DNA from: Candidatus Poribacteria bacterium | GTDB taxonomy: Bacteria; Poribacteria; WGA-4E; JAJDTR01 | Assembly: GCA_965222225.1 (NCBI GenBank) | Contig: CBDCTK010000002.1 | Span: forward strand, 4,736,001 to 4,800,000 | Direction of reading: 5' to 3' | Length of the DNA: 64,000 nt | Part shown: piece after piece, positions 1 through 64,000 of the stretch | Layout: every line of letters begins with the position of its first letter | How positions within the stretch are numbered: the stretch's first letter is position 1 | Program-made: the position numbers and the translations under genes | Notes under the pieces: generated by a model | Seen by the model: the letters and a program-made list of their open reading frames with translations, nothing else | What the model was told of the DNA's origin: nothing | Databases searched by the model: none

Positions 1-694
1 CGCACGCCGGACTCAACACCACGAAAGGCTGATCGCTCGTCTCGTCTTTCACAATACTCCCGGTTGTGATATTGCTCGACAACGGTGGATGGAGGTAGAC
101 CTCTTCTGGAAAACACCGTTCGTCACCTTCCTCAAGCAGTTGAAATAAGTGATTCAAGGTGTATCGGAGAAGAGCCTTTTCGGTTCGCTCTGAATCTTCT
201 TTTCCATAAGAAATCCAGGTTTGTATCTGTGACCGAAGGTTTTTGAGAAAAACTTCATTTAGTCGCTGTTCGATTAGTCCTCTGCCACCCATGATGTGGG
301 TTAATCCCGTATCAAAAATCTCCCAAAATCGGTCTAGAAGTTCGTCATACCGAGTTTTCCCTTTTTGGAAAACGCTAAGGAGCATGATTTTTTTATTCAA
401 AGTGTAATCTGAATTGCCCGGGTTTGCCGTAAATATGGCAATTGGAATGCGGAAAAACGACTCTTCGATCTTTTTGATAACCTGATTCCCCTCATCACCT
501 TCATTCGCTAGTTTTAAATCGATAATCGCACCATCAAAAGAGTTGTCCAACAGTTCTAATGCTTTATCAAGAGTTTTGCATCCAACCGGTTCAATATCTC
601 GATTCTTTTCATCAACGTATCTTTCCACAGAATCCTTGCACGCCTCAAGATCTTGTTCGTCGTCTTCCACGATTAGCAACCGTAACTTGCTCAT
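1..694 (-). CDS. Response-regulator receiver-domain protein with long C-terminal extension (runs off the window start)
   Basis: Not in the ORF track. Manual translation from ATG 694 gives MSKLRLLIVEDDEQD...FDGAIIDLKL...IPIAIFTA...VVLSPAC, with the acidic pair, phospho-Asp and Thr of a REC domain. The start overlaps the kinase stop (ATGA, 691-694). Confidence 0.85.
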   Translation of the reverse strand, partial: MSKLRLLIVEDDEQDLEACKDSVERYVDEKNRDIEPVGCKTLDKALELLDNSFDGAIIDLKLANEGDEGNQVIKKIEESFFRIPIAIFTANPGNSDYTLNKKIMLLSVFQKGKTRYDELLDRFWEIFDTGLTHIMGGRGLIEQRLNEVFLKNLRSQIQTWISYGKEDSERTEKALLRYTLNHLFQLLEEGDERCFPEEVYLHPPLSSNITTGSIVKDETSDQPFVVLSPAC

Positions 695-2868
695 TTACCA
701 TTCTCCATCTTGGGCTGAAGTCTGAAATAGGCGCCTTCATCGGACTCAAAGGCTTTCAACTCAAGACCGTTTCGCTCTGCGGCTTCAGAGGCTATCGCCA
801 GCCCAAGCCCCGTTCCGTCCGGTTTGGTGGAAAACTCAGGTTCAAAGATGACTTCATTTTCGATGAGGCTCGGTTCAATTCCCGGTCCGCTATCTCGATA
901 GTCAATATGGGACAGAGAGTTACCATCGGTCACGAGTTCGATTTTAATTTGCCGTTTGGTTCCTTTCTTTTGGCTCATCCAATAAAGACTGTTGTCGATA
1001 AGATTTGTGAAAACCACGTAGATGTCTTGAGACCAAGCGGAGAATTTAAAGCTGTCAGTACCTCTGATTTCGGTAGATACATCTTCGGATTTCATCTCGT
1101 TTTCAAAAACTGAGAGAGTATTCTCTATTGTCTTCTTCAACTCCAGTGGTTTTTTGGCGGCACGTTTTCCCGCGGCTAGTGGATTAAGTCTTCCGAAGAG
1201 TTTCACGAAAATCTCCATATTTTCCTCAACACCATCGGCAATCGACAGCATTTTTTCAAGTTTTCCCAGATCCCCGGTTTCCTGAAATCTTTCTCTCCAG
1301 TATCTGAGATTCGGTATTTGGTTCCGAAAGTAGCTGAGCGGTTGGCTGCCTTCATGGACTATGACATTAAGGATTTTCCCTAGAGTGGCTTGCCCTTGGT
1401 AAACCCTAAGAGCTTGCCTGATTTCATTAGCATCCCTGCCCTTATCTTTTTCTACCTGGCCAACGATTTCAATAATTCGATCGATGGTTGGTTGATTGCA
1501 CCCATCTTCGGTGAGTTGCCTCCGTATGTTCCGTTTCAACGCATCAAAGGAGAAAAGCCGTCCCAGCTCCCGTTCCACCTTGATAGCAGGCCGACTCAAT
1601 CCTGCTTTTCTTCTGTACTCATAACGCCGCCTTTCCAGTTGCCTGATGACCGCCAGTGTGACTTCCTTCAGCCGATTGAACGCCTCATTCTCTTTAAGCC
1701 CGTCCCGAGCGCTTTTTTCCTCCAAGCCGGACCACTCGACCGAATCAATGTGCACATATCCTATGACTTGATTGTTAGCAATACAGAGTGACGGATTCTG
1801 TACGCGTCTCGCGTTCAGTTTCAACCAGTCAAAATCGGCATCGCCAAGCGGTCGGATGCGGAAGCCGTTCCGATAAACGCCGATACCGTTGTATGCATTC
1901 AGAAGCTGTCTCGCCTGATTTTTCCCGACATAGTTGCCCGATTCCTCCTTTAGTCCTCGTCCAATCAAAGATTCAATGGCATCGTTGTCGCGGTCATACA
2001 CACAGATTTCAATTTGAAACTCGCCGCAGCCAGTAGAATTTTCAAAATCAAATGACACTTCCTCCCTTATATCAAAGTCGATCTGTACGTCGGGAACGTT
2101 ACGGGCTTTCTGTGATGAGTACGTCAGAAAACCTTTACCATTTTTTCCGATGTTCCCCGAGATCCTGTAGTCATAGAGATCGAAAAGTAAATAGGGTTCG
2201 ATCTCTTTCTCAAAGTCCTCCACGCCCGGAAAACCCCGAACTTTCAAGTTTATACGAAATTCATCATCCTTAAAGACGCTACTCACAGGTGATTTTAGTT
2301 TCTTCAACTCAAACTGGAGCTCCTCAAACCGTTTCTGATCCCATTCGGCGAGAAGCTGATTATTTCCATTGATGGTCAGTCGTGTGCCTGGTGACTCCGA
2401 TACCTTCGTTGTTTCAATGGGAATTCCCACGTCATCTAGATATTCAGCAGACTCGAATTTGTTCCATTCAAAAGATGCCGTAGTTTTCTCTCCTTCTGGA
2501 GTCACAGTTTCGAAAAACAAATCTGTGCCGAGAATGGATGCCGCATACCGTCCCACACCCTTATTTCCTTGCATTACCCTTCCCCCACGACTGATGCGTT
2601 TGTCAAATTTGTCCCGCGTTGACGGCACCATCCATTTGTCGATGACATCGTCCCTCGACATCCCGTGACCGTGATCTGAGATAATGATAGAATATCCACT
2701 GCGAGTAGGAGATTTCTTGAATTCCACCTGCACATCCGGAGAGTCTGCATCATACGCGTTTTTTACGAGTTCGACAACAGCCGCAGAATTGTCGTGAATT
2801 AGGTCTTTTCCGATAGTCAGAACGTGCCGCCCCGCGGGCCTAATTTTATGAGTTGTATTGGCGTTCAT
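691..2868 (-). CDS. MORC/HSP90-like GHKL ATPase fused to a histidine kinase (two HATPase modules)
   Basis: N-terminal ELVKNAYDAD, DHGHGM, GNKGVGRYA; S5-like VYRNGFRIRPLG; H-box HEGSQP; second HATPase NLIDNS, DSGPGI, GTGLGLAI. Start placed at ATG 2868 behind a GAGGAGG RBS (ORF track starts at 2928). Confidence 0.88.
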   Translation of the reverse strand: MNANTTHKIRPAGRHVLTIGKDLIHDNSAAVVELVKNAYDADSPDVQVEFKKSPTRSGYSIIISDHGHGMSRDDVIDKWMVPSTRDKFDKRISRGGRVMQGNKGVGRYAASILGTDLFFETVTPEGEKTTASFEWNKFESAEYLDDVGIPIETTKVSESPGTRLTINGNNQLLAEWDQKRFEELQFELKKLKSPVSSVFKDDEFRINLKVRGFPGVEDFEKEIEPYLLFDLYDYRISGNIGKNGKGFLTYSSQKARNVPDVQIDFDIREEVSFDFENSTGCGEFQIEICVYDRDNDAIESLIGRGLKEESGNYVGKNQARQLLNAYNGIGVYRNGFRIRPLGDADFDWLKLNARRVQNPSLCIANNQVIGYVHIDSVEWSGLEEKSARDGLKENEAFNRLKEVTLAVIRQLERRRYEYRRKAGLSRPAIKVERELGRLFSFDALKRNIRRQLTEDGCNQPTIDRIIEIVGQVEKDKGRDANEIRQALRVYQGQATLGKILNVIVHEGSQPLSYFRNQIPNLRYWRERFQETGDLGKLEKMLSIADGVEENMEIFVKLFGRLNPLAAGKRAAKKPLELKKTIENTLSVFENEMKSEDVSTEIRGTDSFKFSAWSQDIYVVFTNLIDNSLYWMSQKKGTKRQIKIELVTDGNSLSHIDYRDSGPGIEPSLIENEVIFEPEFSTKPDGTGLGLAIASEAAERNGLELKAFESDEGAYFRLQPKMENGK

Positions 2869-3031
2869 AACTGATTGCCTCCTCTTTTCCGCGGTGTTTA
2901 ATCCCATGAGGTTTAGTCCGTAGCACAAACGATTGAAAAGTCAATTTGCTTGAATGCCGGCTGAATCATACCGTGAACGTATCTAGAGATTAAGAAATGA
3001 TGCAGGGACTAGATACACCAAACAGCGGAGA

Positions 3032-4045
3032 TTATATCAAGTCAAAGAGATGCTGATGCGTAATTTCCGTATGGAACCAAGCTCCATAGGCACTGCGCAA
3101 CCAGATTTCGGACGTACGAATCCAATCTCTCCAAGCATGCTCCATTTGTGCACGTTCCACATTCAAGACGCTCCAGAGCATCGGCAGCGACTGCGGCTTC
3201 TGAATTAGTAGAGAAATCGCACGTTGGTTTACTTCGGTGCCCTCAGACACAAATGTCAACGGAATCTCCAAGTAGGGATTGAAATTTGAGGGTAGACTTT
3301 CCTCATTGCCTGAAGCAATGTTTGCCGCTAGTTCATGAATATGCAGTGCCAGATAATACGCAACTAGTGAAGCACGGTATTCAAATTCATCGCCGAATAT
3401 GTGTGATAACCACTCCCATCCTGGCCTTTCATACGCTCCGGCCAAATATTTCCAACCTTTTACGCAATTTCCACCAGAATTACCACTAATCGACTCGGCG
3501 TACCCCCTTAATTCACTTCTTTGCCATAGATAAAGGTGCTTTGATGCATCTGCAACAGGAATCTTCGTTCGTGCAAGATCTAGGGCAAGGTCGAGTTGAC
3601 CTGTTAACAGGCTAAGCCCTCCGTGGAGACTGTGGTAGACATACCCTAGTACATCAGGAATGTTAGACCATGTTGTGTTACTAGTACGGTTCCATCCCGG
3701 GATGTTCATCAAATCATAAATCAAAGACTTTTGATCCTTAAGTTCCTCTTTGCAGGATTCAACTCCCATTAAGGCAACAGAAATTAAGGGGGAGATGACA
3801 TTGACGCCACCGTCTACAATCTGAAACAACTTCTCGAAATCCGGTTCTTGTCCATCCAACTCCCTTTCTCGCCATTTTACCAAGGCTTTGAGCACACTTG
3901 GTTTAATTCGTTTCATGAGTTGACGCCACCCAAGCACATCTCCCGCACGAGCAAGTTCAAATGCTACTGAATAAGCGTCGGATGCCGATTCAACGCACTC
4001 CGGGATTTCAGGTAATTGGGCGAAGATTTTAGGATATTCATCCAT
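3032..4045 (-). CDS. Hypothetical protein (337 aa) inside the defence-like island
   Basis: Long ORF co-oriented between hsdS and the GHKL kinase; no motif recognised. Confidence 0.7.
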   Translation of the reverse strand: MDEYPKIFAQLPEIPECVESASDAYSVAFELARAGDVLGWRQLMKRIKPSVLKALVKWRERELDGQEPDFEKLFQIVDGGVNVISPLISVALMGVESCKEELKDQKSLIYDLMNIPGWNRTSNTTWSNIPDVLGYVYHSLHGGLSLLTGQLDLALDLARTKIPVADASKHLYLWQRSELRGYAESISGNSGGNCVKGWKYLAGAYERPGWEWLSHIFGDEFEYRASLVAYYLALHIHELAANIASGNEESLPSNFNPYLEIPLTFVSEGTEVNQRAISLLIQKPQSLPMLWSVLNVERAQMEHAWRDWIRTSEIWLRSAYGAWFHTEITHQHLFDLI

Positions 4046-4112
4046 TTTTTGTCTCCAATGTCATACGGATATAAACCGCCTAAGTTTAAACGTCATGCAA
4101 AAGCCGAAAAAG

Positions 4113-5773
4113 TCAATCAACGTGAATCTCCCCTGACAAAAGTTTCGGCAGCAGTGCCTCTCGAATTTGGGAAAGAGTGTGTGATTGATGAATGTTTTCG
4201 ATAATTCTCCCAATGAGTGGTCGTATTAAATCGCTGTATTTTTGAGCGATTTCAAGTTGGGGCAGCACGAATTCATACTTTGACATGTCTCTCCAATTGG
4301 TTCGTGGCATTCTTGTACCCGTGGAATGAGCGTCAGTATAAGCAACGAATTCGTCACAGGACACAATCCCCAAAACAACATCGAACCATTCTGATTTAAT
4401 CGGCTGGACAACTAGAATGTCGGTTGAGCAAACCCCATCGGTCGGCGCAACGCCGACCTTGTGAAAATAAGGTCGAAGTTTCCCAAAGAGGATTTCACCC
4501 TTTCTGAATCGAGATTTATTGCTGCCGATTCCGTCGGCAGTTTGCCATTCAGAGAGAGCTATACTCCGCTTGACATATGCTCTAATCCGATATAAACGTC
4601 GCTTGAGTCGATTTGGTTAACGTTTGCACTACGTCGAACATTTTGTGCAATTTCTCCGAGTGTTCCAACCTCCCACCCCTCCGGAATCTTCCCCAACGGC
4701 GAATCTTGAAAAGCAGAAGGGAATATGGTGGCGGTTTCCGCGTCCATGCCAACGGGCTCCCGCCCCTCCATCTTTGCCCGCACGGGATCTAAATCCACAA
4801 ACCACGACTTGAAGATTGCCTTTGCCATCGCCTCCAGCGTCTCGTTCATCTGCCGATTAAGTTCGATCTTGTCGTCAAGTGAGCCTAGGATGTTGGCAAT
4901 CCGGCGTTGCTCAGGAAGAGGTGGTAATGCAACAAGAAAAGATTCAATGTGCGCTTTGGTAAGCGCTTTTCTTGTCCCTCCAGAATCGTGACCTAGCACG
5001 TAGGCTTTAACCCGCGGAGCACTCAAGTATTTTTGAAGGAAAGTGCTATTTAACCTATCAGAAGTTCGTATAACGGCAACATGTTGATTCACTCTCGCTG
5101 GTAGGGTCCATTTTGGAACAACGCAGCAACGAGCAACTGAATCTCCTGTGATGTTCAAAAGCACATCATCTTCTTGTATATCTACCCGCCGTAATTTATA
5201 TGCTGCAGATTCATCAATGTGGGCTAATCCATCTCTACTGAATTCATGATCGTAGACGTTTTGGCTACGGATCAAACTCACTCCTTCCGATTTATAGACG
5301 TTCTTCCCGCCTCTAGGCGTCGCGCCAGTGCTTATAAATGACGTTACGTCCGCTAAACGAACAACCTCCCAACCGGTAGGCGGCGCTCCTAGGGGTAGTG
5401 ATTTTAACAATAGCTCATTTATTTTGGCACTTTGATTCTGGGTATTTTTTGAATTCGTGCATTCACCTGCAGTCTTCGCTTGGCGTATTACCTCATATTC
5501 CTCAGCAATCACGTGCTTGAACCCATCTGATAGCACATGCCAATCTAACACATCAACCCGAATTGGAAGGTCGGATTCCTCGAATGCCTCTTTCAACTGA
5601 CGCATGCGCCTTAGGCTGAACGGCTCACTACCGACAACTGCAAGATCTAGGTCTGAATAATCCTTTGCTGTCCATGTCATCCGTGATCCATAGGCGCGAA
5701 CCTCGCATTCGGGGGCATGTTCCGTCAGTATGCGTTGAACTGTTTCAAGATATTTGGGATTAAGGTCAATCAT
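4113..5773 (-). pseudogene. hsdS: Type I R-M specificity subunit with N-terminal minimal nucleotidyltransferase domain; frameshifted near 4572
   Basis: N-terminal YGSR...YSDLDLAV...LPIRVDV (MNT), then TRD1 and the conserved PPLPEQRRIA...LDDKIELNRQMNETLE. The frame stops at 4559 (EHMSSGV*), but a shifted frame continues KRSIALSEW...LRPYFHKV...GTRMPR...LLPKLLSGEI to 4113. Confidence 0.85.
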
Positions 5774-7380
5774 TGTGTGCTTTTATGCCCGAACATTCTC
5801 AGACTATGCCCAATTGCCTCGTCCTGTCGTCTTGCCTCTGCCATCTGATCCGCCAGTCGTTCCGTCAAGAGGGCTATTTTCTCCTCAAACGGCTCGTCAT
5901 CGTCCTCCTGAGCCTCGGCGCCGACGTAACGTCCGGGGGTCAACACATTTCCGTGCTCGTGTATCTCTTCCAAGCTGGTGCTCTTGCAGAAACCCGGGAT
6001 GTCCGAATATTCACCCGCTCCCTCGTCGCTGCGCCAAGCGTGATAGGTGCTGGCAATGCGGGTTACGTCTTCTTCACTGAGTTCCCGGTGCACACGGTCA
6101 ATCATGGCGCCGAGTTTCCGGGCGTCAATGAACAGCGTTTCCTTCCTCCGCTTTCGAAAACGAGAATCCTCTTTATTTCGAGCGAGAAACCAAAGGCACA
6201 CGGGTATCTGCGTCGAATAGAACAGTTGCCCCGGCATCGCGACCATGCAATCGACCAAGTCGGCTTCAATGATATTCTTGCGGATTTCGCCCTCGCTGGT
6301 AGTGTTGGAACTCATCGAACCGTTTGCCAGCACGAATCCGGCGATGCCATCGGGCGCGAGGTGATGGATGAAGTGTTGTACCCACGCAAAGTTGGCGTTT
6401 CCTGTTGGAGGCACCCCGTAAACCCAGCGCCTGTCCTCACGCAGTCGCTCGCCTCCCCAGTCGCTGCTATTGAACGGCGGATTGGCGAGGATGTAATCAA
6501 CTTTCAGGTCGGGATGAAGTTCGCGGTGAAAACTATCGGCGTGCTCAACCCCAAGATTGGCGTCAATGCCGCGAATGGCGAGGTTCATCTGCGCCAGTTG
6601 CCAAGTGGTCGGGTTGGACTCCTGTCCGAAGATTGAGATATCGTCGCGTCCTCCGCCGTGCGCTTCAACAAAGGCTTCACTTTGGACGAACATGCCGCCC
6701 GACCCACAGCACGGGTCGTGCACTCGTCCTTTGTAGGGCGCAAGCATCTCCACCAGCACCCCCACCACGCAGCGTGGCGTGTAGAACTGGCCGCCTCTCT
6801 TGCCTTCTGCGCTGGCAAATTGTGAGAGAAAGTATTCGTAAACCCTACCCAAGATGTCCTTCGATCGATTCTCCTCCTCTCCCAAACCGATTGTGCCAAT
6901 CAGGTCAACTAGCTCGCCAAAGCGACGTTTGTCAAGCATCGGGCGGGCGAAGTTCTTTGGCAGAACACCTTTAAGACGAGGGTTCTCTCCTTCAATGGCA
7001 CCCATGGCTTTGTCAACTAGCGTGCCTATTTCCGGTGTTTTGGCGCGGGCTTGCAGATAGGACCAGCGTGCTTCTGTCGGGACGTAGAAGATGTTTTCCG
7101 CAAGGTATTCATCTCGGTCTTCCACAAACTCGTAACGAAAGGATTCTTCTTCAAGATAATATTCACTCTCAGAATTAGCGGATTGTTTAAGTAGAAAAGC
7201 GTGTCGTTCCTCAAAACGGTCCGAGATGTACTTGAGGAAAATCAACCCCAATACGACGTGTTTGTATTCCGCGGCATCAAGATTGTTGCGGAGCTTGTCG
7301 GCGGCTTGCCACAAGGTGGCTTCAAAACCGAGCGTCGCCCCGTTTCCGTTTGGTTTTGACTTTCTCTTGTTTCTTGCCAT
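5770..7380 (-). CDS. hsdM: Type I R-M DNA methyltransferase subunit M (N6-adenine)
   Basis: [24 protein letters not shown] (motif I), ANPPFN (motif IV); stop overlaps the hsdS start. Confidence 0.96.
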
Positions 7381-7510
7381 TCAGTTATCCTCGTGCACAA
7401 TTTGTGACGCCGGACGGGTGTCTCCCGTTGAAGTCATGCTACCGCCAACTCTACCCTTTCACCGTACCACGACACCTTCCTAGAAATGGAGGCACACTTC
7501 ACAACACTTA

Positions 7511-7753
7511 GAGCCTGTTTGAATAATCGGTGGCAAAGCCATTTTGGTCATTTGTAGAAAGTTTCTTCATGTTTTCATTGTTGGCTGCTACATACCTATG
7601 GGATCCCTATCGCACTCGCTATCCACTCGCTTGAGCGCTGCTGGCGCTTTCAAAGGCTGGTAGGATTTCTATCGCGCTCATTATTCATTCGCTTGATCGC
7701 AGGGGATCTCTATCGCAGTCATTATTCATTCCTTTGATCGCACCCTACAAACT
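7511..7753. mobile_element. IS5-type MITE, truncated copy with one TIR
   Basis: Begins TTA|GAGCCTGTTTGAA and is a near reverse complement of 44149-44411. Similarity ends near 7753, before the second TIR. Confidence 0.8.
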
Positions 7754-7865
7754 ATGTCATCGTCCGCGGCGGTTAGAAACCAGCAATCTTTACGCTTCCA
7801 TTGCCATATTTCCTCACATAATGTCACATAATGTCACAATTTTTTAATTTATCTTATCGCGCTAA

Positions 7866-8752
7866 GATCCTGTTTGAAAAAGAAGAAAGTTGTCTGAAGG
7901 GTTGATGATTACGTTTACTCATTGGAGCAGTTCATTCTGAACCAATGAAAGGAGTAAACATCAACCGCACGAGTTATCCCAGTGATTTGACCGATACACA
8001 GTGGGAGAAACTGTTACCATTTCTGCCAACACCTCAACCCTTAGGCAGACCTCTCAAGTGGGAGATGTGTTTAATCATCAACGCCATCTTTTATGTCGTC
8101 AAGTCCGGTTGTCAGTGGCGAATGCTACCCCATGATATGCCACCGTGGCAAACCGTCTACTACCGTTTCAGAAAGTGGAAAGCCGACGATACATGGCTCT
8201 TGATTCATCAGGCACTTCACGAACAAACACGTTGCGATGCTGGCAAAGAACCATCACCGACAGCAGCTATCATCGACAGCCAATCCGTTAAGACGACGGA
8301 ATTAGCGGCGACTAGAGGATTTGATGGTCACAAGAGAGTCAAAGGACGCAAACGACATCTAGTAACTGATACGATAGGTGTTCCATTGATAGTCAAAGTC
8401 ACTGACGCCAATGTCAGTGACAATCAGATAGCTATTGAATTACTAACAGAAGTGTTTAGCTGGTACATAACAATTCAGTTGGTGTGTGCCGATGCTGCCT
8501 ATCGCGGAGAATTAGAAGACTGGTTATATCTAGCTCATCAGTGTCAACTGGAGATTGCATCTACGCTAGGGCAGCAGGGGTTTGAAGTTGTCCCGTTACG
8601 ATGGATTGTTGAACGCACATTTTCTTGGCTTGGCTGGTTTCGTCCATTGACTTTGGATTATGAACGCTATCCTAAGACTGCTCAGACCATGGTGTACATC
8701 GCTTCCATTTACTTGATGCGAAACCGAGTCAAATGACTTTTCAAACAGGCTC
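7866..8752 (+). mobile_element. IS5-family insertion sequence (IS1031-like)
   Basis: TIRs GATCCTGTTTGAAAA at 7866 and TTTTCAAACAGGCTC ending 8752; TWA flanks (TAA / TTA). Confidence 0.88.
7945..8736 (+). CDS. IS5-family DDE transposase
   Basis: YPSDLTDTQW, GCQWRMLP, IIDSQSVK, ADAAY, RWIVERTFSWL. Confidence 0.95.
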   Translation: MKGVNINRTSYPSDLTDTQWEKLLPFLPTPQPLGRPLKWEMCLIINAIFYVVKSGCQWRMLPHDMPPWQTVYYRFRKWKADDTWLLIHQALHEQTRCDAGKEPSPTAAIIDSQSVKTTELAATRGFDGHKRVKGRKRHLVTDTIGVPLIVKVTDANVSDNQIAIELLTEVFSWYITIQLVCADAAYRGELEDWLYLAHQCQLEIASTLGQQGFEVVPLRWIVERTFSWLGWFRPLTLDYERYPKTAQTMVYIASIYLMRNRVK

Positions 8753-8781
8753 TTAACAAAATAATCGAGAAATGATATAAT
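8753..8781 (+). promoter_or_regulatory. Putative sigma70 promoter for the aldolase gene, abutting the IS5 right end
   Basis: TTAACA (8753-8758), 17-nt spacer, TATAAT (8776-8781) with an extended-10 TG. Confidence 0.5.
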
Positions 8782-8917
8782 GCCTTGCACACCTGAAAAT
8801 ATACATCGGAGGAGGTTTTCTGTCAACGATATTCGCTGTCGGATAGTTTGTGTCCTTTTGCGAAAACCATCTTTGGTTTTCAGGAAATTCCGAAATTCAA
8901 CTTAGGAGACCACTGAT

Positions 8918-9727
8918 ATGAGATATAATCGTGTGAGGGAAATTTTTAACTCGGATGAACTTCTGCTTGACACCCGCATGCACAGTCCATGGGGCAACGA
9001 AATTGACATGATTGGCTGTACCGCTCTGAACACCGTCCAGGTTGTCGCGGAGTACGGCGCGCTCGAAACCTTGGATTTTGAGAACCTGTGCCGTGCGGCA
9101 GAAGCCAACAACCTCGGCAAAATCATCAAGCTTGATAGCGCTGGCCAGGAACTCCGCGTTCAGAGGGCAATCGGCGCCGGATTTGAAGCCGTGGTTTTTG
9201 TGGACGTGCACGATCGCGCCGAGACTGAAGAGTGCGTGCGTATTATTCGCGCTTCAACGCCGGAGGATGATGGATTGAATCCGGTTCGACTGGTTCGGGC
9301 GTTCTATCCCGGGTATGGGGGCACGCAAGCCTATATCGACCAGCTGAGAGACATCGTGGTCATCCTCATGATTGAGAAGGCTGAAGCCGTCGAGAATCTG
9401 GATTCGATTCTAGAGGTTGAAGGCGTCGATGGAATAATATGGGGTCCCGGCGATTATTGGCAGAGCATGGGGCAGCCGGAAAAGAGGGGCACGGACGAAG
9501 ATATCGCCATACAGACGCAGGTACACCGTGCCGCGTTGGACCGGGGAGTCGAGCCAATCGTTGAAATCAACACGTTCGACCAAGCGGCACCGTGGCTCAA
9601 TATGGGAATCCGCATGTTCTCGTTGGGAACGACCGTAAGCATTCTTCACAAGTATTGGCGTGAACACGGCGACGGTGTGCGAGAACTACACGCTCAACGC
9701 AAGCAAACCGCCGCTGCTGCCGATTGA
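8918..9727 (+). CDS. HpcH/HpaI aldolase/citrate lyase family protein
   Basis: AEYGALE, ILMIEKAEAVENLDSILEVEGVDGIIWGPGDY. Confidence 0.85.
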   Translation: MRYNRVREIFNSDELLLDTRMHSPWGNEIDMIGCTALNTVQVVAEYGALETLDFENLCRAAEANNLGKIIKLDSAGQELRVQRAIGAGFEAVVFVDVHDRAETEECVRIIRASTPEDDGLNPVRLVRAFYPGYGGTQAYIDQLRDIVVILMIEKAEAVENLDSILEVEGVDGIIWGPGDYWQSMGQPEKRGTDEDIAIQTQVHRAALDRGVEPIVEINTFDQAAPWLNMGIRMFSLGTTVSILHKYWREHGDGVRELHAQRKQTAAAAD

Positions 9728-9756
9728 TGCTAGGATGATTCCTACCAGCGGTCTGG

Positions 9757-10617
9757 TCAGTCTTCCACCGGTTCGTCTGTCACGTTCTTGGCGCTTTGAC
9801 GGTACTTCCGCCACGTTTCCCACGACTCGACCGAGTGCGGGTCGCTCCTGCTTCTAGCGATAAAGCCGGGGTATCGTTCGAATAGCCAATCCATGTCATG
9901 CCCTGTCGGGCTGTAGCGGAGATCAATACTCCAACGCACCTCTTCGGTCGAGTTTTCCCCGGAGGCGTGGAACGTATACTGTCCAAACGCCAAGATGTCT
10001 CCAGCGCGCATCGGGAGCGACCGAGGTACGCCGCGCGCTTCGACATCCTCTGTCGGCTCAAGGTGCATTCCGTTTGATTCGCTTGGAAGCAGCCCCCACT
10101 TGTTGCTTCCCGGAATGACCTTGAGACAGCCGTTCCGTTCATCAACATCAACCAGAGGAATCCATAGGCTAAGGATTGGAACGGCAAGCGATGCTGGCCC
10201 ATAGTACCCGCTATCTTGATGCCAAGGGAGGGTTGTGCGTCGTCCGCCGGGAAGCTTTGGACGCACCCAATAATCCCCATTGACCGTCAATTCGGGACCG
10301 AGCAGTGATTCCGCCACGTCAAGAACCGCGGACGACATCAATAGGTCGTATATCCCACGGCTGAAGACCTCGTTGTTCCACGAAAAATCCTCGGTCCCCG
10401 CATCTTCTAAAATTCTCGCCAAGCGACGTGTGAAAGACGCTTGCTCATGGAGGTCTGCGATTGCTTTTTCCGCGCGGAGTTGGCGCGCCTTACGATCAAC
10501 AGCCTCGGAGACTGCGGCGCGTACCGGCTCCAGTTCCGTTTCTCCAATCGCACCCGGCACCACGACATAGCCCCAATCTTCAAAGTGGCGAATCTGTTCC
10601 TCGCTCAGCAACATCAA
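9757..10617 (-). CDS. PhyH-family Fe(II)/2-oxoglutarate dioxygenase
   Basis: WHQDSGY, WIPLVDVDERNGCL..IPGS, HASGEN..RWSID. Confidence 0.92.
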   Translation of the reverse strand: MMLLSEEQIRHFEDWGYVVVPGAIGETELEPVRAAVSEAVDRKARQLRAEKAIADLHEQASFTRRLARILEDAGTEDFSWNNEVFSRGIYDLLMSSAVLDVAESLLGPELTVNGDYWVRPKLPGGRRTTLPWHQDSGYYGPASLAVPILSLWIPLVDVDERNGCLKVIPGSNKWGLLPSESNGMHLEPTEDVEARGVPRSLPMRAGDILAFGQYTFHASGENSTEEVRWSIDLRYSPTGHDMDWLFERYPGFIARSRSDPHSVESWETWRKYRQSAKNVTDEPVED

Positions 10618-10719
10618 ATCTTGTCTCCTCGGTTACACGGCAAAACAGGGGAACTACCAGAGAGTATCGCTACGAAAACGCGTTACGCCTCATGCCCCTT
10701 AAGACGTGCTTAGACTGTT

Positions 10720-11580
10720 CTATAGGCTAAGTTCTTTGCACAGCATCGCGCAGGCCTCTTCGGGAGGCGCGTTTATTAACCGAATCGCTCCGAAGTCCCC
10801 GGATTCTTCGCCGACACCAATATCTCCGAACCCCGGATCTACGTGGATACATTGAAGTGCGGGATTTTGCCAGACGAGAAAACCGTGTTTCCATCCGTAG
10901 ACGATCGACCACTCGCCGCCACGCGATGAACGGCAGATTACGGGCTTGTCGACCGGATCCTCTGTTGCTTCACGTGCGTTATAAAAATCCAGTAACGACG
11001 CCGGTGCGTGACTGCCTTTTACAACCCACTTGGGAGGACTTTGGATTCGCATAGAATTCGCAGGAACCACCGTCCCGCCTGCATGAATCCATGTCTGGCT
11101 GGAATCGCAGTCTTGAAATGAAACACCACCCCACGCTGGCTCAAGTTCTTGTTTGAACAAACTCGGGTTCAAGAACGGGTATATCGGAAAGGCATGGTTG
11201 ATTAGGCAAAAATCGGCGGTCACGCTTCTCAACACCGTGCGCCCGATATTTCGAATTGTAAATTCGATGTCTATACCATTGCTTCGAGGGGTCAGACGGA
11301 TATCATATTCCATCGCACCCGCCCGATCTATGAACGTGCGAGTTTCAAGCATGATTGCCAGTTGCGTTTCATTGGTTGCCCAACGATGCTCAATTGAACC
11401 ATCAGGATTTGGTTCATCCCATTCGACATCAAAGTTATCGACCATGAGAAAACCATCGTCCGAACACACATTCTCAGGCGCAAGGTACCACCATTCAGCC
11501 GCAATTCGGGACGCGACAAGCTGACACCGTCGCGTCACATCCAGCGCACCGACATTTATGGCGAATCGATTCATCAGCAT
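10720..11580 (-). CDS. Hypothetical protein (possible beta-sandwich or mutarotase-like fold)
   Basis: ORF with an AAGGAG RBS before ATG 11580; no diagnostic motif. Confidence 0.7.
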   Translation of the reverse strand: MLMNRFAINVGALDVTRRCQLVASRIAAEWWYLAPENVCSDDGFLMVDNFDVEWDEPNPDGSIEHRWATNETQLAIMLETRTFIDRAGAMEYDIRLTPRSNGIDIEFTIRNIGRTVLRSVTADFCLINHAFPIYPFLNPSLFKQELEPAWGGVSFQDCDSSQTWIHAGGTVVPANSMRIQSPPKWVVKGSHAPASLLDFYNAREATEDPVDKPVICRSSRGGEWSIVYGWKHGFLVWQNPALQCIHVDPGFGDIGVGEESGDFGAIRLINAPPEEACAMLCKELSL

Positions 11581-11752
11581 GTCTCCTTGCAACTCCAGAA
11601 GTTGATAGCAAATAAAACCGGGCAAAAATCAAGGGCAAAGATAAGGGCCAAAACCTCTCACAATCGTCAATCCGTCGGCGAACTACCCAACCAACAGATG
11701 TTTCAACGCTAAAATTAAAATCATCGCCACTCGTAATTTCTTTGTGACATTC

Positions 11753-12517
11753 TTAAATCGTCCAGTATTTCCAGAGGTTCTCAGGAACTTCGTACCGTAT
11801 CCTCTCCTTCTCTTGATATGACCACCGGGCAAAAAGCCCGAATCGTGGAATATCGTGAACATTTGCGGATCCGGTGTGGCAGAGGAAACAGTGCCAAAAA
11901 ATAACATCGCCCGATTTGGCGATGAACTCACGAGGCGGCTCCGGCGATTGGTCGGAGAAGATTTCCCAGCCCCAACCTTCAGTATCTCGGAAGCTGCCGT
12001 CAATGTGGGTTGGATGCTCCAAGAAATAGGTGTGTGTTGTCAGATGGCTCTTTGGCCAATAGGTGAACGCCCCGCCACCCGGTTGGACATCGTACATATA
12101 CGTCGTTGCTCCGAGCATAAAACCGCCGCTCCATCCGTTCGGTCCATATCCGTCAATATGGCCGATGGTCGGCATCTGCCACGGTTCTTTTTCCTTTCTG
12201 GGCCACTGAGCGAGCACCTGTCCGCCGCCGCCGTTGAACATGCCACCGCCAATTTGATCCACAACGGCGCGAACTTGCGGGAGTTGACCGAAAACCTGTG
12301 ACTCTGGTTCAATCTTCAATCCATCGGCAACATACTGATCCGGCCAACCACTTGGGTCGGATAACTCGGAATTAAGATGATCCCAAATCTGGTTGCGCCA
12401 ACTTTGGACAACATCGCTTTCGACGAAATTTTCCAGAATCAAGTAACCGTTGGTCTTAAAGTAATCAATCTGTTCGGGTGTAAGTATTTCGTTATTGGTC
12501 GGCGTTCGAGCAGTCAT
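11753..12517 (-). CDS. PhyH-family dioxygenase
   Basis: FKTNGYLIL, GHIDGY (HxD), WPKSH, GDVIFWH..LCHTGSAN. Confidence 0.85.
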   Translation of the reverse strand: MTARTPTNNEILTPEQIDYFKTNGYLILENFVESDVVQSWRNQIWDHLNSELSDPSGWPDQYVADGLKIEPESQVFGQLPQVRAVVDQIGGGMFNGGGGQVLAQWPRKEKEPWQMPTIGHIDGYGPNGWSGGFMLGATTYMYDVQPGGGAFTYWPKSHLTTHTYFLEHPTHIDGSFRDTEGWGWEIFSDQSPEPPREFIAKSGDVIFWHCFLCHTGSANVHDIPRFGLFARWSYQEKERIRYEVPENLWKYWTI

Positions 12518-12578
12518 GATGATTCACCCGTGCTCCCATTCAAAACGGCAATGAAGTTTGACTCAACTTCCTTCTCTT

Positions 12579-12911
12579 TCAAAGTTCGAAAACCCGCTCC
12601 ATAGTTGCCCACCATTCGTCCGGTTTAGCTTCCGGTACCCGTTCCTGAAAATCTCGCATGAGCACATCCCATTCACGGCAGCGTGGATGCAATTCCAAGT
12701 GACGTGGAAAGTCGTGTGCGGGGTCGAAATCATCAACGGTTTCTATCGCCATGAACAGCCGGTTCCCGAGCAGATAGATATCCATCCTCGTGATTCCAAC
12801 CTCCCGCAGACTATTTAGCACTTCGGGCCAGACATTCCTATGATATGTCTTGTATTGCTCAATGACCTGCGGATCGTCTTTCAGATTCAAGGTTAAACCA
12901 AAACGTCGCAT
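12579..12911 (-). CDS. L-rhamnose mutarotase family protein
   Basis: From ATG 12911 (AAGGAG RBS): YKTYHRNVWPEV...WWATMERVF. The ORF-track extension to 13022 runs through a repeat. Confidence 0.85.
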   Translation of the reverse strand: MRRFGLTLNLKDDPQVIEQYKTYHRNVWPEVLNSLREVGITRMDIYLLGNRLFMAIETVDDFDPAHDFPRHLELHPRCREWDVLMRDFQERVPEAKPDEWWATMERVFEL

Positions 12912-12970
12912 AGATTCTCCTTCCTTGTAGGGTCGGATTGGCAATCGACAGATCGCCCATACGAAGAGAC

Positions 12971-13110
12971 CGATACTAGCCATTGCCCTGCACACCAACC
13001 TGGGTAGGCGGGGATCAAGCAAGCGAATAGCACGTCGATAGAAATCCCCTTGCCCCGGATTGGAAAGATTTGATTGACGCTAGTAGTGGACTGCAAATAT
13101 AGGGAAATAG
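12971..13110. repeat. ~140-nt dispersed intergenic repeat, copy A
   Basis: Reverse complement aligns with 25066-25205 (TATATTT.CAGT..A.TA.TAGCGTCAATCAA...CCCGCCTAC...TTGGTGTGCAGG..AATGG.T.GTATCG); contains a 35-nt-type unit. Confidence 0.8.
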
Positions 13111-13112
13111 AA

Positions 13113-13844
13113 TTAGTTAGGACCGTCTAGCATCACACGCAAGAGCGGCAATTTGTCCCTGTGTTCGTTTACAATCGGGTTGTCGGCGGTGTTGTCCTCG
13201 GGATGCGGGGTTGGGTTGCTCCATCCCTGATAGTGTCCACCCCAGATGTGACGCCGCGTCCCGCCAGTCCCGCGCCGGGAGCAATGCCAAACAGCGGTGT
13301 CAAAGATAACCGCTGATCCGGGCGACATAACCACTTCCTCTTCGCCTTCCCATACTGCCTCTCCATCGCCCTTTGCGTCAACTGAGTCGTTCAACCGCCG
13401 TGGAAGCACAATGAGAGGACCGATTTCGCGGTCGGATCCGTCTACATAGATACCGCAAAGGATCCGCTCGGGATTCTCGCGTTGCAAACCGGTTGGCGGA
13501 ATCTCCCAGGCGTAGTGGACGTGCCATGAAGTCAAGATAGGTTGAGTAGGGGCGTTTCCGAAGACTGCCGCGCCAGTGTGCGCAAGTCGAACATCGTCTT
13601 GAAGAACTTCCTCCATCGCATCGACTAGAATGGATTTCACGAAGAAAGGCGCCATTTCCGGACCTAACTCCAACAGCGGGTGAAATCCTATTGTGGACTG
13701 TTCCGCAGAGAACCCTCCCCTTTTGTCGCACAGTCCCTTAAAAATCGTGCGAATCTGGTCGCACTCCTTTTCATCGCATACTGACTCAATCAAACAATAG
13801 CCGCGTTCTGCCACCTCGCGAGCCTTTGACTTTAGGTCAATCAT
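13113..13844 (-). CDS. PhyH-family dioxygenase-like protein with HxH in place of HxD (paralog 1)
   Basis: ERGYCLIE, WHVHYAW, PGSAVIFDTAVWHCS; 243 aa from ATG 13844. Confidence 0.85.
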   Translation of the reverse strand: MIDLKSKAREVAERGYCLIESVCDEKECDQIRTIFKGLCDKRGGFSAEQSTIGFHPLLELGPEMAPFFVKSILVDAMEEVLQDDVRLAHTGAAVFGNAPTQPILTSWHVHYAWEIPPTGLQRENPERILCGIYVDGSDREIGPLIVLPRRLNDSVDAKGDGEAVWEGEEEVVMSPGSAVIFDTAVWHCSRRGTGGTRRHIWGGHYQGWSNPTPHPEDNTADNPIVNEHRDKLPLLRVMLDGPN

Positions 13845-13948
13845 CCGTACCACCTTTCTAACGAAGTGTGTAGACGCAAATAGCGATGATTCACCCCTAC
13901 CTGCGCCCGAAATTAATAACAGGTCTTGAGACAAGGATTTATGGCGGA

Positions 13949-14680
13949 TTACTCAGGACCGTGCAACAGCGAGCGAAGGAGCGGCAACTCGTTCCTGAAT
14001 CCGGTTAGGGTTGGATTGTCGGAGGTGTTGTCCTCGGGATGGGGCGTCGGATTATTCCATCCCTGATAATGCCCACCCCAGATGCGGCGTATGCCTTTAG
14101 CGCTCCCACGACGCGAGCAGTGCCATACAGCGGTGTCAAAGATTACTGCTGCCCCGGGAGGCACTTCCACCACGTCTTGCCCCTCCCAATCAACCGACAC
14201 ATCGTCTTTCCCGTCAACTGATTCGTTCAACTGCCGCGGAAGTACAATGAGGGGACCGACATCAAGGCTGGAACCGTCCACATAGATGTTACAAAGGATC
14301 CGCTCCGAATTCTCGCGCTGCAACCCTCCGTCGGGAATGTCCCAAGCGTAGTGGACATGCCAGTTAGTCAAAATCGGGTTAGTATGCGCGTTGTTGAAAA
14401 CGGCTGCGCCGCTGTGCGAGAGCCGAACATCGTCCTGAAGCACCTCTTCCATCGCGTCCACGAGAACCGATTTCGCGAAATAGGGCGACATCTCGGGCCC
14501 CCATTCGAGGAGCGGATGAAAGCCGACGGATGGCTGTTCGGCAGAAAGTCCCCCCTTTTTCACACACAGTGCGTCGAAGATAGCACGCATCCCCTCGCAT
14601 TCTTGGTCGTCGTAAGCCGATTCGATAACACAGTAGCCGTGGTCATGAACCTCTTGTGCCTTCGATTTTAGATTAATCAT
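13949..14680 (-). CDS. PhyH-family dioxygenase-like protein with HxH (paralog 2, tandem duplicate)
   Basis: Same length (243 aa) and same motifs as 13113-13844. Confidence 0.85.
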   Translation of the reverse strand: MINLKSKAQEVHDHGYCVIESAYDDQECEGMRAIFDALCVKKGGLSAEQPSVGFHPLLEWGPEMSPYFAKSVLVDAMEEVLQDDVRLSHSGAAVFNNAHTNPILTNWHVHYAWDIPDGGLQRENSERILCNIYVDGSSLDVGPLIVLPRQLNESVDGKDDVSVDWEGQDVVEVPPGAAVIFDTAVWHCSRRGSAKGIRRIWGGHYQGWNNPTPHPEDNTSDNPTLTGFRNELPLLRSLLHGPE

Positions 14681-14944
14681 ATATGCCACCTTTCTGGCGA
14701 TATTGTGGTCAAGATTCTGCCACAAAACCTATGTGGATGTCCATCAGTTTCGACTCGGATCGAAAAATACCATGCTACGTACACTAACCCAATAACTTGT
14801 ACGAAAATCTATTTGGATTCGGTAATGCTTCTCACCCCAGCGGAGTGCCATGTCTGTACTATGGAGATGTCTTTCCCTCCGTTCCAGAGGAGCGGAATGT
14901 CTGTGTCTTGGAAGAAAGACAAGTGCGATTACGGTGCAATACCC

Positions 14945-17098
14945 CTACAACTCAATGATTAGAACTTCGTGAATCTGCGAAGTCTGAAGCGTCACGGTAT
15001 CGCCTGACACGGAGACCGTGGAATCCGCACTTTCGCCATTAGCCTTCGAAAACGGTCTCTTGACCGTGACTTTCGCCGTGTAGCCAAAAGTCTCTTCCAT
15101 CAGCGGTGGCAACACCATTCGTCCCTGCCCCTGTCTTCCCATGGCGGAAGTTGTCGTGCCCCAGAACGCAATGAAATGCACCAGTAGACGTTGCTGATTC
15201 TTGTCCTCTGCCACGACGGTTTCAACATTCAGCGGTGCCTGAATGAGTACATCCGGCTCTGGATTCAGATATCGCACCAAGTTTCGAATCGCATCACGAT
15301 GCTCCGGCATTCGATACGACTCGCCCCAAGCAGCATCCACGCAACAGGCGACAAAGGCGGCTTTGCCTTTCCCGTATTCGTTGACGGTTATCGCCGGACC
15401 AATCACGCGACCGGCGGACATGTGGTCACGCCAAGGATTATCGGCACCTTCAACGGAACGGTGAGCGGCAAGCACTTCGCCGTAACCCTGCGCCGAACTC
15501 GTCTCCACCTCGACAATCGGTCCCCATGTCAAAATAGGGTGATCGGTTGGCAGACCGTCTACAAGTGATGCGGATTCGCCATTACACAGGCTTGATGGGA
15601 AACGCAGATAGTTGTCTCGGTGGTCGGTTAAAGCCTTGACGGATCGTATCCCGAGAAGTTCGGCAAGGTTACAAGTGTCGCCCAGTTCGCCGCGAGAGTC
15701 GCACATCCCCGTCATCGCAGTTGCAATCAGATTTCCCCCTTCCGCCACATAGTCTTGGAATAGACCAACCTCCCGCTCCGTCAAGATGGCGGCATTGGGA
15801 AGAAACACCACGGGAAACCGGCGTAGTCGCTCCGCCGAGACATTTTCGTCCATGATCATGCCCATGGGGATGTGTGACTGAAGAAAGGCTTTGTGTGCCC
15901 CCACGAACGCGGAAAAATACTTGGAACCATCCTCGCGGCCATACCAATCGCGACTGCGGCAGGAATAATAGAGACCTACCTCCGGTAATGCGGGATAACC
16001 AAAATACGCGTGCTTGCGTCGTCCTTCTCCGAAGGCTTCACCGATTCGTTCGAAGGCGACCGGCGCCAAGCAACCGTCATAGTCGGCTTTATCTACGATA
16101 GTGCATTGACACCCGTGGGAAAGATAGGTCAAGACCTCCCACGTCATGTCCGCGGCTGGCCTTACAGTGTAGTCATGGTAGTTGTAAACGAAGCGTGAGG
16201 TGACCCCTTGCACAGGGCAGCCCGGCTTGACTGCAAGCATGAACAATGAAAGCAGACTGGGATTTGTGTTGCCGAACGCCCACGGCAATCCTTCGGCGGT
16301 CACGAAATCACCGCTCTGCGCGTGCTGCACCGGCTGTTCACCCACCTCCCACGAGAAGGGAGGATAACCGTGGTAATTGAAATCGACGCTCAACTCAGGG
16401 TTGTGACTCTTGACGTAAGCATCCAATTCCCGGCAGAAATTTGCGTTTGAGTTGCAACGAAATTCGAGCATCTTGTCCCAAGCGTCGTCCCAGGTGACGC
16501 CATTGGGCATCTCAATACCGTAAGCCTCTCTGAATTGTCCCCGGCAGCACTCGCACCAGCACCCGATGGGTGGGCCGAAGCCGAAATCAAGCATATCGAA
16601 ATGGAAACCGACAATCTCGTATTCCATCATCTCCGCGGCGAACCGCTTGCGCTCTTCCAGATATCCCGAGTTATAGCAGAGGCGGCTTGGAATATCCTGC
16701 CCCTTACTGTCCTTCATACGCCATTCGGGGTGAGCGCGCCACGAAGAGCCATCGTACTGAATCTGACAATACGCCACCACCGCAATCCCGTGCTCCTTGG
16801 CTTCGTCGATACACTCTCGAAGTAAATCTCGATCCCCGAGGTTCGGCGCTTTTCTTCCCATCTTGGAGTTGTAATACGCGAAGTCATGGTCTTTCATGAA
16901 AACGATGATATATTCGGCATTGGCTCTCCTCACATTTTCAATGATTTCCCGACCGGTAATGCCAGCCATATAGACATCATCGCCATCATTTCCGCCAGTG
17001 GGCCCGTACTCCAAGCCAACCAACATCCGCCGGTACCACGGCTGTTCACCCATTTCGGCTGATGATTCGGTTACATTGTCTGTGGTGCTCACGGTCAA
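14945..17098 (-). CDS. Putative glycoside hydrolase (alpha-fucosidase/GHL6-like barrel plus beta-galactosidase trimerisation domain)
   Basis: FMKDHDFAYYNS, DLLRECIDEA, HPEWRM, FHFDM, CWCECC, VVFLPNAAIL...YVAEGGNLIAT. Confidence 0.75.
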   Translation of the reverse strand: MTVSTTDNVTESSAEMGEQPWYRRMLVGLEYGPTGGNDGDDVYMAGITGREIIENVRRANAEYIIVFMKDHDFAYYNSKMGRKAPNLGDRDLLRECIDEAKEHGIAVVAYCQIQYDGSSWRAHPEWRMKDSKGQDIPSRLCYNSGYLEERKRFAAEMMEYEIVGFHFDMLDFGFGPPIGCWCECCRGQFREAYGIEMPNGVTWDDAWDKMLEFRCNSNANFCRELDAYVKSHNPELSVDFNYHGYPPFSWEVGEQPVQHAQSGDFVTAEGLPWAFGNTNPSLLSLFMLAVKPGCPVQGVTSRFVYNYHDYTVRPAADMTWEVLTYLSHGCQCTIVDKADYDGCLAPVAFERIGEAFGEGRRKHAYFGYPALPEVGLYYSCRSRDWYGREDGSKYFSAFVGAHKAFLQSHIPMGMIMDENVSAERLRRFPVVFLPNAAILTEREVGLFQDYVAEGGNLIATAMTGMCDSRGELGDTCNLAELLGIRSVKALTDHRDNYLRFPSSLCNGESASLVDGLPTDHPILTWGPIVEVETSSAQGYGEVLAAHRSVEGADNPWRDHMSAGRVIGPAITVNEYGKGKAAFVACCVDAAWGESYRMPEHRDAIRNLVRYLNPEPDVLIQAPLNVETVVAEDKNQQRLLVHFIAFWGTTTSAMGRQGQGRMVLPPLMEETFGYTAKVTVKRPFSKANGESADSTVSVSGDTVTLQTSQIHEVLIIEL

Positions 17099-17168
17099 TT
17101 CCTCCTCTTGCGATTAACTCCATACGTACAGCAGTGTGCTGTGGTGGGTTCTAGTGTGACAAGATGCT

Positions 17169-17894
17169 CTAACATTTGCGAGCCGCTGGTGGTCTTGCTG
17201 GCGTTCGGATGTGGATTTTGTTGATCTTGTCGGTTGAAAGACGACCTCTCAACTTCCGTTTCACCGTGTATTTGTCGAGGTGTTCCAGTTGGATCAACAT
17301 ACATTGAGTTCGAGACGGGAGTTGCCATAGGCGCTCAAAATCGGACTCAGTCTTTCTGTTTGTGTGGCCCCCCCGCGGATCTTCCAAAATGATGTATCCG
17401 GATTCGTCATAGCCAACGACCAGCCATGGTGTTGACTCCAATAGAACCAGCGACCACCACCCTACGTCGATGAACGCTTTCAATACCTCTATGTCGCAAT
17501 GGGTTATAACAGCGACGTTGTAGTTCTTTGGAATAAGTGCGGTATCAGGTTGTTCTGTGTTTTGTTGCTTCCGCAGGCCGCCGCTCAGGCGAGGGTACTC
17601 TGGTACTAGGACAGCTTCAAGTTCATTCAAACTCTTCAACTCACGTAGCGGCTTCGTCTTGAAAAGCCGATCTAGCCACATGCGCTCGCGTACGTCCGCG
17701 TAGACTCTCTTGGCTTGAACTGATGTCGGCGACGCGTTCGCAGCCGTTGTAGAAGCTGACAAAGACCCTGCAGTTTCCGACGACGATGGCAATTCTGCAA
17801 TATAAAACTTCTGGTTTTGCGGCGATGGCGCACAACCAAGCACGATCAAACACAACAGCACAGCTAAAGCGATTCGCGAAAAATGTCTCTGCAT
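17169..17894 (-). CDS. Putative lipoprotein with a degenerate peptidase C39-like C-terminal region
   Basis: Lipobox-like IVLGC; LVVGYDESGYIILEDP..FERLW. Start placed at ATG 17894. Confidence 0.6.
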   Translation of the reverse strand: MQRHFSRIALAVLLCLIVLGCAPSPQNQKFYIAELPSSSETAGSLSASTTAANASPTSVQAKRVYADVRERMWLDRLFKTKPLRELKSLNELEAVLVPEYPRLSGGLRKQQNTEQPDTALIPKNYNVAVITHCDIEVLKAFIDVGWWSLVLLESTPWLVVGYDESGYIILEDPRGGHTNRKTESDFERLWQLPSRTQCMLIQLEHLDKYTVKRKLRGRLSTDKINKIHIRTPARPPAARKC

Positions 17895-17986
17895 GATTCT
17901 CTCCTTTTCAGTCACGCTAGTCAAGGGGAATTTGATGGTGTCCGATATTATCATTTTAATTGGTTAGGCAGTCAACCGGAAAATAC

Positions 17987-20479
17987 TCATTGACGCTGCT
18001 GACGTGATACATTGACGAGTCGCACGTCATCCACCCAAGCGCTGCCAGTTGTTCCCTCCTTGTGGAACCTTATCTGTGCATGTGAGGTACCTGGCGGGGC
18101 AATGCTTCCACAAGTCGCAAATTGCCAGCCGCTGGAGGAAGCTGTTTCGATTACTGACGCGGTTTCCACAATATTACCCTCGTCATCCAGGTATTCAATT
18201 GCGGCTTGTATTCGTTCAGTCGTGTTAATTTCGGTGAACTTGACATAGAACTCTAATCTACACGTTACACCGGCTGGTATGTCGACCAGAAGTGAATACT
18301 GTCTACGTTCTACTACGCGAAGCGAATAGTCTCCGCTCCGTTTCTCTTGTTTATCCGGGTGACTTATTCTAGGCCATGCTCCCTCCTCCCGCCAGTCGGC
18401 TAGGTCCCTACCGTCTCCAATTTCACATCCGGATTCCAGCAGGATCCCCCGCTCCCTAAGGTTCAAGCGTTTGCGATTCAGATCCGCTCTTTCGGCTTTG
18501 AGCGCTGCACTCAGCCGCTCTGTTCGCTGGCGGGCAAGGTCTTGCAGCTCCCTGAAACGTCTACTGAGTTCTCTGCCGACCCCGGAGTCCCCAATCACAA
18601 TCAATTCTGCTGTATTCAATTCTGGAAGATAGAGAGTTTTTGTGTTGCTGTCGCCATTAGTCGAGAGTTCAAGTTCTCCAATCCGGTTACCATCCGCGGC
18701 TAACGCTGCTTCATGATGTCCCCACGGCGGCAAATGAAGTTCAAGCCGAACATCCTTCAGTGGTGTATTTGAAAACCCTTCTACGTCAGAGGTGAAGTCA
18801 TGATTGACTAGGATAAGTATCACCGTTCCATCCGCACATAAGAGCGTCTGTTGCCACAATGTATCAGAGTTGGTTGCCGTGTCCACGCTGTGTTGCGAAA
18901 CTATATTATCACACGGATACGCACCCAAGAGCAACGGGATTAGCGTCTGAACAGTTAGATTAATCTGCCCTATCGCTTCGAGTAGCGTTGGATTCGCCTC
19001 GACACCGTGGTCTCCCGTCCCTCCCGGTTTTGAATCATCATAAGTATAGTAACATAGCCCCTTACCGCCGGAAGCCACGCAGTAATACGCCATCATCTTT
19101 TCTTCCTGAGGTGAGGGGAAGCGTGGTACGCCGATACTCTTTTCCCACGCCGCATAGATGAGTGTATTGAATGCTCCCGGCATGGCTGCCCAGCGCAAGG
19201 CGTTCACCGCATCGTAAACGGCAATGGGTTGCTTGGCGCCTTGACCCGCATAATCCCCGCTCGATGGGATATCTGCTCCTCTGGCGTGGATAAAGTAATT
19301 TGCGGGGTGCCCCCAACCGTCAAGTTGAAGCCAGCCGAGCGCCGCCGCGTCATCACTTAACTTGCCTCTCATGAACTCAATGACATCAGTCTGAGCCATG
19401 CAGCCCAGGCGTTTAGATTCAGGGAAGGATTTGAGATGAACACCCTCCCAGATGTCTATTTCGTCTCGCACGTACCAATGTTTGTCATCTGCGTCGAGTA
19501 ACATGATATCGTTGCGTCTAGCCAGCTCTCGTCCCTCTGCTGAATTTCGAATGGCGCTATCTTTGGGCCAGATGAAGATGAGATCGGTGTTGAAGTGGTA
19601 TGCCTTTAACGAGCGGTAGAAGTCATACATGCGTTCAACGGCTGTCGCCCCCTTGGAACTCCAGCCGTAGACCCCAACCGGAAAGAAGTCCTTCTTTGCC
19701 CTGACCATGTCCACAATCTCGACGCCCTGTTTTGTGATGAGCCGCAACAGATGATGTGACCCCTCTTTGAGCGGCGTGTCTAGGGCAACTGTCAGAATTC
19801 CTAAATCATGCCAGAAATCTGGTGATGCAAACCTACACTGAGCAGTGATATCAATTTCGTCGAGGTATACGCTGTCGAAAGTTAAATCCTCGGGCGTCAG
19901 CTTCCTGGCGAAGATAACCATTTGCTCGCAGTTCGCTCCAAAACCTACATATGCTATCCGAACCTTCGGTTCTTGTGGCTTAACAACTGCAGTACATAAG
20001 TTGCCTCGATTATCGGCGATTCTGACTTCAACAGGATGACTTGGAGAAAGTCTTGTCCTAATCAGGAGGAATCCCAACCCGCCAGGGGCAACCGAAGTCG
20101 GTCTAATTTTGTACCAGATTGGTTCGCCGGCATCCATCAACGTTCGTGTTGGCGCTGATGGTTTGGTTAGGTGTTCTCCATGCCAAATACTAGTCGCCTT
20201 GAGGTCGCCGTGTGTCGTTAATCTATTGACTACCGACACCTCGTCAAGGAGGATGTCCGTTACCTCCATAGGCGTTTTCCCGGTATTGCGGATGACAATT
20301 AGATAGTGGCCGCCGGGAGGCCATCTCCACTCCCTCAATTCGGGCATCGTATCCGGAATGAATTGCGCTGTCACCACGGAGATATCCTTACTCCTTCCTG
20401 GATCGTATGCATTTTTCATACCGATGTTGGCAGCTCCCAGAATGACAATCGCGGCAATCGCTACTGAAATTTGAACCAT
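17987..20479 (-). CDS. Large secreted protein, probably carbohydrate-active (GH-like core, C-terminal CBM-like domain)
   Basis: N-terminal hydrophobic signal; FFPVGVY, WYVRDE, GGKGLCYY; C-terminal SGDYSLRV...GSAWVDDVRL. Confidence 0.65.
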   Translation of the reverse strand: MVQISVAIAAIVILGAANIGMKNAYDPGRSKDISVVTAQFIPDTMPELREWRWPPGGHYLIVIRNTGKTPMEVTDILLDEVSVVNRLTTHGDLKATSIWHGEHLTKPSAPTRTLMDAGEPIWYKIRPTSVAPGGLGFLLIRTRLSPSHPVEVRIADNRGNLCTAVVKPQEPKVRIAYVGFGANCEQMVIFARKLTPEDLTFDSVYLDEIDITAQCRFASPDFWHDLGILTVALDTPLKEGSHHLLRLITKQGVEIVDMVRAKKDFFPVGVYGWSSKGATAVERMYDFYRSLKAYHFNTDLIFIWPKDSAIRNSAEGRELARRNDIMLLDADDKHWYVRDEIDIWEGVHLKSFPESKRLGCMAQTDVIEFMRGKLSDDAAALGWLQLDGWGHPANYFIHARGADIPSSGDYAGQGAKQPIAVYDAVNALRWAAMPGAFNTLIYAAWEKSIGVPRFPSPQEEKMMAYYCVASGGKGLCYYTYDDSKPGGTGDHGVEANPTLLEAIGQINLTVQTLIPLLLGAYPCDNIVSQHSVDTATNSDTLWQQTLLCADGTVILILVNHDFTSDVEGFSNTPLKDVRLELHLPPWGHHEAALAADGNRIGELELSTNGDSNTKTLYLPELNTAELIVIGDSGVGRELSRRFRELQDLARQRTERLSAALKAERADLNRKRLNLRERGILLESGCEIGDGRDLADWREEGAWPRISHPDKQEKRSGDYSLRVVERRQYSLLVDIPAGVTCRLEFYVKFTEINTTERIQAAIEYLDDEGNIVETASVIETASSSGWQFATCGSIAPPGTSHAQIRFHKEGTTGSAWVDDVRLVNVSRQQRQ

Positions 20480-20491
20480 TTTCGCGCGTAC

Positions 20492-21409
20492 TTAGCGCTC
20501 CAAACGCCACTGAGCTTCGTCAACGTACAATGCCGTTGCGTGTTTGTTGGCATCAAATGCTTGTTCCATTTCGGAAAGATCTTCAAACCAACCGACGAGA
20601 TGTACCGCCCCAAAACTCTCACCGGCTTCCACTCGCGCGCCGCCAATCTCTTGAATCATGCACACGTAATCCCGTTGATGGCACCACGCTTCATACACTT
20701 CGGACGATTCCAGCGTCATCCCCGCCAACCAAAGTCCGGTACGTAACTGATACGCTCGGATGAACCGCTGTGGCAAATTGCCTACCCTCCTCTGATACAG
20801 GAAGCGAGCGTCGGGTGGGAAGTTCTCAAGAAAGGTCCGCGATGGGATGCAGCCGTGATAGCTCAGATAAATCTGCTCGAAAGTGTCCCCGCTATTGTGT
20901 CTGATGTGTCCCGGCATGTCGATCCGCAGCATGAGGGCGTTTACTGTGTTGACGCTGGTCACCCTGTCGTAGGCGAGGAACCAGCGAACGCCATCGGGAA
21001 AAACGAGCCACTGCTCCCAGCGAGACCCCGGTTTGTAGGGCGGGCGGGCAATCATCCAAGTAAATTCTTGCCGCACAGCGATAAAGCCGTTGCCTTCAAC
21101 GATCTCGGTAGGCAACTGCTTCGCTTGCGTGCATATTTGTGGCAACTCCACATAGCGCTTCGGAATCTGACCATGGACAAGATTGCCTCCGTGATAACGA
21201 AGCGCTGAGGGCGTCGAATCATCATCATGACCCGGTTCCAGCAAAAAATCGACAATGCACAGCCCAAACCCTTGGTCACACGCACCGGTGGATTTGTCTA
21301 CGAAACTACTCCCCTTTACACCACTGACGTAGCCCTCGGTTTGCACAGACGCATAGTAGCTATCCGTTTCAACACGCAATAATGAACCGTCTCGTTGTAC
21401 TGTTGCCAT
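20492..21409 (-). CDS. Hypothetical protein (305 aa)
   Basis: Tightly packed in the operon; no motif recognised. Confidence 0.7.
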   Translation of the reverse strand: MATVQRDGSLLRVETDSYYASVQTEGYVSGVKGSSFVDKSTGACDQGFGLCIVDFLLEPGHDDDSTPSALRYHGGNLVHGQIPKRYVELPQICTQAKQLPTEIVEGNGFIAVRQEFTWMIARPPYKPGSRWEQWLVFPDGVRWFLAYDRVTSVNTVNALMLRIDMPGHIRHNSGDTFEQIYLSYHGCIPSRTFLENFPPDARFLYQRRVGNLPQRFIRAYQLRTGLWLAGMTLESSEVYEAWCHQRDYVCMIQEIGGARVEAGESFGAVHLVGWFEDLSEMEQAFDANKHATALYVDEAQWRLER

Positions 21410-21413
21410 TATC

Positions 21414-22283
21414 TCAATCCGTCACTGAATCGTCTGCCGGCAATGTTACGTTGTAATCCCGATCTTTGAGCCACCCCCAAGTCACAAATTGCTTGCTCGC
21501 GGGAGAAACCGACAACGCTGAGGGGGACCAGTCGGGGCTGTAATCGCTCTCGGCATCTCTTGTTAGCCTTTGAAGATTGCCACCATCAGCATCCATCATG
21601 TAGACGTCAAATTTTGCCTTATTTCTTCTAGATGAGAAGGCAATGCGTTTGCCGCTGGGTGACCACGACGGGCTAGAGTCAAATCCGTCACTGTTTGTTA
21701 GGTTCTGAGGATTGTCGCCATCCGCGTCCATCAAGTAGATTTCCCAGTTCCCGCGATCTCTATCAGCCCCAAAGGCAATGCGTTCAGCGCTAGGTGACCA
21801 CGATGCGCAACAGTCAAACGCGATATGTCGGGTTAACCTCTGAGGATTGCCGCCATCTGCGTCCATCACATAGATTTCATTGGTCCATCTCTTAGGTCCA
21901 TCTCTATTGGATGCGAACGCAATGTGTTCACCGTTAGGAGACCATGAAGGAGAATCATCCGTTGATGGATTCTTCGTTAAGTTTCGAAGATTCCGCCCCT
22001 TAGCATTCATCACGGAGATTTCGAAGTTCTCATCTCTATCGGACGTGAAGCCAATGCGCCCGCAATCAGGGGACCACACCGGTTTCCAATCCAGCGCCGA
22101 ATTTCTGGTTAGATTGCGAGGATCACTACCGTCCGCATTCATTACGTAAATCTCGCGGTTTCCATCTCTCATGGACGTGAACGCAATTTGCGCACGCGCC
22201 TGAACACCAGCCATGAACAGGACCATGCCCAAGATGAGAACCCTTGGTAGAATGAAATATCTCAGGTTATATCGCTGTCGCAT
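21414..22283 (-). CDS. Secreted TolB-like (PD40) beta-propeller protein with C-terminal WGxLK tail
   Basis: Repeated PSWSP.G..IAF.S.RD...EIYVM; signal peptide; tail ALSVSPASKQFVTWGWLK. Confidence 0.88.
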   Translation of the reverse strand: MRQRYNLRYFILPRVLILGMVLFMAGVQARAQIAFTSMRDGNREIYVMNADGSDPRNLTRNSALDWKPVWSPDCGRIGFTSDRDENFEISVMNAKGRNLRNLTKNPSTDDSPSWSPNGEHIAFASNRDGPKRWTNEIYVMDADGGNPQRLTRHIAFDCCASWSPSAERIAFGADRDRGNWEIYLMDADGDNPQNLTNSDGFDSSPSWSPSGKRIAFSSRRNKAKFDVYMMDADGGNLQRLTRDAESDYSPDWSPSALSVSPASKQFVTWGWLKDRDYNVTLPADDSVTD

Positions 22284-22343
22284 CCTCCGTCCTCCGTTGC
22301 CGCCCACAAGCCGCGGCCTTCTCTTTGGACTATTGCGATTGTC

Positions 22344-23348
22344 TCAGTCCTTTGTTGCCGGATTGGCTATAGCTGGTAGCACATCATGGTCTTCACTCTT
22401 GAGCCACCCCCACGTCGTAAATTGCTTACTTGCGGTAGAAACCGCTAGAGCTGCGCGGGACCAGTCCGGGCCGTCGTCGCTCTCGGCATGTCTAGTGAGA
22501 TTTCTAACATTGCCGCCATCAAGATCCATCACGTAGACTTCATGATTCCAATTCCTAGTTGATCCGAAGGCGATTCGATTACCTCTTGGTGACCATGAGG
22601 GCGCCCAGTCCAGCGCAAAATCCCTTGTTAGGTTTCGCTGATTATTACCGTCAGCACGCATCATGTATATTTCTGAGTTCCCATCTCTACGGGACGTGAA
22701 CGCAATGTGTTCTCCATTCGGCGACCATGAGGGGGTCCAGTCTCCCGAACGATTTTGTGTCAATCTTCGCACGTCCGAACCATCAGATCTCATCACGTAA
22801 ATTTCACCCCTGGGCGCGTCTCTATCGGACACGAATACAATGTGTTCACCGCTAGGGGACCATGAGGGACTCCAATCATCCGCTCGATTCTTCGTTAGGT
22901 TTCGCTGATTCCGACCATCAACATCCATTACGTAGATTTCATCGTTCCCGAGTCGCGCAGTATTAGACGCAATGTGCTCGCCGATAGGGGACCATGAAGG
23001 AGACCCGTCACTCCAAGGATGTATCGTTAACCTTTGAGGGTTTCCACCGTCGGCGTCCATCACGTAAATCTCATTGTTCTTATCTCTATTGGACATGAAA
23101 GCAATGCGCTCACCATTAGGCGACCATGAGGGCGTCCAATCGTCTGCGGGATGTTTTGTTAAATTGCGAAGATTCCGGCCGTCGGTGTCCATTACGTAAA
23201 TCTCTTTATTCCCATCCCTTTCAGACGTAAAGGTAATCTGCGCGTGCGCCTGAAAACTTGGCACGGTCGAAATCAGGCCGAATATAAGAACCCTACTTAG
23301 AATGAAATATGCGATACTATGCCCAGTTTGCATCTTTGATTTCCTCAT
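22344..23348 (-). CDS. Secreted TolB-like (PD40) beta-propeller protein, paralog of the neighbouring gene
   Basis: PD40 repeats; tail ALAVSTASKQFTTWGWLK. Confidence 0.9.
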   Translation of the reverse strand: MRKSKMQTGHSIAYFILSRVLIFGLISTVPSFQAHAQITFTSERDGNKEIYVMDTDGRNLRNLTKHPADDWTPSWSPNGERIAFMSNRDKNNEIYVMDADGGNPQRLTIHPWSDGSPSWSPIGEHIASNTARLGNDEIYVMDVDGRNQRNLTKNRADDWSPSWSPSGEHIVFVSDRDAPRGEIYVMRSDGSDVRRLTQNRSGDWTPSWSPNGEHIAFTSRRDGNSEIYMMRADGNNQRNLTRDFALDWAPSWSPRGNRIAFGSTRNWNHEVYVMDLDGGNVRNLTRHAESDDGPDWSRAALAVSTASKQFTTWGWLKSEDHDVLPAIANPATKD

Positions 23349-23388
23349 CTTTACCCTAATAATCTTTCAGCGCCAAAAAACCCGCGAC

Positions 23389-24966
23389 CTACCGCGTGAG
23401 TTGCCTTAGCATCCGCTGAGCGGCCCGGTTGTTCGGGTCTAATTGCAGGACTGTCTGAAATTCAGCGATGGCGGCGGCGCGATTTCCGAGCTTGAGGTAA
23501 ACAGTTCCCAATGCGCCGTGCGCGAACGGGTCATCCGGCTGAATCTCCAAAACACGTTTGAACTTTGCCTGCGCTTCGGGATACATGCGCTTGCCCATGT
23601 AGATGACCCCAAGTTGATGAAGCGCTCTCTTATCGTCGGGATTGAGGCGGAGGATGTAGTCGTACACCTCGGCGGCGCTGCTGTACAATTTCCCCTGCCA
23701 ATAGACCGTCGCCAAGCTGTGTTGCAATTTGATGTCATCAGGTGCTAACTGAATCGCTTTCTCGCACCGCGCAATGCCTTCACGAATCCTCCCTGTCTGT
23801 GCATAAAGCACGCCAAGCCCCGAATATGCGTTCGCCAAATCGGGTTTCAGTTCAATGGCTCGCTTGTATGCGGCAATTGCCTTAACTCTTTGTCCCGTTC
23901 GCTGATAAACGTAGCCTAGATTGTAATTGCTGTGGATCTCCAAGAATGCTATCTCTTTTGGCGTTTTTGGCGACATGCCTCCCTCCAGGTCGTTTTCGTC
24001 AATGATTAACAGTGCGTGTTCGAGTGCTTTCCGAGCCTTGCTGTATCGGTTGGTGCGGAGCAGCACGATGCCGTAATTGAACCAGATTTCGGCATCCTTT
24101 GGTTTGCTTGAAGCAGCTATGGCAAGTTCGGTTGCGGCAGTCGCAAAATCCCCAATCTCCATATATCGGGTGCCGCGCTCGGCATACCGTTTCGCCGTCA
24201 CGCCAACCTTCACCACCTCCCACCAGAGTGGGTCATCCATTTCAGTGTGCTTTGAGGTTTTGCGTGCCGCTTGGGCGTGACGATTGGATGCTTCCCTATT
24301 TCCCAATGCCAAAGCCACTTGTGCCATGGCGGCGTGGGCTTCGCTCTGAGCTGGATTTAACTTTAACGCCCGCTTTAGGTGTATCTGAGCAACTTTGAAT
24401 TGCTTGGAAGCAAGGGAAAGTTCACCGAGCGCTAATTCTGCGAACGGATTTTCTGGGTCTAATTCAATAACATTCGCGAGCTGCTGCCGGGCTTCTTCGA
24501 AACGTCCTAAACGTCTAAGTGCGTGGGCGTGGTTCACATAAACGGCAGGGTAATCAGAATCAAGCGCTATCGCCTTCGTAAAGGCATCTACGGCGGTCTG
24601 AGCGTCGGTCTTGTAAGTACTCAAGCCGAGATAGTAGAACCAGCGGAATTCGGTGGGATTAATGTTGACGGCGCGTTGGTAGCATCGTGCAGCTTCAGTT
24701 TCCCAACCGTGCACGAGATAGACATTTCCCAAATCGCCCCAGGTTTCGGCTCTATCCGGCGCATCCGCCACCGCTTTTTGGGCAGACTCGGCGGCTTGTA
24801 GAAGTCGGGGCTCCGATACCAAGGCTAGGTCAACGGGTTGGGGAATCCATTCGGGGAGTGCCGCAGGTTTGGACTGTCGATTGGTAGCAAAGGAATAATC
24901 CTGAATTGTGCCTGTGAGGATGAGAGTTACAATGACTAGGAGTGGTATCCGGTATACTCTGCTCAT
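23389..24966 (-). CDS. Secreted tetratricopeptide-repeat protein
   Basis: Signal peptide; many TPR repeats (AYKRAIELKPDLANAYSGLG). Confidence 0.9.
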   Translation of the reverse strand: MSRVYRIPLLVIVTLILTGTIQDYSFATNRQSKPAALPEWIPQPVDLALVSEPRLLQAAESAQKAVADAPDRAETWGDLGNVYLVHGWETEAARCYQRAVNINPTEFRWFYYLGLSTYKTDAQTAVDAFTKAIALDSDYPAVYVNHAHALRRLGRFEEARQQLANVIELDPENPFAELALGELSLASKQFKVAQIHLKRALKLNPAQSEAHAAMAQVALALGNREASNRHAQAARKTSKHTEMDDPLWWEVVKVGVTAKRYAERGTRYMEIGDFATAATELAIAASSKPKDAEIWFNYGIVLLRTNRYSKARKALEHALLIIDENDLEGGMSPKTPKEIAFLEIHSNYNLGYVYQRTGQRVKAIAAYKRAIELKPDLANAYSGLGVLYAQTGRIREGIARCEKAIQLAPDDIKLQHSLATVYWQGKLYSSAAEVYDYILRLNPDDKRALHQLGVIYMGKRMYPEAQAKFKRVLEIQPDDPFAHGALGTVYLKLGNRAAAIAEFQTVLQLDPNNRAAQRMLRQLTR

Positions 24967-25065
24967 CGGGAGGGCTCACATCGGACAGCCTAGAGGAGGT
25001 TCGACGATTAGGAACACTTGACACCCGATTCAGTGCGCCACGGTATTCCGAAACGGGTACTCATA

Positions 25066-25205
25066 CCATTTCTCTATATTTACAGTGCATTAATAGCGTC
25101 AATCAAGTCTCTCCGAAGCGGGGCAAGAAATCTCTATCGCACTCGCTGTCCACTCGCTTGATTCCCGCCTACGGGGTTTGGTGTGCAGGATAATGGTTGG
25201 TATCG
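25066..25205. repeat. ~140-nt dispersed intergenic repeat, copy B
   Basis: Inverted homolog of 12971-13110; contains a 35-nt unit at 25129-25163. Confidence 0.8.
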
Positions 25206-25282
25206 ATCTTTTCACAATAGTATAATTTTGGACATCAAATGCCACATTATTCAATCGAAATGGTATCACAGGGGAGACGCCC

Positions 25283-26314
25283 CTACATTCCTTGTTTAAT
25301 CCGCCCCCAGAATGTCACGACTTTACCAGTCAGTGCAACAGAAAGCGCATAGGCGGGATCGAACCAGTCAAAGTCACCGTGCGGATGTCCGCCGAACGTA
25401 ATTTGTTTCAATTCCGCCTTGGCTCTGGTTATGTCCGCAACGAACACTTCGTATTCCTTGCAATCGTCGCCGCAATTTCTGTTGGCTTGGAAAACAACGA
25501 ACTTTCCGTCGGGTGACACGGCAGCATCGCGATCATTGCCGTCTTTGGGGATAATCTGCTTGCGGTTCTTACCGTCCGCGTCCATAATCCAGACACGATT
25601 GCTATTTACACTGCTGAAGACAATCTTCTTACCATCGGCCGTCCATGACGGGAGGGAGTCGCGCGCATTAGCCAGTCTTAGTCCTTCTGGTCCGTCGATG
25701 TCCTTCTCTGTTAGGTTTCTTGGGCGGTTGCCACTCGCCTGCATCACGAAAATGTCATCATTCCCGCCCCTGTTGGAGGTAAAAGCGATACTAGCTCCAT
25801 CGGGTGACCACGCCGGGTATTGGTCGCGGGAGTTGGGTTTGTTTGTTAGGTTGCGATTATCTTTGCCGTTGGCACTCACGATCAAGATATCATAGTGCCC
25901 GGTGTCCTTCGATTGATAGGCGATGCTGTCCCCGTCAGGAGACCAGTCAGGCTCACGGTCATGCGCGTCGGGACTGTTTGTTAGGTTGATTTGATTGTTT
26001 CCATTCGCGTCCATGACAAAGATGTCATAATTTCCGCCCCTATTCGAGTGAAAGGCAATTTTCTTCCCGCGAGGCCCCCATGACGGTCCCGCATCTATCG
26101 CAGGATTGATTGTCAACCGTAGAGGATTGTTGCCATCAACATCCATCACGTAGATTTCGAAATTCCCATCCCTATTGGAATAGAAGGCAATCTGTTGCTT
26201 CTTCGGGGCTTCTGCTTGAACGCCACTTGCAAGCAGCAATGTGCCCACTGCAGACGTTATACTTAGGATAAGCACCTGGGAGAGATTTGAAAGCGCGCGG
26301 TGTCCGAAGATCAT
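25283..26314 (-). CDS. Secreted TolB-like (PD40) beta-propeller protein
   Basis: PD40 repeats; tail ALSVALTGKVVTFWGRIKQ. Confidence 0.9.
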   Translation of the reverse strand: MIFGHRALSNLSQVLILSITSAVGTLLLASGVQAEAPKKQQIAFYSNRDGNFEIYVMDVDGNNPLRLTINPAIDAGPSWGPRGKKIAFHSNRGGNYDIFVMDANGNNQINLTNSPDAHDREPDWSPDGDSIAYQSKDTGHYDILIVSANGKDNRNLTNKPNSRDQYPAWSPDGASIAFTSNRGGNDDIFVMQASGNRPRNLTEKDIDGPEGLRLANARDSLPSWTADGKKIVFSSVNSNRVWIMDADGKNRKQIIPKDGNDRDAAVSPDGKFVVFQANRNCGDDCKEYEVFVADITRAKAELKQITFGGHPHGDFDWFDPAYALSVALTGKVVTFWGRIKQGM

Positions 26315-26416
26315 CTGTTCTCCATTTCAATCACAGAGACTCCGATTGAAGGCATGTGCGCGCGGGGTGAGAAAAACCGGTATAGAACTTTAGAGGCTTG
26401 GCACGCGATGATCCCC

Positions 26417-27604
26417 CTAGAGGTCCCAGCGCTCATTGATGGGCTTTTGGTAAGCATCAATCTCGCCATTAACGACATCGTCATAGTTGACCGCCTGACC
26501 GCAGACGTTAGATTCGTAGATGGCTTCGCAAATCGCCTTTGCGCGAAGCCCGAGTTCGCCATCCACTTCGACGGGACGATTGTTCTCAATGGCATCGACA
26601 AAATCGTAGCACTCAAGCAACACGCCGTCTGTGATGCCGTGCGGGAAGAGGCTATCTCGCTCAGCCTCGGTCAAACCCGCCATGTATTCTTTGACCAGGT
26701 CTTCCATGGAATGCCGCGTCCCGTTCTTAAGTATGACCTCGGCGCCGTCATGAGGTCCGTGGAAGATGTCGCCACTATCCACCAAACAACCTTCGGTGCC
26801 GTAATACACAATGTGGGTAAAGTCGTGAGCGGGGGCTGCCCTGCTCCATGTCCAAAGCCCCGTTGTGCCGGACTTGAAATTTATGGTTGCAACCCACGTG
26901 TCCTCGTTATCATCGCTCACTATCTCCCCCGCTTTTGTAATCTTGTGCTCTGCCACTTGGCGAACGCGGGCATAAACAGTGTCGGGATCGCCGAACAGAT
27001 AACGAAGAGTGTCGCAATAATGCGCGCCGGAATCCATCACCATGCCGCCTCCTCCCAACATCAGATCGAGGCGCCAATGCCAGGGGCTCTGCGGGGCGGC
27101 AATTTGGTGGCTTGCGTGCTGGGAGAAGAACATGGTGATGTCGCCGAGCATCTTTTTGTCGTTTATTAGCCACCAAGCTGTTCGACGACTTGGCGCGCGA
27201 CGAATATTTTCCGCGGTTGCGGCGATCCTCCCGTTTGCATTTGCTGCTTCAATAATCGCGCGCGTGGCTTTAATCGTGATGCCAATGGGCTTTTCTACAA
27301 TGACATTGACTCCGGCGTTTAGGCACTTAATGGCGTTGATGTGATGATAGCAGTGTGGCGTGCAAATATCCGCACCGTCAAGATCTTCTGCGCCAAGCAT
27401 GGCATCCGTGTCCTCATACACCACTGGCATTCTGCCGGTGGCGTCCTTTACGCGACTGGCAAAATTTTCTGCGTTTCCCCGCACCGGATCGCACATCGCG
27501 ACGAGCTCCACCTTGCCCGGCACAACTTCTTGGATTCCGAGATAGGCATTCAGGTGTCCGCGAGCCATGCCGCCGCATCCGATAATCGCAACACGAATTG
27601 CCAT
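26417..27604 (-). CDS. Gfo/Idh/MocA-family oxidoreductase
   Basis: IIGCGGMA, ICTPH..H, VIVEKP, MDSGAHYCD. Confidence 0.93.
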   Translation of the reverse strand: MAIRVAIIGCGGMARGHLNAYLGIQEVVPGKVELVAMCDPVRGNAENFASRVKDATGRMPVVYEDTDAMLGAEDLDGADICTPHCYHHINAIKCLNAGVNVIVEKPIGITIKATRAIIEAANANGRIAATAENIRRAPSRRTAWWLINDKKMLGDITMFFSQHASHQIAAPQSPWHWRLDLMLGGGGMVMDSGAHYCDTLRYLFGDPDTVYARVRQVAEHKITKAGEIVSDDNEDTWVATINFKSGTTGLWTWSRAAPAHDFTHIVYYGTEGCLVDSGDIFHGPHDGAEVILKNGTRHSMEDLVKEYMAGLTEAERDSLFPHGITDGVLLECYDFVDAIENNRPVEVDGELGLRAKAICEAIYESNVCGQAVNYDDVVNGEIDAYQKPINERWDL

Positions 27605-27780
27605 AAATGGACTTCCTTTCACTTACTCGGTTCCGCTGTCTCTTTTCTTCCACAAGTCACAAGTGTTGAATAATGTCAACAACCAGCATCAAAATGGGAT
27701 TTCTTAATCGCACCGTCAGTTACGGTACAGTTTGAGTGGACGTACAACGGCCATCCTTTAACCGTTTAATTCACTTAAAT

Positions 27781-27969
27781 AACCCAAGTTGCCACTTACA
27801 AGATTTTAGACATGCACCGCCGTTTTTAATTGAGAACAGTTCATTAATTGCGGAGATTTCGTAGCGCAAGGGATCTCTATCGCGCCCGTTATCCACTCGC
27901 TTGATCTGTCAGTTTGCGCATCACAAACACAATCTAATAGACTGTGCTACAAAGGTGGCAACTTGGGTT
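27781..27969. mobile_element. 189-bp MITE of a second family
   Basis: Perfect 15-bp TIR AACCCAAGTTGCCAC / GTGGCAACTTGGGTT, flanked by an AAAT direct repeat; no ORF. Confidence 0.82.
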
Positions 27970-28015
27970 AAATATATCCCCTCCACATTTTGTCGCACAT
28001 GCGGTAGACCGCTAT

Positions 28016-28831
28016 CTACCGGGCACGTTTCAACTCGCCCCAAGTGAAGGCAAGTTTCTCCAAAGAATTTTCGACCGCCAGAGCCTGCGCTTTTTCGTAG
28101 TTTCGCACAATCTCAGCTTGAGTCAAGGCTCTATTGTAGATCTTGACTTCATCGATCACTCCCTCAAAGCCTTCTGGGCCGCCCCCGCCCGTCATAGCCC
28201 CGATGGTGAGATCTGTCGGATCAACTATAGGGGTACCCGCCCAAGTTCGCTTGTTTCGCAACTCGGTGTCCACGTAGATGAGCATTTCTCTGCCGTTGTA
28301 AGTACCGACAAGGTTGTACCAGACATCCGCCTCAAGGGGGTTTTTCCTAGTGCTTGACGAAATGAAAAATCCTCCCGTCATCTGCGCGGAAACGCTTTGG
28401 CTGAACTTTTTCCAGTCTGTATGGTGCCAGGTTAGAGCGTAGTTGGCGCCACTGACGCCCTTCGTCAAAATTCGGCTATTCTTTTGTTCGTTCGCCACCT
28501 CATCAGCTTTGATCCAGGCATCAACCGTAAAGTCTTTGAGTTCCAATTCCTTGGCGCCGAATATTTCAATATATTCGCTGCCGTCAAATTGCATAGCATT
28601 GCGGATTATGCCTTCAACCATTTTTGGATTTCCTTTTATGGATCCATCGTTTGTGCGGACAGCATCTTTAATCTTCCCTTGGGTGATGGCATCAAATGCC
28701 CATCGCCCGACAAGACCTTCCGATATAAACTGCGCCTCTGCTACCGTTCCACCGCAAATGGAACCCGCAACAATCGCCACGGCGAGAAGTAGCATTAATG
28801 ATTTTTCGTTCAACATTTGCTCTCCTTTCAT
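28016..28831 (-). CDS. Secreted LamG/concanavalin-A-like protein with WGxLK tail
   Basis: GLVGRWAFD, FEGVIDEVKIYNRALT; tail ALAVENSLEKLAFTWGELKRAR. Confidence 0.9.
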   Translation of the reverse strand: MKGEQMLNEKSLMLLLAVAIVAGSICGGTVAEAQFISEGLVGRWAFDAITQGKIKDAVRTNDGSIKGNPKMVEGIIRNAMQFDGSEYIEIFGAKELELKDFTVDAWIKADEVANEQKNSRILTKGVSGANYALTWHHTDWKKFSQSVSAQMTGGFFISSSTRKNPLEADVWYNLVGTYNGREMLIYVDTELRNKRTWAGTPIVDPTDLTIGAMTGGGGPEGFEGVIDEVKIYNRALTQAEIVRNYEKAQALAVENSLEKLAFTWGELKRAR

Positions 28832-28997
28832 GTAATTCTGAGATGATTCAACATCTACGGCAATTCCGATGGACTTTGGTGAGATTAAACAATCGAATGA
28901 ATTTTTGCCTACTCGTTTATTGGAATGGGGTAACAGCAGAACGCGGAACTAGATAGACTGTTGACTACGGAATTTTCGCCGGATAGAGGTATCCCAT

Positions 28998-29774
28998 CTA
29001 TCGCGCACGCTTTATGCTTCCCCACGTGACAGCGAGTTTTGAAGCCGCTTCGACGGCCTGACCGCCCCTAGATCTGAAGTTTTGCTGAACCTCCTTGTCG
29101 TTCAATTCTCGGCTATAGAGGAGGACTTCGTCGATTGCACCCGGAAACGTGCACACTGGGCCACAGGGAATATCATCGCCGATGATGAGGGTGTTATTGG
29201 ACTGCGTCGGTACGGCGTTGCCGAATTCAAATCGTCTTCCGTCTTTATAAAAGATGACCAGATTCGGCGTATAAATCACTACCGTATGTTGCCACACATT
29301 GAAGTCTGCTCTTGGTCCCGGCTGCCAATCGCCTCCTTTACCAACCTGAACCTCCCATTTGTCGTGGCGGTAGCCGTATCCCCGGTCCCAACCGCCGTCG
29401 TCGCCATTCATGACCGACCCCCAAGCGACATGCCTCTTGTAGGGTTTCGCCCAAGCCATCATGGTAAGATTTTCATATTGCCTCGAAGTAATTTGCAAGC
29501 CGGTGTCAACAAAATGTCCGTTTTGGTTTCCAAATTCTAGCGCATCCCCAAATTTTCCTTTTACGCTCTTGATTGACGCGCCGTTTATGGTGGCATCGTT
29601 GTTTCCGGCAAGGTCTTCAACCTTGTCGCCTTTGATGGTGTCATCGTCAAAGGACCAGTAACCGATCAGACCCTTCCGGACATTTTGAGCGTCTGCCGAT
29701 ACAATTGCCAACAGCGTCACTGAGATTGACACTGCAAACAGCACACTAATGGTTTTGGTTGTAATTTCAATCAT
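28998..29774 (-). CDS. Secreted LamG-like protein with WGxIK tail
   Basis: GLIGYWSFD, FPGAIDEVLLYSREL; tail QAVEAASKLAVTWGSIKRAR. Confidence 0.9.
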   Translation of the reverse strand: MIEITTKTISVLFAVSISVTLLAIVSADAQNVRKGLIGYWSFDDDTIKGDKVEDLAGNNDATINGASIKSVKGKFGDALEFGNQNGHFVDTGLQITSRQYENLTMMAWAKPYKRHVAWGSVMNGDDGGWDRGYGYRHDKWEVQVGKGGDWQPGPRADFNVWQHTVVIYTPNLVIFYKDGRRFEFGNAVPTQSNNTLIIGDDIPCGPVCTFPGAIDEVLLYSRELNDKEVQQNFRSRGGQAVEAASKLAVTWGSIKRAR

Positions 29775-30023
29775 TGGTTCTGAATCGTCATCAAATTCAT
29801 GATAAAAAAACTCTTGCTCTTACACAGTCGAATATCAAGGTCTCGTCCGAGCAATAAACTGCGCTTCAACGGAGATGTACCGTTACAAAACACATTCTAT
29901 CACAAGGCAACCGGATAGATACGCAGATTTGGAACGCCGCAAATAAAGAAACTCCACGTCGCAAGAAAGGTGAGACCTCTCTCGCAACGTGAAGCAAAAG
30001 GATAAAGACTTGATGGCTCGATC

Positions 30024-30800
30024 TTACCGTAAGGTTTTAATCTCACCCCAAGAAACAGCAATTTTACCGGTACTCTCCACGGCGGTGCCACCTTGGTAGT
30101 TCTGCTGCACCTCGGCGTCAGTCAACTCACGCCCGTAGACACGAACCTCATCAACAGCGCCCGGGAAGGTACAATTCGGACCGCAAGGAATGTCGTCGCC
30201 GATCATGAAAGGCTGAATCGATTCGGTCGGATCTGCTTCGTCGAATTCATAGCGATCGCCATTCCAATAGAAGATGACGAGATCCGGCGTATAAATGACA
30301 ACCGTGTGCTGCCATGTATTCAACACGGCTTCAGGACCTGGCTGCCATTCGCCGCCCTTGCCAACCTGAATTTCCCACAAGACATTTCGATAACCGTAGC
30401 CTCTATCCCAACCGCCATCGTCTCCGCCCATCATGGCTCCAAAGGCTTCGTGCTCCATATACGGATTCGCCCAAGCTTCCATGGTGAGGGACTCGAACTC
30501 GTTCGAGTTAATGAGAAGGTCGGTCAAGGCAAAATGCCCATTTTCGCTATTAAACTCCACCGCTTCATTCACTTGCCCCGGTACATGCTTGATGGGAAAG
30601 TTGAACACGGCGTCGTGATTACCGGCGAGGTCATCGCACGTGTCGCCCGCGCAGGTATCTGCATCGAAAGGAATATAGAGCTCCAGTCCATCCGTAACGT
30701 GTTGAGCAGATGCCAATGAGGTGTAACCGGCAAAAGCAACTGTTACTGACACGATAAAGAGTAGTGTGAAACTCTTGTGAAACACTGCATGTCTAGCCAC
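30024..30800 (-). CDS. Secreted LamG-like protein, paralog of 28998-29774
   Basis: Shares GDDGGWDRGYGYR and GDDIPCGPxCTFPGA; tail TAVESTGKIAVSWGEIKTLR. Confidence 0.9.
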   Translation of the reverse strand: MARHAVFHKSFTLLFIVSVTVAFAGYTSLASAQHVTDGLELYIPFDADTCAGDTCDDLAGNHDAVFNFPIKHVPGQVNEAVEFNSENGHFALTDLLINSNEFESLTMEAWANPYMEHEAFGAMMGGDDGGWDRGYGYRNVLWEIQVGKGGEWQPGPEAVLNTWQHTVVIYTPDLVIFYWNGDRYEFDEADPTESIQPFMIGDDIPCGPNCTFPGAVDEVRVYGRELTDAEVQQNYQGGTAVESTGKIAVSWGEIKTLR

Positions 30801-31080
30801 TATTTGTTCTCCTTAGTAAACTTGCGTTGTGAAGGGAAGATTCCCCATTTAAGTGTCTGCCTGAATCGCCTACCTGTGCATACAACACCACACAAAGAGG
30901 CTTCAAGCATAACAAGAATCGACTATCACTACATGTGATAGTCTGTTATAGGAAGGGCCACAGACCCTCCTACACCGGTAAAACAAGTCGTCCAGGTTTT
31001 TGTAGCCCCAAATACCCAATCTTGTCCGAAATCCTCGTGAGAGTGGCGCTACTCCACCAACGGGATACGCATGGACTCCG

Positions 31081-31842
31081 TTACAAAACATCCAAGACAC
31101 ATTTCGCCGCGTCGCTTAATCGATCGCGTGTTTCCGTCCTGAGGTATTGGCGTTGATTGGTTTGTGGATTCTGGTCCCGACGACAGAAAGCCGAATGAAT
31201 GACACGACGCGGAGCCGTGGTTTTATTCAGCGCTCCGCCGTGCCAAAGATGTGAGTTGAAAACCAGTACAGAACCGGCAGGTGCCACAACCTGAATCTCG
31301 TCAGGTTGTGTGGAAACGGGATCTGCTAATTCATCTTGCGGTCTTTTCTCACTGCGATGAGACCCGGGAACGATTCGCGTTGCGCCATTCTCCACAGTGA
31401 AATCGTCTAGCAACCATCCGGAGTTACAGACGTAATAATCTCCCGGCACAACGGGACTGTCCCAATCCGAGTGCAATCCCTGTAATCCGGCGTTTGGCAA
31501 CGCGGCTCGACTATTCAGCGAATTCAACTTCAGTTCTGGTCCGAGGACATTAACTATAGCCGCAAGCAAGCATGGATGCGTAAAACAGATTTCGAAGATC
31601 GGGTCTTTGTTGACCAGATTTGCCAGTCTTGCGGTGCCCTCCTCCTGGTGCACCTCAAGGCCCGCCTTATCTCCCTCCTCTTCCAGGAGTCCATCCAAGC
31701 AGTCGGCAAGCGCGCGGATTTTGGCATCCGAGAGCATGTTCGAAAGTATCAGGTATCCGTCCTCGTCAAGGCGGTGCTTTTCCTCACCCGATAAGGTATC
31801 ATCTCTCACACCTAACGATTGAAGGGCATCTTTGATATTCAT
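31081..31842 (-). CDS. PhyH-family dioxygenase
   Basis: LHSDW, LDDFTVENGATRIVPGSH, LWHGG. Confidence 0.92.
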   Translation of the reverse strand: MNIKDALQSLGVRDDTLSGEEKHRLDEDGYLILSNMLSDAKIRALADCLDGLLEEEGDKAGLEVHQEEGTARLANLVNKDPIFEICFTHPCLLAAIVNVLGPELKLNSLNSRAALPNAGLQGLHSDWDSPVVPGDYYVCNSGWLLDDFTVENGATRIVPGSHRSEKRPQDELADPVSTQPDEIQVVAPAGSVLVFNSHLWHGGALNKTTAPRRVIHSAFCRRDQNPQTNQRQYLRTETRDRLSDAAKCVLDVL

Positions 31843-31922
31843 GGTTCCTCACTATTCACTAACTGATTGTAGTAACAGGAATACCTAGCAATCTCCTATT
31901 TTCGTCGGACGTGAAGCGCCAA

Positions 31923-32714
31923 CTACACAAGACAGTTGTCCGCACTCAATTCTACTGCTTGGACACTGTGAGCGGTAAATGGCGTATCTTCTACTACACG
32001 CACGTCGCTGTTGTCAATAGCATTAAAAGCGACAATCAACGCGCGTCGCGGATTCTCGGATATGTTATGGGAAGAGGCGTGCATTGTGTTGCTGTGCCAA
32101 GCGGCAAGCGTTCCAGGCGGCCCGACAAATTTTACCCGATGATAACGACGGCAGTGGTTTGTCATTTCCCTCGCCGGAATTGCCAATTGGTTTTCACCCG
32201 TTGATTCGCGCGGCTCGTAACGGTGCTCCACCACGCCACTTTGGTGCGAACCTGCAAGCACCTGCATGCAGGCGTTGTCTTCGGTGTGTTCATCAAGCAT
32301 CAATAAGCACGATCCCATGGTTGGCTTGCTGTGATTCCGTCGCCAATAACCGAAGTCTTGATGCCAATACTGCACGGAACCGACGAACGGCGCCTTGAAG
32401 GCGAGTTTACTATGGTAAACATAAAGCGGAACACCCATCAACTCCTGCATTACACCGGCGAGGCGCGGATGACTGCATAGTGGTGCGAAACAGGAATCAG
32501 TCTTATGTAGGCCAAACTGCAATCGAGGCGTCTCCCCGTCTTCGACCGCCACACTCCCCTTGTTCCTGCCAGCAGCGTCAACGACTAAGTGTTCCGTATC
32601 CAGATACTTCAGATCGTTCATGACGACCCCAACCTCGTGATGGCTAAACATCTCTGGCAGAACGATGTAACCATTTTCTCGAAATAAACGTCTCTGGTCC
32701 GGCGTCGTTACCAT
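31923..32714 (-). CDS. PhyH-family dioxygenase
   Basis: WHQDFGYW, NACMQVLAGSH, HASSHN. Confidence 0.92.
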   Translation of the reverse strand: MVTTPDQRRLFRENGYIVLPEMFSHHEVGVVMNDLKYLDTEHLVVDAAGRNKGSVAVEDGETPRLQFGLHKTDSCFAPLCSHPRLAGVMQELMGVPLYVYHSKLAFKAPFVGSVQYWHQDFGYWRRNHSKPTMGSCLLMLDEHTEDNACMQVLAGSHQSGVVEHRYEPRESTGENQLAIPAREMTNHCRRYHRVKFVGPPGTLAAWHSNTMHASSHNISENPRRALIVAFNAIDNSDVRVVEDTPFTAHSVQAVELSADNCLV

Positions 32715-32954
32715 AATTCCTCTTTCAGTAAACCCGCTAATAGCGTGATGACAGAAAGCGGCACCACCAATTCAAAAATAGCAGTACCCTAACTTTTCCA
32801 TCCTATCACATCTTATCAATTCTGTCAACACATTTTGCATAATCATGGCAATCGTGTCCGATTATAGAGATCGCTTACTACCCCTCGACTCTTTCTCTCC
32901 TCCATATCTCCCTACATTCAGATGTTTTTCCCCTCCCTATCACCTAGATATTGC

Positions 32955-32983
32955 TTTACAAAAGGTGTAGTCGGGTATATAAT
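32955..32983 (+). promoter_or_regulatory. Putative sigma70 promoter
   Basis: TTTACA-17-TATAAT upstream of the gene at 33056. Confidence 0.55.
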
Positions 32984-33055
32984 TTAATCCTGTTCTAGAG
33001 CTTCTAGAAATAATTCATCTTCGTTGGTCCGTGTGATAAACATTGGGAGGTTGTT

Positions 33056-35434
33056 TTGGAAAGTCGAAATGAACCTATCTCTCCAGAGCTGATTGAAACA
33101 TTGGACAAGATTCAGCAACGCGTCCTATGGCTCGCAACGCTGATGATCCACCATGCGAACCAAGTGCGTCCAAGTTCCGACGATGTGAAGGTTGGTGGAC
33201 ATCAGGCTTCCTCTGCGTCTGTTGTCTCGATTATGACCGCGCTCTATTTTGATTTTCTCAGGTCGGGAGACCGTGTATCCATCAAACCCCACGCCTCACC
33301 GGTCTTTCATGCTATTCAATACCTCTTGGGGCAACTGCCTCCGGAGTATCTGACCATGTTTCGCTCGTATGGCGGACTGCAAGCGTATCCCAGTAGGACC
33401 AAGGACCCGGACACGGTTGATTTTTCTACCGGCTCGGTGGGTCTCGGAGCCGTGGCGCCTGCCTTCGGCGCATTAGTCCATCGTTACGCTCTGTCTCATT
33501 TCGGTGAAGTTAGTTCACGTCGGTTCGTGGGGCTAATCGGAGATGCTGAGTTGGATGAAGGCAACGTATGGGAGGCAATTCTCGAACAAACCCTCACCGG
33601 TTTGGATAATCTGCTCTGGATCGTCGATCTTAATCGTCAGAGTCTCGATCGGGTTGTTCCCGGTATTCGGGCAGGCCAACTTGAGAAACTCTTTGAAGAG
33701 AGCGGATGGCGCGTCCTTGAAGCCAAGTATGGCCGTGTTCTGCAAGGACTCTTCAACCAGCCGGGCGGGGCTGCGCTAAATCGCCGAATTGATGAGATGA
33801 ACAACGAAGAATATCAGGCGCTGATTCGGCTACCGGGTGACGAACTTCGATCGCGTGTCATCTCCGTGGACGGCGTCGATGATTCCGAACTTGCATCGGT
33901 CATCCAACACATCTCCGATGAGGAATTGCCGACTGTGTTGAGTAATCTTGGTGGACACGACCTTGAGGAATTGCTGACCTTACTGCGGCAAGTTAACGAT
34001 GGGGATGACGACCGACCCACGATTATTTTCGCGTACACAATCAAGGGATGGGGAACCCCTATCGCCGGCCACCCCCTGAATCACTCCATGTTCCTAACAG
34101 AGGAACAAATTGAGGTGCTTCGAGTAACGTTGGGTGTACCGGATGCTGATGATTGGTCTCGGTTTACTCCTGACGGTACCGCGGGACAACTATGCAGCGA
34201 AGTGGCTGCACGACTCTTTCCCGAAACAACACCCTCTGTCGAGAAACTCTCCCCGGATAGCGTTCCGGCAGTGCTTTCGACCCCGACAAAGGGTACCCTG
34301 AGTACCCAGCAGGCTTTCGGCCGTTTGTTGATGTCGCTATCTCGCCTACCCAAGTTATCGGACCGTATCGTGACAACTTCGCCCGACGTTTCAGTGTCCA
34401 CCAATCTGTCGGGTTGGATACTCAAAACCGGCGTCTACGCCCCCGAAGAGTTGCCCGAATATGACACCGACGTCAACCAACTCAGAAGTTGGCGGTACGG
34501 TCCATACGGACAGCACATCGAATTAGGCATTTCCGAGATGAACTTTTTCATGCTTCTTGGTATGCTCGGATTGTCAACCGAACTCTGCGGACAACATCTG
34601 ATTCCGATTGGCACGGTCTACGATCCCTTTGTGTGTCGAGGTCTCGACGCGCTAATTTACGCCCAATACTCAGGTGCAAAGTTTATTTTCGCTGGCACAC
34701 CATCAGGAATTACGCTGGCGCCGGAGGGGGGAGCGCATCAGTCGATTGTAACACCTTCGCTATGCGGCGAGATTCCAGGGCTAAACGCATACGAACCCTG
34801 TTTTGCTCAGGAACTGGAATGGATCCTGCTAGACGCGGTGCGACAGTGTTGCGACCGAGATTCCGGAAGATCGACTTATCTCAGGCTCTCCACCAAACCA
34901 ATCGATCAACAATTGTTTTCTTCAGCCTTGGAACGTTTGGGAGAGGAGGAATTGCAGCGTCAAGTGTTAGCCGGTGGTTACCGATTGGTCGACTGGCGTA
35001 ATGCGGATCCCGTTCATCCGAGGGAACGTCTCCTCCATATCGCCACAACGGGTGTGATGATACCGGAAGCCGTTAAAGCCGCCGTGGAGCTTCAAAGCAG
35101 AGGCGCCGCGGTCAATGTACTGAACCTTACGAGCGCGCGTCGATTATTTGAAACTTGGCAAGCGTTGCAGTGGGAGCAGAAACCGGGACCTTTTGATTGG
35201 CTCATCCCACCCAATGAAAGACATGCTCCGATTATCACCGTGCAGGACGGAGCATCTCACACTCTCGCATGGCTGGGGAGCGTTTACGGAACGACTGTCA
35301 TGCCCTTGGGAGTTGATGAATTTGGGCAGTCGGGTACGCCGCAGGATTTATATGAACATTTTGGGATTGACGCCGAAGGGATTGTTGAAGCTGGATTGGT
35401 TGCCTTAAATCGCTACGGTTTGTTTACGCAATGA
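33056..35434 (+). CDS. Homodimeric 2-oxo-acid dehydrogenase E1 (AceE/transketolase-like ThDP enzyme)
   Basis: KVGGHQAS, STGSVGLG, GDAELDEG..N, ELGISE, EGGAHQS, GVDEFGQSG. Confidence 0.9.
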   Translation: MESRNEPISPELIETLDKIQQRVLWLATLMIHHANQVRPSSDDVKVGGHQASSASVVSIMTALYFDFLRSGDRVSIKPHASPVFHAIQYLLGQLPPEYLTMFRSYGGLQAYPSRTKDPDTVDFSTGSVGLGAVAPAFGALVHRYALSHFGEVSSRRFVGLIGDAELDEGNVWEAILEQTLTGLDNLLWIVDLNRQSLDRVVPGIRAGQLEKLFEESGWRVLEAKYGRVLQGLFNQPGGAALNRRIDEMNNEEYQALIRLPGDELRSRVISVDGVDDSELASVIQHISDEELPTVLSNLGGHDLEELLTLLRQVNDGDDDRPTIIFAYTIKGWGTPIAGHPLNHSMFLTEEQIEVLRVTLGVPDADDWSRFTPDGTAGQLCSEVAARLFPETTPSVEKLSPDSVPAVLSTPTKGTLSTQQAFGRLLMSLSRLPKLSDRIVTTSPDVSVSTNLSGWILKTGVYAPEELPEYDTDVNQLRSWRYGPYGQHIELGISEMNFFMLLGMLGLSTELCGQHLIPIGTVYDPFVCRGLDALIYAQYSGAKFIFAGTPSGITLAPEGGAHQSIVTPSLCGEIPGLNAYEPCFAQELEWILLDAVRQCCDRDSGRSTYLRLSTKPIDQQLFSSALERLGEEELQRQVLAGGYRLVDWRNADPVHPRERLLHIATTGVMIPEAVKAAVELQSRGAAVNVLNLTSARRLFETWQALQWEQKPGPFDWLIPPNERHAPIITVQDGASHTLAWLGSVYGTTVMPLGVDEFGQSGTPQDLYEHFGIDAEGIVEAGLVALNRYGLFTQ

Positions 35435-35481
35435 CGCTATCGCTATCTGGTTCATGTTGAACTTTGTTCAAATGGATAGGG

Positions 35482-37317
35482 CTAGTTGATGTCCTCGTCG
35501 CTTACGAAACGTGTTACCCTCCGCCAACGAGGTGCGTCGTCGCTATAGTGTTGTCGTTGGTACAGTGGACAGTAACGACCGGGCGGATCTATTGAGATGA
35601 CCTCATTGCCTTTTCGCACCAGCGTGTAGGGCCGCTTTTCTATGTGTGCGTGGTCTGTTCGCTTATAGATTGGGAAGGTTAAAATGACTACGTCTCCGGG
35701 CTTAACCGAGCCGACCTTGGCATAACGCCCCTTCCATTCCAGGCGGCGATCCTTGTCGTTCACCGCGCATCGCGTTTCTACCGGAGTGACCCACTCGGGA
35801 ATCCGTATCGACAAATCAACACCTCGCTTGACCTTCACATCGACTCGTCCCTGATACGGGATATAGCTGTCCACGTCTGCCCATTTTGAAGCCCGGTTCA
35901 ACAGAAGATTAATCTTCAATTTACCGTCTTGATACCGCAGCATGCGTTCCCATATCCAGTATAGCACTTTGGAACCGTTTGCCGTACAGCAGTGCCCTAG
36001 TACGTGAAGGTGCGCACCGGCATACCAGTCATTGGGATCCGGTCCTCCGGCAAACGCCCCGATATTTCTCTCAGCTACCCGCTCCGTGGTACTATAAGGT
36101 TCTATGGGAAAATCCTGAGGTAAGCGCCCAATCCAATCAATATTGGTCAACTGTGCTTCGGCTAGGTGATTGCGAATCCATCGGTCGGCATCGTCCCAAT
36201 AATCGCCTATCCCGGCTTCACTCAATCGCAACGCGATTGCAATCATGTCCGACAGTTGACACGTCTCGCCCTTTTCGCCCATGTGACTGTTTGCCCATTC
36301 CGGAAAGAATCCAATCAAATTAGCCCCGGGCGTTTTAACGACGCGCAGCCCTGTTTCGTGAATCTGGTTAGTTAGCAGGTTTCTTGCTTTTTCATAGCCC
36401 TGCACGACAAACTCCATCATCTCCTCGTCATCGGCGGCTTCGGCATATTCCTGCATGGCTAACAGACCACGGGCGTGGGCGTGAAAATGGGCGCGCGCGG
36501 CGACTCCCGGTGACGCAATAAAACTCCCGTCCGGCGCATAGAAGTTGTGACGAAGGTAATTGATTATTTTTCTTGCCGTCGTCAACGCCGGCTCATATCC
36601 CAATACCCGATAAGCATGAACTAGACTGTGGGGTGCGACTGACGTTTCAGCTTCAAAAGGATCTGTAGGCATCTGGGCAGAATCGGGCGGATTTTTCACA
36701 CTAAAACAGAAGGATGGCCAAAAGTACGCCAACTCGCCTTCATCCACCGCCAAATTAATCATCCCGTCTACCGCCCGCCTCAACGCCTCCCGCCATATTG
36801 GACTCCCATCGCGCTTCGTGAAGTGCGACATGGTACTAAGCATCGTACTATTTCCCATCGCCGACAGAAGTTGGTTTTTGAACTCGGAACGACGTTTTGC
36901 CTCTTCAGGTTCAACGGGAGACCACACGAAAGCCCAAGGTCGTCCTTCTAAAGGCACGTAATTTAGACCGTCCGGTCCCTGGCTTTTCAGCGTCACCTCC
37001 ATCCACCGACGATCCACATGCAGGTTCATTTCACTGCCGGTTATTAGCCGCATAAAAGATGCAGCCATCATGAACTTACCGGTAGTCGTGCTCTGCCAGC
37101 AACTGTGAAACATGTGTGGCGGGTTGGAACGAAACACTACAATCCAGTAAACCTCGTGGTCGGCTTCGGGATTCGTTGTTTCGGTGAGTGCGTTGAGCGC
37201 AAGCCTAGCCCGTTCAGCGATGTCCAACGTATCCGGCACGATCGCCTCGTACGATTCCCCATGATATTTGGGCAATTCAAAATCCGGAATTTCAGGGTTG
37301 ATATACTTCGTGGACAT
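35482..37317 (-). CDS. Six-hairpin glycosidase-like protein (GH127-like)
   Basis: ETCQ, HCCTANG, SYIPYQG, LSIRIPEW. Confidence 0.65.
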   Translation of the reverse strand: MSTKYINPEIPDFELPKYHGESYEAIVPDTLDIAERARLALNALTETTNPEADHEVYWIVVFRSNPPHMFHSCWQSTTTGKFMMAASFMRLITGSEMNLHVDRRWMEVTLKSQGPDGLNYVPLEGRPWAFVWSPVEPEEAKRRSEFKNQLLSAMGNSTMLSTMSHFTKRDGSPIWREALRRAVDGMINLAVDEGELAYFWPSFCFSVKNPPDSAQMPTDPFEAETSVAPHSLVHAYRVLGYEPALTTARKIINYLRHNFYAPDGSFIASPGVAARAHFHAHARGLLAMQEYAEAADDEEMMEFVVQGYEKARNLLTNQIHETGLRVVKTPGANLIGFFPEWANSHMGEKGETCQLSDMIAIALRLSEAGIGDYWDDADRWIRNHLAEAQLTNIDWIGRLPQDFPIEPYSTTERVAERNIGAFAGGPDPNDWYAGAHLHVLGHCCTANGSKVLYWIWERMLRYQDGKLKINLLLNRASKWADVDSYIPYQGRVDVKVKRGVDLSIRIPEWVTPVETRCAVNDKDRRLEWKGRYAKVGSVKPGDVVILTFPIYKRTDHAHIEKRPYTLVRKGNEVISIDPPGRYCPLYQRQHYSDDAPRWRRVTRFVSDEDIN

Positions 37318-37351
37318 ATTCTTCCTTCAGGGGCATTGCGAGAATCTGTCT

Positions 37352-38236
37352 CTATACTCTCACAAACTTCTGTAGCCGTTCTCCCCTGCCGTCCCCGCCG
37401 ATTTCCGCTACATAGATGCTTCCTTCATCATCGACGCAAATCCCGTGAGGAGCTTCCAACACGCCGCCCTCCGATCCGGCGAATCGACTCAGCATTTCAC
37501 CTTCGGGAGACCAGACGCTCACATGACCGCTTTCTCCCTGCTCGACAACGTAAATTGTATTGTCATTTGTCACCCACACGTCTCCCGGTGCGGTCACGTC
37601 CGTCCAAGTTTCCATGTGCTTCCCGTCCGGGTCGAAAATCTGAATGCGATCATTCTCCCGATCGCAAACAAGGACTCGCCCCGTCTTGTCACAGCCAATG
37701 TTGTGCACCACGGCAAATTCTCCGGGACCACTCCCCGCCTCACCCCATGTCAGCAAATGTTCGCCGATGCTTGAGTATTTGTGGACGCAGCGATTGCCAT
37801 AGCCGTCCGACACATATATGCACCCATCTGGCCCGATAGCTACGCCGGTAGGCATGTTGAACTCGCGCTTGTAGTATGTTACGCCCGGTAAGCCCGGCGT
37901 GCCCCATTCGCGCTCCATGTCACCAAGCAGGGTGTACCGGCGCACCACATGCTGCCACGCATCTGTTAAGTAAACCTCATCATCGGGACCTATGAAGATG
38001 CCATGGGATTGGCTAACCAGATGTGGGGAAATGCCAAATTCGCCGTAACCCCATGAAGTGACAAAATTTCCGTCCTTGTCAAAAACTATGATTGGATGTT
38101 TGCCGCGCGTAAACGCGAAGATGCGTCCCTTCGAATCAATTGCCGCATCCGAGACCAACGAGAAGACCCAGCCTTCAGGCAATTTTGCCCAGCCTTCCAC
38201 GAGTTCGTATCTGTAATCTCCTTCGCCTAACACCAT
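37352..38236 (-). CDS. NHL-repeat protein (peptidyl-alpha-hydroxyglycine lyase-like)
   Basis: FNMPTGVA, YVSDGYGN, CDRENDRIQIF, PHGICVD. Confidence 0.88.
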   Translation of the reverse strand: MVLGEGDYRYELVEGWAKLPEGWVFSLVSDAAIDSKGRIFAFTRGKHPIIVFDKDGNFVTSWGYGEFGISPHLVSQSHGIFIGPDDEVYLTDAWQHVVRRYTLLGDMEREWGTPGLPGVTYYKREFNMPTGVAIGPDGCIYVSDGYGNRCVHKYSSIGEHLLTWGEAGSGPGEFAVVHNIGCDKTGRVLVCDRENDRIQIFDPDGKHMETWTDVTAPGDVWVTNDNTIYVVEQGESGHVSVWSPEGEMLSRFAGSEGGVLEAPHGICVDDEGSIYVAEIGGDGRGERLQKFVRV

Positions 38237-38600
38237 GTTGCACCTCCATATCGCGAAATTGGAATCTAGTTAAGAGTAAGTGAAAACACCCCTGCCGCTT
38301 AACTCAAACTACCCAAGAAAACTGTAATTATCAAGTAGAATATAGACACTCGCAACTCTTCGCTCTTGCGCTCTAGCGGAGCAGAATGTGAAATGGGAGA
38401 AGCAAATCGGTAATGATCGTTAGGTAACGCAAGCCGCGTTGAAATCGATTTTTTTCTTTGAAAGTCGGTTTCCGTAACGGGTCAGCTTCTGGAAACTGCT
38501 CCTCCATACCCCAGCTTGGTTTACCAATCTCTTATTGATTTAGGACTATCAATCCGCGTTAGCAGCACAATGTGTACACCATCTCCGTGGCTAAAACAAT

Positions 38601-39791
38601 TTAATCGAAAAAGTCTGCGTCCTCCTCTGGTAGATACTCCCGCGTTGCCTCTTCATTGAGTTCGACACCCATTCCGGGCTTCTCCCAGACCTCTATGAAG
38701 CCGTCGTGGACAATCGGGTCGGGAAGACCTTCAACAATGTCGTACCACCATTGCGGATTGGCAACCGGATACTCGAAGGCGATATAGTTTTCAGGCAAGG
38801 TCGCCGCAACCTGAACGAGGGCGGCAAGACCGATTAGACCGTCGCCTGTACCGTGAGGCGCCATAAGGATTCCGTGAAGATCTGCGTATTCCGCAACCCA
38901 CTTCAGTTCGGCTATACCGCCAATATCGCACGGGTCAGGTCCGATGATGTCCACGGCACGCTTTTCGATGAGGTCTTTGAAATTCTGCCGAAGGTAAATC
39001 TGTTCGCCTGTATGGATAGGAGTTGACGTGCTCGCCGTCACTTCGCGGTAAAGATCAGCAAACACATAGGGAACATAGTCTCCGGTAATCATATCCTCAA
39101 GCCACATCACATTCAGCGGTTCCAAAGCCTTCGCTAACCTAATCGCGTCGGGGACAGTTAGTCCCGGACCGCAATCCAGAGCCAGCCCCACCTCATCTCC
39201 CAGTACCTCTTTCATTGCCTCCACACAAGCAATCGTGTGCTTCAACCCTCGTTCAGTCAAAGAGCCGCGGTTCGTTCCGATAACACCCTCTCGTATCTCG
39301 CCGTGGAAGAAATTAGGCACCGAGTGCGGCATTGGACTATGAAATGCGATTCCCTGCTTGATGATTGTAAACCCCTCCCGGAGGGCTTTCATCTTTTCCA
39401 TGTCCGCCGCATAGTCCTCGGGAGAAAATCCGTTCATCTCGAATCTGACAGCGCCATTATAAACGCGCACTCTGTCGCGAACCTTTCCGCCGAGCAGTTT
39501 GTACACGGGTAGACCTGCCGTTTTACCCGCAATGTCCCATAACGCCATCTCAATCGCGCTGACCGAGCTGCCCCAGGGCTTGAAACTACCCAATCGGCGA
39601 ATCTTTAGCATGACTCGCTCAATGTCTGTCGGATCCTCTCCAACGATAAATTGCTTATAGAACAGGACGTGCGGTTTCAGATAGAATTTGCTGGCTTCCA
39701 CCTCTCCCAGGCCGCTGATTCCTTCATCCGTCGTTATGCGAATCACGGGGTTTTGACCTAGAACGGTGCATTTCAAATCTGTAATCTTCAT
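38601..39791 (-). CDS. Mandelate racemase/muconate-lactonizing enzyme family (enolase superfamily)
   Basis: SAIEMALWDIAGK, LDCG, WLED, TGEQ, PGMGVEL. Confidence 0.93.
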   Translation of the reverse strand: MKITDLKCTVLGQNPVIRITTDEGISGLGEVEASKFYLKPHVLFYKQFIVGEDPTDIERVMLKIRRLGSFKPWGSSVSAIEMALWDIAGKTAGLPVYKLLGGKVRDRVRVYNGAVRFEMNGFSPEDYAADMEKMKALREGFTIIKQGIAFHSPMPHSVPNFFHGEIREGVIGTNRGSLTERGLKHTIACVEAMKEVLGDEVGLALDCGPGLTVPDAIRLAKALEPLNVMWLEDMITGDYVPYVFADLYREVTASTSTPIHTGEQIYLRQNFKDLIEKRAVDIIGPDPCDIGGIAELKWVAEYADLHGILMAPHGTGDGLIGLAALVQVAATLPENYIAFEYPVANPQWWYDIVEGLPDPIVHDGFIEVWEKPGMGVELNEEATREYLPEEDADFFD

Positions 39792-39848
39792 TTCTGGAGT
39801 TCTCTCGCTTAATCCGCGTTGTTACAGGGCACCTCGCATCAATATCCT

Positions 39849-40520
39849 TCATCGCTTAAACTTCTCACGCAGTTTATCCATGGTAAAGTCCGCAGAATCG
39901 TAGAAGCCGAATACATCTGCTTCGTGTGCGCGAACCTCACCGGCTAGGCGCAGGATGTCTTCAGCATGTTCGGTCGGAATGCGCACACAGCCATCCGCAT
40001 CGGCGAGAATGAGATCGCCGGGCCTTATTCGTGTTTGACCAACGGTGACCGGCTCATTGAAACGTGTTAGGTTAAAAACGCCGTGCCCCGGCACCGTGCC
40101 CCAACCCCAGATTGGCAACCCGACAGCGCGGATGCCTGCCAAGTCCCGCACGCTGCCATCTACTATCGCACCCGCCGCACCAAGGCGTTTATACAACCTT
40201 GCCATTCCGTCTCCGAAGCCGGCACCCCGCCCGGGACGCGAATCGACATCCTTCATCACCGTGAAAAACGGGCCCTCTTGTTGGTGCATGTGCTCATAGA
40301 AGTCAATCCAGTTAATCCTCGGCGAGTCGGGATCATTGGTGGTAATCTCCGCCGTCACGGCGTAGCCGACTACTGTCCCAAACTCCGGCAGTAAATAGCG
40401 GATGTCGTGGCTCGTGTAGTCCTCATTGGGAAGTCCAAACTTTTCGACCATAGCATTAAAGATGGTCGCTGACTCGAACTCCTTGAGTTTCTCAATTATT
40501 TCAGTGTTTCTCTCCGGCAT
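39849..40520 (-). CDS. RraA/HMG-aldolase family protein
   Basis: GYAVTA, FGDGMA, GAIVDGSVRD, PGDLILADADG. Confidence 0.9.
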   Translation of the reverse strand: MPERNTEIIEKLKEFESATIFNAMVEKFGLPNEDYTSHDIRYLLPEFGTVVGYAVTAEITTNDPDSPRINWIDFYEHMHQQEGPFFTVMKDVDSRPGRGAGFGDGMARLYKRLGAAGAIVDGSVRDLAGIRAVGLPIWGWGTVPGHGVFNLTRFNEPVTVGQTRIRPGDLILADADGCVRIPTEHAEDILRLAGEVRAHEADVFGFYDSADFTMDKLREKFKR

Positions 40521-40656
40521 AATTCCTCGCTCCTTGCTAGTTTAGTTATGCTGCAAATAGATTGTCGAAATTTCGAGTACGCTAGACCAAGGACGGGATT
40601 ACAGGCAGCTATCTCGCCTCACGTTTCGCTGATTGTCTCTCCCCATATCTCACGAT

Positions 40657-41760
40657 TTAATGTAGTCTGCTTAAAATAGCCTCAATGTGCCCTGGTCGCG
40701 GATGGTAGATACCACCTTCCACGGTCGTACTCCATTCTGCAATTTGGCACCCCGCGTTAAATGAAAGCGGTATATCTCCACTAATCAGGTAGAACGCGGC
40801 AAACGCTCCTGTGAAGTTGTCCCCGGCACCTGTTGTATTAGCCCCCGTTAGCTCATTTTCAGAGGCGGAGTGTTCAATACAACGCGCTCCTCCGTTTGAC
40901 CGCAACGCCATGTACGCTTCCGGATATCCCGTCAACGCCACTCCGCGCTTCACGCCTAAATCGAGGACAGATTTAGCCGCATCCCGCTTCGACCGAGGAG
41001 TATTTTGTATTTCCTCTTCCAGCACAATTTCCGCCTCCTCTTTCCCCAACACACAGAAATCGATATGTGGTGCTATGGCTCGAAAACCGCCGCTTGCATT
41101 CGTTTTTGACTCGTCGTCTCGAGCTCCCCAAAGCGACATCCGAAAATTTACGGCATAAAATGCGACTGCTCCTTGAAGCTTGGCGCGCTTTAGCACATCA
41201 ACGACACTACACCGGCGTTTCGTTCTGGCATGAGTAATTCCGGTGACGATTAAACCTACGGAATTCAACTCATGCCTACCCGCCGCATTGGTAATCTGCC
41301 GCTCGGTCAAGCTTTCAAAGGCTGCACCCGACCGTGCATACGGAAAAGATCCTAGCTCGTCACGATAACCCTCGAAATAGGCGCCCATATGACCGTGACT
41401 CACACGCTGTACGCTTTTCGAGCCAATCCCATGTTTGTCCAACCATTCAATAAACTGTTCAGAACAAATACAATTGTCATTTCCTACCGCCGTTACTAAA
41501 GCTGTTTGATTGTGCGAACCCTCATTTGCCAAGATATGTCTGGCGGCATTTGTCGCGTTCAGAATGTCTCCCGAAAACCCAATCGAGCCTTTGTCGATAA
41601 GATTATGTACGCCGCAGTCAAGGTTGCCCGGCTTATCAGGTGTATCCAGAACCATTGCCTCGGGGAGATGTCCTGTCCTTACTTCCACCAACGGTTCTCC
41701 CCAACCCAAGATTGAATACGCCATAATCAGTATGAACCCTACAGTCGCCGCTAGAGACAC
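40657..41760 (-). CDS. PfkB-family sugar kinase (2-keto-3-deoxygluconate kinase-like); start uncertain
   Basis: GEPLVE, GDILNA, NFR, TTGAGDNFTGAF. Confidence 0.8.
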   Translation of the reverse strand: MSLAATVGFILIMAYSILGWGEPLVEVRTGHLPEAMVLDTPDKPGNLDCGVHNLIDKGSIGFSGDILNATNAARHILANEGSHNQTALVTAVGNDNCICSEQFIEWLDKHGIGSKSVQRVSHGHMGAYFEGYRDELGSFPYARSGAAFESLTERQITNAAGRHELNSVGLIVTGITHARTKRRCSVVDVLKRAKLQGAVAFYAVNFRMSLWGARDDESKTNASGGFRAIAPHIDFCVLGKEEAEIVLEEEIQNTPRSKRDAAKSVLDLGVKRGVALTGYPEAYMALRSNGGARCIEHSASENELTGANTTGAGDNFTGAFAAFYLISGDIPLSFNAGCQIAEWSTTVEGGIYHPRPGHIEAILSRLH

Positions 41761-41836
41761 ATCATTTCACAATCACCGAAGAATTTATACTCCTCAAGGC
41801 TGTCAAAAAACAGAAGGGAAAATTTCACAATCGGTT

Positions 41837-42568
41837 TTAGATTACTTTTCTTTTATGCCACATTCGATCGAAGTTGTCTTTCGGCACAAAACCAAGAATC
41901 CGTTTTGCTTTCTCATTGGAGAATTTTTGGTGCGGCAAATCGGCAAAGATATTGAAGGTTTCGCAGCGTGACGGAAGTGCCGAGAGGTCAATCTCCAGTC
42001 CAAGTCGCAATGCTTCTGCAGCGTCTCGCCAACTGACGCTGAACGGGTTAAGATCGGTCCCCTCGCTGTCATCATTGTGTTCACGGAAACTGAGAAAAAG
42101 ATAACACAGAAGATAGATGTTGTAGTTTTCCGTGAACACCTTACAAATCTCTTGCCCAAGCCCCTTTGTTAGAGCGTACAGCAGTGTGCCGGGATGTGAC
42201 GGAACCTCCGGACTTAACTCAAAGTCATAGTCGGTATAGGAATCTCCTGCGACGGTCCAGTGCGGCCCGGTGTTGATTACCCTTCGAATGCCGTGTTCCG
42301 CTGCGGCGCGCATCATGTTATAACACCCGCGCGTGCTCACATCGAAGGCGAGTTGCCTATCATCCCGAAGAACGGAACAATTGATGATTGCGTCCATGTT
42401 TTCTGCGGCTCGCATGACTTCATCCGGACAAGAGACATCAACCCGTATGGACTCATGTTTTGTTTGAATGGGTCTGATGTCCGTGAGTCGCAGCTCGTAG
42501 TGCGATTCCAGCGCTTTTACTACATGAGGGCCCAAATAGCCATCTGCTCCTAGTATTAAAACCTTCAT
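41837..42568 (-). CDS. NAD-dependent epimerase/dehydratase (uronate dehydrogenase-like)
   Basis: ILGADGYLG, YALTK, KAKRILGFVP. Confidence 0.85.
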   Translation of the reverse strand: MKVLILGADGYLGPHVVKALESHYELRLTDIRPIQTKHESIRVDVSCPDEVMRAAENMDAIINCSVLRDDRQLAFDVSTRGCYNMMRAAAEHGIRRVINTGPHWTVAGDSYTDYDFELSPEVPSHPGTLLYALTKGLGQEICKVFTENYNIYLLCYLFLSFREHNDDSEGTDLNPFSVSWRDAAEALRLGLEIDLSALPSRCETFNIFADLPHQKFSNEKAKRILGFVPKDNFDRMWHKRKVI

Positions 42569-43004
42569 CTGTTGCCTCCGAACTAACGGCAAGATTACAT
42601 CCCAATATCACGAATTATGCAGTCGCTTAGCAATACAGTATAATGTCATTTTACGCACTATCGCCATTGAAAGCAAGAAAAATCCGATTTAGAACACGTC
42701 TCGCAACTGTAGACATCCGGGATTGAGTTTGCAAAAGTACACCTGTTTTCGTCCTTGAACAGGGGCTTGACAGTTTACATCTGCACATATTTCGTGGTAT
42801 ACTAATACCTATAATGAATGCATTCCATTTTCCGATAATTTGCTTTCGTCTGCCAAAGCGATATATGCGCTAGACTGTGGTTCGTTGGTTTTACGGTTAT
42901 TCGTCAAAACGGATAGACATGCCGTCCCGAGACGGTTTATTCCAATCCCAGTCAATCATTCTAATCGTAGTATTTTGCGGTTGACACGAAAGAGGTAACT
43001 AGCC

Positions 43005-44027
43005 ATGCAACGCTTGAACGCTACCCCGATCTTTCTTCCAATCCTGACGTTGCTCTTGGTCGTCGCCATAGCATACTCGGTGAACGCCGAATCATATACT
43101 TCCTCCATCTGGTCAATCCAATTTAGTCCTGATGGAAGCCAACTTGCCGTTGGGCGCTACCAATGGGTACAACTGTGGGACCTTGGTTCACGCAAAGTGA
43201 TCCAAGATTTGGAACCACACTCTGATGCTGTGAGATGTCTGAAGTTTGCGGATGATGGCAACACTCTGTTCGCTGGCGGAGGTCTGCCGGCACAGAACGG
43301 CGAACTCCATGTCTGGGAGATTGAGTCCGGCGAACAAATTCAAGTCGTAGATTGCCATGCGGACACGATTGAAGCCGTCGCCGTGAGTGCCGATGGTTCC
43401 AGAGTTCTCACTGCGAGCATGGATGAACATGTTTCTGTGATCGCGCTTGACAGTGGTGACATTGAGCGAACCCTTACTCAACATATTGACCGCGTGTTCG
43501 GGATTGATTTCCGCACAGACGGTAAATATTTTGTCACGGGTGGAAAAGACAAAACAGTGAAGATTTGGAATGCTCAGACCTATGAAGTGCTAGTGAACTT
43601 CGACCAAAATGACGCTGCGGTCTATTCTGTCGCGTTTGCTCCCGAAGACAATATGATTGTCTCCGGATCTGCCGACACAGTTCTCCGTTCGTGGCGCGTA
43701 ACTGAATCGGTAACCGAATCTGGAAAACTTCAGACACAGGGAGCGCTAGTTCGGGTTTATAATGGACATCAAGGGGCTGTTTACGCGATTGACTGCGGCA
43801 TGAGAGACAACCAAGTTATTGTGGTATCTGGCAGTGCGGATAAATCGGTCATTGTCTGGAATTTGCGTTCTGGCGGTCGCCTCTACACGTTTGCCCAATC
43901 GACTGACGAAATCTACACGGTTGATTTAAGCGCTGACGGCAGGTTCGTTGCTGCCGGCGGTCGCGATGGAATAGCCCGAATTTGGGATCTATCGAATGGA
44001 GAATTGGTTGCGGCATTGACCGAATAA
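43005..44027 (+). CDS. Secreted WD40-repeat protein
   Basis: Signal peptide; repeats such as GGKDKTVKIWN, GSADKSVIVWN, GGRDGIARIWD. Confidence 0.92.
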   Translation: MQRLNATPIFLPILTLLLVVAIAYSVNAESYTSSIWSIQFSPDGSQLAVGRYQWVQLWDLGSRKVIQDLEPHSDAVRCLKFADDGNTLFAGGGLPAQNGELHVWEIESGEQIQVVDCHADTIEAVAVSADGSRVLTASMDEHVSVIALDSGDIERTLTQHIDRVFGIDFRTDGKYFVTGGKDKTVKIWNAQTYEVLVNFDQNDAAVYSVAFAPEDNMIVSGSADTVLRSWRVTESVTESGKLQTQGALVRVYNGHQGAVYAIDCGMRDNQVIVVSGSADKSVIVWNLRSGGRLYTFAQSTDEIYTVDLSADGRFVAAGGRDGIARIWDLSNGELVAALTE

Positions 44028-44148
44028 CGGATGTATGCACAGCAACTCGACGCGCATGAAGCGAAGGATTTTGAATGTTCAGAGGCAAGAGGATGTTTCG
44101 CAATCCGATTGCGGGAAATTAGATATTGGCACAAGGATTACACATTAA

Positions 44149-44411
44149 GGGCCTGTTTGAAAAGTACAGTTTGTAGGGTGCGATCAAAGGAATGAATAAT
44201 GACTGCGATAGAGATCCCCTACGATCAAGCGAATGAATAATGAGCGCGATAGAAATCCTACCAGCCTCTAAAAGCCCCAGCGGGGATCAAGCGAGTGAAT
44301 AACGAGTGCGATAGGGATCCCACAGGTATGTAGCAGCCAACAATGAAAACATGAAAAAACTTTCTACAAATGACCAAAAATGGCTTTACCACCGATTATT
44401 CAAGCAGGCTC
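44149..44411. mobile_element. Complete 263-bp IS5-type MITE
   Basis: TAA|GGGCCTGTTTGAAAA...TTCAAGCAGGCTC|TAA. TIRs match the IS at 7866-8752; carries three 35-nt units. Confidence 0.88.
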
Positions 44412-44466
44412 TAAGTGACAGAGCAGGAAAAATGAACCGCCCAAACAGATTAGAGGAGATTGTACA

Positions 44467-47415
44467 ATGAAAAAAACGTCAACACTGTACGTCGTGTTTC
44501 TGGCATGTGTAGGTTGTCTCTTCTTCGCTCAGAGTCGTTCCTCATTCGCGCAGGGTGCGCCTCGCATCAACGCCCTATTCCCGGCTGGCGGGCAAGTCGG
44601 GACAACTGTGGACGTTTCCGTTCAAGGTGCGGATCTTAAGGATGCGCATTCCTTAATAATCGAGGGCGAGAAAGGTATAACCGGCGAGCTATTTGATTCG
44701 AGCGGAGAAGTCGATACAACCCATGAGGAGTTGTTTGAGGCCGCTTGCACCCAGTGCCACGAATTACGTTCCCCGAGCAACAGATCTATGGCAGCCGCTC
44801 AATGGGAAGCGACCGTGGATCGGATGATTAGCGAAAAAGACGCACCCATCTCGGCTGAGGACAGAGACAAGATTGTCTCCTATCTTAAATCCGCGGTTGC
44901 GGCAAGTGGCGGTTTGACCCTTCGCTTGTCAATCCCGCCTGATACCCGGCCCGGGGTCCGCGAAATACGCATTGTTGGCAGATTTGGTGCCTCTACCGCT
45001 TGGCCCTTTGAAATCAGCGAGCAAGTCGAGGAGATTGAGCTGGAGCCCAACAGCAGCATTGACGATGCGGTTCCAGTGATGACTCCGGTTGTTATAAATG
45101 GTCTAATCAATTCCGGCGCAGATGCGGACTATTTCCAATTCGACGGATATGAAGGCGATCGATTTGTCTTTGAGGTCAAAGCCTTCCGACTCAATAATGC
45201 AAGCCAGCAGTTTTTTCACCCGGTCATTACGCTGTTTGATGCAGACGGAGAAGAACTAGCCCGAAATACCGGTTTCTACAGCTTAGATCCGCTCATCGAC
45301 TACACTATCCAGACCGATGGCACGTATTATCTCGGCATTCGAGATTTGCTCTACGGCAATAATCCGTCGTCGGTATACCGTCTCTCAATGGGCACCATTC
45401 CTTATAACACCTATATCTTTCCACCTGCCGGCAAAATTGGAACAACGGTCAATGCCGTACTAGGCGGCGAGAACCTTCCTGAGATCTCTGCGACGGATTC
45501 GAGCGCTTCACTTGATATGCCGATTGACTTAACCGCCGATCGAGAGCCCGGTTTAGAGGAGATACGCACGCCTTACGGGAATTTTCCCTTTATCTCAAGC
45601 CTCGCGCCGGAGACCGTAGAGGTCGCAATGAGTGAGCCAATCAATACCTCACCGGAACCGGTCGAGACATCCGATATAGAGGAGCGAAGAATGTTCGAAA
45701 CCAGGTGCAGTCAATGCCATGAGTTGCGCTCGCCGGGCAATCGGGCCCTCACTGCGGAGGAGTGGCGGACGACCATAATGCGCATGGTAGCCAAAGACAA
45801 TGCCAACATTTCGGTGGAAGAGACAGAGCAGATTATCGCCTTTGTGCAGGCAGAAGCACGGCGTTTGGCGGCAATTATGGCTAAGCAAATCCACAGCGCA
45901 CAGGAGATTTCTGTATCTGGGGGAGTCAGTGGCCGTATCTCGGAGGCAGGCGATGTCGACTACTACAAGTTTGATGTCCGTGAAGGACAGACGCTTGGAC
46001 CGTGGTGGATCATCCAACCGTTTGACAATTTCAACGAAACCGGGTTTGATGTCATATATCCGCCGGAGGTTGAAATCGACCTTGAAAAGGAATACGTTGG
46101 CAAAGGTGGACGAACGATTGGATGGTATCAATCGACCGGTACGGGAAACAATGTGTTTTCGAATGTTCCGGAAGATGATGTCGTCGGTTATGCACTGACC
46201 TATTTTGAATCGGACCGCGATTGCACCGAAATTCTATCTCTCGGATCCGACGACGGCATCAAAGTCTGGGTGAACGACAAGCTGATATGGAGTCATCATG
46301 TTCATCGTGCACTACGTTCTGCCGATGACGTGATTGCCTTGCCTCTATCCAAGGGACGCAACAAGATCCTAATCAAGATTGAGAACGGTTTTGGGCCTTG
46401 GGGGTTCTTAGCGTCAATTGGTGGATACTCAATGGATCTTTCCGCGGAACGGCTCGGCTCTCCATTAAGCCCGTCCCTGACGTTGCTGAACTCAAGAGGA
46501 GAGGTTCTTGCGAACAACGCCGGCATCGCCGGAGGACGCGATGCGCGCATTGACTTTAGTTTCCCCGAACCGGATGTTTACATGCTTCGAGTTGAGGACA
46601 TCACTGGCGCCGGAGGAGATGGTTACATCTATCATCTCAGCGTGGTTCCGACACGTCCCGATTTTAACATCTCGATGACGCCGGATAATCCAAACATCGG
46701 CAGAGGCGGAACGGTTGTCCTGACTGTGACCGCGGATCGTCGAGTTGGATTTAGTGGTGAAATTATGCTCGAAGTGGAGAACCTGCCTCCGGGAGTAACA
46801 GCGAGTGTCGGTGCAATTTTGAAAGAGATGGGAGAGGGTATCATCACGTTGACTGCCGCGCCTGACGCACCGTTGGAACACCGTGTGGTGCAGGTCGTGG
46901 GAAGTGTCATACCGTTAGCGGGCGAGTTGGTTAAGCGCGCGGCGAATCCTATCGAATTCTATCGGCTTAACAACCAACTGTTGCCCGTACAGCGCTCAAG
47001 CGTGGTGGTTAGCGTCACCGAGCCGCCCATCGTCACTCTTTCTATCTCGCCCGATAATCTAACCATTGCGCCTGAAACACCGGTGCCGTTAAAAGTCGTC
47101 GCACAGCGCAAGCCCGGATCACAGCAGATTCTTACACTTGCCCTTCTCGGCTTGCCGCCGGGCATCCGAACACAACAGTTGAACACCATCCTTGGAGGCG
47201 ATCAGACGGAAGCCACAATTGTACTCGAACCGATTATTGTTGGTGTCGGGGTTACGGCGAGGCAGAACCCGTTTGTCGGTCGCGAACTCGCGACCCTTCC
47301 CTACGACGTGGTTGTGACCGCTTCCGTTGGCCAACAGATTGTTGCCAGTAGCCCTCCCGCGAAACTGTTCATCGGCGTTAACAGTTCCGGCGCTGCGCAG
47401 ATAAGCGCAGACTGA
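44467..47415 (+). CDS. Secreted PPC-domain protein with two c-type haem (CxxCH) modules and a PA14-like insert
   Basis: FPAGGQVG, ELEPN, DADYF, DVDYY (PPC); CTQCH and CSQCH each followed by W..T..RM; GSDDGIKVWVN. Confidence 0.82.
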   Translation: MKKTSTLYVVFLACVGCLFFAQSRSSFAQGAPRINALFPAGGQVGTTVDVSVQGADLKDAHSLIIEGEKGITGELFDSSGEVDTTHEELFEAACTQCHELRSPSNRSMAAAQWEATVDRMISEKDAPISAEDRDKIVSYLKSAVAASGGLTLRLSIPPDTRPGVREIRIVGRFGASTAWPFEISEQVEEIELEPNSSIDDAVPVMTPVVINGLINSGADADYFQFDGYEGDRFVFEVKAFRLNNASQQFFHPVITLFDADGEELARNTGFYSLDPLIDYTIQTDGTYYLGIRDLLYGNNPSSVYRLSMGTIPYNTYIFPPAGKIGTTVNAVLGGENLPEISATDSSASLDMPIDLTADREPGLEEIRTPYGNFPFISSLAPETVEVAMSEPINTSPEPVETSDIEERRMFETRCSQCHELRSPGNRALTAEEWRTTIMRMVAKDNANISVEETEQIIAFVQAEARRLAAIMAKQIHSAQEISVSGGVSGRISEAGDVDYYKFDVREGQTLGPWWIIQPFDNFNETGFDVIYPPEVEIDLEKEYVGKGGRTIGWYQSTGTGNNVFSNVPEDDVVGYALTYFESDRDCTEILSLGSDDGIKVWVNDKLIWSHHVHRALRSADDVIALPLSKGRNKILIKIENGFGPWGFLASIGGYSMDLSAERLGSPLSPSLTLLNSRGEVLANNAGIAGGRDARIDFSFPEPDVYMLRVEDITGAGGDGYIYHLSVVPTRPDFNISMTPDNPNIGRGGTVVLTVTADRRVGFSGEIMLEVENLPPGVTASVGAILKEMGEGIITLTAAPDAPLEHRVVQVVGSVIPLAGELVKRAANPIEFYRLNNQLLPVQRSSVVVSVTEPPIVTLSISPDNLTIAPETPVPLKVVAQRKPGSQQILTLALLGLPPGIRTQQLNTILGGDQTEATIVLEPIIVGVGVTARQNPFVGRELATLPYDVVVTASVGQQIVASSPPAKLFIGVNSSGAAQISAD

Positions 47416-47488
47416 TTTTTGGCACACACAACTACGATACCCGTGTGCACGATTCTGTGCACTCGTAGAAATCAACTAACCGAATTCG

Positions 47489-47510
47489 GTAGGAGCGATC
47501 TCCTGATCGC
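47489..47510 (+). repeat. GTAG-type REP-like hairpin
   Basis: GTAGGA-GCGATC-TCCT-GATCGC. Confidence 0.65.
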
Positions 47511-47666
47511 GACCTCATGTTGCAACCGGGGGACAATCTCAACCAATCAATTGAGCGGATAGCAAGGACGATAGAACCTCCACTATCGTCAACCACACCG
47601 CCCCCATTCTTGCTTTCGTTTTCTTTCGCATGACGAACCATGCATTAGTCTTGGGAGACAGCTTAA

Positions 47667-48797
47667 ATGAGCACCGATAGCGCAGCGCACGATCAGAGTG
47701 CCGCTTACATCCGTGATGGCGAGCGTATGGCGTACCAGCTTGGTAATCGCGGTCCACTAAAATTCAATCCCGATGGCACAGCAGACAGAGCAATCTTGGA
47801 TGCTTACTGGCATTTCGGCTTCTATGTGTTTCAGGGCGCCGTAAAGGCTGACGAACTGGTGGAGTTGCAGACAGAGTTGGAGCATGCCTTTGAGCGTGCC
47901 CCGTACACCAAGGATGCCCTTTTAGACTCCCGGGGACGGTCTGCCATTGGAACCGAATCTGAGCGGTCGAGTTTTCGTTTCTCGAAGCCGCTGAGCGATC
48001 CCGATGGAGGCATGGGGCGTCACCCCGCCAAAATGCTGGTACCCGAACCGCCGCCTGACGCGCCCGATTACGTAATTTCCGGAATCTCCGGTCCTATACA
48101 GCTTCTGGACTCCTGCTTTAGGCTCTACGGCCACCCCCATCTGCTGTCCATCACCGAGCAGATAAATGGCTCCGACTTCACCCCGTTCTCCGAGTCGATG
48201 ATCGTAAAGCCGGCGGGCTTGGGGCCATCGGTGGCATGGCATCAGGACGGCACCACGCACTGGGATAAAGATGATTTGGACGAAGGCACTCACGGATTTA
48301 ATTTCATGTTTCAGTATTACGGAAGTACCGCGGCTAACGGTGTCTGGGTGCTTCCGGGATCACACAAACTGGGCAAACTCGACATAATCCAAATGATAGC
48401 CGACAATAATGGATCGGATCGCCTGCTCGGGGCGGTGCCCATGGTCTGCGATCCTGGCGACATCGTCATTTCCAACCGCCAACTGTTGCACGCATCCTTC
48501 CCAAATGACTCGCCCGACAAGCGAGTGACGTTCAACTTCGGTTTTCACCGCCGATCTTCGATACTAAATGTCCGGCGTAAAAGGCAAGACAAGCCCGACC
48601 TCGTCTACGACGAAGAGCTCGTCATTCAAAGATCACGTATGATTGCCCTTGCGATAGATGCCCGGCAGCAACGATTCCCGAATGAACCTCGGTACGTTTA
48701 CAAGCCATTGGCTGGACAAGAAGACTCCAATCGGTGGAGCGAGGAGACGCGGGAAAGCATCCTGAACAACCGCAGTCTCATTAACTTGAGTATTTAA
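47667..48797 (+). CDS. PhyH-family dioxygenase (long form)
   Basis: WHQDGTTH, NGVWVLPGSH, LHASFPN. Confidence 0.9.
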   Translation: MSTDSAAHDQSAAYIRDGERMAYQLGNRGPLKFNPDGTADRAILDAYWHFGFYVFQGAVKADELVELQTELEHAFERAPYTKDALLDSRGRSAIGTESERSSFRFSKPLSDPDGGMGRHPAKMLVPEPPPDAPDYVISGISGPIQLLDSCFRLYGHPHLLSITEQINGSDFTPFSESMIVKPAGLGPSVAWHQDGTTHWDKDDLDEGTHGFNFMFQYYGSTAANGVWVLPGSHKLGKLDIIQMIADNNGSDRLLGAVPMVCDPGDIVISNRQLLHASFPNDSPDKRVTFNFGFHRRSSILNVRRKRQDKPDLVYDEELVIQRSRMIALAIDARQQRFPNEPRYVYKPLAGQEDSNRWSEETRESILNNRSLINLSI

Positions 48798-48815
48798 GCT
48801 CGACTTTGTACATTT

Positions 48816-48958
48816 GTAGGGTGGGCACTGCCCACCAGCCTTTGAAAGCCTTTTCCCCGTGAAATATGTCCTGTAGGAGCGAGCTCCAGCTCTCGATAAC
48901 AACCCGCTCTCCGCAAATGACCAAAAAATGGCTTTGCCGCCTATTTCAAACAAATCCT
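48816..48958. repeat. Cluster of GTAG REP-like hairpins plus an IS5-MITE end remnant
   Basis: GTAGGGTGGGCACTGCCCACC (48816-48836); GTAGGAGCGAGCTCCAGCTCTCG (from 48873); CAAATGACCAAAAAATGGCTTT...TTCAAACA (48914-48952) resembles the MITE terminus. Confidence 0.65.
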
Positions 48959-49033
48959 ACGGAACTACACAATATATCGAAAGGGTTGAGCGCTCCGGGG
49001 TTAGTGAACGATATGCCGTTGAAACAGGAAACA

Positions 49034-51382
49034 TCACTCTGACTTCCGATTGATTTGAGCAATCCCGTCTGTCATAACCGCTCTGATTTGGTCGTTACTC
49101 AGTGCCTCACTAAAGATTGCAACCTCGTCAATAACACCGTTAAAAAATTCTCCCGGTGAATCCTTACTGCGCGTGCCAATCACACAATAGGGGGCGCCGG
49201 AATACTTGATTTCTCCATTAAACACGTAGGCAAAAACCACTTCGCCGTCAATATAACCTCTTCTCATGCCGCCGTCATACGTGATTGTCATGTGATGCCA
49301 CTGGTGCAGTCGCAGTGCGCCTGAAAGAAACTCCTTATTCTCGGCGTTGATGGCTATCCAAAAAACGGGTTCGCCCTGCACTGCGCCCAATCCCAAGCTC
49401 CTCCATGGAGGAGCCCAACGCGGCGAATCATCAAAAGGAAGCGTGACCGCCGACAAACCGCTATCCTTATCGGTGTGCACCTTTATCCATGCCATCATCG
49501 TCCCTTTCGGAATTCGCAACACCTGGGCGTTTCCGCAGTCCACATAATCATCTACGCCGTCAAACTGCAATGCGGCGCCGAACCTGCCTTCAACCCATTT
49601 AGGATTTCCCACCAGTGCCCCATCGCTATTATTGCGCGAGGAATCTTTGGCTATATTTCCTTCTCCCTCATCGAAACCCCATATTCCTACGACAGTTCGC
49701 GGATTGATCTTGTCCTCTCTTGGTGTTGTAGGCGTCATCCGATACAGTACGTAGTTCTGGAGGCTTTCCCGCACAACTGAAGGTTCAAACACTTTCACCT
49801 CCGTGAGCGAGTGTCTTGCCTGAAGCTCCTTGGGGAATATCCGTCCCGAAACGACCAAGATATCCTCTCTCCGCTCACTACTCAATCTCTGAATCTCCTG
49901 AAGAACCTCCTCGGTAGATAATCCCCTTCCTCTCGCCCATGCCTCGTCCCACGGAATGAAAGATCCGAATCGTTTTGTCCGTGGATAGTAAAAGTTGTCC
50001 TTCTCTAAATATCCAAGGATTTCCAGTGTCACGTCATCTGGCGGTTCTGCCGCAACAATCATTTCGTCCAGATTTTCGGATTTGATGAATTGAGCAACTG
50101 CCTTACCTCCCGAAAAAGGATATTTGTAGTCCATTATCGCCGCGGCAACGCCGCCGACCAGATGAAGCACGAGGAACACGGTGAGAACTACACCAAGATA
50201 TCTAGCCAATCCCAAACTGATTCCATTTAGGCGATTAACCAAATCAAATTTCAACTTTGGAAAGTCCCGGCAATAATGGCACAGCCAGTTTGCAGCGATA
50301 AACGCCATGAAGAGAAAACCCCAATGACGTATAAATCCGAAGCGTTTTGAGTAAAACAAAGCCAAGAGACCAATAGTTCCAAACAGATACATTAGGAAAG
50401 CCATAGGTTTCCTAATGAAAAGGAACAGTGCGAAAAGGAGGATAAGTACGGCTAAGACGTATTTGACTTCATGCGCGGCAGGAAGCCTGTCTAGGAGATA
50501 GGTGTTCCAAAAACGCAGCGTGAATTCCGGTATCGGGAGGAACGCTTTGGGCAAGATATTCAGGACATTCAGAAAGTGATTCAACTCGAACTCCGTCCTC
50601 CACCCCGGAAAAATCCCTTGGCTCGGACCGGATGGCTTCAGTTGGACAATCGCCGTCACAATCCCAAACAAAATCAATCCGAAGCCGATTCCAATCTCTT
50701 TTCTGGGTGGTCGCTCAGTGTCAGTCATAATCTCCCAGCATAAGCCAATGCCAATGGATATTACGATGATCAACGCATGTACGCTGGTATGAGCCATCAG
50801 CAGAAGGATGAAGCCTAAAAGAGGTAACCTTGTTTTCCAGCTCCGAAAAAGCGCGCAGAAAACGAAAAGCAATAGCACTCCCAAGGCATAGTTTCTACAG
50901 AGAATAGCGTATTCATAGAAGGGCAGATATCCAAACACGAAAAGCGTTTTCTGCAGCCGCGTGAAAGGCGAAAATCTCAAGAAGACATACGCCGAGATGG
51001 TTGCTATAATGAGATGAAAAGGCTGCATGATGATGGGTGACTGCGTGATAAGTTTTAAAGCGTAAAGGCAGATATGCCATAAACCGGGGTGCCCGTCATA
51101 TCGATTAAGGTGGTACAGGATTTCAATTGGTGAGGCGCTGTCCCGTGCAATCAGCCATGCCTGCATTTCATCTCTCCACATTTCGTGGTGCCAGGCGATA
51201 AGGCCTCCGAGAAGCAGAAAGAGTGCCGAAACCGCCATTGCGTAGGAAGAATCGGATAATTGCGGCAGGATGTTCTCTTGATGACTTCGACTATTGACCG
51301 TATCCGGTTGTGCAGATGCCATTGTCCTGTTTCCTCTAACCGCGTCTTGTAACCTCGGCTTCATCCACTTGTAGCGCGGCAT
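49034..51382 (-). CDS. Polytopic membrane protein (GT-C glycosyltransferase-like) with C-terminal LamG domain; start may be 51322
   Basis: HEMWRDEMQAWLIA, YDGHPGLW, many TM segments; LamG FNGVIDEVAIFSEAL. Confidence 0.78.
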   Translation of the reverse strand: MPRYKWMKPRLQDAVRGNRTMASAQPDTVNSRSHQENILPQLSDSSYAMAVSALFLLLGGLIAWHHEMWRDEMQAWLIARDSASPIEILYHLNRYDGHPGLWHICLYALKLITQSPIIMQPFHLIIATISAYVFLRFSPFTRLQKTLFVFGYLPFYEYAILCRNYALGVLLLFVFCALFRSWKTRLPLLGFILLLMAHTSVHALIIVISIGIGLCWEIMTDTERPPRKEIGIGFGLILFGIVTAIVQLKPSGPSQGIFPGWRTEFELNHFLNVLNILPKAFLPIPEFTLRFWNTYLLDRLPAAHEVKYVLAVLILLFALFLFIRKPMAFLMYLFGTIGLLALFYSKRFGFIRHWGFLFMAFIAANWLCHYCRDFPKLKFDLVNRLNGISLGLARYLGVVLTVFLVLHLVGGVAAAIMDYKYPFSGGKAVAQFIKSENLDEMIVAAEPPDDVTLEILGYLEKDNFYYPRTKRFGSFIPWDEAWARGRGLSTEEVLQEIQRLSSERREDILVVSGRIFPKELQARHSLTEVKVFEPSVVRESLQNYVLYRMTPTTPREDKINPRTVVGIWGFDEGEGNIAKDSSRNNSDGALVGNPKWVEGRFGAALQFDGVDDYVDCGNAQVLRIPKGTMMAWIKVHTDKDSGLSAVTLPFDDSPRWAPPWRSLGLGAVQGEPVFWIAINAENKEFLSGALRLHQWHHMTITYDGGMRRGYIDGEVVFAYVFNGEIKYSGAPYCVIGTRSKDSPGEFFNGVIDEVAIFSEALSNDQIRAVMTDGIAQINRKSE

Positions 51383-51791
51383 TGGTAATCGTCAAATCAC
51401 TAATTTCTTGACTCACTGCGATCCGCTGAGCAAACAACGAAGGCGATAGAACTCCCATAGAGATTCCTTCAACCGCTCCGAATCGCGACAGGTCTGTCAA
51501 AACAGAGCGCTGTCGAATCCGATTTCCTCCCTATTAGCAAGAGAAAATCGTTAATCTATCCATAGGTTAATACTCTCAATGTCTCCTTGGTCTGGCAGAT
51601 AGAAAAAACGCCAGAATCATCTTGTTGCAATAGCTAACTCGACAGCCACTCCGGAGCAATCGCACCTGACGGTAGAAGATCGACCGTGCGACTGGATCAA
51701 GGCACCGAATGGGGCGCGTGAAAAAATCTCTCTGCAATTATAAAATCGCGAACTTGCCTTCTTAGATGGAATATTCTCTTGCTTGCAATAG

Positions 51792-51863
51792 AAGCCCTGG
51801 AGGGGCGATAGGTGTATAGTAGTTGATACCCCATACTACACCAGCCCCAGCGGGGGCGACAGG
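51792..51863. repeat. Pair of AGCCCC..GGGGCGACAGG REP-like repeats
   Basis: AAGCCCTGGAGGGGCGATAGG and AGCCCCAGCGGGGGCGACAGG. Confidence 0.6.
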
Positions 51864-52085
51864 CAGGTGCTTGGCTCGTGGTGCCAATCCTCAGCCATCA
51901 AATCGTTGATTTCCTTCGGTGATTAGAAAATCACCGAGAAGATCTCATCTGCGATTTGCCGATTGCAAATCCCTCTTCTCTTCCCATTGCACATCTCGTC
52001 TAGAGAGAGGTAGAGCGCTTTCCACACCCCAAAACCAGATGCGATTCCTCTGTCAGCCATCTCTAAAGGTTCCGACAAGCGCGAA

Positions 52086-52772
52086 TCATTTCTCCAATAA
52101 ATCCAGACATGACTTAAATCGACGGTCATGGTCCGCAAACTGTTTTAACCACTCAACAACTGTTTTGCCATCGCTAAGTCTAGCTTGTATATCTGCGCCA
52201 TTTTCCACAAGAAATTGAGTGGTTTCTACGTGTCCATGACCGGCTGCACAGTATAGGGGAAAGTGTCCGTGATCTGACATCGCATTCGGATCTGCACCGC
52301 AAGAGACCAGTTGTTCCACAATGTCAAGGTCACCGTTTCGAGCAGCATGGTGCAAGGCTGTATCGCCTCGGGCGTAGCGTTCTCGTGTTAGCCCTGCGTT
52401 GTCACTGAGGATGGCGTTTACCCGCGGCACATTGGCTAAGAAAACGGCATAGATAAACTGCCGTGCGAGTTCGGTTGATGGCTTGGTATGCGCATCCAAC
52501 CCGCCGTACGCAACGAGCAATGCTACGACTTCCTTGTTGTCTGGTACTTCCCCGGCATAGTGTACAACATAGCCATCATGAACTGCCAAATCGGCACCAC
52601 AATCTATCAGGTATTTGACAACATCATAATGGCGTCTTAGTCCGGCGTGAAAGATGGGACGCCAATCGTATTTGTCATCTTGATCGACTAACCTCGGGTG
52701 TTGTTCGACAATTTTCTTCACTGCATCAAGATCGCCGCTTGCTGCCGCGTCATGAATTGAACCGACTTCCAT
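52086..52772 (-). CDS. Ankyrin-repeat protein
   Basis: GDTALHHAARNG, GHFPLYCAAGHG. Confidence 0.92.
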   Translation of the reverse strand: MEVGSIHDAAASGDLDAVKKIVEQHPRLVDQDDKYDWRPIFHAGLRRHYDVVKYLIDCGADLAVHDGYVVHYAGEVPDNKEVVALLVAYGGLDAHTKPSTELARQFIYAVFLANVPRVNAILSDNAGLTRERYARGDTALHHAARNGDLDIVEQLVSCGADPNAMSDHGHFPLYCAAGHGHVETTQFLVENGADIQARLSDGKTVVEWLKQFADHDRRFKSCLDLLEK

Positions 52773-52882
52773 ATCTATTCTCCATGTGTTGGAAGATTTG
52801 AGTTTTCTTCAAGGGAAAAAGCTCGAATTCAATGTGGAGTCAAGGTGCTGTTAGCTAATGTGCTACCGGGCTTGTCGACGGG

Positions 52883-53419
52883 TTATCCAAAGGGCAAAAT
52901 CGCGCTAGTGGCATATCGCCAACCGCGGATTATTGAATCCGCGCGTGTTGACCATCGGTCATCCAGCACCGCACTCTTCTTGTCTTTTCCACCCGAAACT
53001 TTCAAAAAATTGCCCTTCCGATAGTTTTCGAGCGCCTGCCTAACATAAGGCACCATATTGACGGGTAACTCGTGGAAAGAATGCCAGGATAAATCATCAC
53101 ATTTGTCCGGCTCTGCGTTGACAATGCTTCCGTTCCATCTGGAGGCGGCAAGAAAGAAATCCATCCGTTCATCCTCTCCAATCCTGTGCATAACCCCGAC
53201 TACTTCGATGTCCGAGGGCTGAATTTCAATTCCCGCCTCTTCCTTCGCTTCTCGGATTGCCGCTGCCTTCACCTCCTCGTTACCGTCGATGTGACCGGCA
53301 ATCACGCTGTAATTCCCATCCTCATAACCGGTGTTAAAACGTCTCAAGAGCAGGACTTCATCCTCGTTGTTCGTAAGAAAAATATGCACCGTTGCAATCA
53401 ACTTGAATTTGTCAGGCAT
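52883..53419 (-). CDS. NUDIX hydrolase; C-terminus possibly extended by a poly-T frameshift near 53008
   Basis: GHIDGNEEVKAAAIREAKEEAG Nudix box; EPDKC. Confidence 0.88.
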   Translation of the reverse strand: MPDKFKLIATVHIFLTNNEDEVLLLRRFNTGYEDGNYSVIAGHIDGNEEVKAAAIREAKEEAGIEIQPSDIEVVGVMHRIGEDERMDFFLAASRWNGSIVNAEPDKCDDLSWHSFHELPVNMVPYVRQALENYRKGNFLKVSGGKDKKSAVLDDRWSTRADSIIRGWRYATSAILPFG

Positions 53420-53583
53420 CTTTGCGCCTCATAGACAAAGCACTTAATCAGGAAACGCGAATGGTGTAACACCTCGGCACATGCGTGCAACTCATCGCTC
53501 GTCAACCACCGCTCCCGTCGTTGCCATCCAACGTATTCACCGCCTGCCCTATGTAACGGTTGAACGCAGGACAACAATTCAAC

Positions 53584-53889
53584 TTATTTAGGCAATTTCT
53601 CCATCTGAAGGTGCATAGGATCGTCATTGACGACGACAAATCCCAGCCTCTTGTAGAAGGCAATGGCACGGGCGTTAATCTTTAGCACCCGAAGCATCAC
53701 GGGCTTTTGTTCTAGGTTAGCATTGTTGGCAATCCGTGTCATGCACGCTGATCCAATTCCTCTGCCTTGGTATTCGGGAAGGATGAACAACTGATGCAGC
53801 TTAACCGCCTCGGAAGTGCTAGACGTTGCAAAGAAACCAACGTCGGTGCCACAATACTCGATAATGCGGAAATCGTGTGAAGCAAACCT
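53584..53889 (-). pseudogene. GNAT acetyltransferase, 5'-truncated
   Basis: The frame extends upstream as RFASHDFRIIE...LHQLFILPEYQGRGIG...AIAFYKRLGF, with no intact N-terminus. Confidence 0.7.
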
Positions 53890-53979
53890 GGCGTTCTGTT
53901 ACCTTCAAACACCGCTTCAGATGAATTTTTTTTCTTGGTTGCTCAAGTCATGTTAAACGTCCGTGCGGATATGTTCTTT

Positions 53980-54324
53980 CTAAGGCATCTGAGTAAATGA
54001 AATCACGTGGGAATCGAAAAAACGTCCTTGGAATTCGGTCAACGCCCTAATCTTGTCTGCTCCATACCGGTCTACATACCGTGAGACAACCAATTTATTC
54101 TCGTTGTCATCATTGCGGAGGATGATTCCAATGACAACCCCTTCGTAGGAGTCGAGAGGCTCAAATTCCCCTAAAACGTAGGCATCAATCTCCTCTCCAT
54201 CCTCGGCGAGGGTACTGGGAATATACCCGTAGTTGACAGGATAGATGAATCCGTGTTCAGGATGCCTAGACCCCATAGGTCTGTCAATTATCACTTTTAC
54301 TTTGGAATTAGCACGATCCCACAT
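53980..54324 (-). CDS. Small inorganic pyrophosphatase-like protein
   Basis: YPVNYGYI, DGEEIDAYV, DDNENKL. Confidence 0.85.
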   Translation of the reverse strand: MWDRANSKVKVIIDRPMGSRHPEHGFIYPVNYGYIPSTLAEDGEEIDAYVLGEFEPLDSYEGVVIGIILRNDDNENKLVVSRYVDRYGADKIRALTEFQGRFFDSHVISFTQMP

Positions 54325-54421
54325 TGTGTATTATAATTACCAAACAACCTCTGTCAGTTGTGCGCCCGCACATGCGGAAGTCGAAACGTGTGAACGAAGC
54401 GCGGCGATAACCTCACTATTA

Positions 54422-55129
54422 TTAGCTGTGCAGTCTCCTGAGTTCGGGGTTTAGGCGAAATCCTTCTTCGCGCCTTCGCCCCACTTCTTCCCAAGTAGTG
54501 TCACACTCGACAAAACGTATCAAGACATCCTTTGCCCTGGAAAGAATGGGTTTCCCGTGACCGAAACATAAAGCATCGAACTCAAAATGTAGAAGACTCT
54601 TGAGGGAGAAGCGTGCTTTGGCGAGGTCTACAAGGTATGCCGGATCTTTGAATCCTAACTCCCCATCAGGAATACCGCAATCCTTCCTTCCGCCACTCAT
54701 AAGGTCCCCGACGATTAAAACACCATCCGGTATCAGATAAAAACTGACCTCCTCACGATGCCGAACATTTGGTACACGAACCGCCTCAATGAGATTCCAA
54801 AGCACATCGCTATCTTGAAATGTACCTGCGAACTCTATTTCGGCGCCCTGCATATGCTTCTCATAGAGCAGAACCTCACAACCCCATTTCTGCCTGAGTT
54901 GTGCAGAATTCCTCTCGTGATAGTCACAGGTCAATATTGTATGGGTCGGGACACCGAGCGCTTCCATTTGCTTGACCTCAGCATCTGAAAGAGGAAGGGG
55001 ATCAATCAAGGCTCTCACTTGTGACTGATCATCATGAACCAAGAAGCTGTTCCAAGGATAGGATTGATTTCGGGAAGCGCCGTGTATCTCGCTCCACGTA
55101 AGTAGATGAGGGGTCAATCGAAGCAACAT
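54422..55129 (-). CDS. Metallo-beta-lactamase-fold protein
   Basis: LIDP, ILTCDYHER, LIVGD, LCFGHG. Confidence 0.75.
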   Translation of the reverse strand: MLLRLTPHLLTWSEIHGASRNQSYPWNSFLVHDDQSQVRALIDPLPLSDAEVKQMEALGVPTHTILTCDYHERNSAQLRQKWGCEVLLYEKHMQGAEIEFAGTFQDSDVLWNLIEAVRVPNVRHREEVSFYLIPDGVLIVGDLMSGGRKDCGIPDGELGFKDPAYLVDLAKARFSLKSLLHFEFDALCFGHGKPILSRAKDVLIRFVECDTTWEEVGRRREEGFRLNPELRRLHS

Positions 55130-55270
55130 GATGGTCGCTCAAAGAAGAGAATCTGCCGGTCTTTTGCAAACAGTCTTCCTGCATTATGACTATTGCTTTC
55201 AAGCTAACGAATGCCAAGCGGCATGAAATGGAAGAACAACAAAAATCGTACTGGTGCATGAAGCGGTTTA

Positions 55271-55768
55271 TCAGGCTGTTGCGGTTTTCCCCTGTTTCAC
55301 GCGCTTCGAAATCCCAATCTCTTCTGGACATCCGGGGTTGTCTGTTTTCGATCGCTTTTACACGCTGAATCCGCGCTTCCGATAGAAACGCCTCGTTGAG
55401 TTGTAGGGTTCGTAGTCCACACTGTCCCCGAGTGTATAAGTTGCAAGTTCATCTATTCCCAAATCTCGCGCTTTCATTTCCGCGGCTGCTAGAAGCCTAG
55501 TGCCAATTCCCGGCTTATGAAATTTCCTGGCAACCCTAAGCCACCCGATGTGAAGCCGCCCCTCTGCCACGTACAGTGTCAAGAATCCCACCACCTTTTG
55601 GCCAGAAACTGAAACAAATCCCTCCTGATGACGTATGTCAACAGGGATTGATTTAGCCCTCGCAGTCTCGTCAAACCATTCAGGTAGGCTTTCCGCAACT
55701 GCGAGAATTCCAGGATGATGTTTCTCTTCCAAGGGTAGGATTTGGGTCAAGTTCGGTTGGTCTTGCAT
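55271..55768 (-). pseudogene. GNAT acetyltransferase with probable premature TAA at 55358-55360
   Basis: PGIGTRLL, RRFYRKRGF; the frame continues KRSKTDNPGCPEE...* to TGA 55271. Confidence 0.65.
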
Positions 55769-55926
55769 ATAGTCAAATTCATCTTGGGTGGTGAAATAAT
55801 GGTTATATTAATCCAGTATTTCAAATTACCAATCTGATGAACTAGGTTTCCTGAAGGGGCGACGCACAAATGTCGCGCAACGGCAACTGTCGATAGCGAT
55901 CGTTGCTGCCATCAACGGGAATTGCC

Positions 55927-56487
55927 TCAACTGCACTCTTTAGGATGATTGGCAAGCCACTCCCGCTTCGTCAGTTGAAATCCGCGGAACGGTTCATCCT
56001 TGAACTTGGGAATATCAGAGACATATTCACCGGTTTCCCGAAACCCGTTTTTTTCAAGCACACGCGCTGATGCGGGGTTTCGCCTCAGGCAATTCGATCG
56101 AACGATATCCATTCCGAGTTCGCAAAATGCGTAACGGAGCGCGAGCGCAACGGCATTGGTAGTAATTCCCTTGCCCCAGTGGGACACGGCAATTGCATAA
56201 CCACATTCGAGACTTCGATTTTCACGATCGATTGAACGAAGGTCGAGAGCTCCAATCAGCTCGCTATCAGCAAGGATGGCAAAGTAAAACGCCTCCCTAT
56301 TTGCATGCGCTTCAACTGCCTCCTTGACAAAGGCCTCACCGCCATCTGGGGGATAGGGTTGGGGGATTGTCGTCATGCGAGCCACGCGTTCATCCGACGC
56401 GTAGCGTTGTACTGCTTCGGCATCGCCAAGCTGCAATGGACGTATTGTAACCTCTGGTTTAGTTATCATGATTTGTGCATCGTGCAC
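55927..56487 (-). CDS. GNAT acetyltransferase, RimJ/RimL type
   Basis: ECGY..HWGKG, NPASARVLEKNGF. Confidence 0.9.
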   Translation of the reverse strand: MHDAQIMITKPEVTIRPLQLGDAEAVQRYASDERVARMTTIPQPYPPDGGEAFVKEAVEAHANREAFYFAILADSELIGALDLRSIDRENRSLECGYAIAVSHWGKGITTNAVALALRYAFCELGMDIVRSNCLRRNPASARVLEKNGFRETGEYVSDIPKFKDEPFRGFQLTKREWLANHPKECS

Positions 56488-56506
56488 CTAGAGATACTCT
56501 TGGCAC

Positions 56507-57123
56507 TTACCTAGGACGGTAATCTTCCTTCTTTACCATGTATTTCGTCTGTACAAATCCAAAGTCGAAAACGGTCGTACGCATGTGGACCAAGCTAATG
56601 CTTTTCTCTAAAGAGCCGAAGAGCGGTGTCCCGCCCCCAAGGATAATGGGGATTATCGTCCCCGGGATTTCATCGACCAAACCCACGGAAAGACACCGTT
56701 GAATTGTAATTCCGCCATCAACGTATACACGCTCCGCCCCTTCATCTGGGAGCCTTTTTCGAGGAGATCCTGTGGTGCGTCCGATGAATGCGTGACAGTT
56801 TTCAGCACATTTGGCGGTAGAGAGATCGCGTTACGACTCGGAACAACAACTGGCTTCCCCTCATGAGGCGATTCACCGAAGGACAATACCGTTTCATAGG
56901 TTTTTCTACCCATGATGATTGTGTCGACCGAGCCCAAGAACGTCTTGAAGCCGCAATCTTAGTCAGTCGGAATGACAGCGTTTGATGGAATCTCTATCGC
57001 AATCGCTATTCGCTCATTTGATCTATCCACTCGCTTAATCGTCAACCAGTCGAGGTCGCCGTCTTTCCCAGGGATGAACCCATCCAAACTAGTTGCGATG
57101 TAGGCGAATACTCTGACGGGCAT
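56507..57123 (-). pseudogene. Dihydrofolate reductase/RibD-C family pseudogene
   Basis: MPVRVFAYIATSLDGFI..DLDWL, interrupted by a repeat at 56989-57040, then an in-frame TAA, MGRKTYE, a frameshift, and VYVDGG..IQ..PIILGGG.PLF. Confidence 0.85.
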
Positions 57124-57300
57124 TTGATTCGATTTCAACCTCGAAGCTTCAAATTAAGCAAGTTTCAATATAAAAAGTTTACGGAATTAGTAGCTTGTAG
57201 CTTTTAGACTGACGACAAACATAAAACTTGGTACCCTGTCGTAAATCTTTTCGTCACACGTAGATGTCCATAGTGACTATTCTTCTCGTAGGAGTTTGCT

Positions 57301-58155
57301 ATGGACATTTTGAATCTTATGAAAGAGTTTCCAAATCAAGAATCTTGTCTCAGATTTATAGAGGAAAAACGTTGGAAGGACGGTGTTTGCTGTATCCACT
57401 GTGGCAGTGAAAAAGTTGGACGCAAGAACAAAAACGACATTACTACTGGTTGGAATTGCTACGATTGTGAATCTAGCTTTTCGGCTACAGCAGGAACCAT
57501 CTTCCATGGTACCAAGATACCTCTCCAGAAATGGTTTTTGGCTATCTCAATTCTTTCCAATGCCAAGAAAAGCATATCGAGTTGTCAGCTTGCTCGTGAC
57601 TTGGACATGAATCAAAAGTCCGCTTGGTATATGGCAATGCGCCTCCGTGAGAAAATGAGTGATAGTGATGAATTGCTGAAAGGGATAGTTGAAGCGGACG
57701 AAACCTATGTCGGCGGCAAACCCAGAGCAAAATCTAAGAGAGGTAGAGGCACAAATAAATCTCCCGTCATCGGCGTAGTCGAGAGAGGCGGTCGGGTGGT
57801 TGCTAAATTCATGAAGGTTCTATCTGGTGAAAATATCAGAGAATTCATCCTTAGCAATGTCTCACCCGATGAGTCTATTCTTATGACTGATGAATTTCGC
57901 TCTTACAATAGTCTGGACGAAGATATCGAAAGACATGTTATCCATCACCAAGAGAGATATGTTTCTGAGGACGGCGTAACTCACACCAACACCATCGAGT
58001 CGTTTTGGGCTTGTGTCAAGAGGTCATTCTACGGAACGCATCATCACTACAGCAAGAAGTGGCTGCCACTGTATATCATGGAGTCTTGCTGGAAATATAA
58101 TCGCAGAAAAGATGATGAGATTTTCATAAGATTTTTTGATGAATGCTTCACCTGA
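57301..58155 (+). mobile_element. IS1595-family transposase; element ends not resolved
   Basis: Zn ribbon CIHCG..CYDC, GTIFH, VEADETY, TDE, HTNTIESFW. Confidence 0.93.
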
Positions 58156-58732
58156 GCCACATGAATTGTTTGGCTATCGGTATATTCTGTCAACGACAAC
58201 ATCATGGTGTGCTGAAAATCCCATAGTGTTGGAAATTAAAATCCCGCAGATAACCCGCAATGCTCCCGCGAGCATGTACAAACGCTTGGTCAACATGATA
58301 TGCCTCCATTTCTCTCTTATAGAGATGTATTTTAGTGTGAATCAAGATTCCGAACACTGTCTAAAATGATTGTACATTAAGAAGAGAAAAGCAAGCAAAT
58401 CGACCAAAAAGCAGTTAACTACTAAGTCCCAAAGTTTATCTTCCGCATCGACTAGGAAGAATGGAAGCAGACCCGTATTGCAAACATGCTGCTCCTCTGG
58501 AGCGAAAGAACGGAAGCCAATAGCTGGATAAGAAGTTGCTTGATTTGTCAATCCAGCAGGAGCGGTCGGTAGCCGGTGCGCTGTGGTCTTTGTCAAAATG
58601 TAAAATTCATCATTGAAAATTGCTTAAGAGTTTTGCGAAAATTGCCCATTAACCGGCACTGTCGCTGTCCACAGTGTCACCTCGAATGGTACTTCTATGT
58701 CCGACCGTGAATCTCCCTCACATTTATAATGG

Positions 58733-59134
58733 TTAAGCAGCCAGCACAGTCAACCAATATACGTACGTAGTATAAGCCAATCCGGATACTGTCATGACGC
58801 ATGCGACAGTTTTCATCACGGGACTTAGCCAACCTGTCTTGGTAAGGTGAAACGCGACGTGATTCAGTAGCAGCATCAACACCACCGCGAGGTTTATGAC
58901 TGTGATGTGTCGGTCAGAAATGTATTGCCGGACATATAAGTGAATAATGACGTTAACACCAAGTAGACAGAGAATTATCGCCAAGAATCCATATTTCCAC
59001 ACAGCCCCAATTAGGTCGGTTATCTTCGTTTCTTTGCCTTTTCGGACGATTTCTCTAACTATCCGATGTTTCCTCTCTTGATCGTCAATCTTGATCTGTA
59101 GTTGCCGTTTTTCTGCCTCGGTGAACTGCCTCAT
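58733..59134 (-). CDS. Small membrane protein (paralog A)
   Basis: MRQFTEAEKRQLQ; three TM-like segments. Confidence 0.75.
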   Translation of the reverse strand: MRQFTEAEKRQLQIKIDDQERKHRIVREIVRKGKETKITDLIGAVWKYGFLAIILCLLGVNVIIHLYVRQYISDRHITVINLAVVLMLLLNHVAFHLTKTGWLSPVMKTVACVMTVSGLAYTTYVYWLTVLAA

Positions 59135-59191
59135 GAGAGTCGCTCTCCTCGTATGTGCTGTCCAACAATCAATCGTCCTTGATACACTCCT

Positions 59192-59572
59192 TCACGCTCC
59201 TACCAATGTAACCGTTAGTTTGGTTGCAAATCTGATCCAGACTTGGTAAGCAACATAGGCGAGTACCAAGACTATGGAAACCCATTCAACTGTCTTCAAA
59301 AGGCGTTTCTTCCAACCCTGTTTAGCGAAGTGGGTTGCAATATGATCGAGTAGAGCCAACAGTGTAATTACGAGGATGTAGAATTGTTCATGCACAAAAC
59401 TTCGAAAAAACAGGAGGATAATCACGTTGAATGCGACTGCGAAAAGAATAAATGCCAAAGGCCAATATTTCGCGTTAGGTGATTCGCTTTCAGATCCCCT
59501 AAGTCGCCGTTCTTGTTGGTCTCTTATCTTGGATTGGAGTTGCTGTTTTTCAGCCTCGGTGAACTCGCGCAT
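59192..59572 (-). CDS. Small membrane protein (paralog B)
   Basis: MREFTEAEKQQLQ; shares L.H.A.H..K.GW....KTV with paralog A. Confidence 0.75.
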   Translation of the reverse strand: MREFTEAEKQQLQSKIRDQQERRLRGSESESPNAKYWPLAFILFAVAFNVIILLFFRSFVHEQFYILVITLLALLDHIATHFAKQGWKKRLLKTVEWVSIVLVLAYVAYQVWIRFATKLTVTLVGA

Positions 59573-59709
59573 GAGGACTCAGCCTCTCTCATACTGTAGT
59601 CACGGATTGACGGAAGATGAAAAATGCCATGCCCCTGCGTTCTAACGGGCCTAATTGACCACTAACAGTATACGCATTCGATAGTGTCAGGTGCGAAAGT
59701 CCCGTAAGT

Positions 59710-60813
59710 CTACTCCGTAGAGTAATATTTATCCAAAGCGGCTAGATTCACCAACTCCTGTTTAAGAATTAACACATCTGCAAATCTCTGAGGAGCGGCT
59801 CCATGCCGTTTGATTGGCTTAAAAATGTGAATTTTGGAAACTCTAGAATTGCCATCGTAATCAAAATGAATACCCTCATTCCAGTACCAATGTGCCTCGC
59901 CATTTTCTTTAATCTCTTCGGCCGTCCCAAATTCTTCTTCCACACGTTCGCGGGCGCTTCCCACACCGATACGCCCCGCGGTTTTTGCTTTATTGGGCTT
60001 CCTGATAAACAGACTCTCGACAAGATCGATACCATCGACGAAACCAGATATACCAATATCAGGTTCCCAATAAGCAAAAAAGGATTCATCACGATTGCTC
60101 GGTTTCCCATACATCGCTTTAACTTTGACAAAAGAATCTCCCAACTTAATGCCAGCGGCTTGTTTTCCCTCCACAATCAAGGAGTGAATAACCCTGACAG
60201 TTATCGATTTGGCGGCGGGTTCGTTTATGCCATCGCTAATGTGTAGCGTGACTGTAATTGAACCCATCTCAATCGGGACAGTCCATGTCGGCGTGTGTGT
60301 TGTCTCCGAACTGAGCACGCCCGCCTCCACGTCCCAGTTGTAAGTCAGCGTATCCCCATCAGCATCATTAGTCTTGGCTTGAAGTTGTAGACTGCTACCC
60401 GCATGAACACTCTCCGGAATAACGATTTCCGTGACAACAGGCGCAGAATTTTGGAGGTTGATGGGGATTTTTCTTGATTTGACAGTCGGTTTGTTCACAC
60501 CATCATTGACAGAGACTTTCACGATTGCCCATTTTGCGTCTGAAGGGACGGTCCAGTTCACGGTGCGCTCTGTCCTTGTGTCAAGTTATCCATTTTCTAC
60601 TTCCCACACATAGTTCAAAATATCGCCATCTATGTCTCGTGCCAAAACTTGCAATTCGACGCTATCACCTGGGTTGACCATTTCCGGAACAATTAGATAA
60701 TCAATAACGGGAGGGCTATTGCCGCGTCCATCTAGACTCTCGCCATCTCCACATCCAATAATTACGGTTAACAGGCAAAACAATAATATCCATCGTATGA
60801 CAGTTTGCTTCAT
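59710..60813 (-). pseudogene. Lipoprotein with two Ig/PKD-like repeats, split by an in-frame TAA at 60586-60588
   Basis: Lipobox IIGC; two N..P...D.DGD.L.Y.W repeats. The two ORF-track pieces are in the same frame (ENG*LDTRTERTVNW). Confidence 0.8.
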
Positions 60814-61012
60814 TGTGCCAGTTCCTCCAGAGAAAGAAGTCTGTTAAAACAACAAGAATCAAACCGCGGGCAAAACCCTTCTAACCGGGGTTAGCGAAAA
60901 CCATCAAGCACAGTGTTCACAATTTTTTTAAGTGAATTGACAGATAGGAATATGGGAGAGGTTTATGAACGAACGCCGCAACTGAAAACCGACAATCAAA
61001 CGGGACGGTTGG

Positions 61013-61735
61013 TCAGAAAATCCTTGGATAGAGTGAGATACCACTTGCTACGACTGTCGTGAGAATCCCCACCGCCGCGAGCAGATACAATGCAAACGGA
61101 ATCATACTTGGACGCACAGATGCGGCGTGAAAATACTGGTTCATCCCATCGCTGATTTCTGTTAGCAAGGGATAATGCTCGTCTTGCTTGACTGCGATAT
61201 GGACTGCCCCTATCCTCATAGATATTTGCAGGTCGGCTTCAACAGATGTCAACTTTATGTGTCTTTTTGAGAGAAAGGATGTAGGCCTTCTAATCGAAAA
61301 GGGCTCTTCGTAAGACAACTGCAACTCTTCGAGCGTTGCTATTAGCGCTTCACGGAATGGCGCGTATGTCGCGCCGAATGCCGTGTAACCCTTCATCCAT
61401 ACAATCAGAAGGCTACACACGGCTATCACAAGGCTACACACGGATAAAGGAAGGGAGGATTGACTCGTGGATAAGCCTGGAGGAAAGCAGGTTATATAGA
61501 AACAATAAATAACAGCCGCAAAGAGCAAGGGAATGCAAATAGCGAGTAATGCTGGACCAAACCACCCCATCGAAATTAGGAAAGGCCGCCGCGTTTTGAA
61601 TCCTCGAATCGCAACCACAAGGATGGGAACTGCCACGATTCCAAGTAGAAAAAGGAGCAACACAAAAGAGAATAAATATGGTTTCACGATTCTGTTCCTC
61701 TTATCGTTCCGACCCGATGAGGTTAGGTTGTCCAC
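61013..61735 (-). CDS. Hypothetical membrane protein
   Basis: Several hydrophobic segments; start uncertain. Confidence 0.65.
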   Translation of the reverse strand: MDNLTSSGRNDKRNRIVKPYLFSFVLLLFLLGIVAVPILVVAIRGFKTRRPFLISMGWFGPALLAICIPLLFAAVIYCFYITCFPPGLSTSQSSLPLSVCSLVIAVCSLLIVWMKGYTAFGATYAPFREALIATLEELQLSYEEPFSIRRPTSFLSKRHIKLTSVEADLQISMRIGAVHIAVKQDEHYPLLTEISDGMNQYFHAASVRPSMIPFALYLLAAVGILTTVVASGISLYPRIF

Positions 61736-61916
61736 AATGCACGGTCGAGTCGAGAAATTTGAGGTGTTGGACGTACGCCTTTCTCTGGCATGTGTCCAAC
61801 CCCCAAGACCTCGATTCCTCAGGCGTCAACCACATAATTCACGTGGAGATACTTTATCGACGCGAGCAATCGTCGGAGTGGCACACCTACGAATGCTCGC
61901 ATCTCCCTAACAGGTT

Positions 61917-62258
61917 TTAATTCTCCACCGTAGCATCGAACCCAGCATCTGTAACGGCAGCCGCCAATGTGTCAGCGGCAACTTTTCCGGACTCAACCTT
62001 TACGACGGCTTTGTTCGGAAGCGAAACAGCCGCATCGGTAACGCCAGCAATTTCAGAAAGTACAGCCTGCACTTTCGAAACGCACGCGCCTCACGTCATG
62101 TTCGATACGGACAACGTAATCTCCTCCACTGCGGTAACCGGTGATTGTTGTGTTTGAGGAGTTTCGGTTTTCTCAGTGCTCGCTTTCTTTTCCGACTGAC
62201 ATCCAAGTACCACAACAATCGTGAAAATGCAGCCCAACAGCACTCTCGTGATACGCAT
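61917..62258 (-). CDS. HMA (MerP/CopZ-like) lipoprotein, probable selenoprotein (UGA at 62091-62093, motif MT-U-GAC), 113 aa
   Basis: AAGGAGG RBS; lipobox VLGC; ITLSVSNMT*GACVSKVQAVLSEIAGV...AVTDAGFDA; SECIS-like hairpin downstream of the UGA. Absent from the ORF track. Confidence 0.85.
62056..62076 (-). promoter_or_regulatory. Bacterial SECIS-like hairpin
   Basis: GAAAGUGCA-GGC-UGUACUUUC; first loop G is 24 nt after the UGA. Confidence 0.75.
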
Positions 62259-62302
62259 TTATTTCCACCTCCTTTCGAAAAGAATCAAATTTGACACCTA
62301 AA

Positions 62303-62662
62303 TCAGTTGGCAGCCTTGGCGCCAAATCCCGCGCCTTCCACAGCGGCAGTTAGGTCGGCAGTAGCGACCTTTCCGGTTTCGACGTTAACGGTAGCTGTCT
62401 GCAGGTTAACGTTCACATTGGTGACTCCGGGGAGGTTGGTAAGTGCAGCCTGCACTTTAGCTACGCAGCCTCCTCACGTAACACCTGTGAGATTCAATGT
62501 TACTTCCTCTACTTTCGCTGCTGCCGCGGCTCGATCGGGTTTTGCCGTTTCTAGTACCTGTGCCGGCGCCGGTGACGCCTCGGGAGCTACCAATTTCTTA
62601 CTGCATCCCGTTACGACTACCGTTGCGGCAAAGCAGATTAGTAATGCCCTCATAATACGCAT
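62303..62662 (-). CDS. HMA (MerP/CopZ-like) lipoprotein, probable selenoprotein (UGA at 62474-62476, motif VT-U-GGC), 119 aa
   Basis: Lipobox VTGC; VTLNLTGVT*GGCVAKVQAALTNLPGV...AVEGAGFGA. The ORF track stops at the UGA. Confidence 0.85.
62441..62457 (-). promoter_or_regulatory. Bacterial SECIS-like hairpin
   Basis: AAGUGCA-GGC-UGCACUU; first loop G is 24 nt after the UGA. Confidence 0.75.
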
Positions 62663-62719
62663 TTTGATTCACCTTCTTTCCAAAATAGCGATTTAAATCC
62701 CGTGTCGGGATTTTGTTTG

Positions 62720-62812
62720 ATTCTATCCGAATAGGTCTTCGGTTGTCAAGACCTATCGTCCCAATACAATGGAGAATAATGCTTGACAGCAAAATCGGAA
62801 TCGGAGTAGAAT
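62720..62812. promoter_or_regulatory. Divergent sigma70-like promoters with an inverted-repeat operator candidate
   Basis: Minus strand TTGACA (62749-62744)-18-TAGAAT (62725-62720); plus strand TTGACA (62783-62788)-18-TAGAAT (62807-62812); IR ATAGGTCTT-N8-AAGACCTAT at 62731-62756. Confidence 0.65.
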
Positions 62813-62844
62813 TGGGCAAATTCGAAAAAGGAACATACAAAGAG

Positions 62845-64000
62845 ATGGCAATATTGGAAGGCGGACAGATTCTCGCCAAAGCGTTAAAACTGGAAGGTGT
62901 CGAGTACTTGTTCACGCTTTGCGGCGGAACTATCGAGTCAATCTATGACGGATGTCTCAGAGAAAACATCAAGATTATTGATGTGCGTGTAGACCAATCC
63001 GCCACGATGATGGCGGATGCCTATGCCCGCGTCACCGGGAAAGCTGGTGTGAGCGCCGTAACCAGAGGTCCGGGCCACGCCAATATGATATACGGCTTGG
63101 CAACTGCATATATGGCGGGCTGCCCGTTGTTTGCGCTGAGCGGCAACAGCGACGCCGACCAACTCGACATGGGCGGCTCGCAGGAATACAATCAGATTGG
63201 CTTGGTCAAGCCGATAACCAAGTGGGCTAGGCTGGTCATGCAAACGGAGCGCCTACCCGAATTTGTGGCGGGCGGGTTTCGAAAGCTTTGGGCAGGCCGC
63301 CCGGGCCCGACGCATCTAAGCGTTCCCTACGACATTCTGTACGATAAGATTGATGATGCTAATCTGAATTATCCCAAACCTTCGGAATACCGCTCCACCG
63401 CGCGGATATGTGGCGATCCGGAGTCAATTGACCACGCGTTGAGGCTACTGTCCAAAGCAAACAACCCGGTGATTATTGCGGGTGGTTTAATCCACTGGCA
63501 CGGTGCGACCAACGCCCTCGTGGATTTCGTCGAGGCGACAAGCATTCCCGTCTTCTCCAAAGAAAGCGATGTCAACGCAATCAATCACGCACATCCACTC
63601 TTCTTTGGAAAGGCGACGAATAGATTTGCAGGCGCCACGAAAGAACTTCGGAACGCTGACGTGGTTCTCGCATTGGGTGTTACGTTCGATACGACAATTG
63701 GTTACGGCGGACCACCCCTCTTTGATAAGGATGCAACGTTCATTAGTGTCGATATAAACGCCGACGAAATGGGCAAGAATCGCTCATTTGAGGTCGGCAT
63801 CGTCGGGGATATGAATTCGGTATTGACGGAAATGACCGAGTCGGTGGATGAACACGACTTTCACAGACCAAGTGACTGGATTGAGCGTTTGAACCTTGCC
63901 CGTGGGGAATTTTTGCATCGGATGTCTGCGGCGGAAAATTCTGACTCCGCACCTATGCACCCGTTGCGTATTTGCAAAGAGGTGCGTGAACTTTTTGGTG
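62845..64000 (+). CDS. ThDP-dependent enzyme of the acetolactate synthase/oxalyl-CoA decarboxylase superfamily (runs off the window end)
   Basis: Manual translation: MAILEGGQILAKALKLEGVEYLFTLCGG...MADAYARVTG..TRGPG...GRPGP...ADVVLALG. Confidence 0.9.
   Translation, partial: MAILEGGQILAKALKLEGVEYLFTLCGGTIESIYDGCLRENIKIIDVRVDQSATMMADAYARVTGKAGVSAVTRGPGHANMIYGLATAYMAGCPLFALSGNSDADQLDMGGSQEYNQIGLVKPITKWARLVMQTERLPEFVAGGFRKLWAGRPGPTHLSVPYDILYDKIDDANLNYPKPSEYRSTARICGDPESIDHALRLLSKANNPVIIAGGLIHWHGATNALVDFVEATSIPVFSKESDVNAINHAHPLFFGKATNRFAGATKELRNADVVLALGVTFDTTIGYGGPPLFDKDATFISVDINADEMGKNRSFEVGIVGDMNSVLTEMTESVDEHDFHRPSDWIERLNLARGEFLHRMSAAENSDSAPMHPLRICKEVRELFG

Follow-up and report, generated by a model that had tools for sequence, protein, structure and literature searches.

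The window, a stretch of 64,000 nucleotides (64 kb) from the 5.7-Mb genome of a Candidatus Poribacteria sponge symbiont, contains 12 full copies and one half copy of a short unit. The original prediction had listed about 12 copies and a partial one, and all 13 of its coordinates bear the motif. Its consensus was found at three places with at most three mismatches (none in 100 shuffles), and an nhmmer profile built from the 12 copies recovered exactly those 12 in the window. Below, R denotes the strand on which the unit was first read and G its complement.

Three units sit in a composite repeat made of a type-1 REP and a GTAG REP (7505-7753, +). The first (7602-7636, +; nhmmer E 1.6e-9) lies in the type-1 REP (..ACCTATGG|unit|..GCTGGCGCTTT), the second (7664-7698, +) in a 5' arm site (GGTG^CGCAG) of the GTAG-type REP, and the third (7705-7739, +) in a second site of that REP (CAGTG^CGCAC), followed by GCACCCTAC. 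An inverted copy of the composite (44168-44417; 94.4% identity over 250 nt) holds their counterparts at 44285-44319 (-; type-1 REP, ACCTGTGG|unit|CCCGCTGGGGCTT), 44223-44257 (-) and 44182-44216 (-), and these are the six copies that had been assigned to two copies of one repeat. Two further copies likewise lie in a shared repeat (12963-13117 and 25059-25213; 77.6% identity over 156 nt). One is a 34-nt copy in a GGGGCAAG..CCCGCCTAC REP (13013-13046, -) that overlaps only the nominal TTG start of a rhamnose-mutarotase ORF, and the other (25129-25163, +) is in a REP of the same family. The copy at 27872-27906 (+) is inside a TIR-bounded MITE of about 200 nt (about 27775-27975), other copies of which lack the unit. 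Two diverged copies were detected, one between two co-directional genes (47545-47579, -), where an RNA-library contig bridges it, and one at 51420-51454 (-). All of these are profile matches. Inspection of the sequence revealed two empty type-1 REPs, at 51842-51862 (-; AGCCCCAGCGGGGGCGACAGG on the + strand), which is the uninterrupted palindrome reported near 51843, and at about 51793-51817. Rfam at gathering threshold gave no match in the 64-kb window.

The last full copy (56989-57023, +) abuts a 17-nt 3' half-unit (TATCCACTCGCTTAATC; 57024-57040, +), recognised by its motif and by ortholog comparison. Both lie in the interrupted ORF that had been called DHFR-like, which is a RibD_C-family pseudogene (DHFR-like fold; 56507-57153, -). 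In the congener G005 the ortholog of this single-copy gene is intact and free of the unit, and relative to it the pseudogene has three lesions: the unit insertion, a nonsense codon and a 2-nt frameshift. The site measures 57 nt between anchors here versus 6 nt in G005, so that the full unit and half-unit add a net 51 nt (17 codons). The empty site reads GA|ATCAAACGC and resembles the start of the unit on the G strand, G|ATCAAGCG. Copies within genes are rare.

Genome-wide, the profile matched 200 times at E<=1e-8, 809 times at <=1e-4, 1056 times at <=0.01 and 1623 times at <=10, and about 1000 copies of this 35-nt hairpin-forming unit are thus spread through the genome. The fixed length noted in the window holds at this scale: 712 of 809 copies align without indels and 84 carry one extra nucleotide. 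A strict pattern allowing two mismatches occurs 938 times in the source genome, 643-1369 times in each of 9/9 congeners and 195-213 times in each of the 4/4 genomes of a second genus. Among 17 other relatives it occurs three times in one genome and not at all in 16, and the reversed-pattern control gave 0. Public loci matching the unit, among the 80 listed, are all Poribacteria MAGs. Most copies are intergenic (884/1056, 84%, with 51 partly so), and their density in divergent gaps, at 148 in 211 kb, is lower than the 150 in 143 kb of convergent ones. Orientation relative to the flanking genes shows no preference (290 same, 347 opposite). Single units make up 592 of the 784 clusters, and tandem runs of 38 nt were also seen. 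Solo 3' halves (536) outnumber solo 5' halves (198), and no larger element bounded by unit halves was found.

On R the unit reads (G)GGAT(C/T)TCTATCGC-NN TC NN-TAT(T/C)C-NN TC NN-TTGAT(C). It is 35-37 nt in size and has no features besides its 17-nt hairpin and the two flanks, which are conserved; 23 positions are 93-99% invariant in about 700 copies, while the stems vary. It had been described as bounded by GATC, and the motif is indeed present at the sites given, but what a filled site gains is GGAT..TTGAT. The 3' GATC is 91-99% conserved and its final C is the target's, whereas the second GAT(C/T), 31 nt upstream, ends in C in only 58% of copies.

The core had been considered non-palindromic, which closer inspection overturned. 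Positions 16-21 pair with 27-32 through four covarying pairs and two fixed mismatches, so that eight stem positions vary freely yet stay Watson-Crick paired around an invariant 2x2 mismatch (T.C/C.T on R, tandem G.A/A.G on G). The four pairs have mutual information of 1.0, 1.0, 0.65 and 0.43 bits and are Watson-Crick paired in 66-93% of cases versus 31-49% after shuffling. Among 712 copies we counted 182 stem combinations, set in non-stem positions that are 93-99% invariant, and stem-to-flank coupling is negligible (<=0.07 bits). The pattern recurs in 69 distinct copies from other genomes, where 82.6% of cells are paired versus 55.1% in shuffles (0/500 shuffles reach this) and the covariation score is 0.80 versus 0.28 (slid controls <=0.19). 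Counts of wobble pairs point to the G strand (330 to 43 in the source genome, 41 to 6 elsewhere), as does stem energy (with RNA parameters, -0.75 versus +2.85 kcal/mol). Taken by itself, the hairpin does not exceed shuffled sequence in stability.

Filled and empty sites, whose alignment had been suggested as a way to define the junctions, show a net difference of 35 nt and no duplication of the target. When the 35 nt were removed in silico, a gapless spanning paralog was found for 104 of 912 copies, 56 of them without unit-overlapping flanks. Exact 8+8 junctions gave 14 copies with an empty paralog (10 gaining 35 nt, two gaining 34 nt and two nested oddities), with a single unambiguous cut in 6/14 and no duplication at any of the 14. 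On the right the unit always joins its host at TTGAT|C, directly 5' of either a hairpin or the 3' arm of one. The join on the left is slightly ragged, and the 1-3 host nucleotides that precede the unit on its 5' side are replaced; on R the junctions are G|G and T|C. Hairpins are therefore targeted, as had been proposed, although the point of entry is not always the loop. The hosts comprise at least eight unrelated REP families with nothing in common in their flanks, a MITE, copies of the unit itself, CRISPR repeats and the RibD_C-like gene. Self-nesting is common, inner units being placed after TCTAT of the outer unit. In G008 a triplicated REP module consists of two empty copies and one filled. 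Between species, entire composites come and go in intergenic gaps; no strain-level allele pair was readable in public runs.

The unit is thus a discrete insert and not a scar. It is added whole, with a net 35 nt, no target duplication and a precise right junction, and it enters unrelated REP families, a MITE, CRISPR repeats, its own copies and occasionally a gene. The idea of an ultra-short mobile unit that targets hairpin DNA is borne out by filled and empty pairs in many unrelated hosts, by the orthologous empty site and by self-nesting; the possibility that empty alleles do not exist can be set aside. The reported lack of an ORF, of target duplications and of long TIRs was also found, with no TIR beyond the GATC-like ends. 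For this reason and for want of duplication at the 14 junctions, we rejected the unit as a MITE.

In 740 of 1053 copies R coincides with the strand that is locally richer in G, and orientation correlates with GC skew (r=0.37) and hardly with gene direction (r=-0.08). Empty REPs have the same G-rich-strand bias (57-73%). By this skew bias, R lies on the strand that normally serves as template for lagging-strand synthesis.

The genome's only CRISPR array has the repeat GTAGCAACCATTGCCCCGAYGAAAAGGGGACTGAAAG, which is unrelated to the unit. The original prediction had allowed that the two might be one, an identity that we rejected: units are irregularly spaced and lie within repeats, not between them, and unit-bearing inserts split 4/12 repeats, leaving 8+8 unit|hairpin junctions. 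The largest cluster (15 copies) lies in this array, about 2 kb downstream of cas1.

We detected five Y1 transposase (PF01797) matches in the genome. The best (G000:C2:3080255-3080728; NF033573, IS200, 65.8 bits) is flanked by inverted units lodged within type-1 REPs, and inverted units also flank a Y1 remnant (3560325-3560519). In unit-free genera, the orthologs of the best candidate have only the type-1 REP at their flanks; its 65-70% paralogs have a variant REP there, and the other Y1 genes have GTAG REPs. Since Y1 genes are flanked by REPs of their own, the units beside them appear to be lodgers in these cognate REPs. No Y1 gene specific to the unit was found among the five and their compared orthologs and paralogs, and because each of the five has its own cognate REP, a mobilising enzyme is something that we infer. 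The REP of the best candidate has CT(G/A)TCG directly 5' of its hairpin, which resembles CTATCGC of the unit and is the unit's preferred landing point. At the 5' hairpin foot the unit lacks GTAG or CGTC (TCGC on R, TCAA on G); the GTAG/CTAC seen near units belongs to host REPs.

The anatomy of the unit is that of single-stranded substrates of Y1 (HUH) transposases, as judged by comparison with characterised systems. A conserved 2x2 mismatch in the stem is required of E. coli REPs, in which what counts is that the bases are unpaired and not which bases they are, and TnpA of IS608 and ISDra2 likewise reads unpaired stem bases, according to the passages covered of PMC8266576. Of the candidate mechanisms in the original prediction, HUH/RAYT fits this anatomy best. 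Our favoured reading, to which we give somewhat better than even chances, is that the unit is non-autonomous mobile DNA on which an IS200/RAYT-type Y1 (HUH) transposase acts in trans. The unit would move as single-stranded DNA; enzymes of this type read a hairpin with an irregular stem together with a conserved motif beside it, and their cutting and rejoining leaves no duplication. The IS200-like Y1 at C2:3080255-3080728 rates best among the Y1 genes as the putative mobiliser.

Several observations count against Y1 transposition. The distribution of the candidate does not match that of the unit: it is present in 3/3 genomes of a genus with no units, and this query had no match in 2/4 genomes of the second unit-bearing genus. 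The left junction of the unit is ragged, where HUH transposition would normally be exact at each end. The strand indicators disagree, wobble pairs and stem energy pointing to G and the skew bias to R. The hairpin alone lacks stability beyond shuffled sequence. Finally, the unit's junctions on R differ from C|T, where E. coli TnpA-REP is described as cutting (PMC3333891, in part).

Some of these features could also arise by copying during replication with no dedicated enzyme, template switching or copy-choice writing the unit into stalled hairpin sites in lagging-strand synthesis or repair, with the hairpin foot as polymerase pause site. A right junction that is precise beside a left one with 1-3 host nucleotides replaced, an orientation that tracks GC skew and not genes, half-units and 38-nt tandem runs would all fit, and the likeness of the RibD_C empty site to the unit's start makes microhomology possible. 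We nevertheless consider this unlikely: most REP-hosted junctions lack microhomology, the cut is single and unambiguous in 6/14 cases, and the length is fixed at 35 nt. Sequence-specific protein recognition is favoured over passive copying because about 700 copies agree at 23 positions (93-99% invariant) and differ in their stems. It is quite unlikely, in our estimate, that the unit is not independently mobile and belongs to a composite REP/MITE module spread by hitch-hiking with gene conversion or recombination, the 'empty' sites being deletions. The same 35-nt piece occurs in at least eight unrelated host families whose flanks share nothing, in CRISPR repeats, in a single-copy gene with an intact unit-free ortholog and in other units, and an identical precise deletion from many contexts is less likely than insertion. 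This stands against the many copies within multi-copy repeats (such as the 250-nt composite, twice in the window), the coming and going of whole composites between species and the failure of public runs to give a readable strain-level allele pair.

We give similarly little credence to a cis element selected by the host (a site for a chromosomal or Dam/GATC-related protein, or a structured RNA motif) with mobility secondary, or to the dispersed protein-binding site of the original prediction, which does not explain the insertion behaviour. Non-stem positions near-invariant in two genera, the conserved 3' GATC (91-99%) with GAT(C/T) 31 nt upstream, the intergenic placement (84%) with lower density in divergent than convergent gaps, and an RNA-library contig crossing one copy are consistent with such a role. 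However, orientation relative to genes is unbiased (290 versus 347), the window has no Rfam match, stem-to-flank coupling is at most 0.07 bits, sister genera have no units, and regulation is implausible for copies within pseudogenes, CRISPR repeats and each other. Off-target 'spacer' integration by Cas1-Cas2 at cruciforms, an IS110-type bridge recombinase and RT-templated insertion, the other machineries that had been proposed, are together very improbable. The unit is as long as the array's spacers (35-39 nt), its largest cluster lies close to cas1, and Cas1 is present in 14/14 unit-bearing genomes searched. Cas1 integration, however, produces a target duplication, which is lacking here, and units are inside the CRISPR repeats. 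Neither Cas1 nor RT tracks the unit: Cas1 is also found in unit-free genera (3/3 and 4/6 genomes), the source genome's Cas1 type is absent among the matches listed for 3/10 unit-rich congeners, and the RT is a single weak RVT_1 match (27.5 bits). A search for an IS110 transposase found none.

No description of the unit family was found in the literature searched. IS1397 and ISKpn1 are REP-targeting insertion sequences. Elements of this kind share with the unit a preference for landing in REP hairpins, but are described as full-length with transposase genes (Tobes and Pareja 2006, PMC1525189, in part), whereas the unit is 35 nt and non-coding. With the REP/BIME and RAYT (TnpA-REP) systems, as far as portions of PMC3333891, PMC8266576, PMC3733652 and PMC2817692 describe them, it shares 20-40-nt intergenic imperfect palindromes in hundreds of copies, an invariant motif beside a hairpin whose stem, as in E. 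coli REPs, has a conserved 2x2 mismatch, the expected strand-specific single-stranded recognition, lack of target duplication and a genome with several Y1 genes. By its 17-nt hairpin in 35-37 nt, its 809-1623 copies and its mostly intergenic placement (884 of 1056), the unit resembles REPs, which are short imperfect palindromes of high copy number found mainly outside genes. Unlike those described, the unit lacks a GTAG or CGTC tag and apparently a cognate Y1 gene, is mostly solitary (592/784 clusters) rather than in inverted pairs, adds a defined 35 nt on inserting into CRISPR repeats, other REPs and its own copies, and has a stem that is hypervariable within one genome. The IS200/IS605 'peel-and-paste' transposons and their miniature derivatives (PMC3333891, PMC8266576 and PMC6006769, in part) resemble it in their hairpin with unpaired stem bases, insertion without duplication in fixed orientation beside a short target and link to a replication strand, and by its score the best Y1 here is assigned to the IS200 family. 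They differ in having left and right subterminal hairpins instead of one, a transposase, and a fixed tetranucleotide target instead of the foot of another hairpin with a ragged left junction.

Rickettsia palindromic elements are 100-150 nt long and can lie in frame inside coding sequences, typically tolerated in functional proteins. The 51 nt (17 codons) in the RibD_C gene are similarly in frame, but that host carries further lesions, and the unit is seldom found in genes. The small dispersed repeats (SDR1-8) of Nostoc punctiforme and relatives, reportedly described by Elhai et al. in 2008 (Genome Res 18:1484), are said to be 21-27 nt long, inserted in other repeats and each other, lineage-restricted and predicted to form hairpins, and we know of no enzyme for them. 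By this description the unit is alike in being below 40 nt, nesting in repeats and itself, lineage restriction, hairpin and lack of a known enzyme, and differs in phylum and size (35-37 nt) and presumably in sequence. SDR1-8 are mentioned in passing in the portions covered of PMC3116915 and PMC2884548. We place the unit, one of the smallest mobile DNAs seen, among elements of the REP and small-dispersed-repeat kind; beyond the description of SDR1-8, its junction rule, its covarying stem with a fixed mismatch and its Y1/REP context are documented here.

The GATC-bounded repeat of about 35 nt, hereafter the unit, is confirmed as a real, abundant and lineage-restricted micro-element that is inserted as a discrete 35-nt piece at the feet of hairpins, and its mobility is well supported. 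The original prediction listed 12 copies and one partial copy in the window and proposed an ultra-short mobile unit targeting hairpin DNA. The motif was present at every one of these coordinates, and its consensus had three matches at ≤3 mismatches compared with none in 100 shuffles. A 41-column profile, built from the 12 window copies with three flanking bases per side and searched against the whole assembly (GCA_965222225.1; 5.70 Mb, 2 contigs, 50% G+C), gave 200 matches at E ≤ 1e-8, 809 at ≤ 1e-4, 1056 at ≤ 0.01 and 1623 at ≤ 10, and within the window it found solely the same 12 copies. The assembly belongs to a Candidatus Poribacteria bacterium, and the window spans C2:4736001–4800000. The fixed length also held, with 712 of the 809 matches free of indels and 84 carrying one extra base.

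A strict pattern that leaves eight variable positions open, scanned over one genome per species, matched at least 100 stretches, and all 80 among the matches listed belong to Poribacteria MAGs. Counted at ≤2 mismatches in 31 relatives, it occurs 938 times in the assembly under study, 643 to 1369 times in each of the nine congeners, 195 to 213 times in each of the four genomes of a second genus from another family, and three times in one genome of a sister genus. The other 16 genomes had none at this threshold, and a reversed-pattern control gave zero in every genome scanned. Among the relatives (G001 to G030), two genera of different families thus hold 200 to 1400 units each and their sister genera 0 to 3. 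Because neither unit-rich genus shares the unit with its sister genera, the distribution is patchy and would need repeated loss or transfer between co-resident sponge symbionts.

On the strand of the predicted consensus (R; its complement is G), the consensus of the 712 ungapped copies is (G)GGAT(C/T)TCTATCGC NN TC NN TAT(T/C)C NN TC NN TTGATC. The named core bases (TCTATCGC..TC..TAT.C..TC..TTGATC) are 87–99% conserved, the majority 97–99%, and each of the eight N positions is divided about evenly among two or three bases. The direct repeat noticed earlier is present (TATCGC-NNTCNN / TATYC-NNTCNN); the description of the core as non-palindromic has to be corrected, as the N positions covary as an antiparallel stem. 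Positions 17 and 31 are CG in 340 copies, GC in 174 and TA in 127; positions 20 and 28 are GC (363), AT (206) or CG (84); positions 16 and 32 are AC (203), AT (176), GC (146) or CG (140); and positions 21 and 27 are CG (326), TA (263) or CA (94). Mutual information for the four pairs is 1.0, 1.0, 0.65 and 0.43 bits, and Watson-Crick pairing reaches 66–93% against 31–49% after shuffling, although the copies are not independent lineages and figures of this kind, here and below, are not probabilities. Between the inner and outer pairs sit T18.C30 and C19.T29, both invariant and in no copy complementary. In an independent set of 71 copies (69 distinct) from other Poribacteria MAGs, selected with a pattern that leaves the stem unconstrained, 82.6% of cells were paired compared with 55.1% in shuffles (0 of 500 reached the observed value), and the covariation score was 0.80 versus 0.28, with slid controls at ≤0.19. 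The 712 copies show 182 distinct stem combinations, nearly all compensated, which rules out a few amplified master copies as the source of the pattern. A guiding role of the stem bases in target choice was likewise rejected, as mutual information between stem and flanks is ≤0.07 bits compared with 0.43–1.0 within the stem.

The non-Watson-Crick stem cells are overwhelmingly A.C or C.A on R, that is, G.T wobbles on G; cells of this kind favour G over R by 330 to 43 in the assembly under study and by 41 to 6 in other genomes. On the G strand, the fixed 2x2 mismatch is a tandem G.A/A.G. With RNA parameters the designed stem has −0.75 kcal/mol on G and +2.85 kcal/mol on R, so that G is 3.6 kcal/mol better, yet weak, and whole-unit folding energies were no better than those of shuffles on either strand. 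Because the pairing covaries while the unit folds no better than shuffles, it is maintained by something that reads it and not by thermodynamic stability.

Insertion was examined by removing the 35 nt in silico and searching the joined flanks elsewhere in the genome. A gapless spanning paralog was found for 104 of 912 copies, or 56 after dropping flanks and matches that overlap other units; nested copies blurred a loose scan of the boundaries. Under exact identity of 8+8 bases at the joined flanks, an empty paralog was found for 14 copies, a count and not a fraction. Six of these have a unique solution at model positions 3–37 (GGAT...TTGAT, 35 nt) between a host G and C, four read GGGAT...TTGA (35 nt, three of them ambiguous by 2 nt), two are 34 nt long and two are nested oddities. 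The hosts in these filled and empty pairs are mutually unrelated: GGCTGGTG^CGCAGTG^CGCACCCTAC, with two sites in one REP; GGGCTAGAAG^CCCGACCTAC; GGGGCAAGATG^CCCCGCCTAC; CGGAGA^TCGCTCCTAC; GGGAATAAC..GTTATTCCCTAC; a TIR MITE of about 200 nt; and CTATAcACCTGTCG^CCCCGCTGGGGCTT, a hairpin repeat without the GTAG tag (type-1 REP). An ungapped search of the window missed the empty type-1 REP, whose local copy is longer by one G.

One junction rule fits all hosts: the R-oriented unit ends in TTGAT and is followed by the host C that opens the hairpin or its 3' arm. The main reading of the original prediction, an ultra-short mobile unit that targets hairpin DNA, is supported. No target duplication was seen between filled and empty sites, and the left junction is ragged, the adjacent host base or bases often being replaced by G or A. 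Within GTAG-type REPs, units mostly sit on the ...CTAC strand, and CTAC follows ≤24 nt downstream in 301 of 912 copies; the reverse arrangement is also found. Units also nest in units, landing after TCTAT with CGC replaced, which explains why solo 3' half-units (536) exceed solo 5' halves (198). No larger parent element bounded by unit halves stood out, and the pairs found enclose ordinary genes.

Two filled and empty cases fall outside the comparison of paralogous repeats. The RibD_C-like gene of the window (56507–57153, minus strand; Pfam RibD_C, 29.1 bits on a C-terminal fragment) carries one unit and a 17-nt half unit. Its ortholog in the congener G005 is intact at 175 codons, and the distance between anchors is 57 nt in the filled gene and 6 nt in G005, a net gain of 51 nt. 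With a GAA-to-TAA nonsense change and a 2-nt (+2) frameshift as further lesions, the gene is a pseudogene three times over; a DNA query found no ortholog in the other eight congeners. The second case is a tandemly triplicated REP module in G008, of which two copies are empty and one is filled. Across the three nearest genomes compared, coding DNA is merely 80–93% identical and the gaps carry different repeats, which shows turnover and, save at the RibD_C gene, not its polarity. Contigs from four public runs, compared with window positions 41000–60999, all break at repeats, and no allelic filled and empty pair was readable in them. Where joints leave out a unit (for example from 44220 to 44260, with 39 nt replaced by GCGC), they most likely represent paralogous copies, given their short sides (18–21 letters) and high depth. 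A contig from an RNA library (X15 record 4) bridges the unit at 47545–47579, which is no proof of transcription.

The largest cluster comprises 15 units and sits about 2 kb downstream of the single cas1 gene in this genome (C2:2703012–2703836), inside the only array with the repeat GTAGCAACCATTGCCCCGAYGAAAAGGGGACTGAAAG (C2:2705500–2707790, equal to L191:10500–12790 in the extracted locus). Identity of the unit with this genome's CRISPR repeat, which would have undone the original prediction, is rejected, as the array repeat is unrelated to it in sequence and 4 of its 12 copies are split by unit-bearing inserts, the other eight being intact. At the CCCC/GGGG hairpin of the repeat, R-oriented units stand on the left (8 junctions) and G-oriented units on the right (8 junctions), so that the foot-of-hairpin rule operates on both strands of a symmetric hairpin. 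The target is thus the hairpin as such, and not the REP. The heavily colonised array may be partly inactivated. It also holds duplicated blocks of 180–240 nt built from units and repeat cores.

On a crude ORF map, in which ORFs cover 82% of the genome, 884 of 1056 units are intergenic and 51 partly so; the remaining 121 "genic" units lie mostly inside ORFs of 100–120 codons composed of repeats. Orientation shows no preference relative to gene direction (290 same and 347 opposite in co-directional gaps), and units are somewhat sparser in divergent gaps (148 in 211 kb) than in convergent ones (150 in 143 kb). The R strand is on the locally G-rich strand in 740 of 1053 copies, and orientation correlates with GC skew (r = 0.37) and hardly with gene-strand bias (r = −0.08), which indicates a link to replication rather than to transcription. 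A like bias is seen in this genome's empty REPs (57–73% by family), so it is common to these hairpin repeats and not specific to the unit. The cumulative skew of C2, the contig that holds the window, has several turning points (near 0.8, 2.5, 3.0, 4.1 and 4.6 Mb) rather than a single maximum and minimum, a pattern suggestive of large inversions or of joins in the assembly; the orientation of units and REPs flips along with local skew. A head-to-tail tandem array of eight same-strand units with four successive 38-nt spacings (C2:1578286–1578709) differs from the usual solitary or nested copies.

Five matches to the Y1 (HUH) transposase family PF01797 were found in the assembly. The best (C2:3080255–3080728; 157 aa, motifs DHIHIL and RYIKNQEAHH) scores 65.8 bits, above the NCBIfam IS200 cut-off of 55 and below the cut-off for REP-associated Y1 enzymes (RAYTs), and is bracketed by inversely oriented units. 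Homologs occur in 19 of 31 Poribacteria relatives at 1–4 copies (loci L130–L159) and everywhere lie between inverted type-1 REPs (CTATAcACCTGTCG with GCCCC..GGGGC and variants), unit-free genomes included; the REP stems change with the protein clade (GCCCC/GGGGC, CACTCC/GGAGTG, GCTCC/GGAGC and others). Since type-1 REPs flank these homologs even where there are no units, they are the cognate repeat of this Y1, and the adjacent units are lodgers. Such IS200-like Y1 genes with inverted non-GTAG repeats form REPtron-like systems without the GTAG tag. Other Y1 genes, in this genome and in the second unit-rich genus, are flanked by GTAG REPs in which units are again lodged, and none of the Y1 genes examined is specific to the unit. 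Units lie on both sides of 98 ORFs, 18 of which show the G..R pattern; a Pfam scan of 10 proteins between inverted units gave nothing related to mobility except the Y1 genes.

The best-fitting inference from the anatomy is that the unit was moved as single-stranded DNA by a Y1 transposase, and this anatomy is what would tie it to the enzyme class. Passages of PMC8266576 state that E. coli TnpA-REP requires a conserved 2x2 mismatch in the REP stem whose unpaired state, not its sequence, counts, and that IS608 and ISDra2 TnpA likewise read unpaired stem bases, recognition being of folded single strands; PMC3333891 describes low cleavage specificity (C|T) and proposes single-stranded circles that are excised and reinserted, possibly at the lagging-strand template. 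The unit's invariant CTATCGC beside the stem resembles CT(G/A)TCG at the same place in the type-1 REP, and this spot is the preferred unit target both in type-1 REPs and in the unit itself. Against a Y1 enzyme stand the mismatch between the distributions of candidate and unit, the ragged left junction, junction dinucleotides other than C|T, and conflicting strand indicators: pairing favours the G strand, whereas the skew bias places R on the lagging-strand template, if G-rich marks the leading strand. The other machineries suggested originally fare less well. An IS110 transposase was not found in the genome, a reverse transcriptase is represented by just one weak RVT_1 match, and Cas1 also occurs in unit-free genera, while 3 of the 10 unit-rich congeners have no listing for this genome's Cas1 type.

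A bolder reading, which we consider rather unlikely, is that the unit is self-sufficient, hairpin-seeking mobile DNA that needs just a 17-nt stem-loop with a fixed 2x2 mismatch and about 18 invariant flanking bases, and is copied to the 5' foot of practically every stable hairpin in DNA by several Y1 enzymes used promiscuously or by an unrecognised enzyme, not by the cognate transposase of its hosts. Its targets would then include CRISPR repeats and the unit itself as well as REPs that belong to several unrelated RAYT systems. If so, it would act as a hyperparasite on selfish repeats, close to the smallest size that mobile DNA can have, and could erode CRISPR arrays.

To our knowledge, mobile DNA of such small size is barely documented and has no known mechanism. 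In this large family, with about 1000 copies in each genome, the junctions are resolved to single bases, natural variation shows which features are recognised (the stem free if paired, the mismatch and flanks fixed) and the genome supplies a short list of candidate enzymes, so that a small set of oligonucleotides and purified Y1 transposases would allow the minimum requirement for DNA movement to be tested. Units nested in REPs take up intergenic space and cause short-read assemblies of sponge symbionts to break; they also interrupt CRISPR repeats and can enter genes.

Like a REP, the unit combines a small hairpin, irregular in its stem, with a conserved tag, and is present in many copies without target duplication. 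It departs from REPs in two of their defining traits: the GTAG/CGTC tag is absent, and a cognate RAYT could not be demonstrated. The small dispersed repeats of Nostoc, reportedly described by Elhai and colleagues in 2008 as very small inserts into other repeats and each other, are similar in that the unit also inserts into other repeats and itself. We rejected a MITE, as there is neither TIR nor TSD, and a cyanobacterial HIP1 context (GCGATCGC is present once in the window). There is no Rfam family for the unit, Rfam and tRNA scans of the 64-kb window gave no matches, and the literature searched contained no account of these repeats in Poribacteria.

Several mobile and duplicated genes adjoin unit-bearing repeats or gaps. 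In the window these include an IS4/IS5-type DDE transposase gene (7945–8736, plus strand) and an IS1595-type transposase gene (57301–58155, plus strand); public contigs over 57199–58401 are several times deeper than in the neighbouring sequence, in keeping with a multi-copy IS. Paralogs of PhyH (phytanoyl-CoA dioxygenase) adjoin unit-bearing gaps at window positions 13113–13934 and 47667–48797 and at C2:2038980–2039786 and C2:2911307–2912590, and the family appears to be expanded in this genome.
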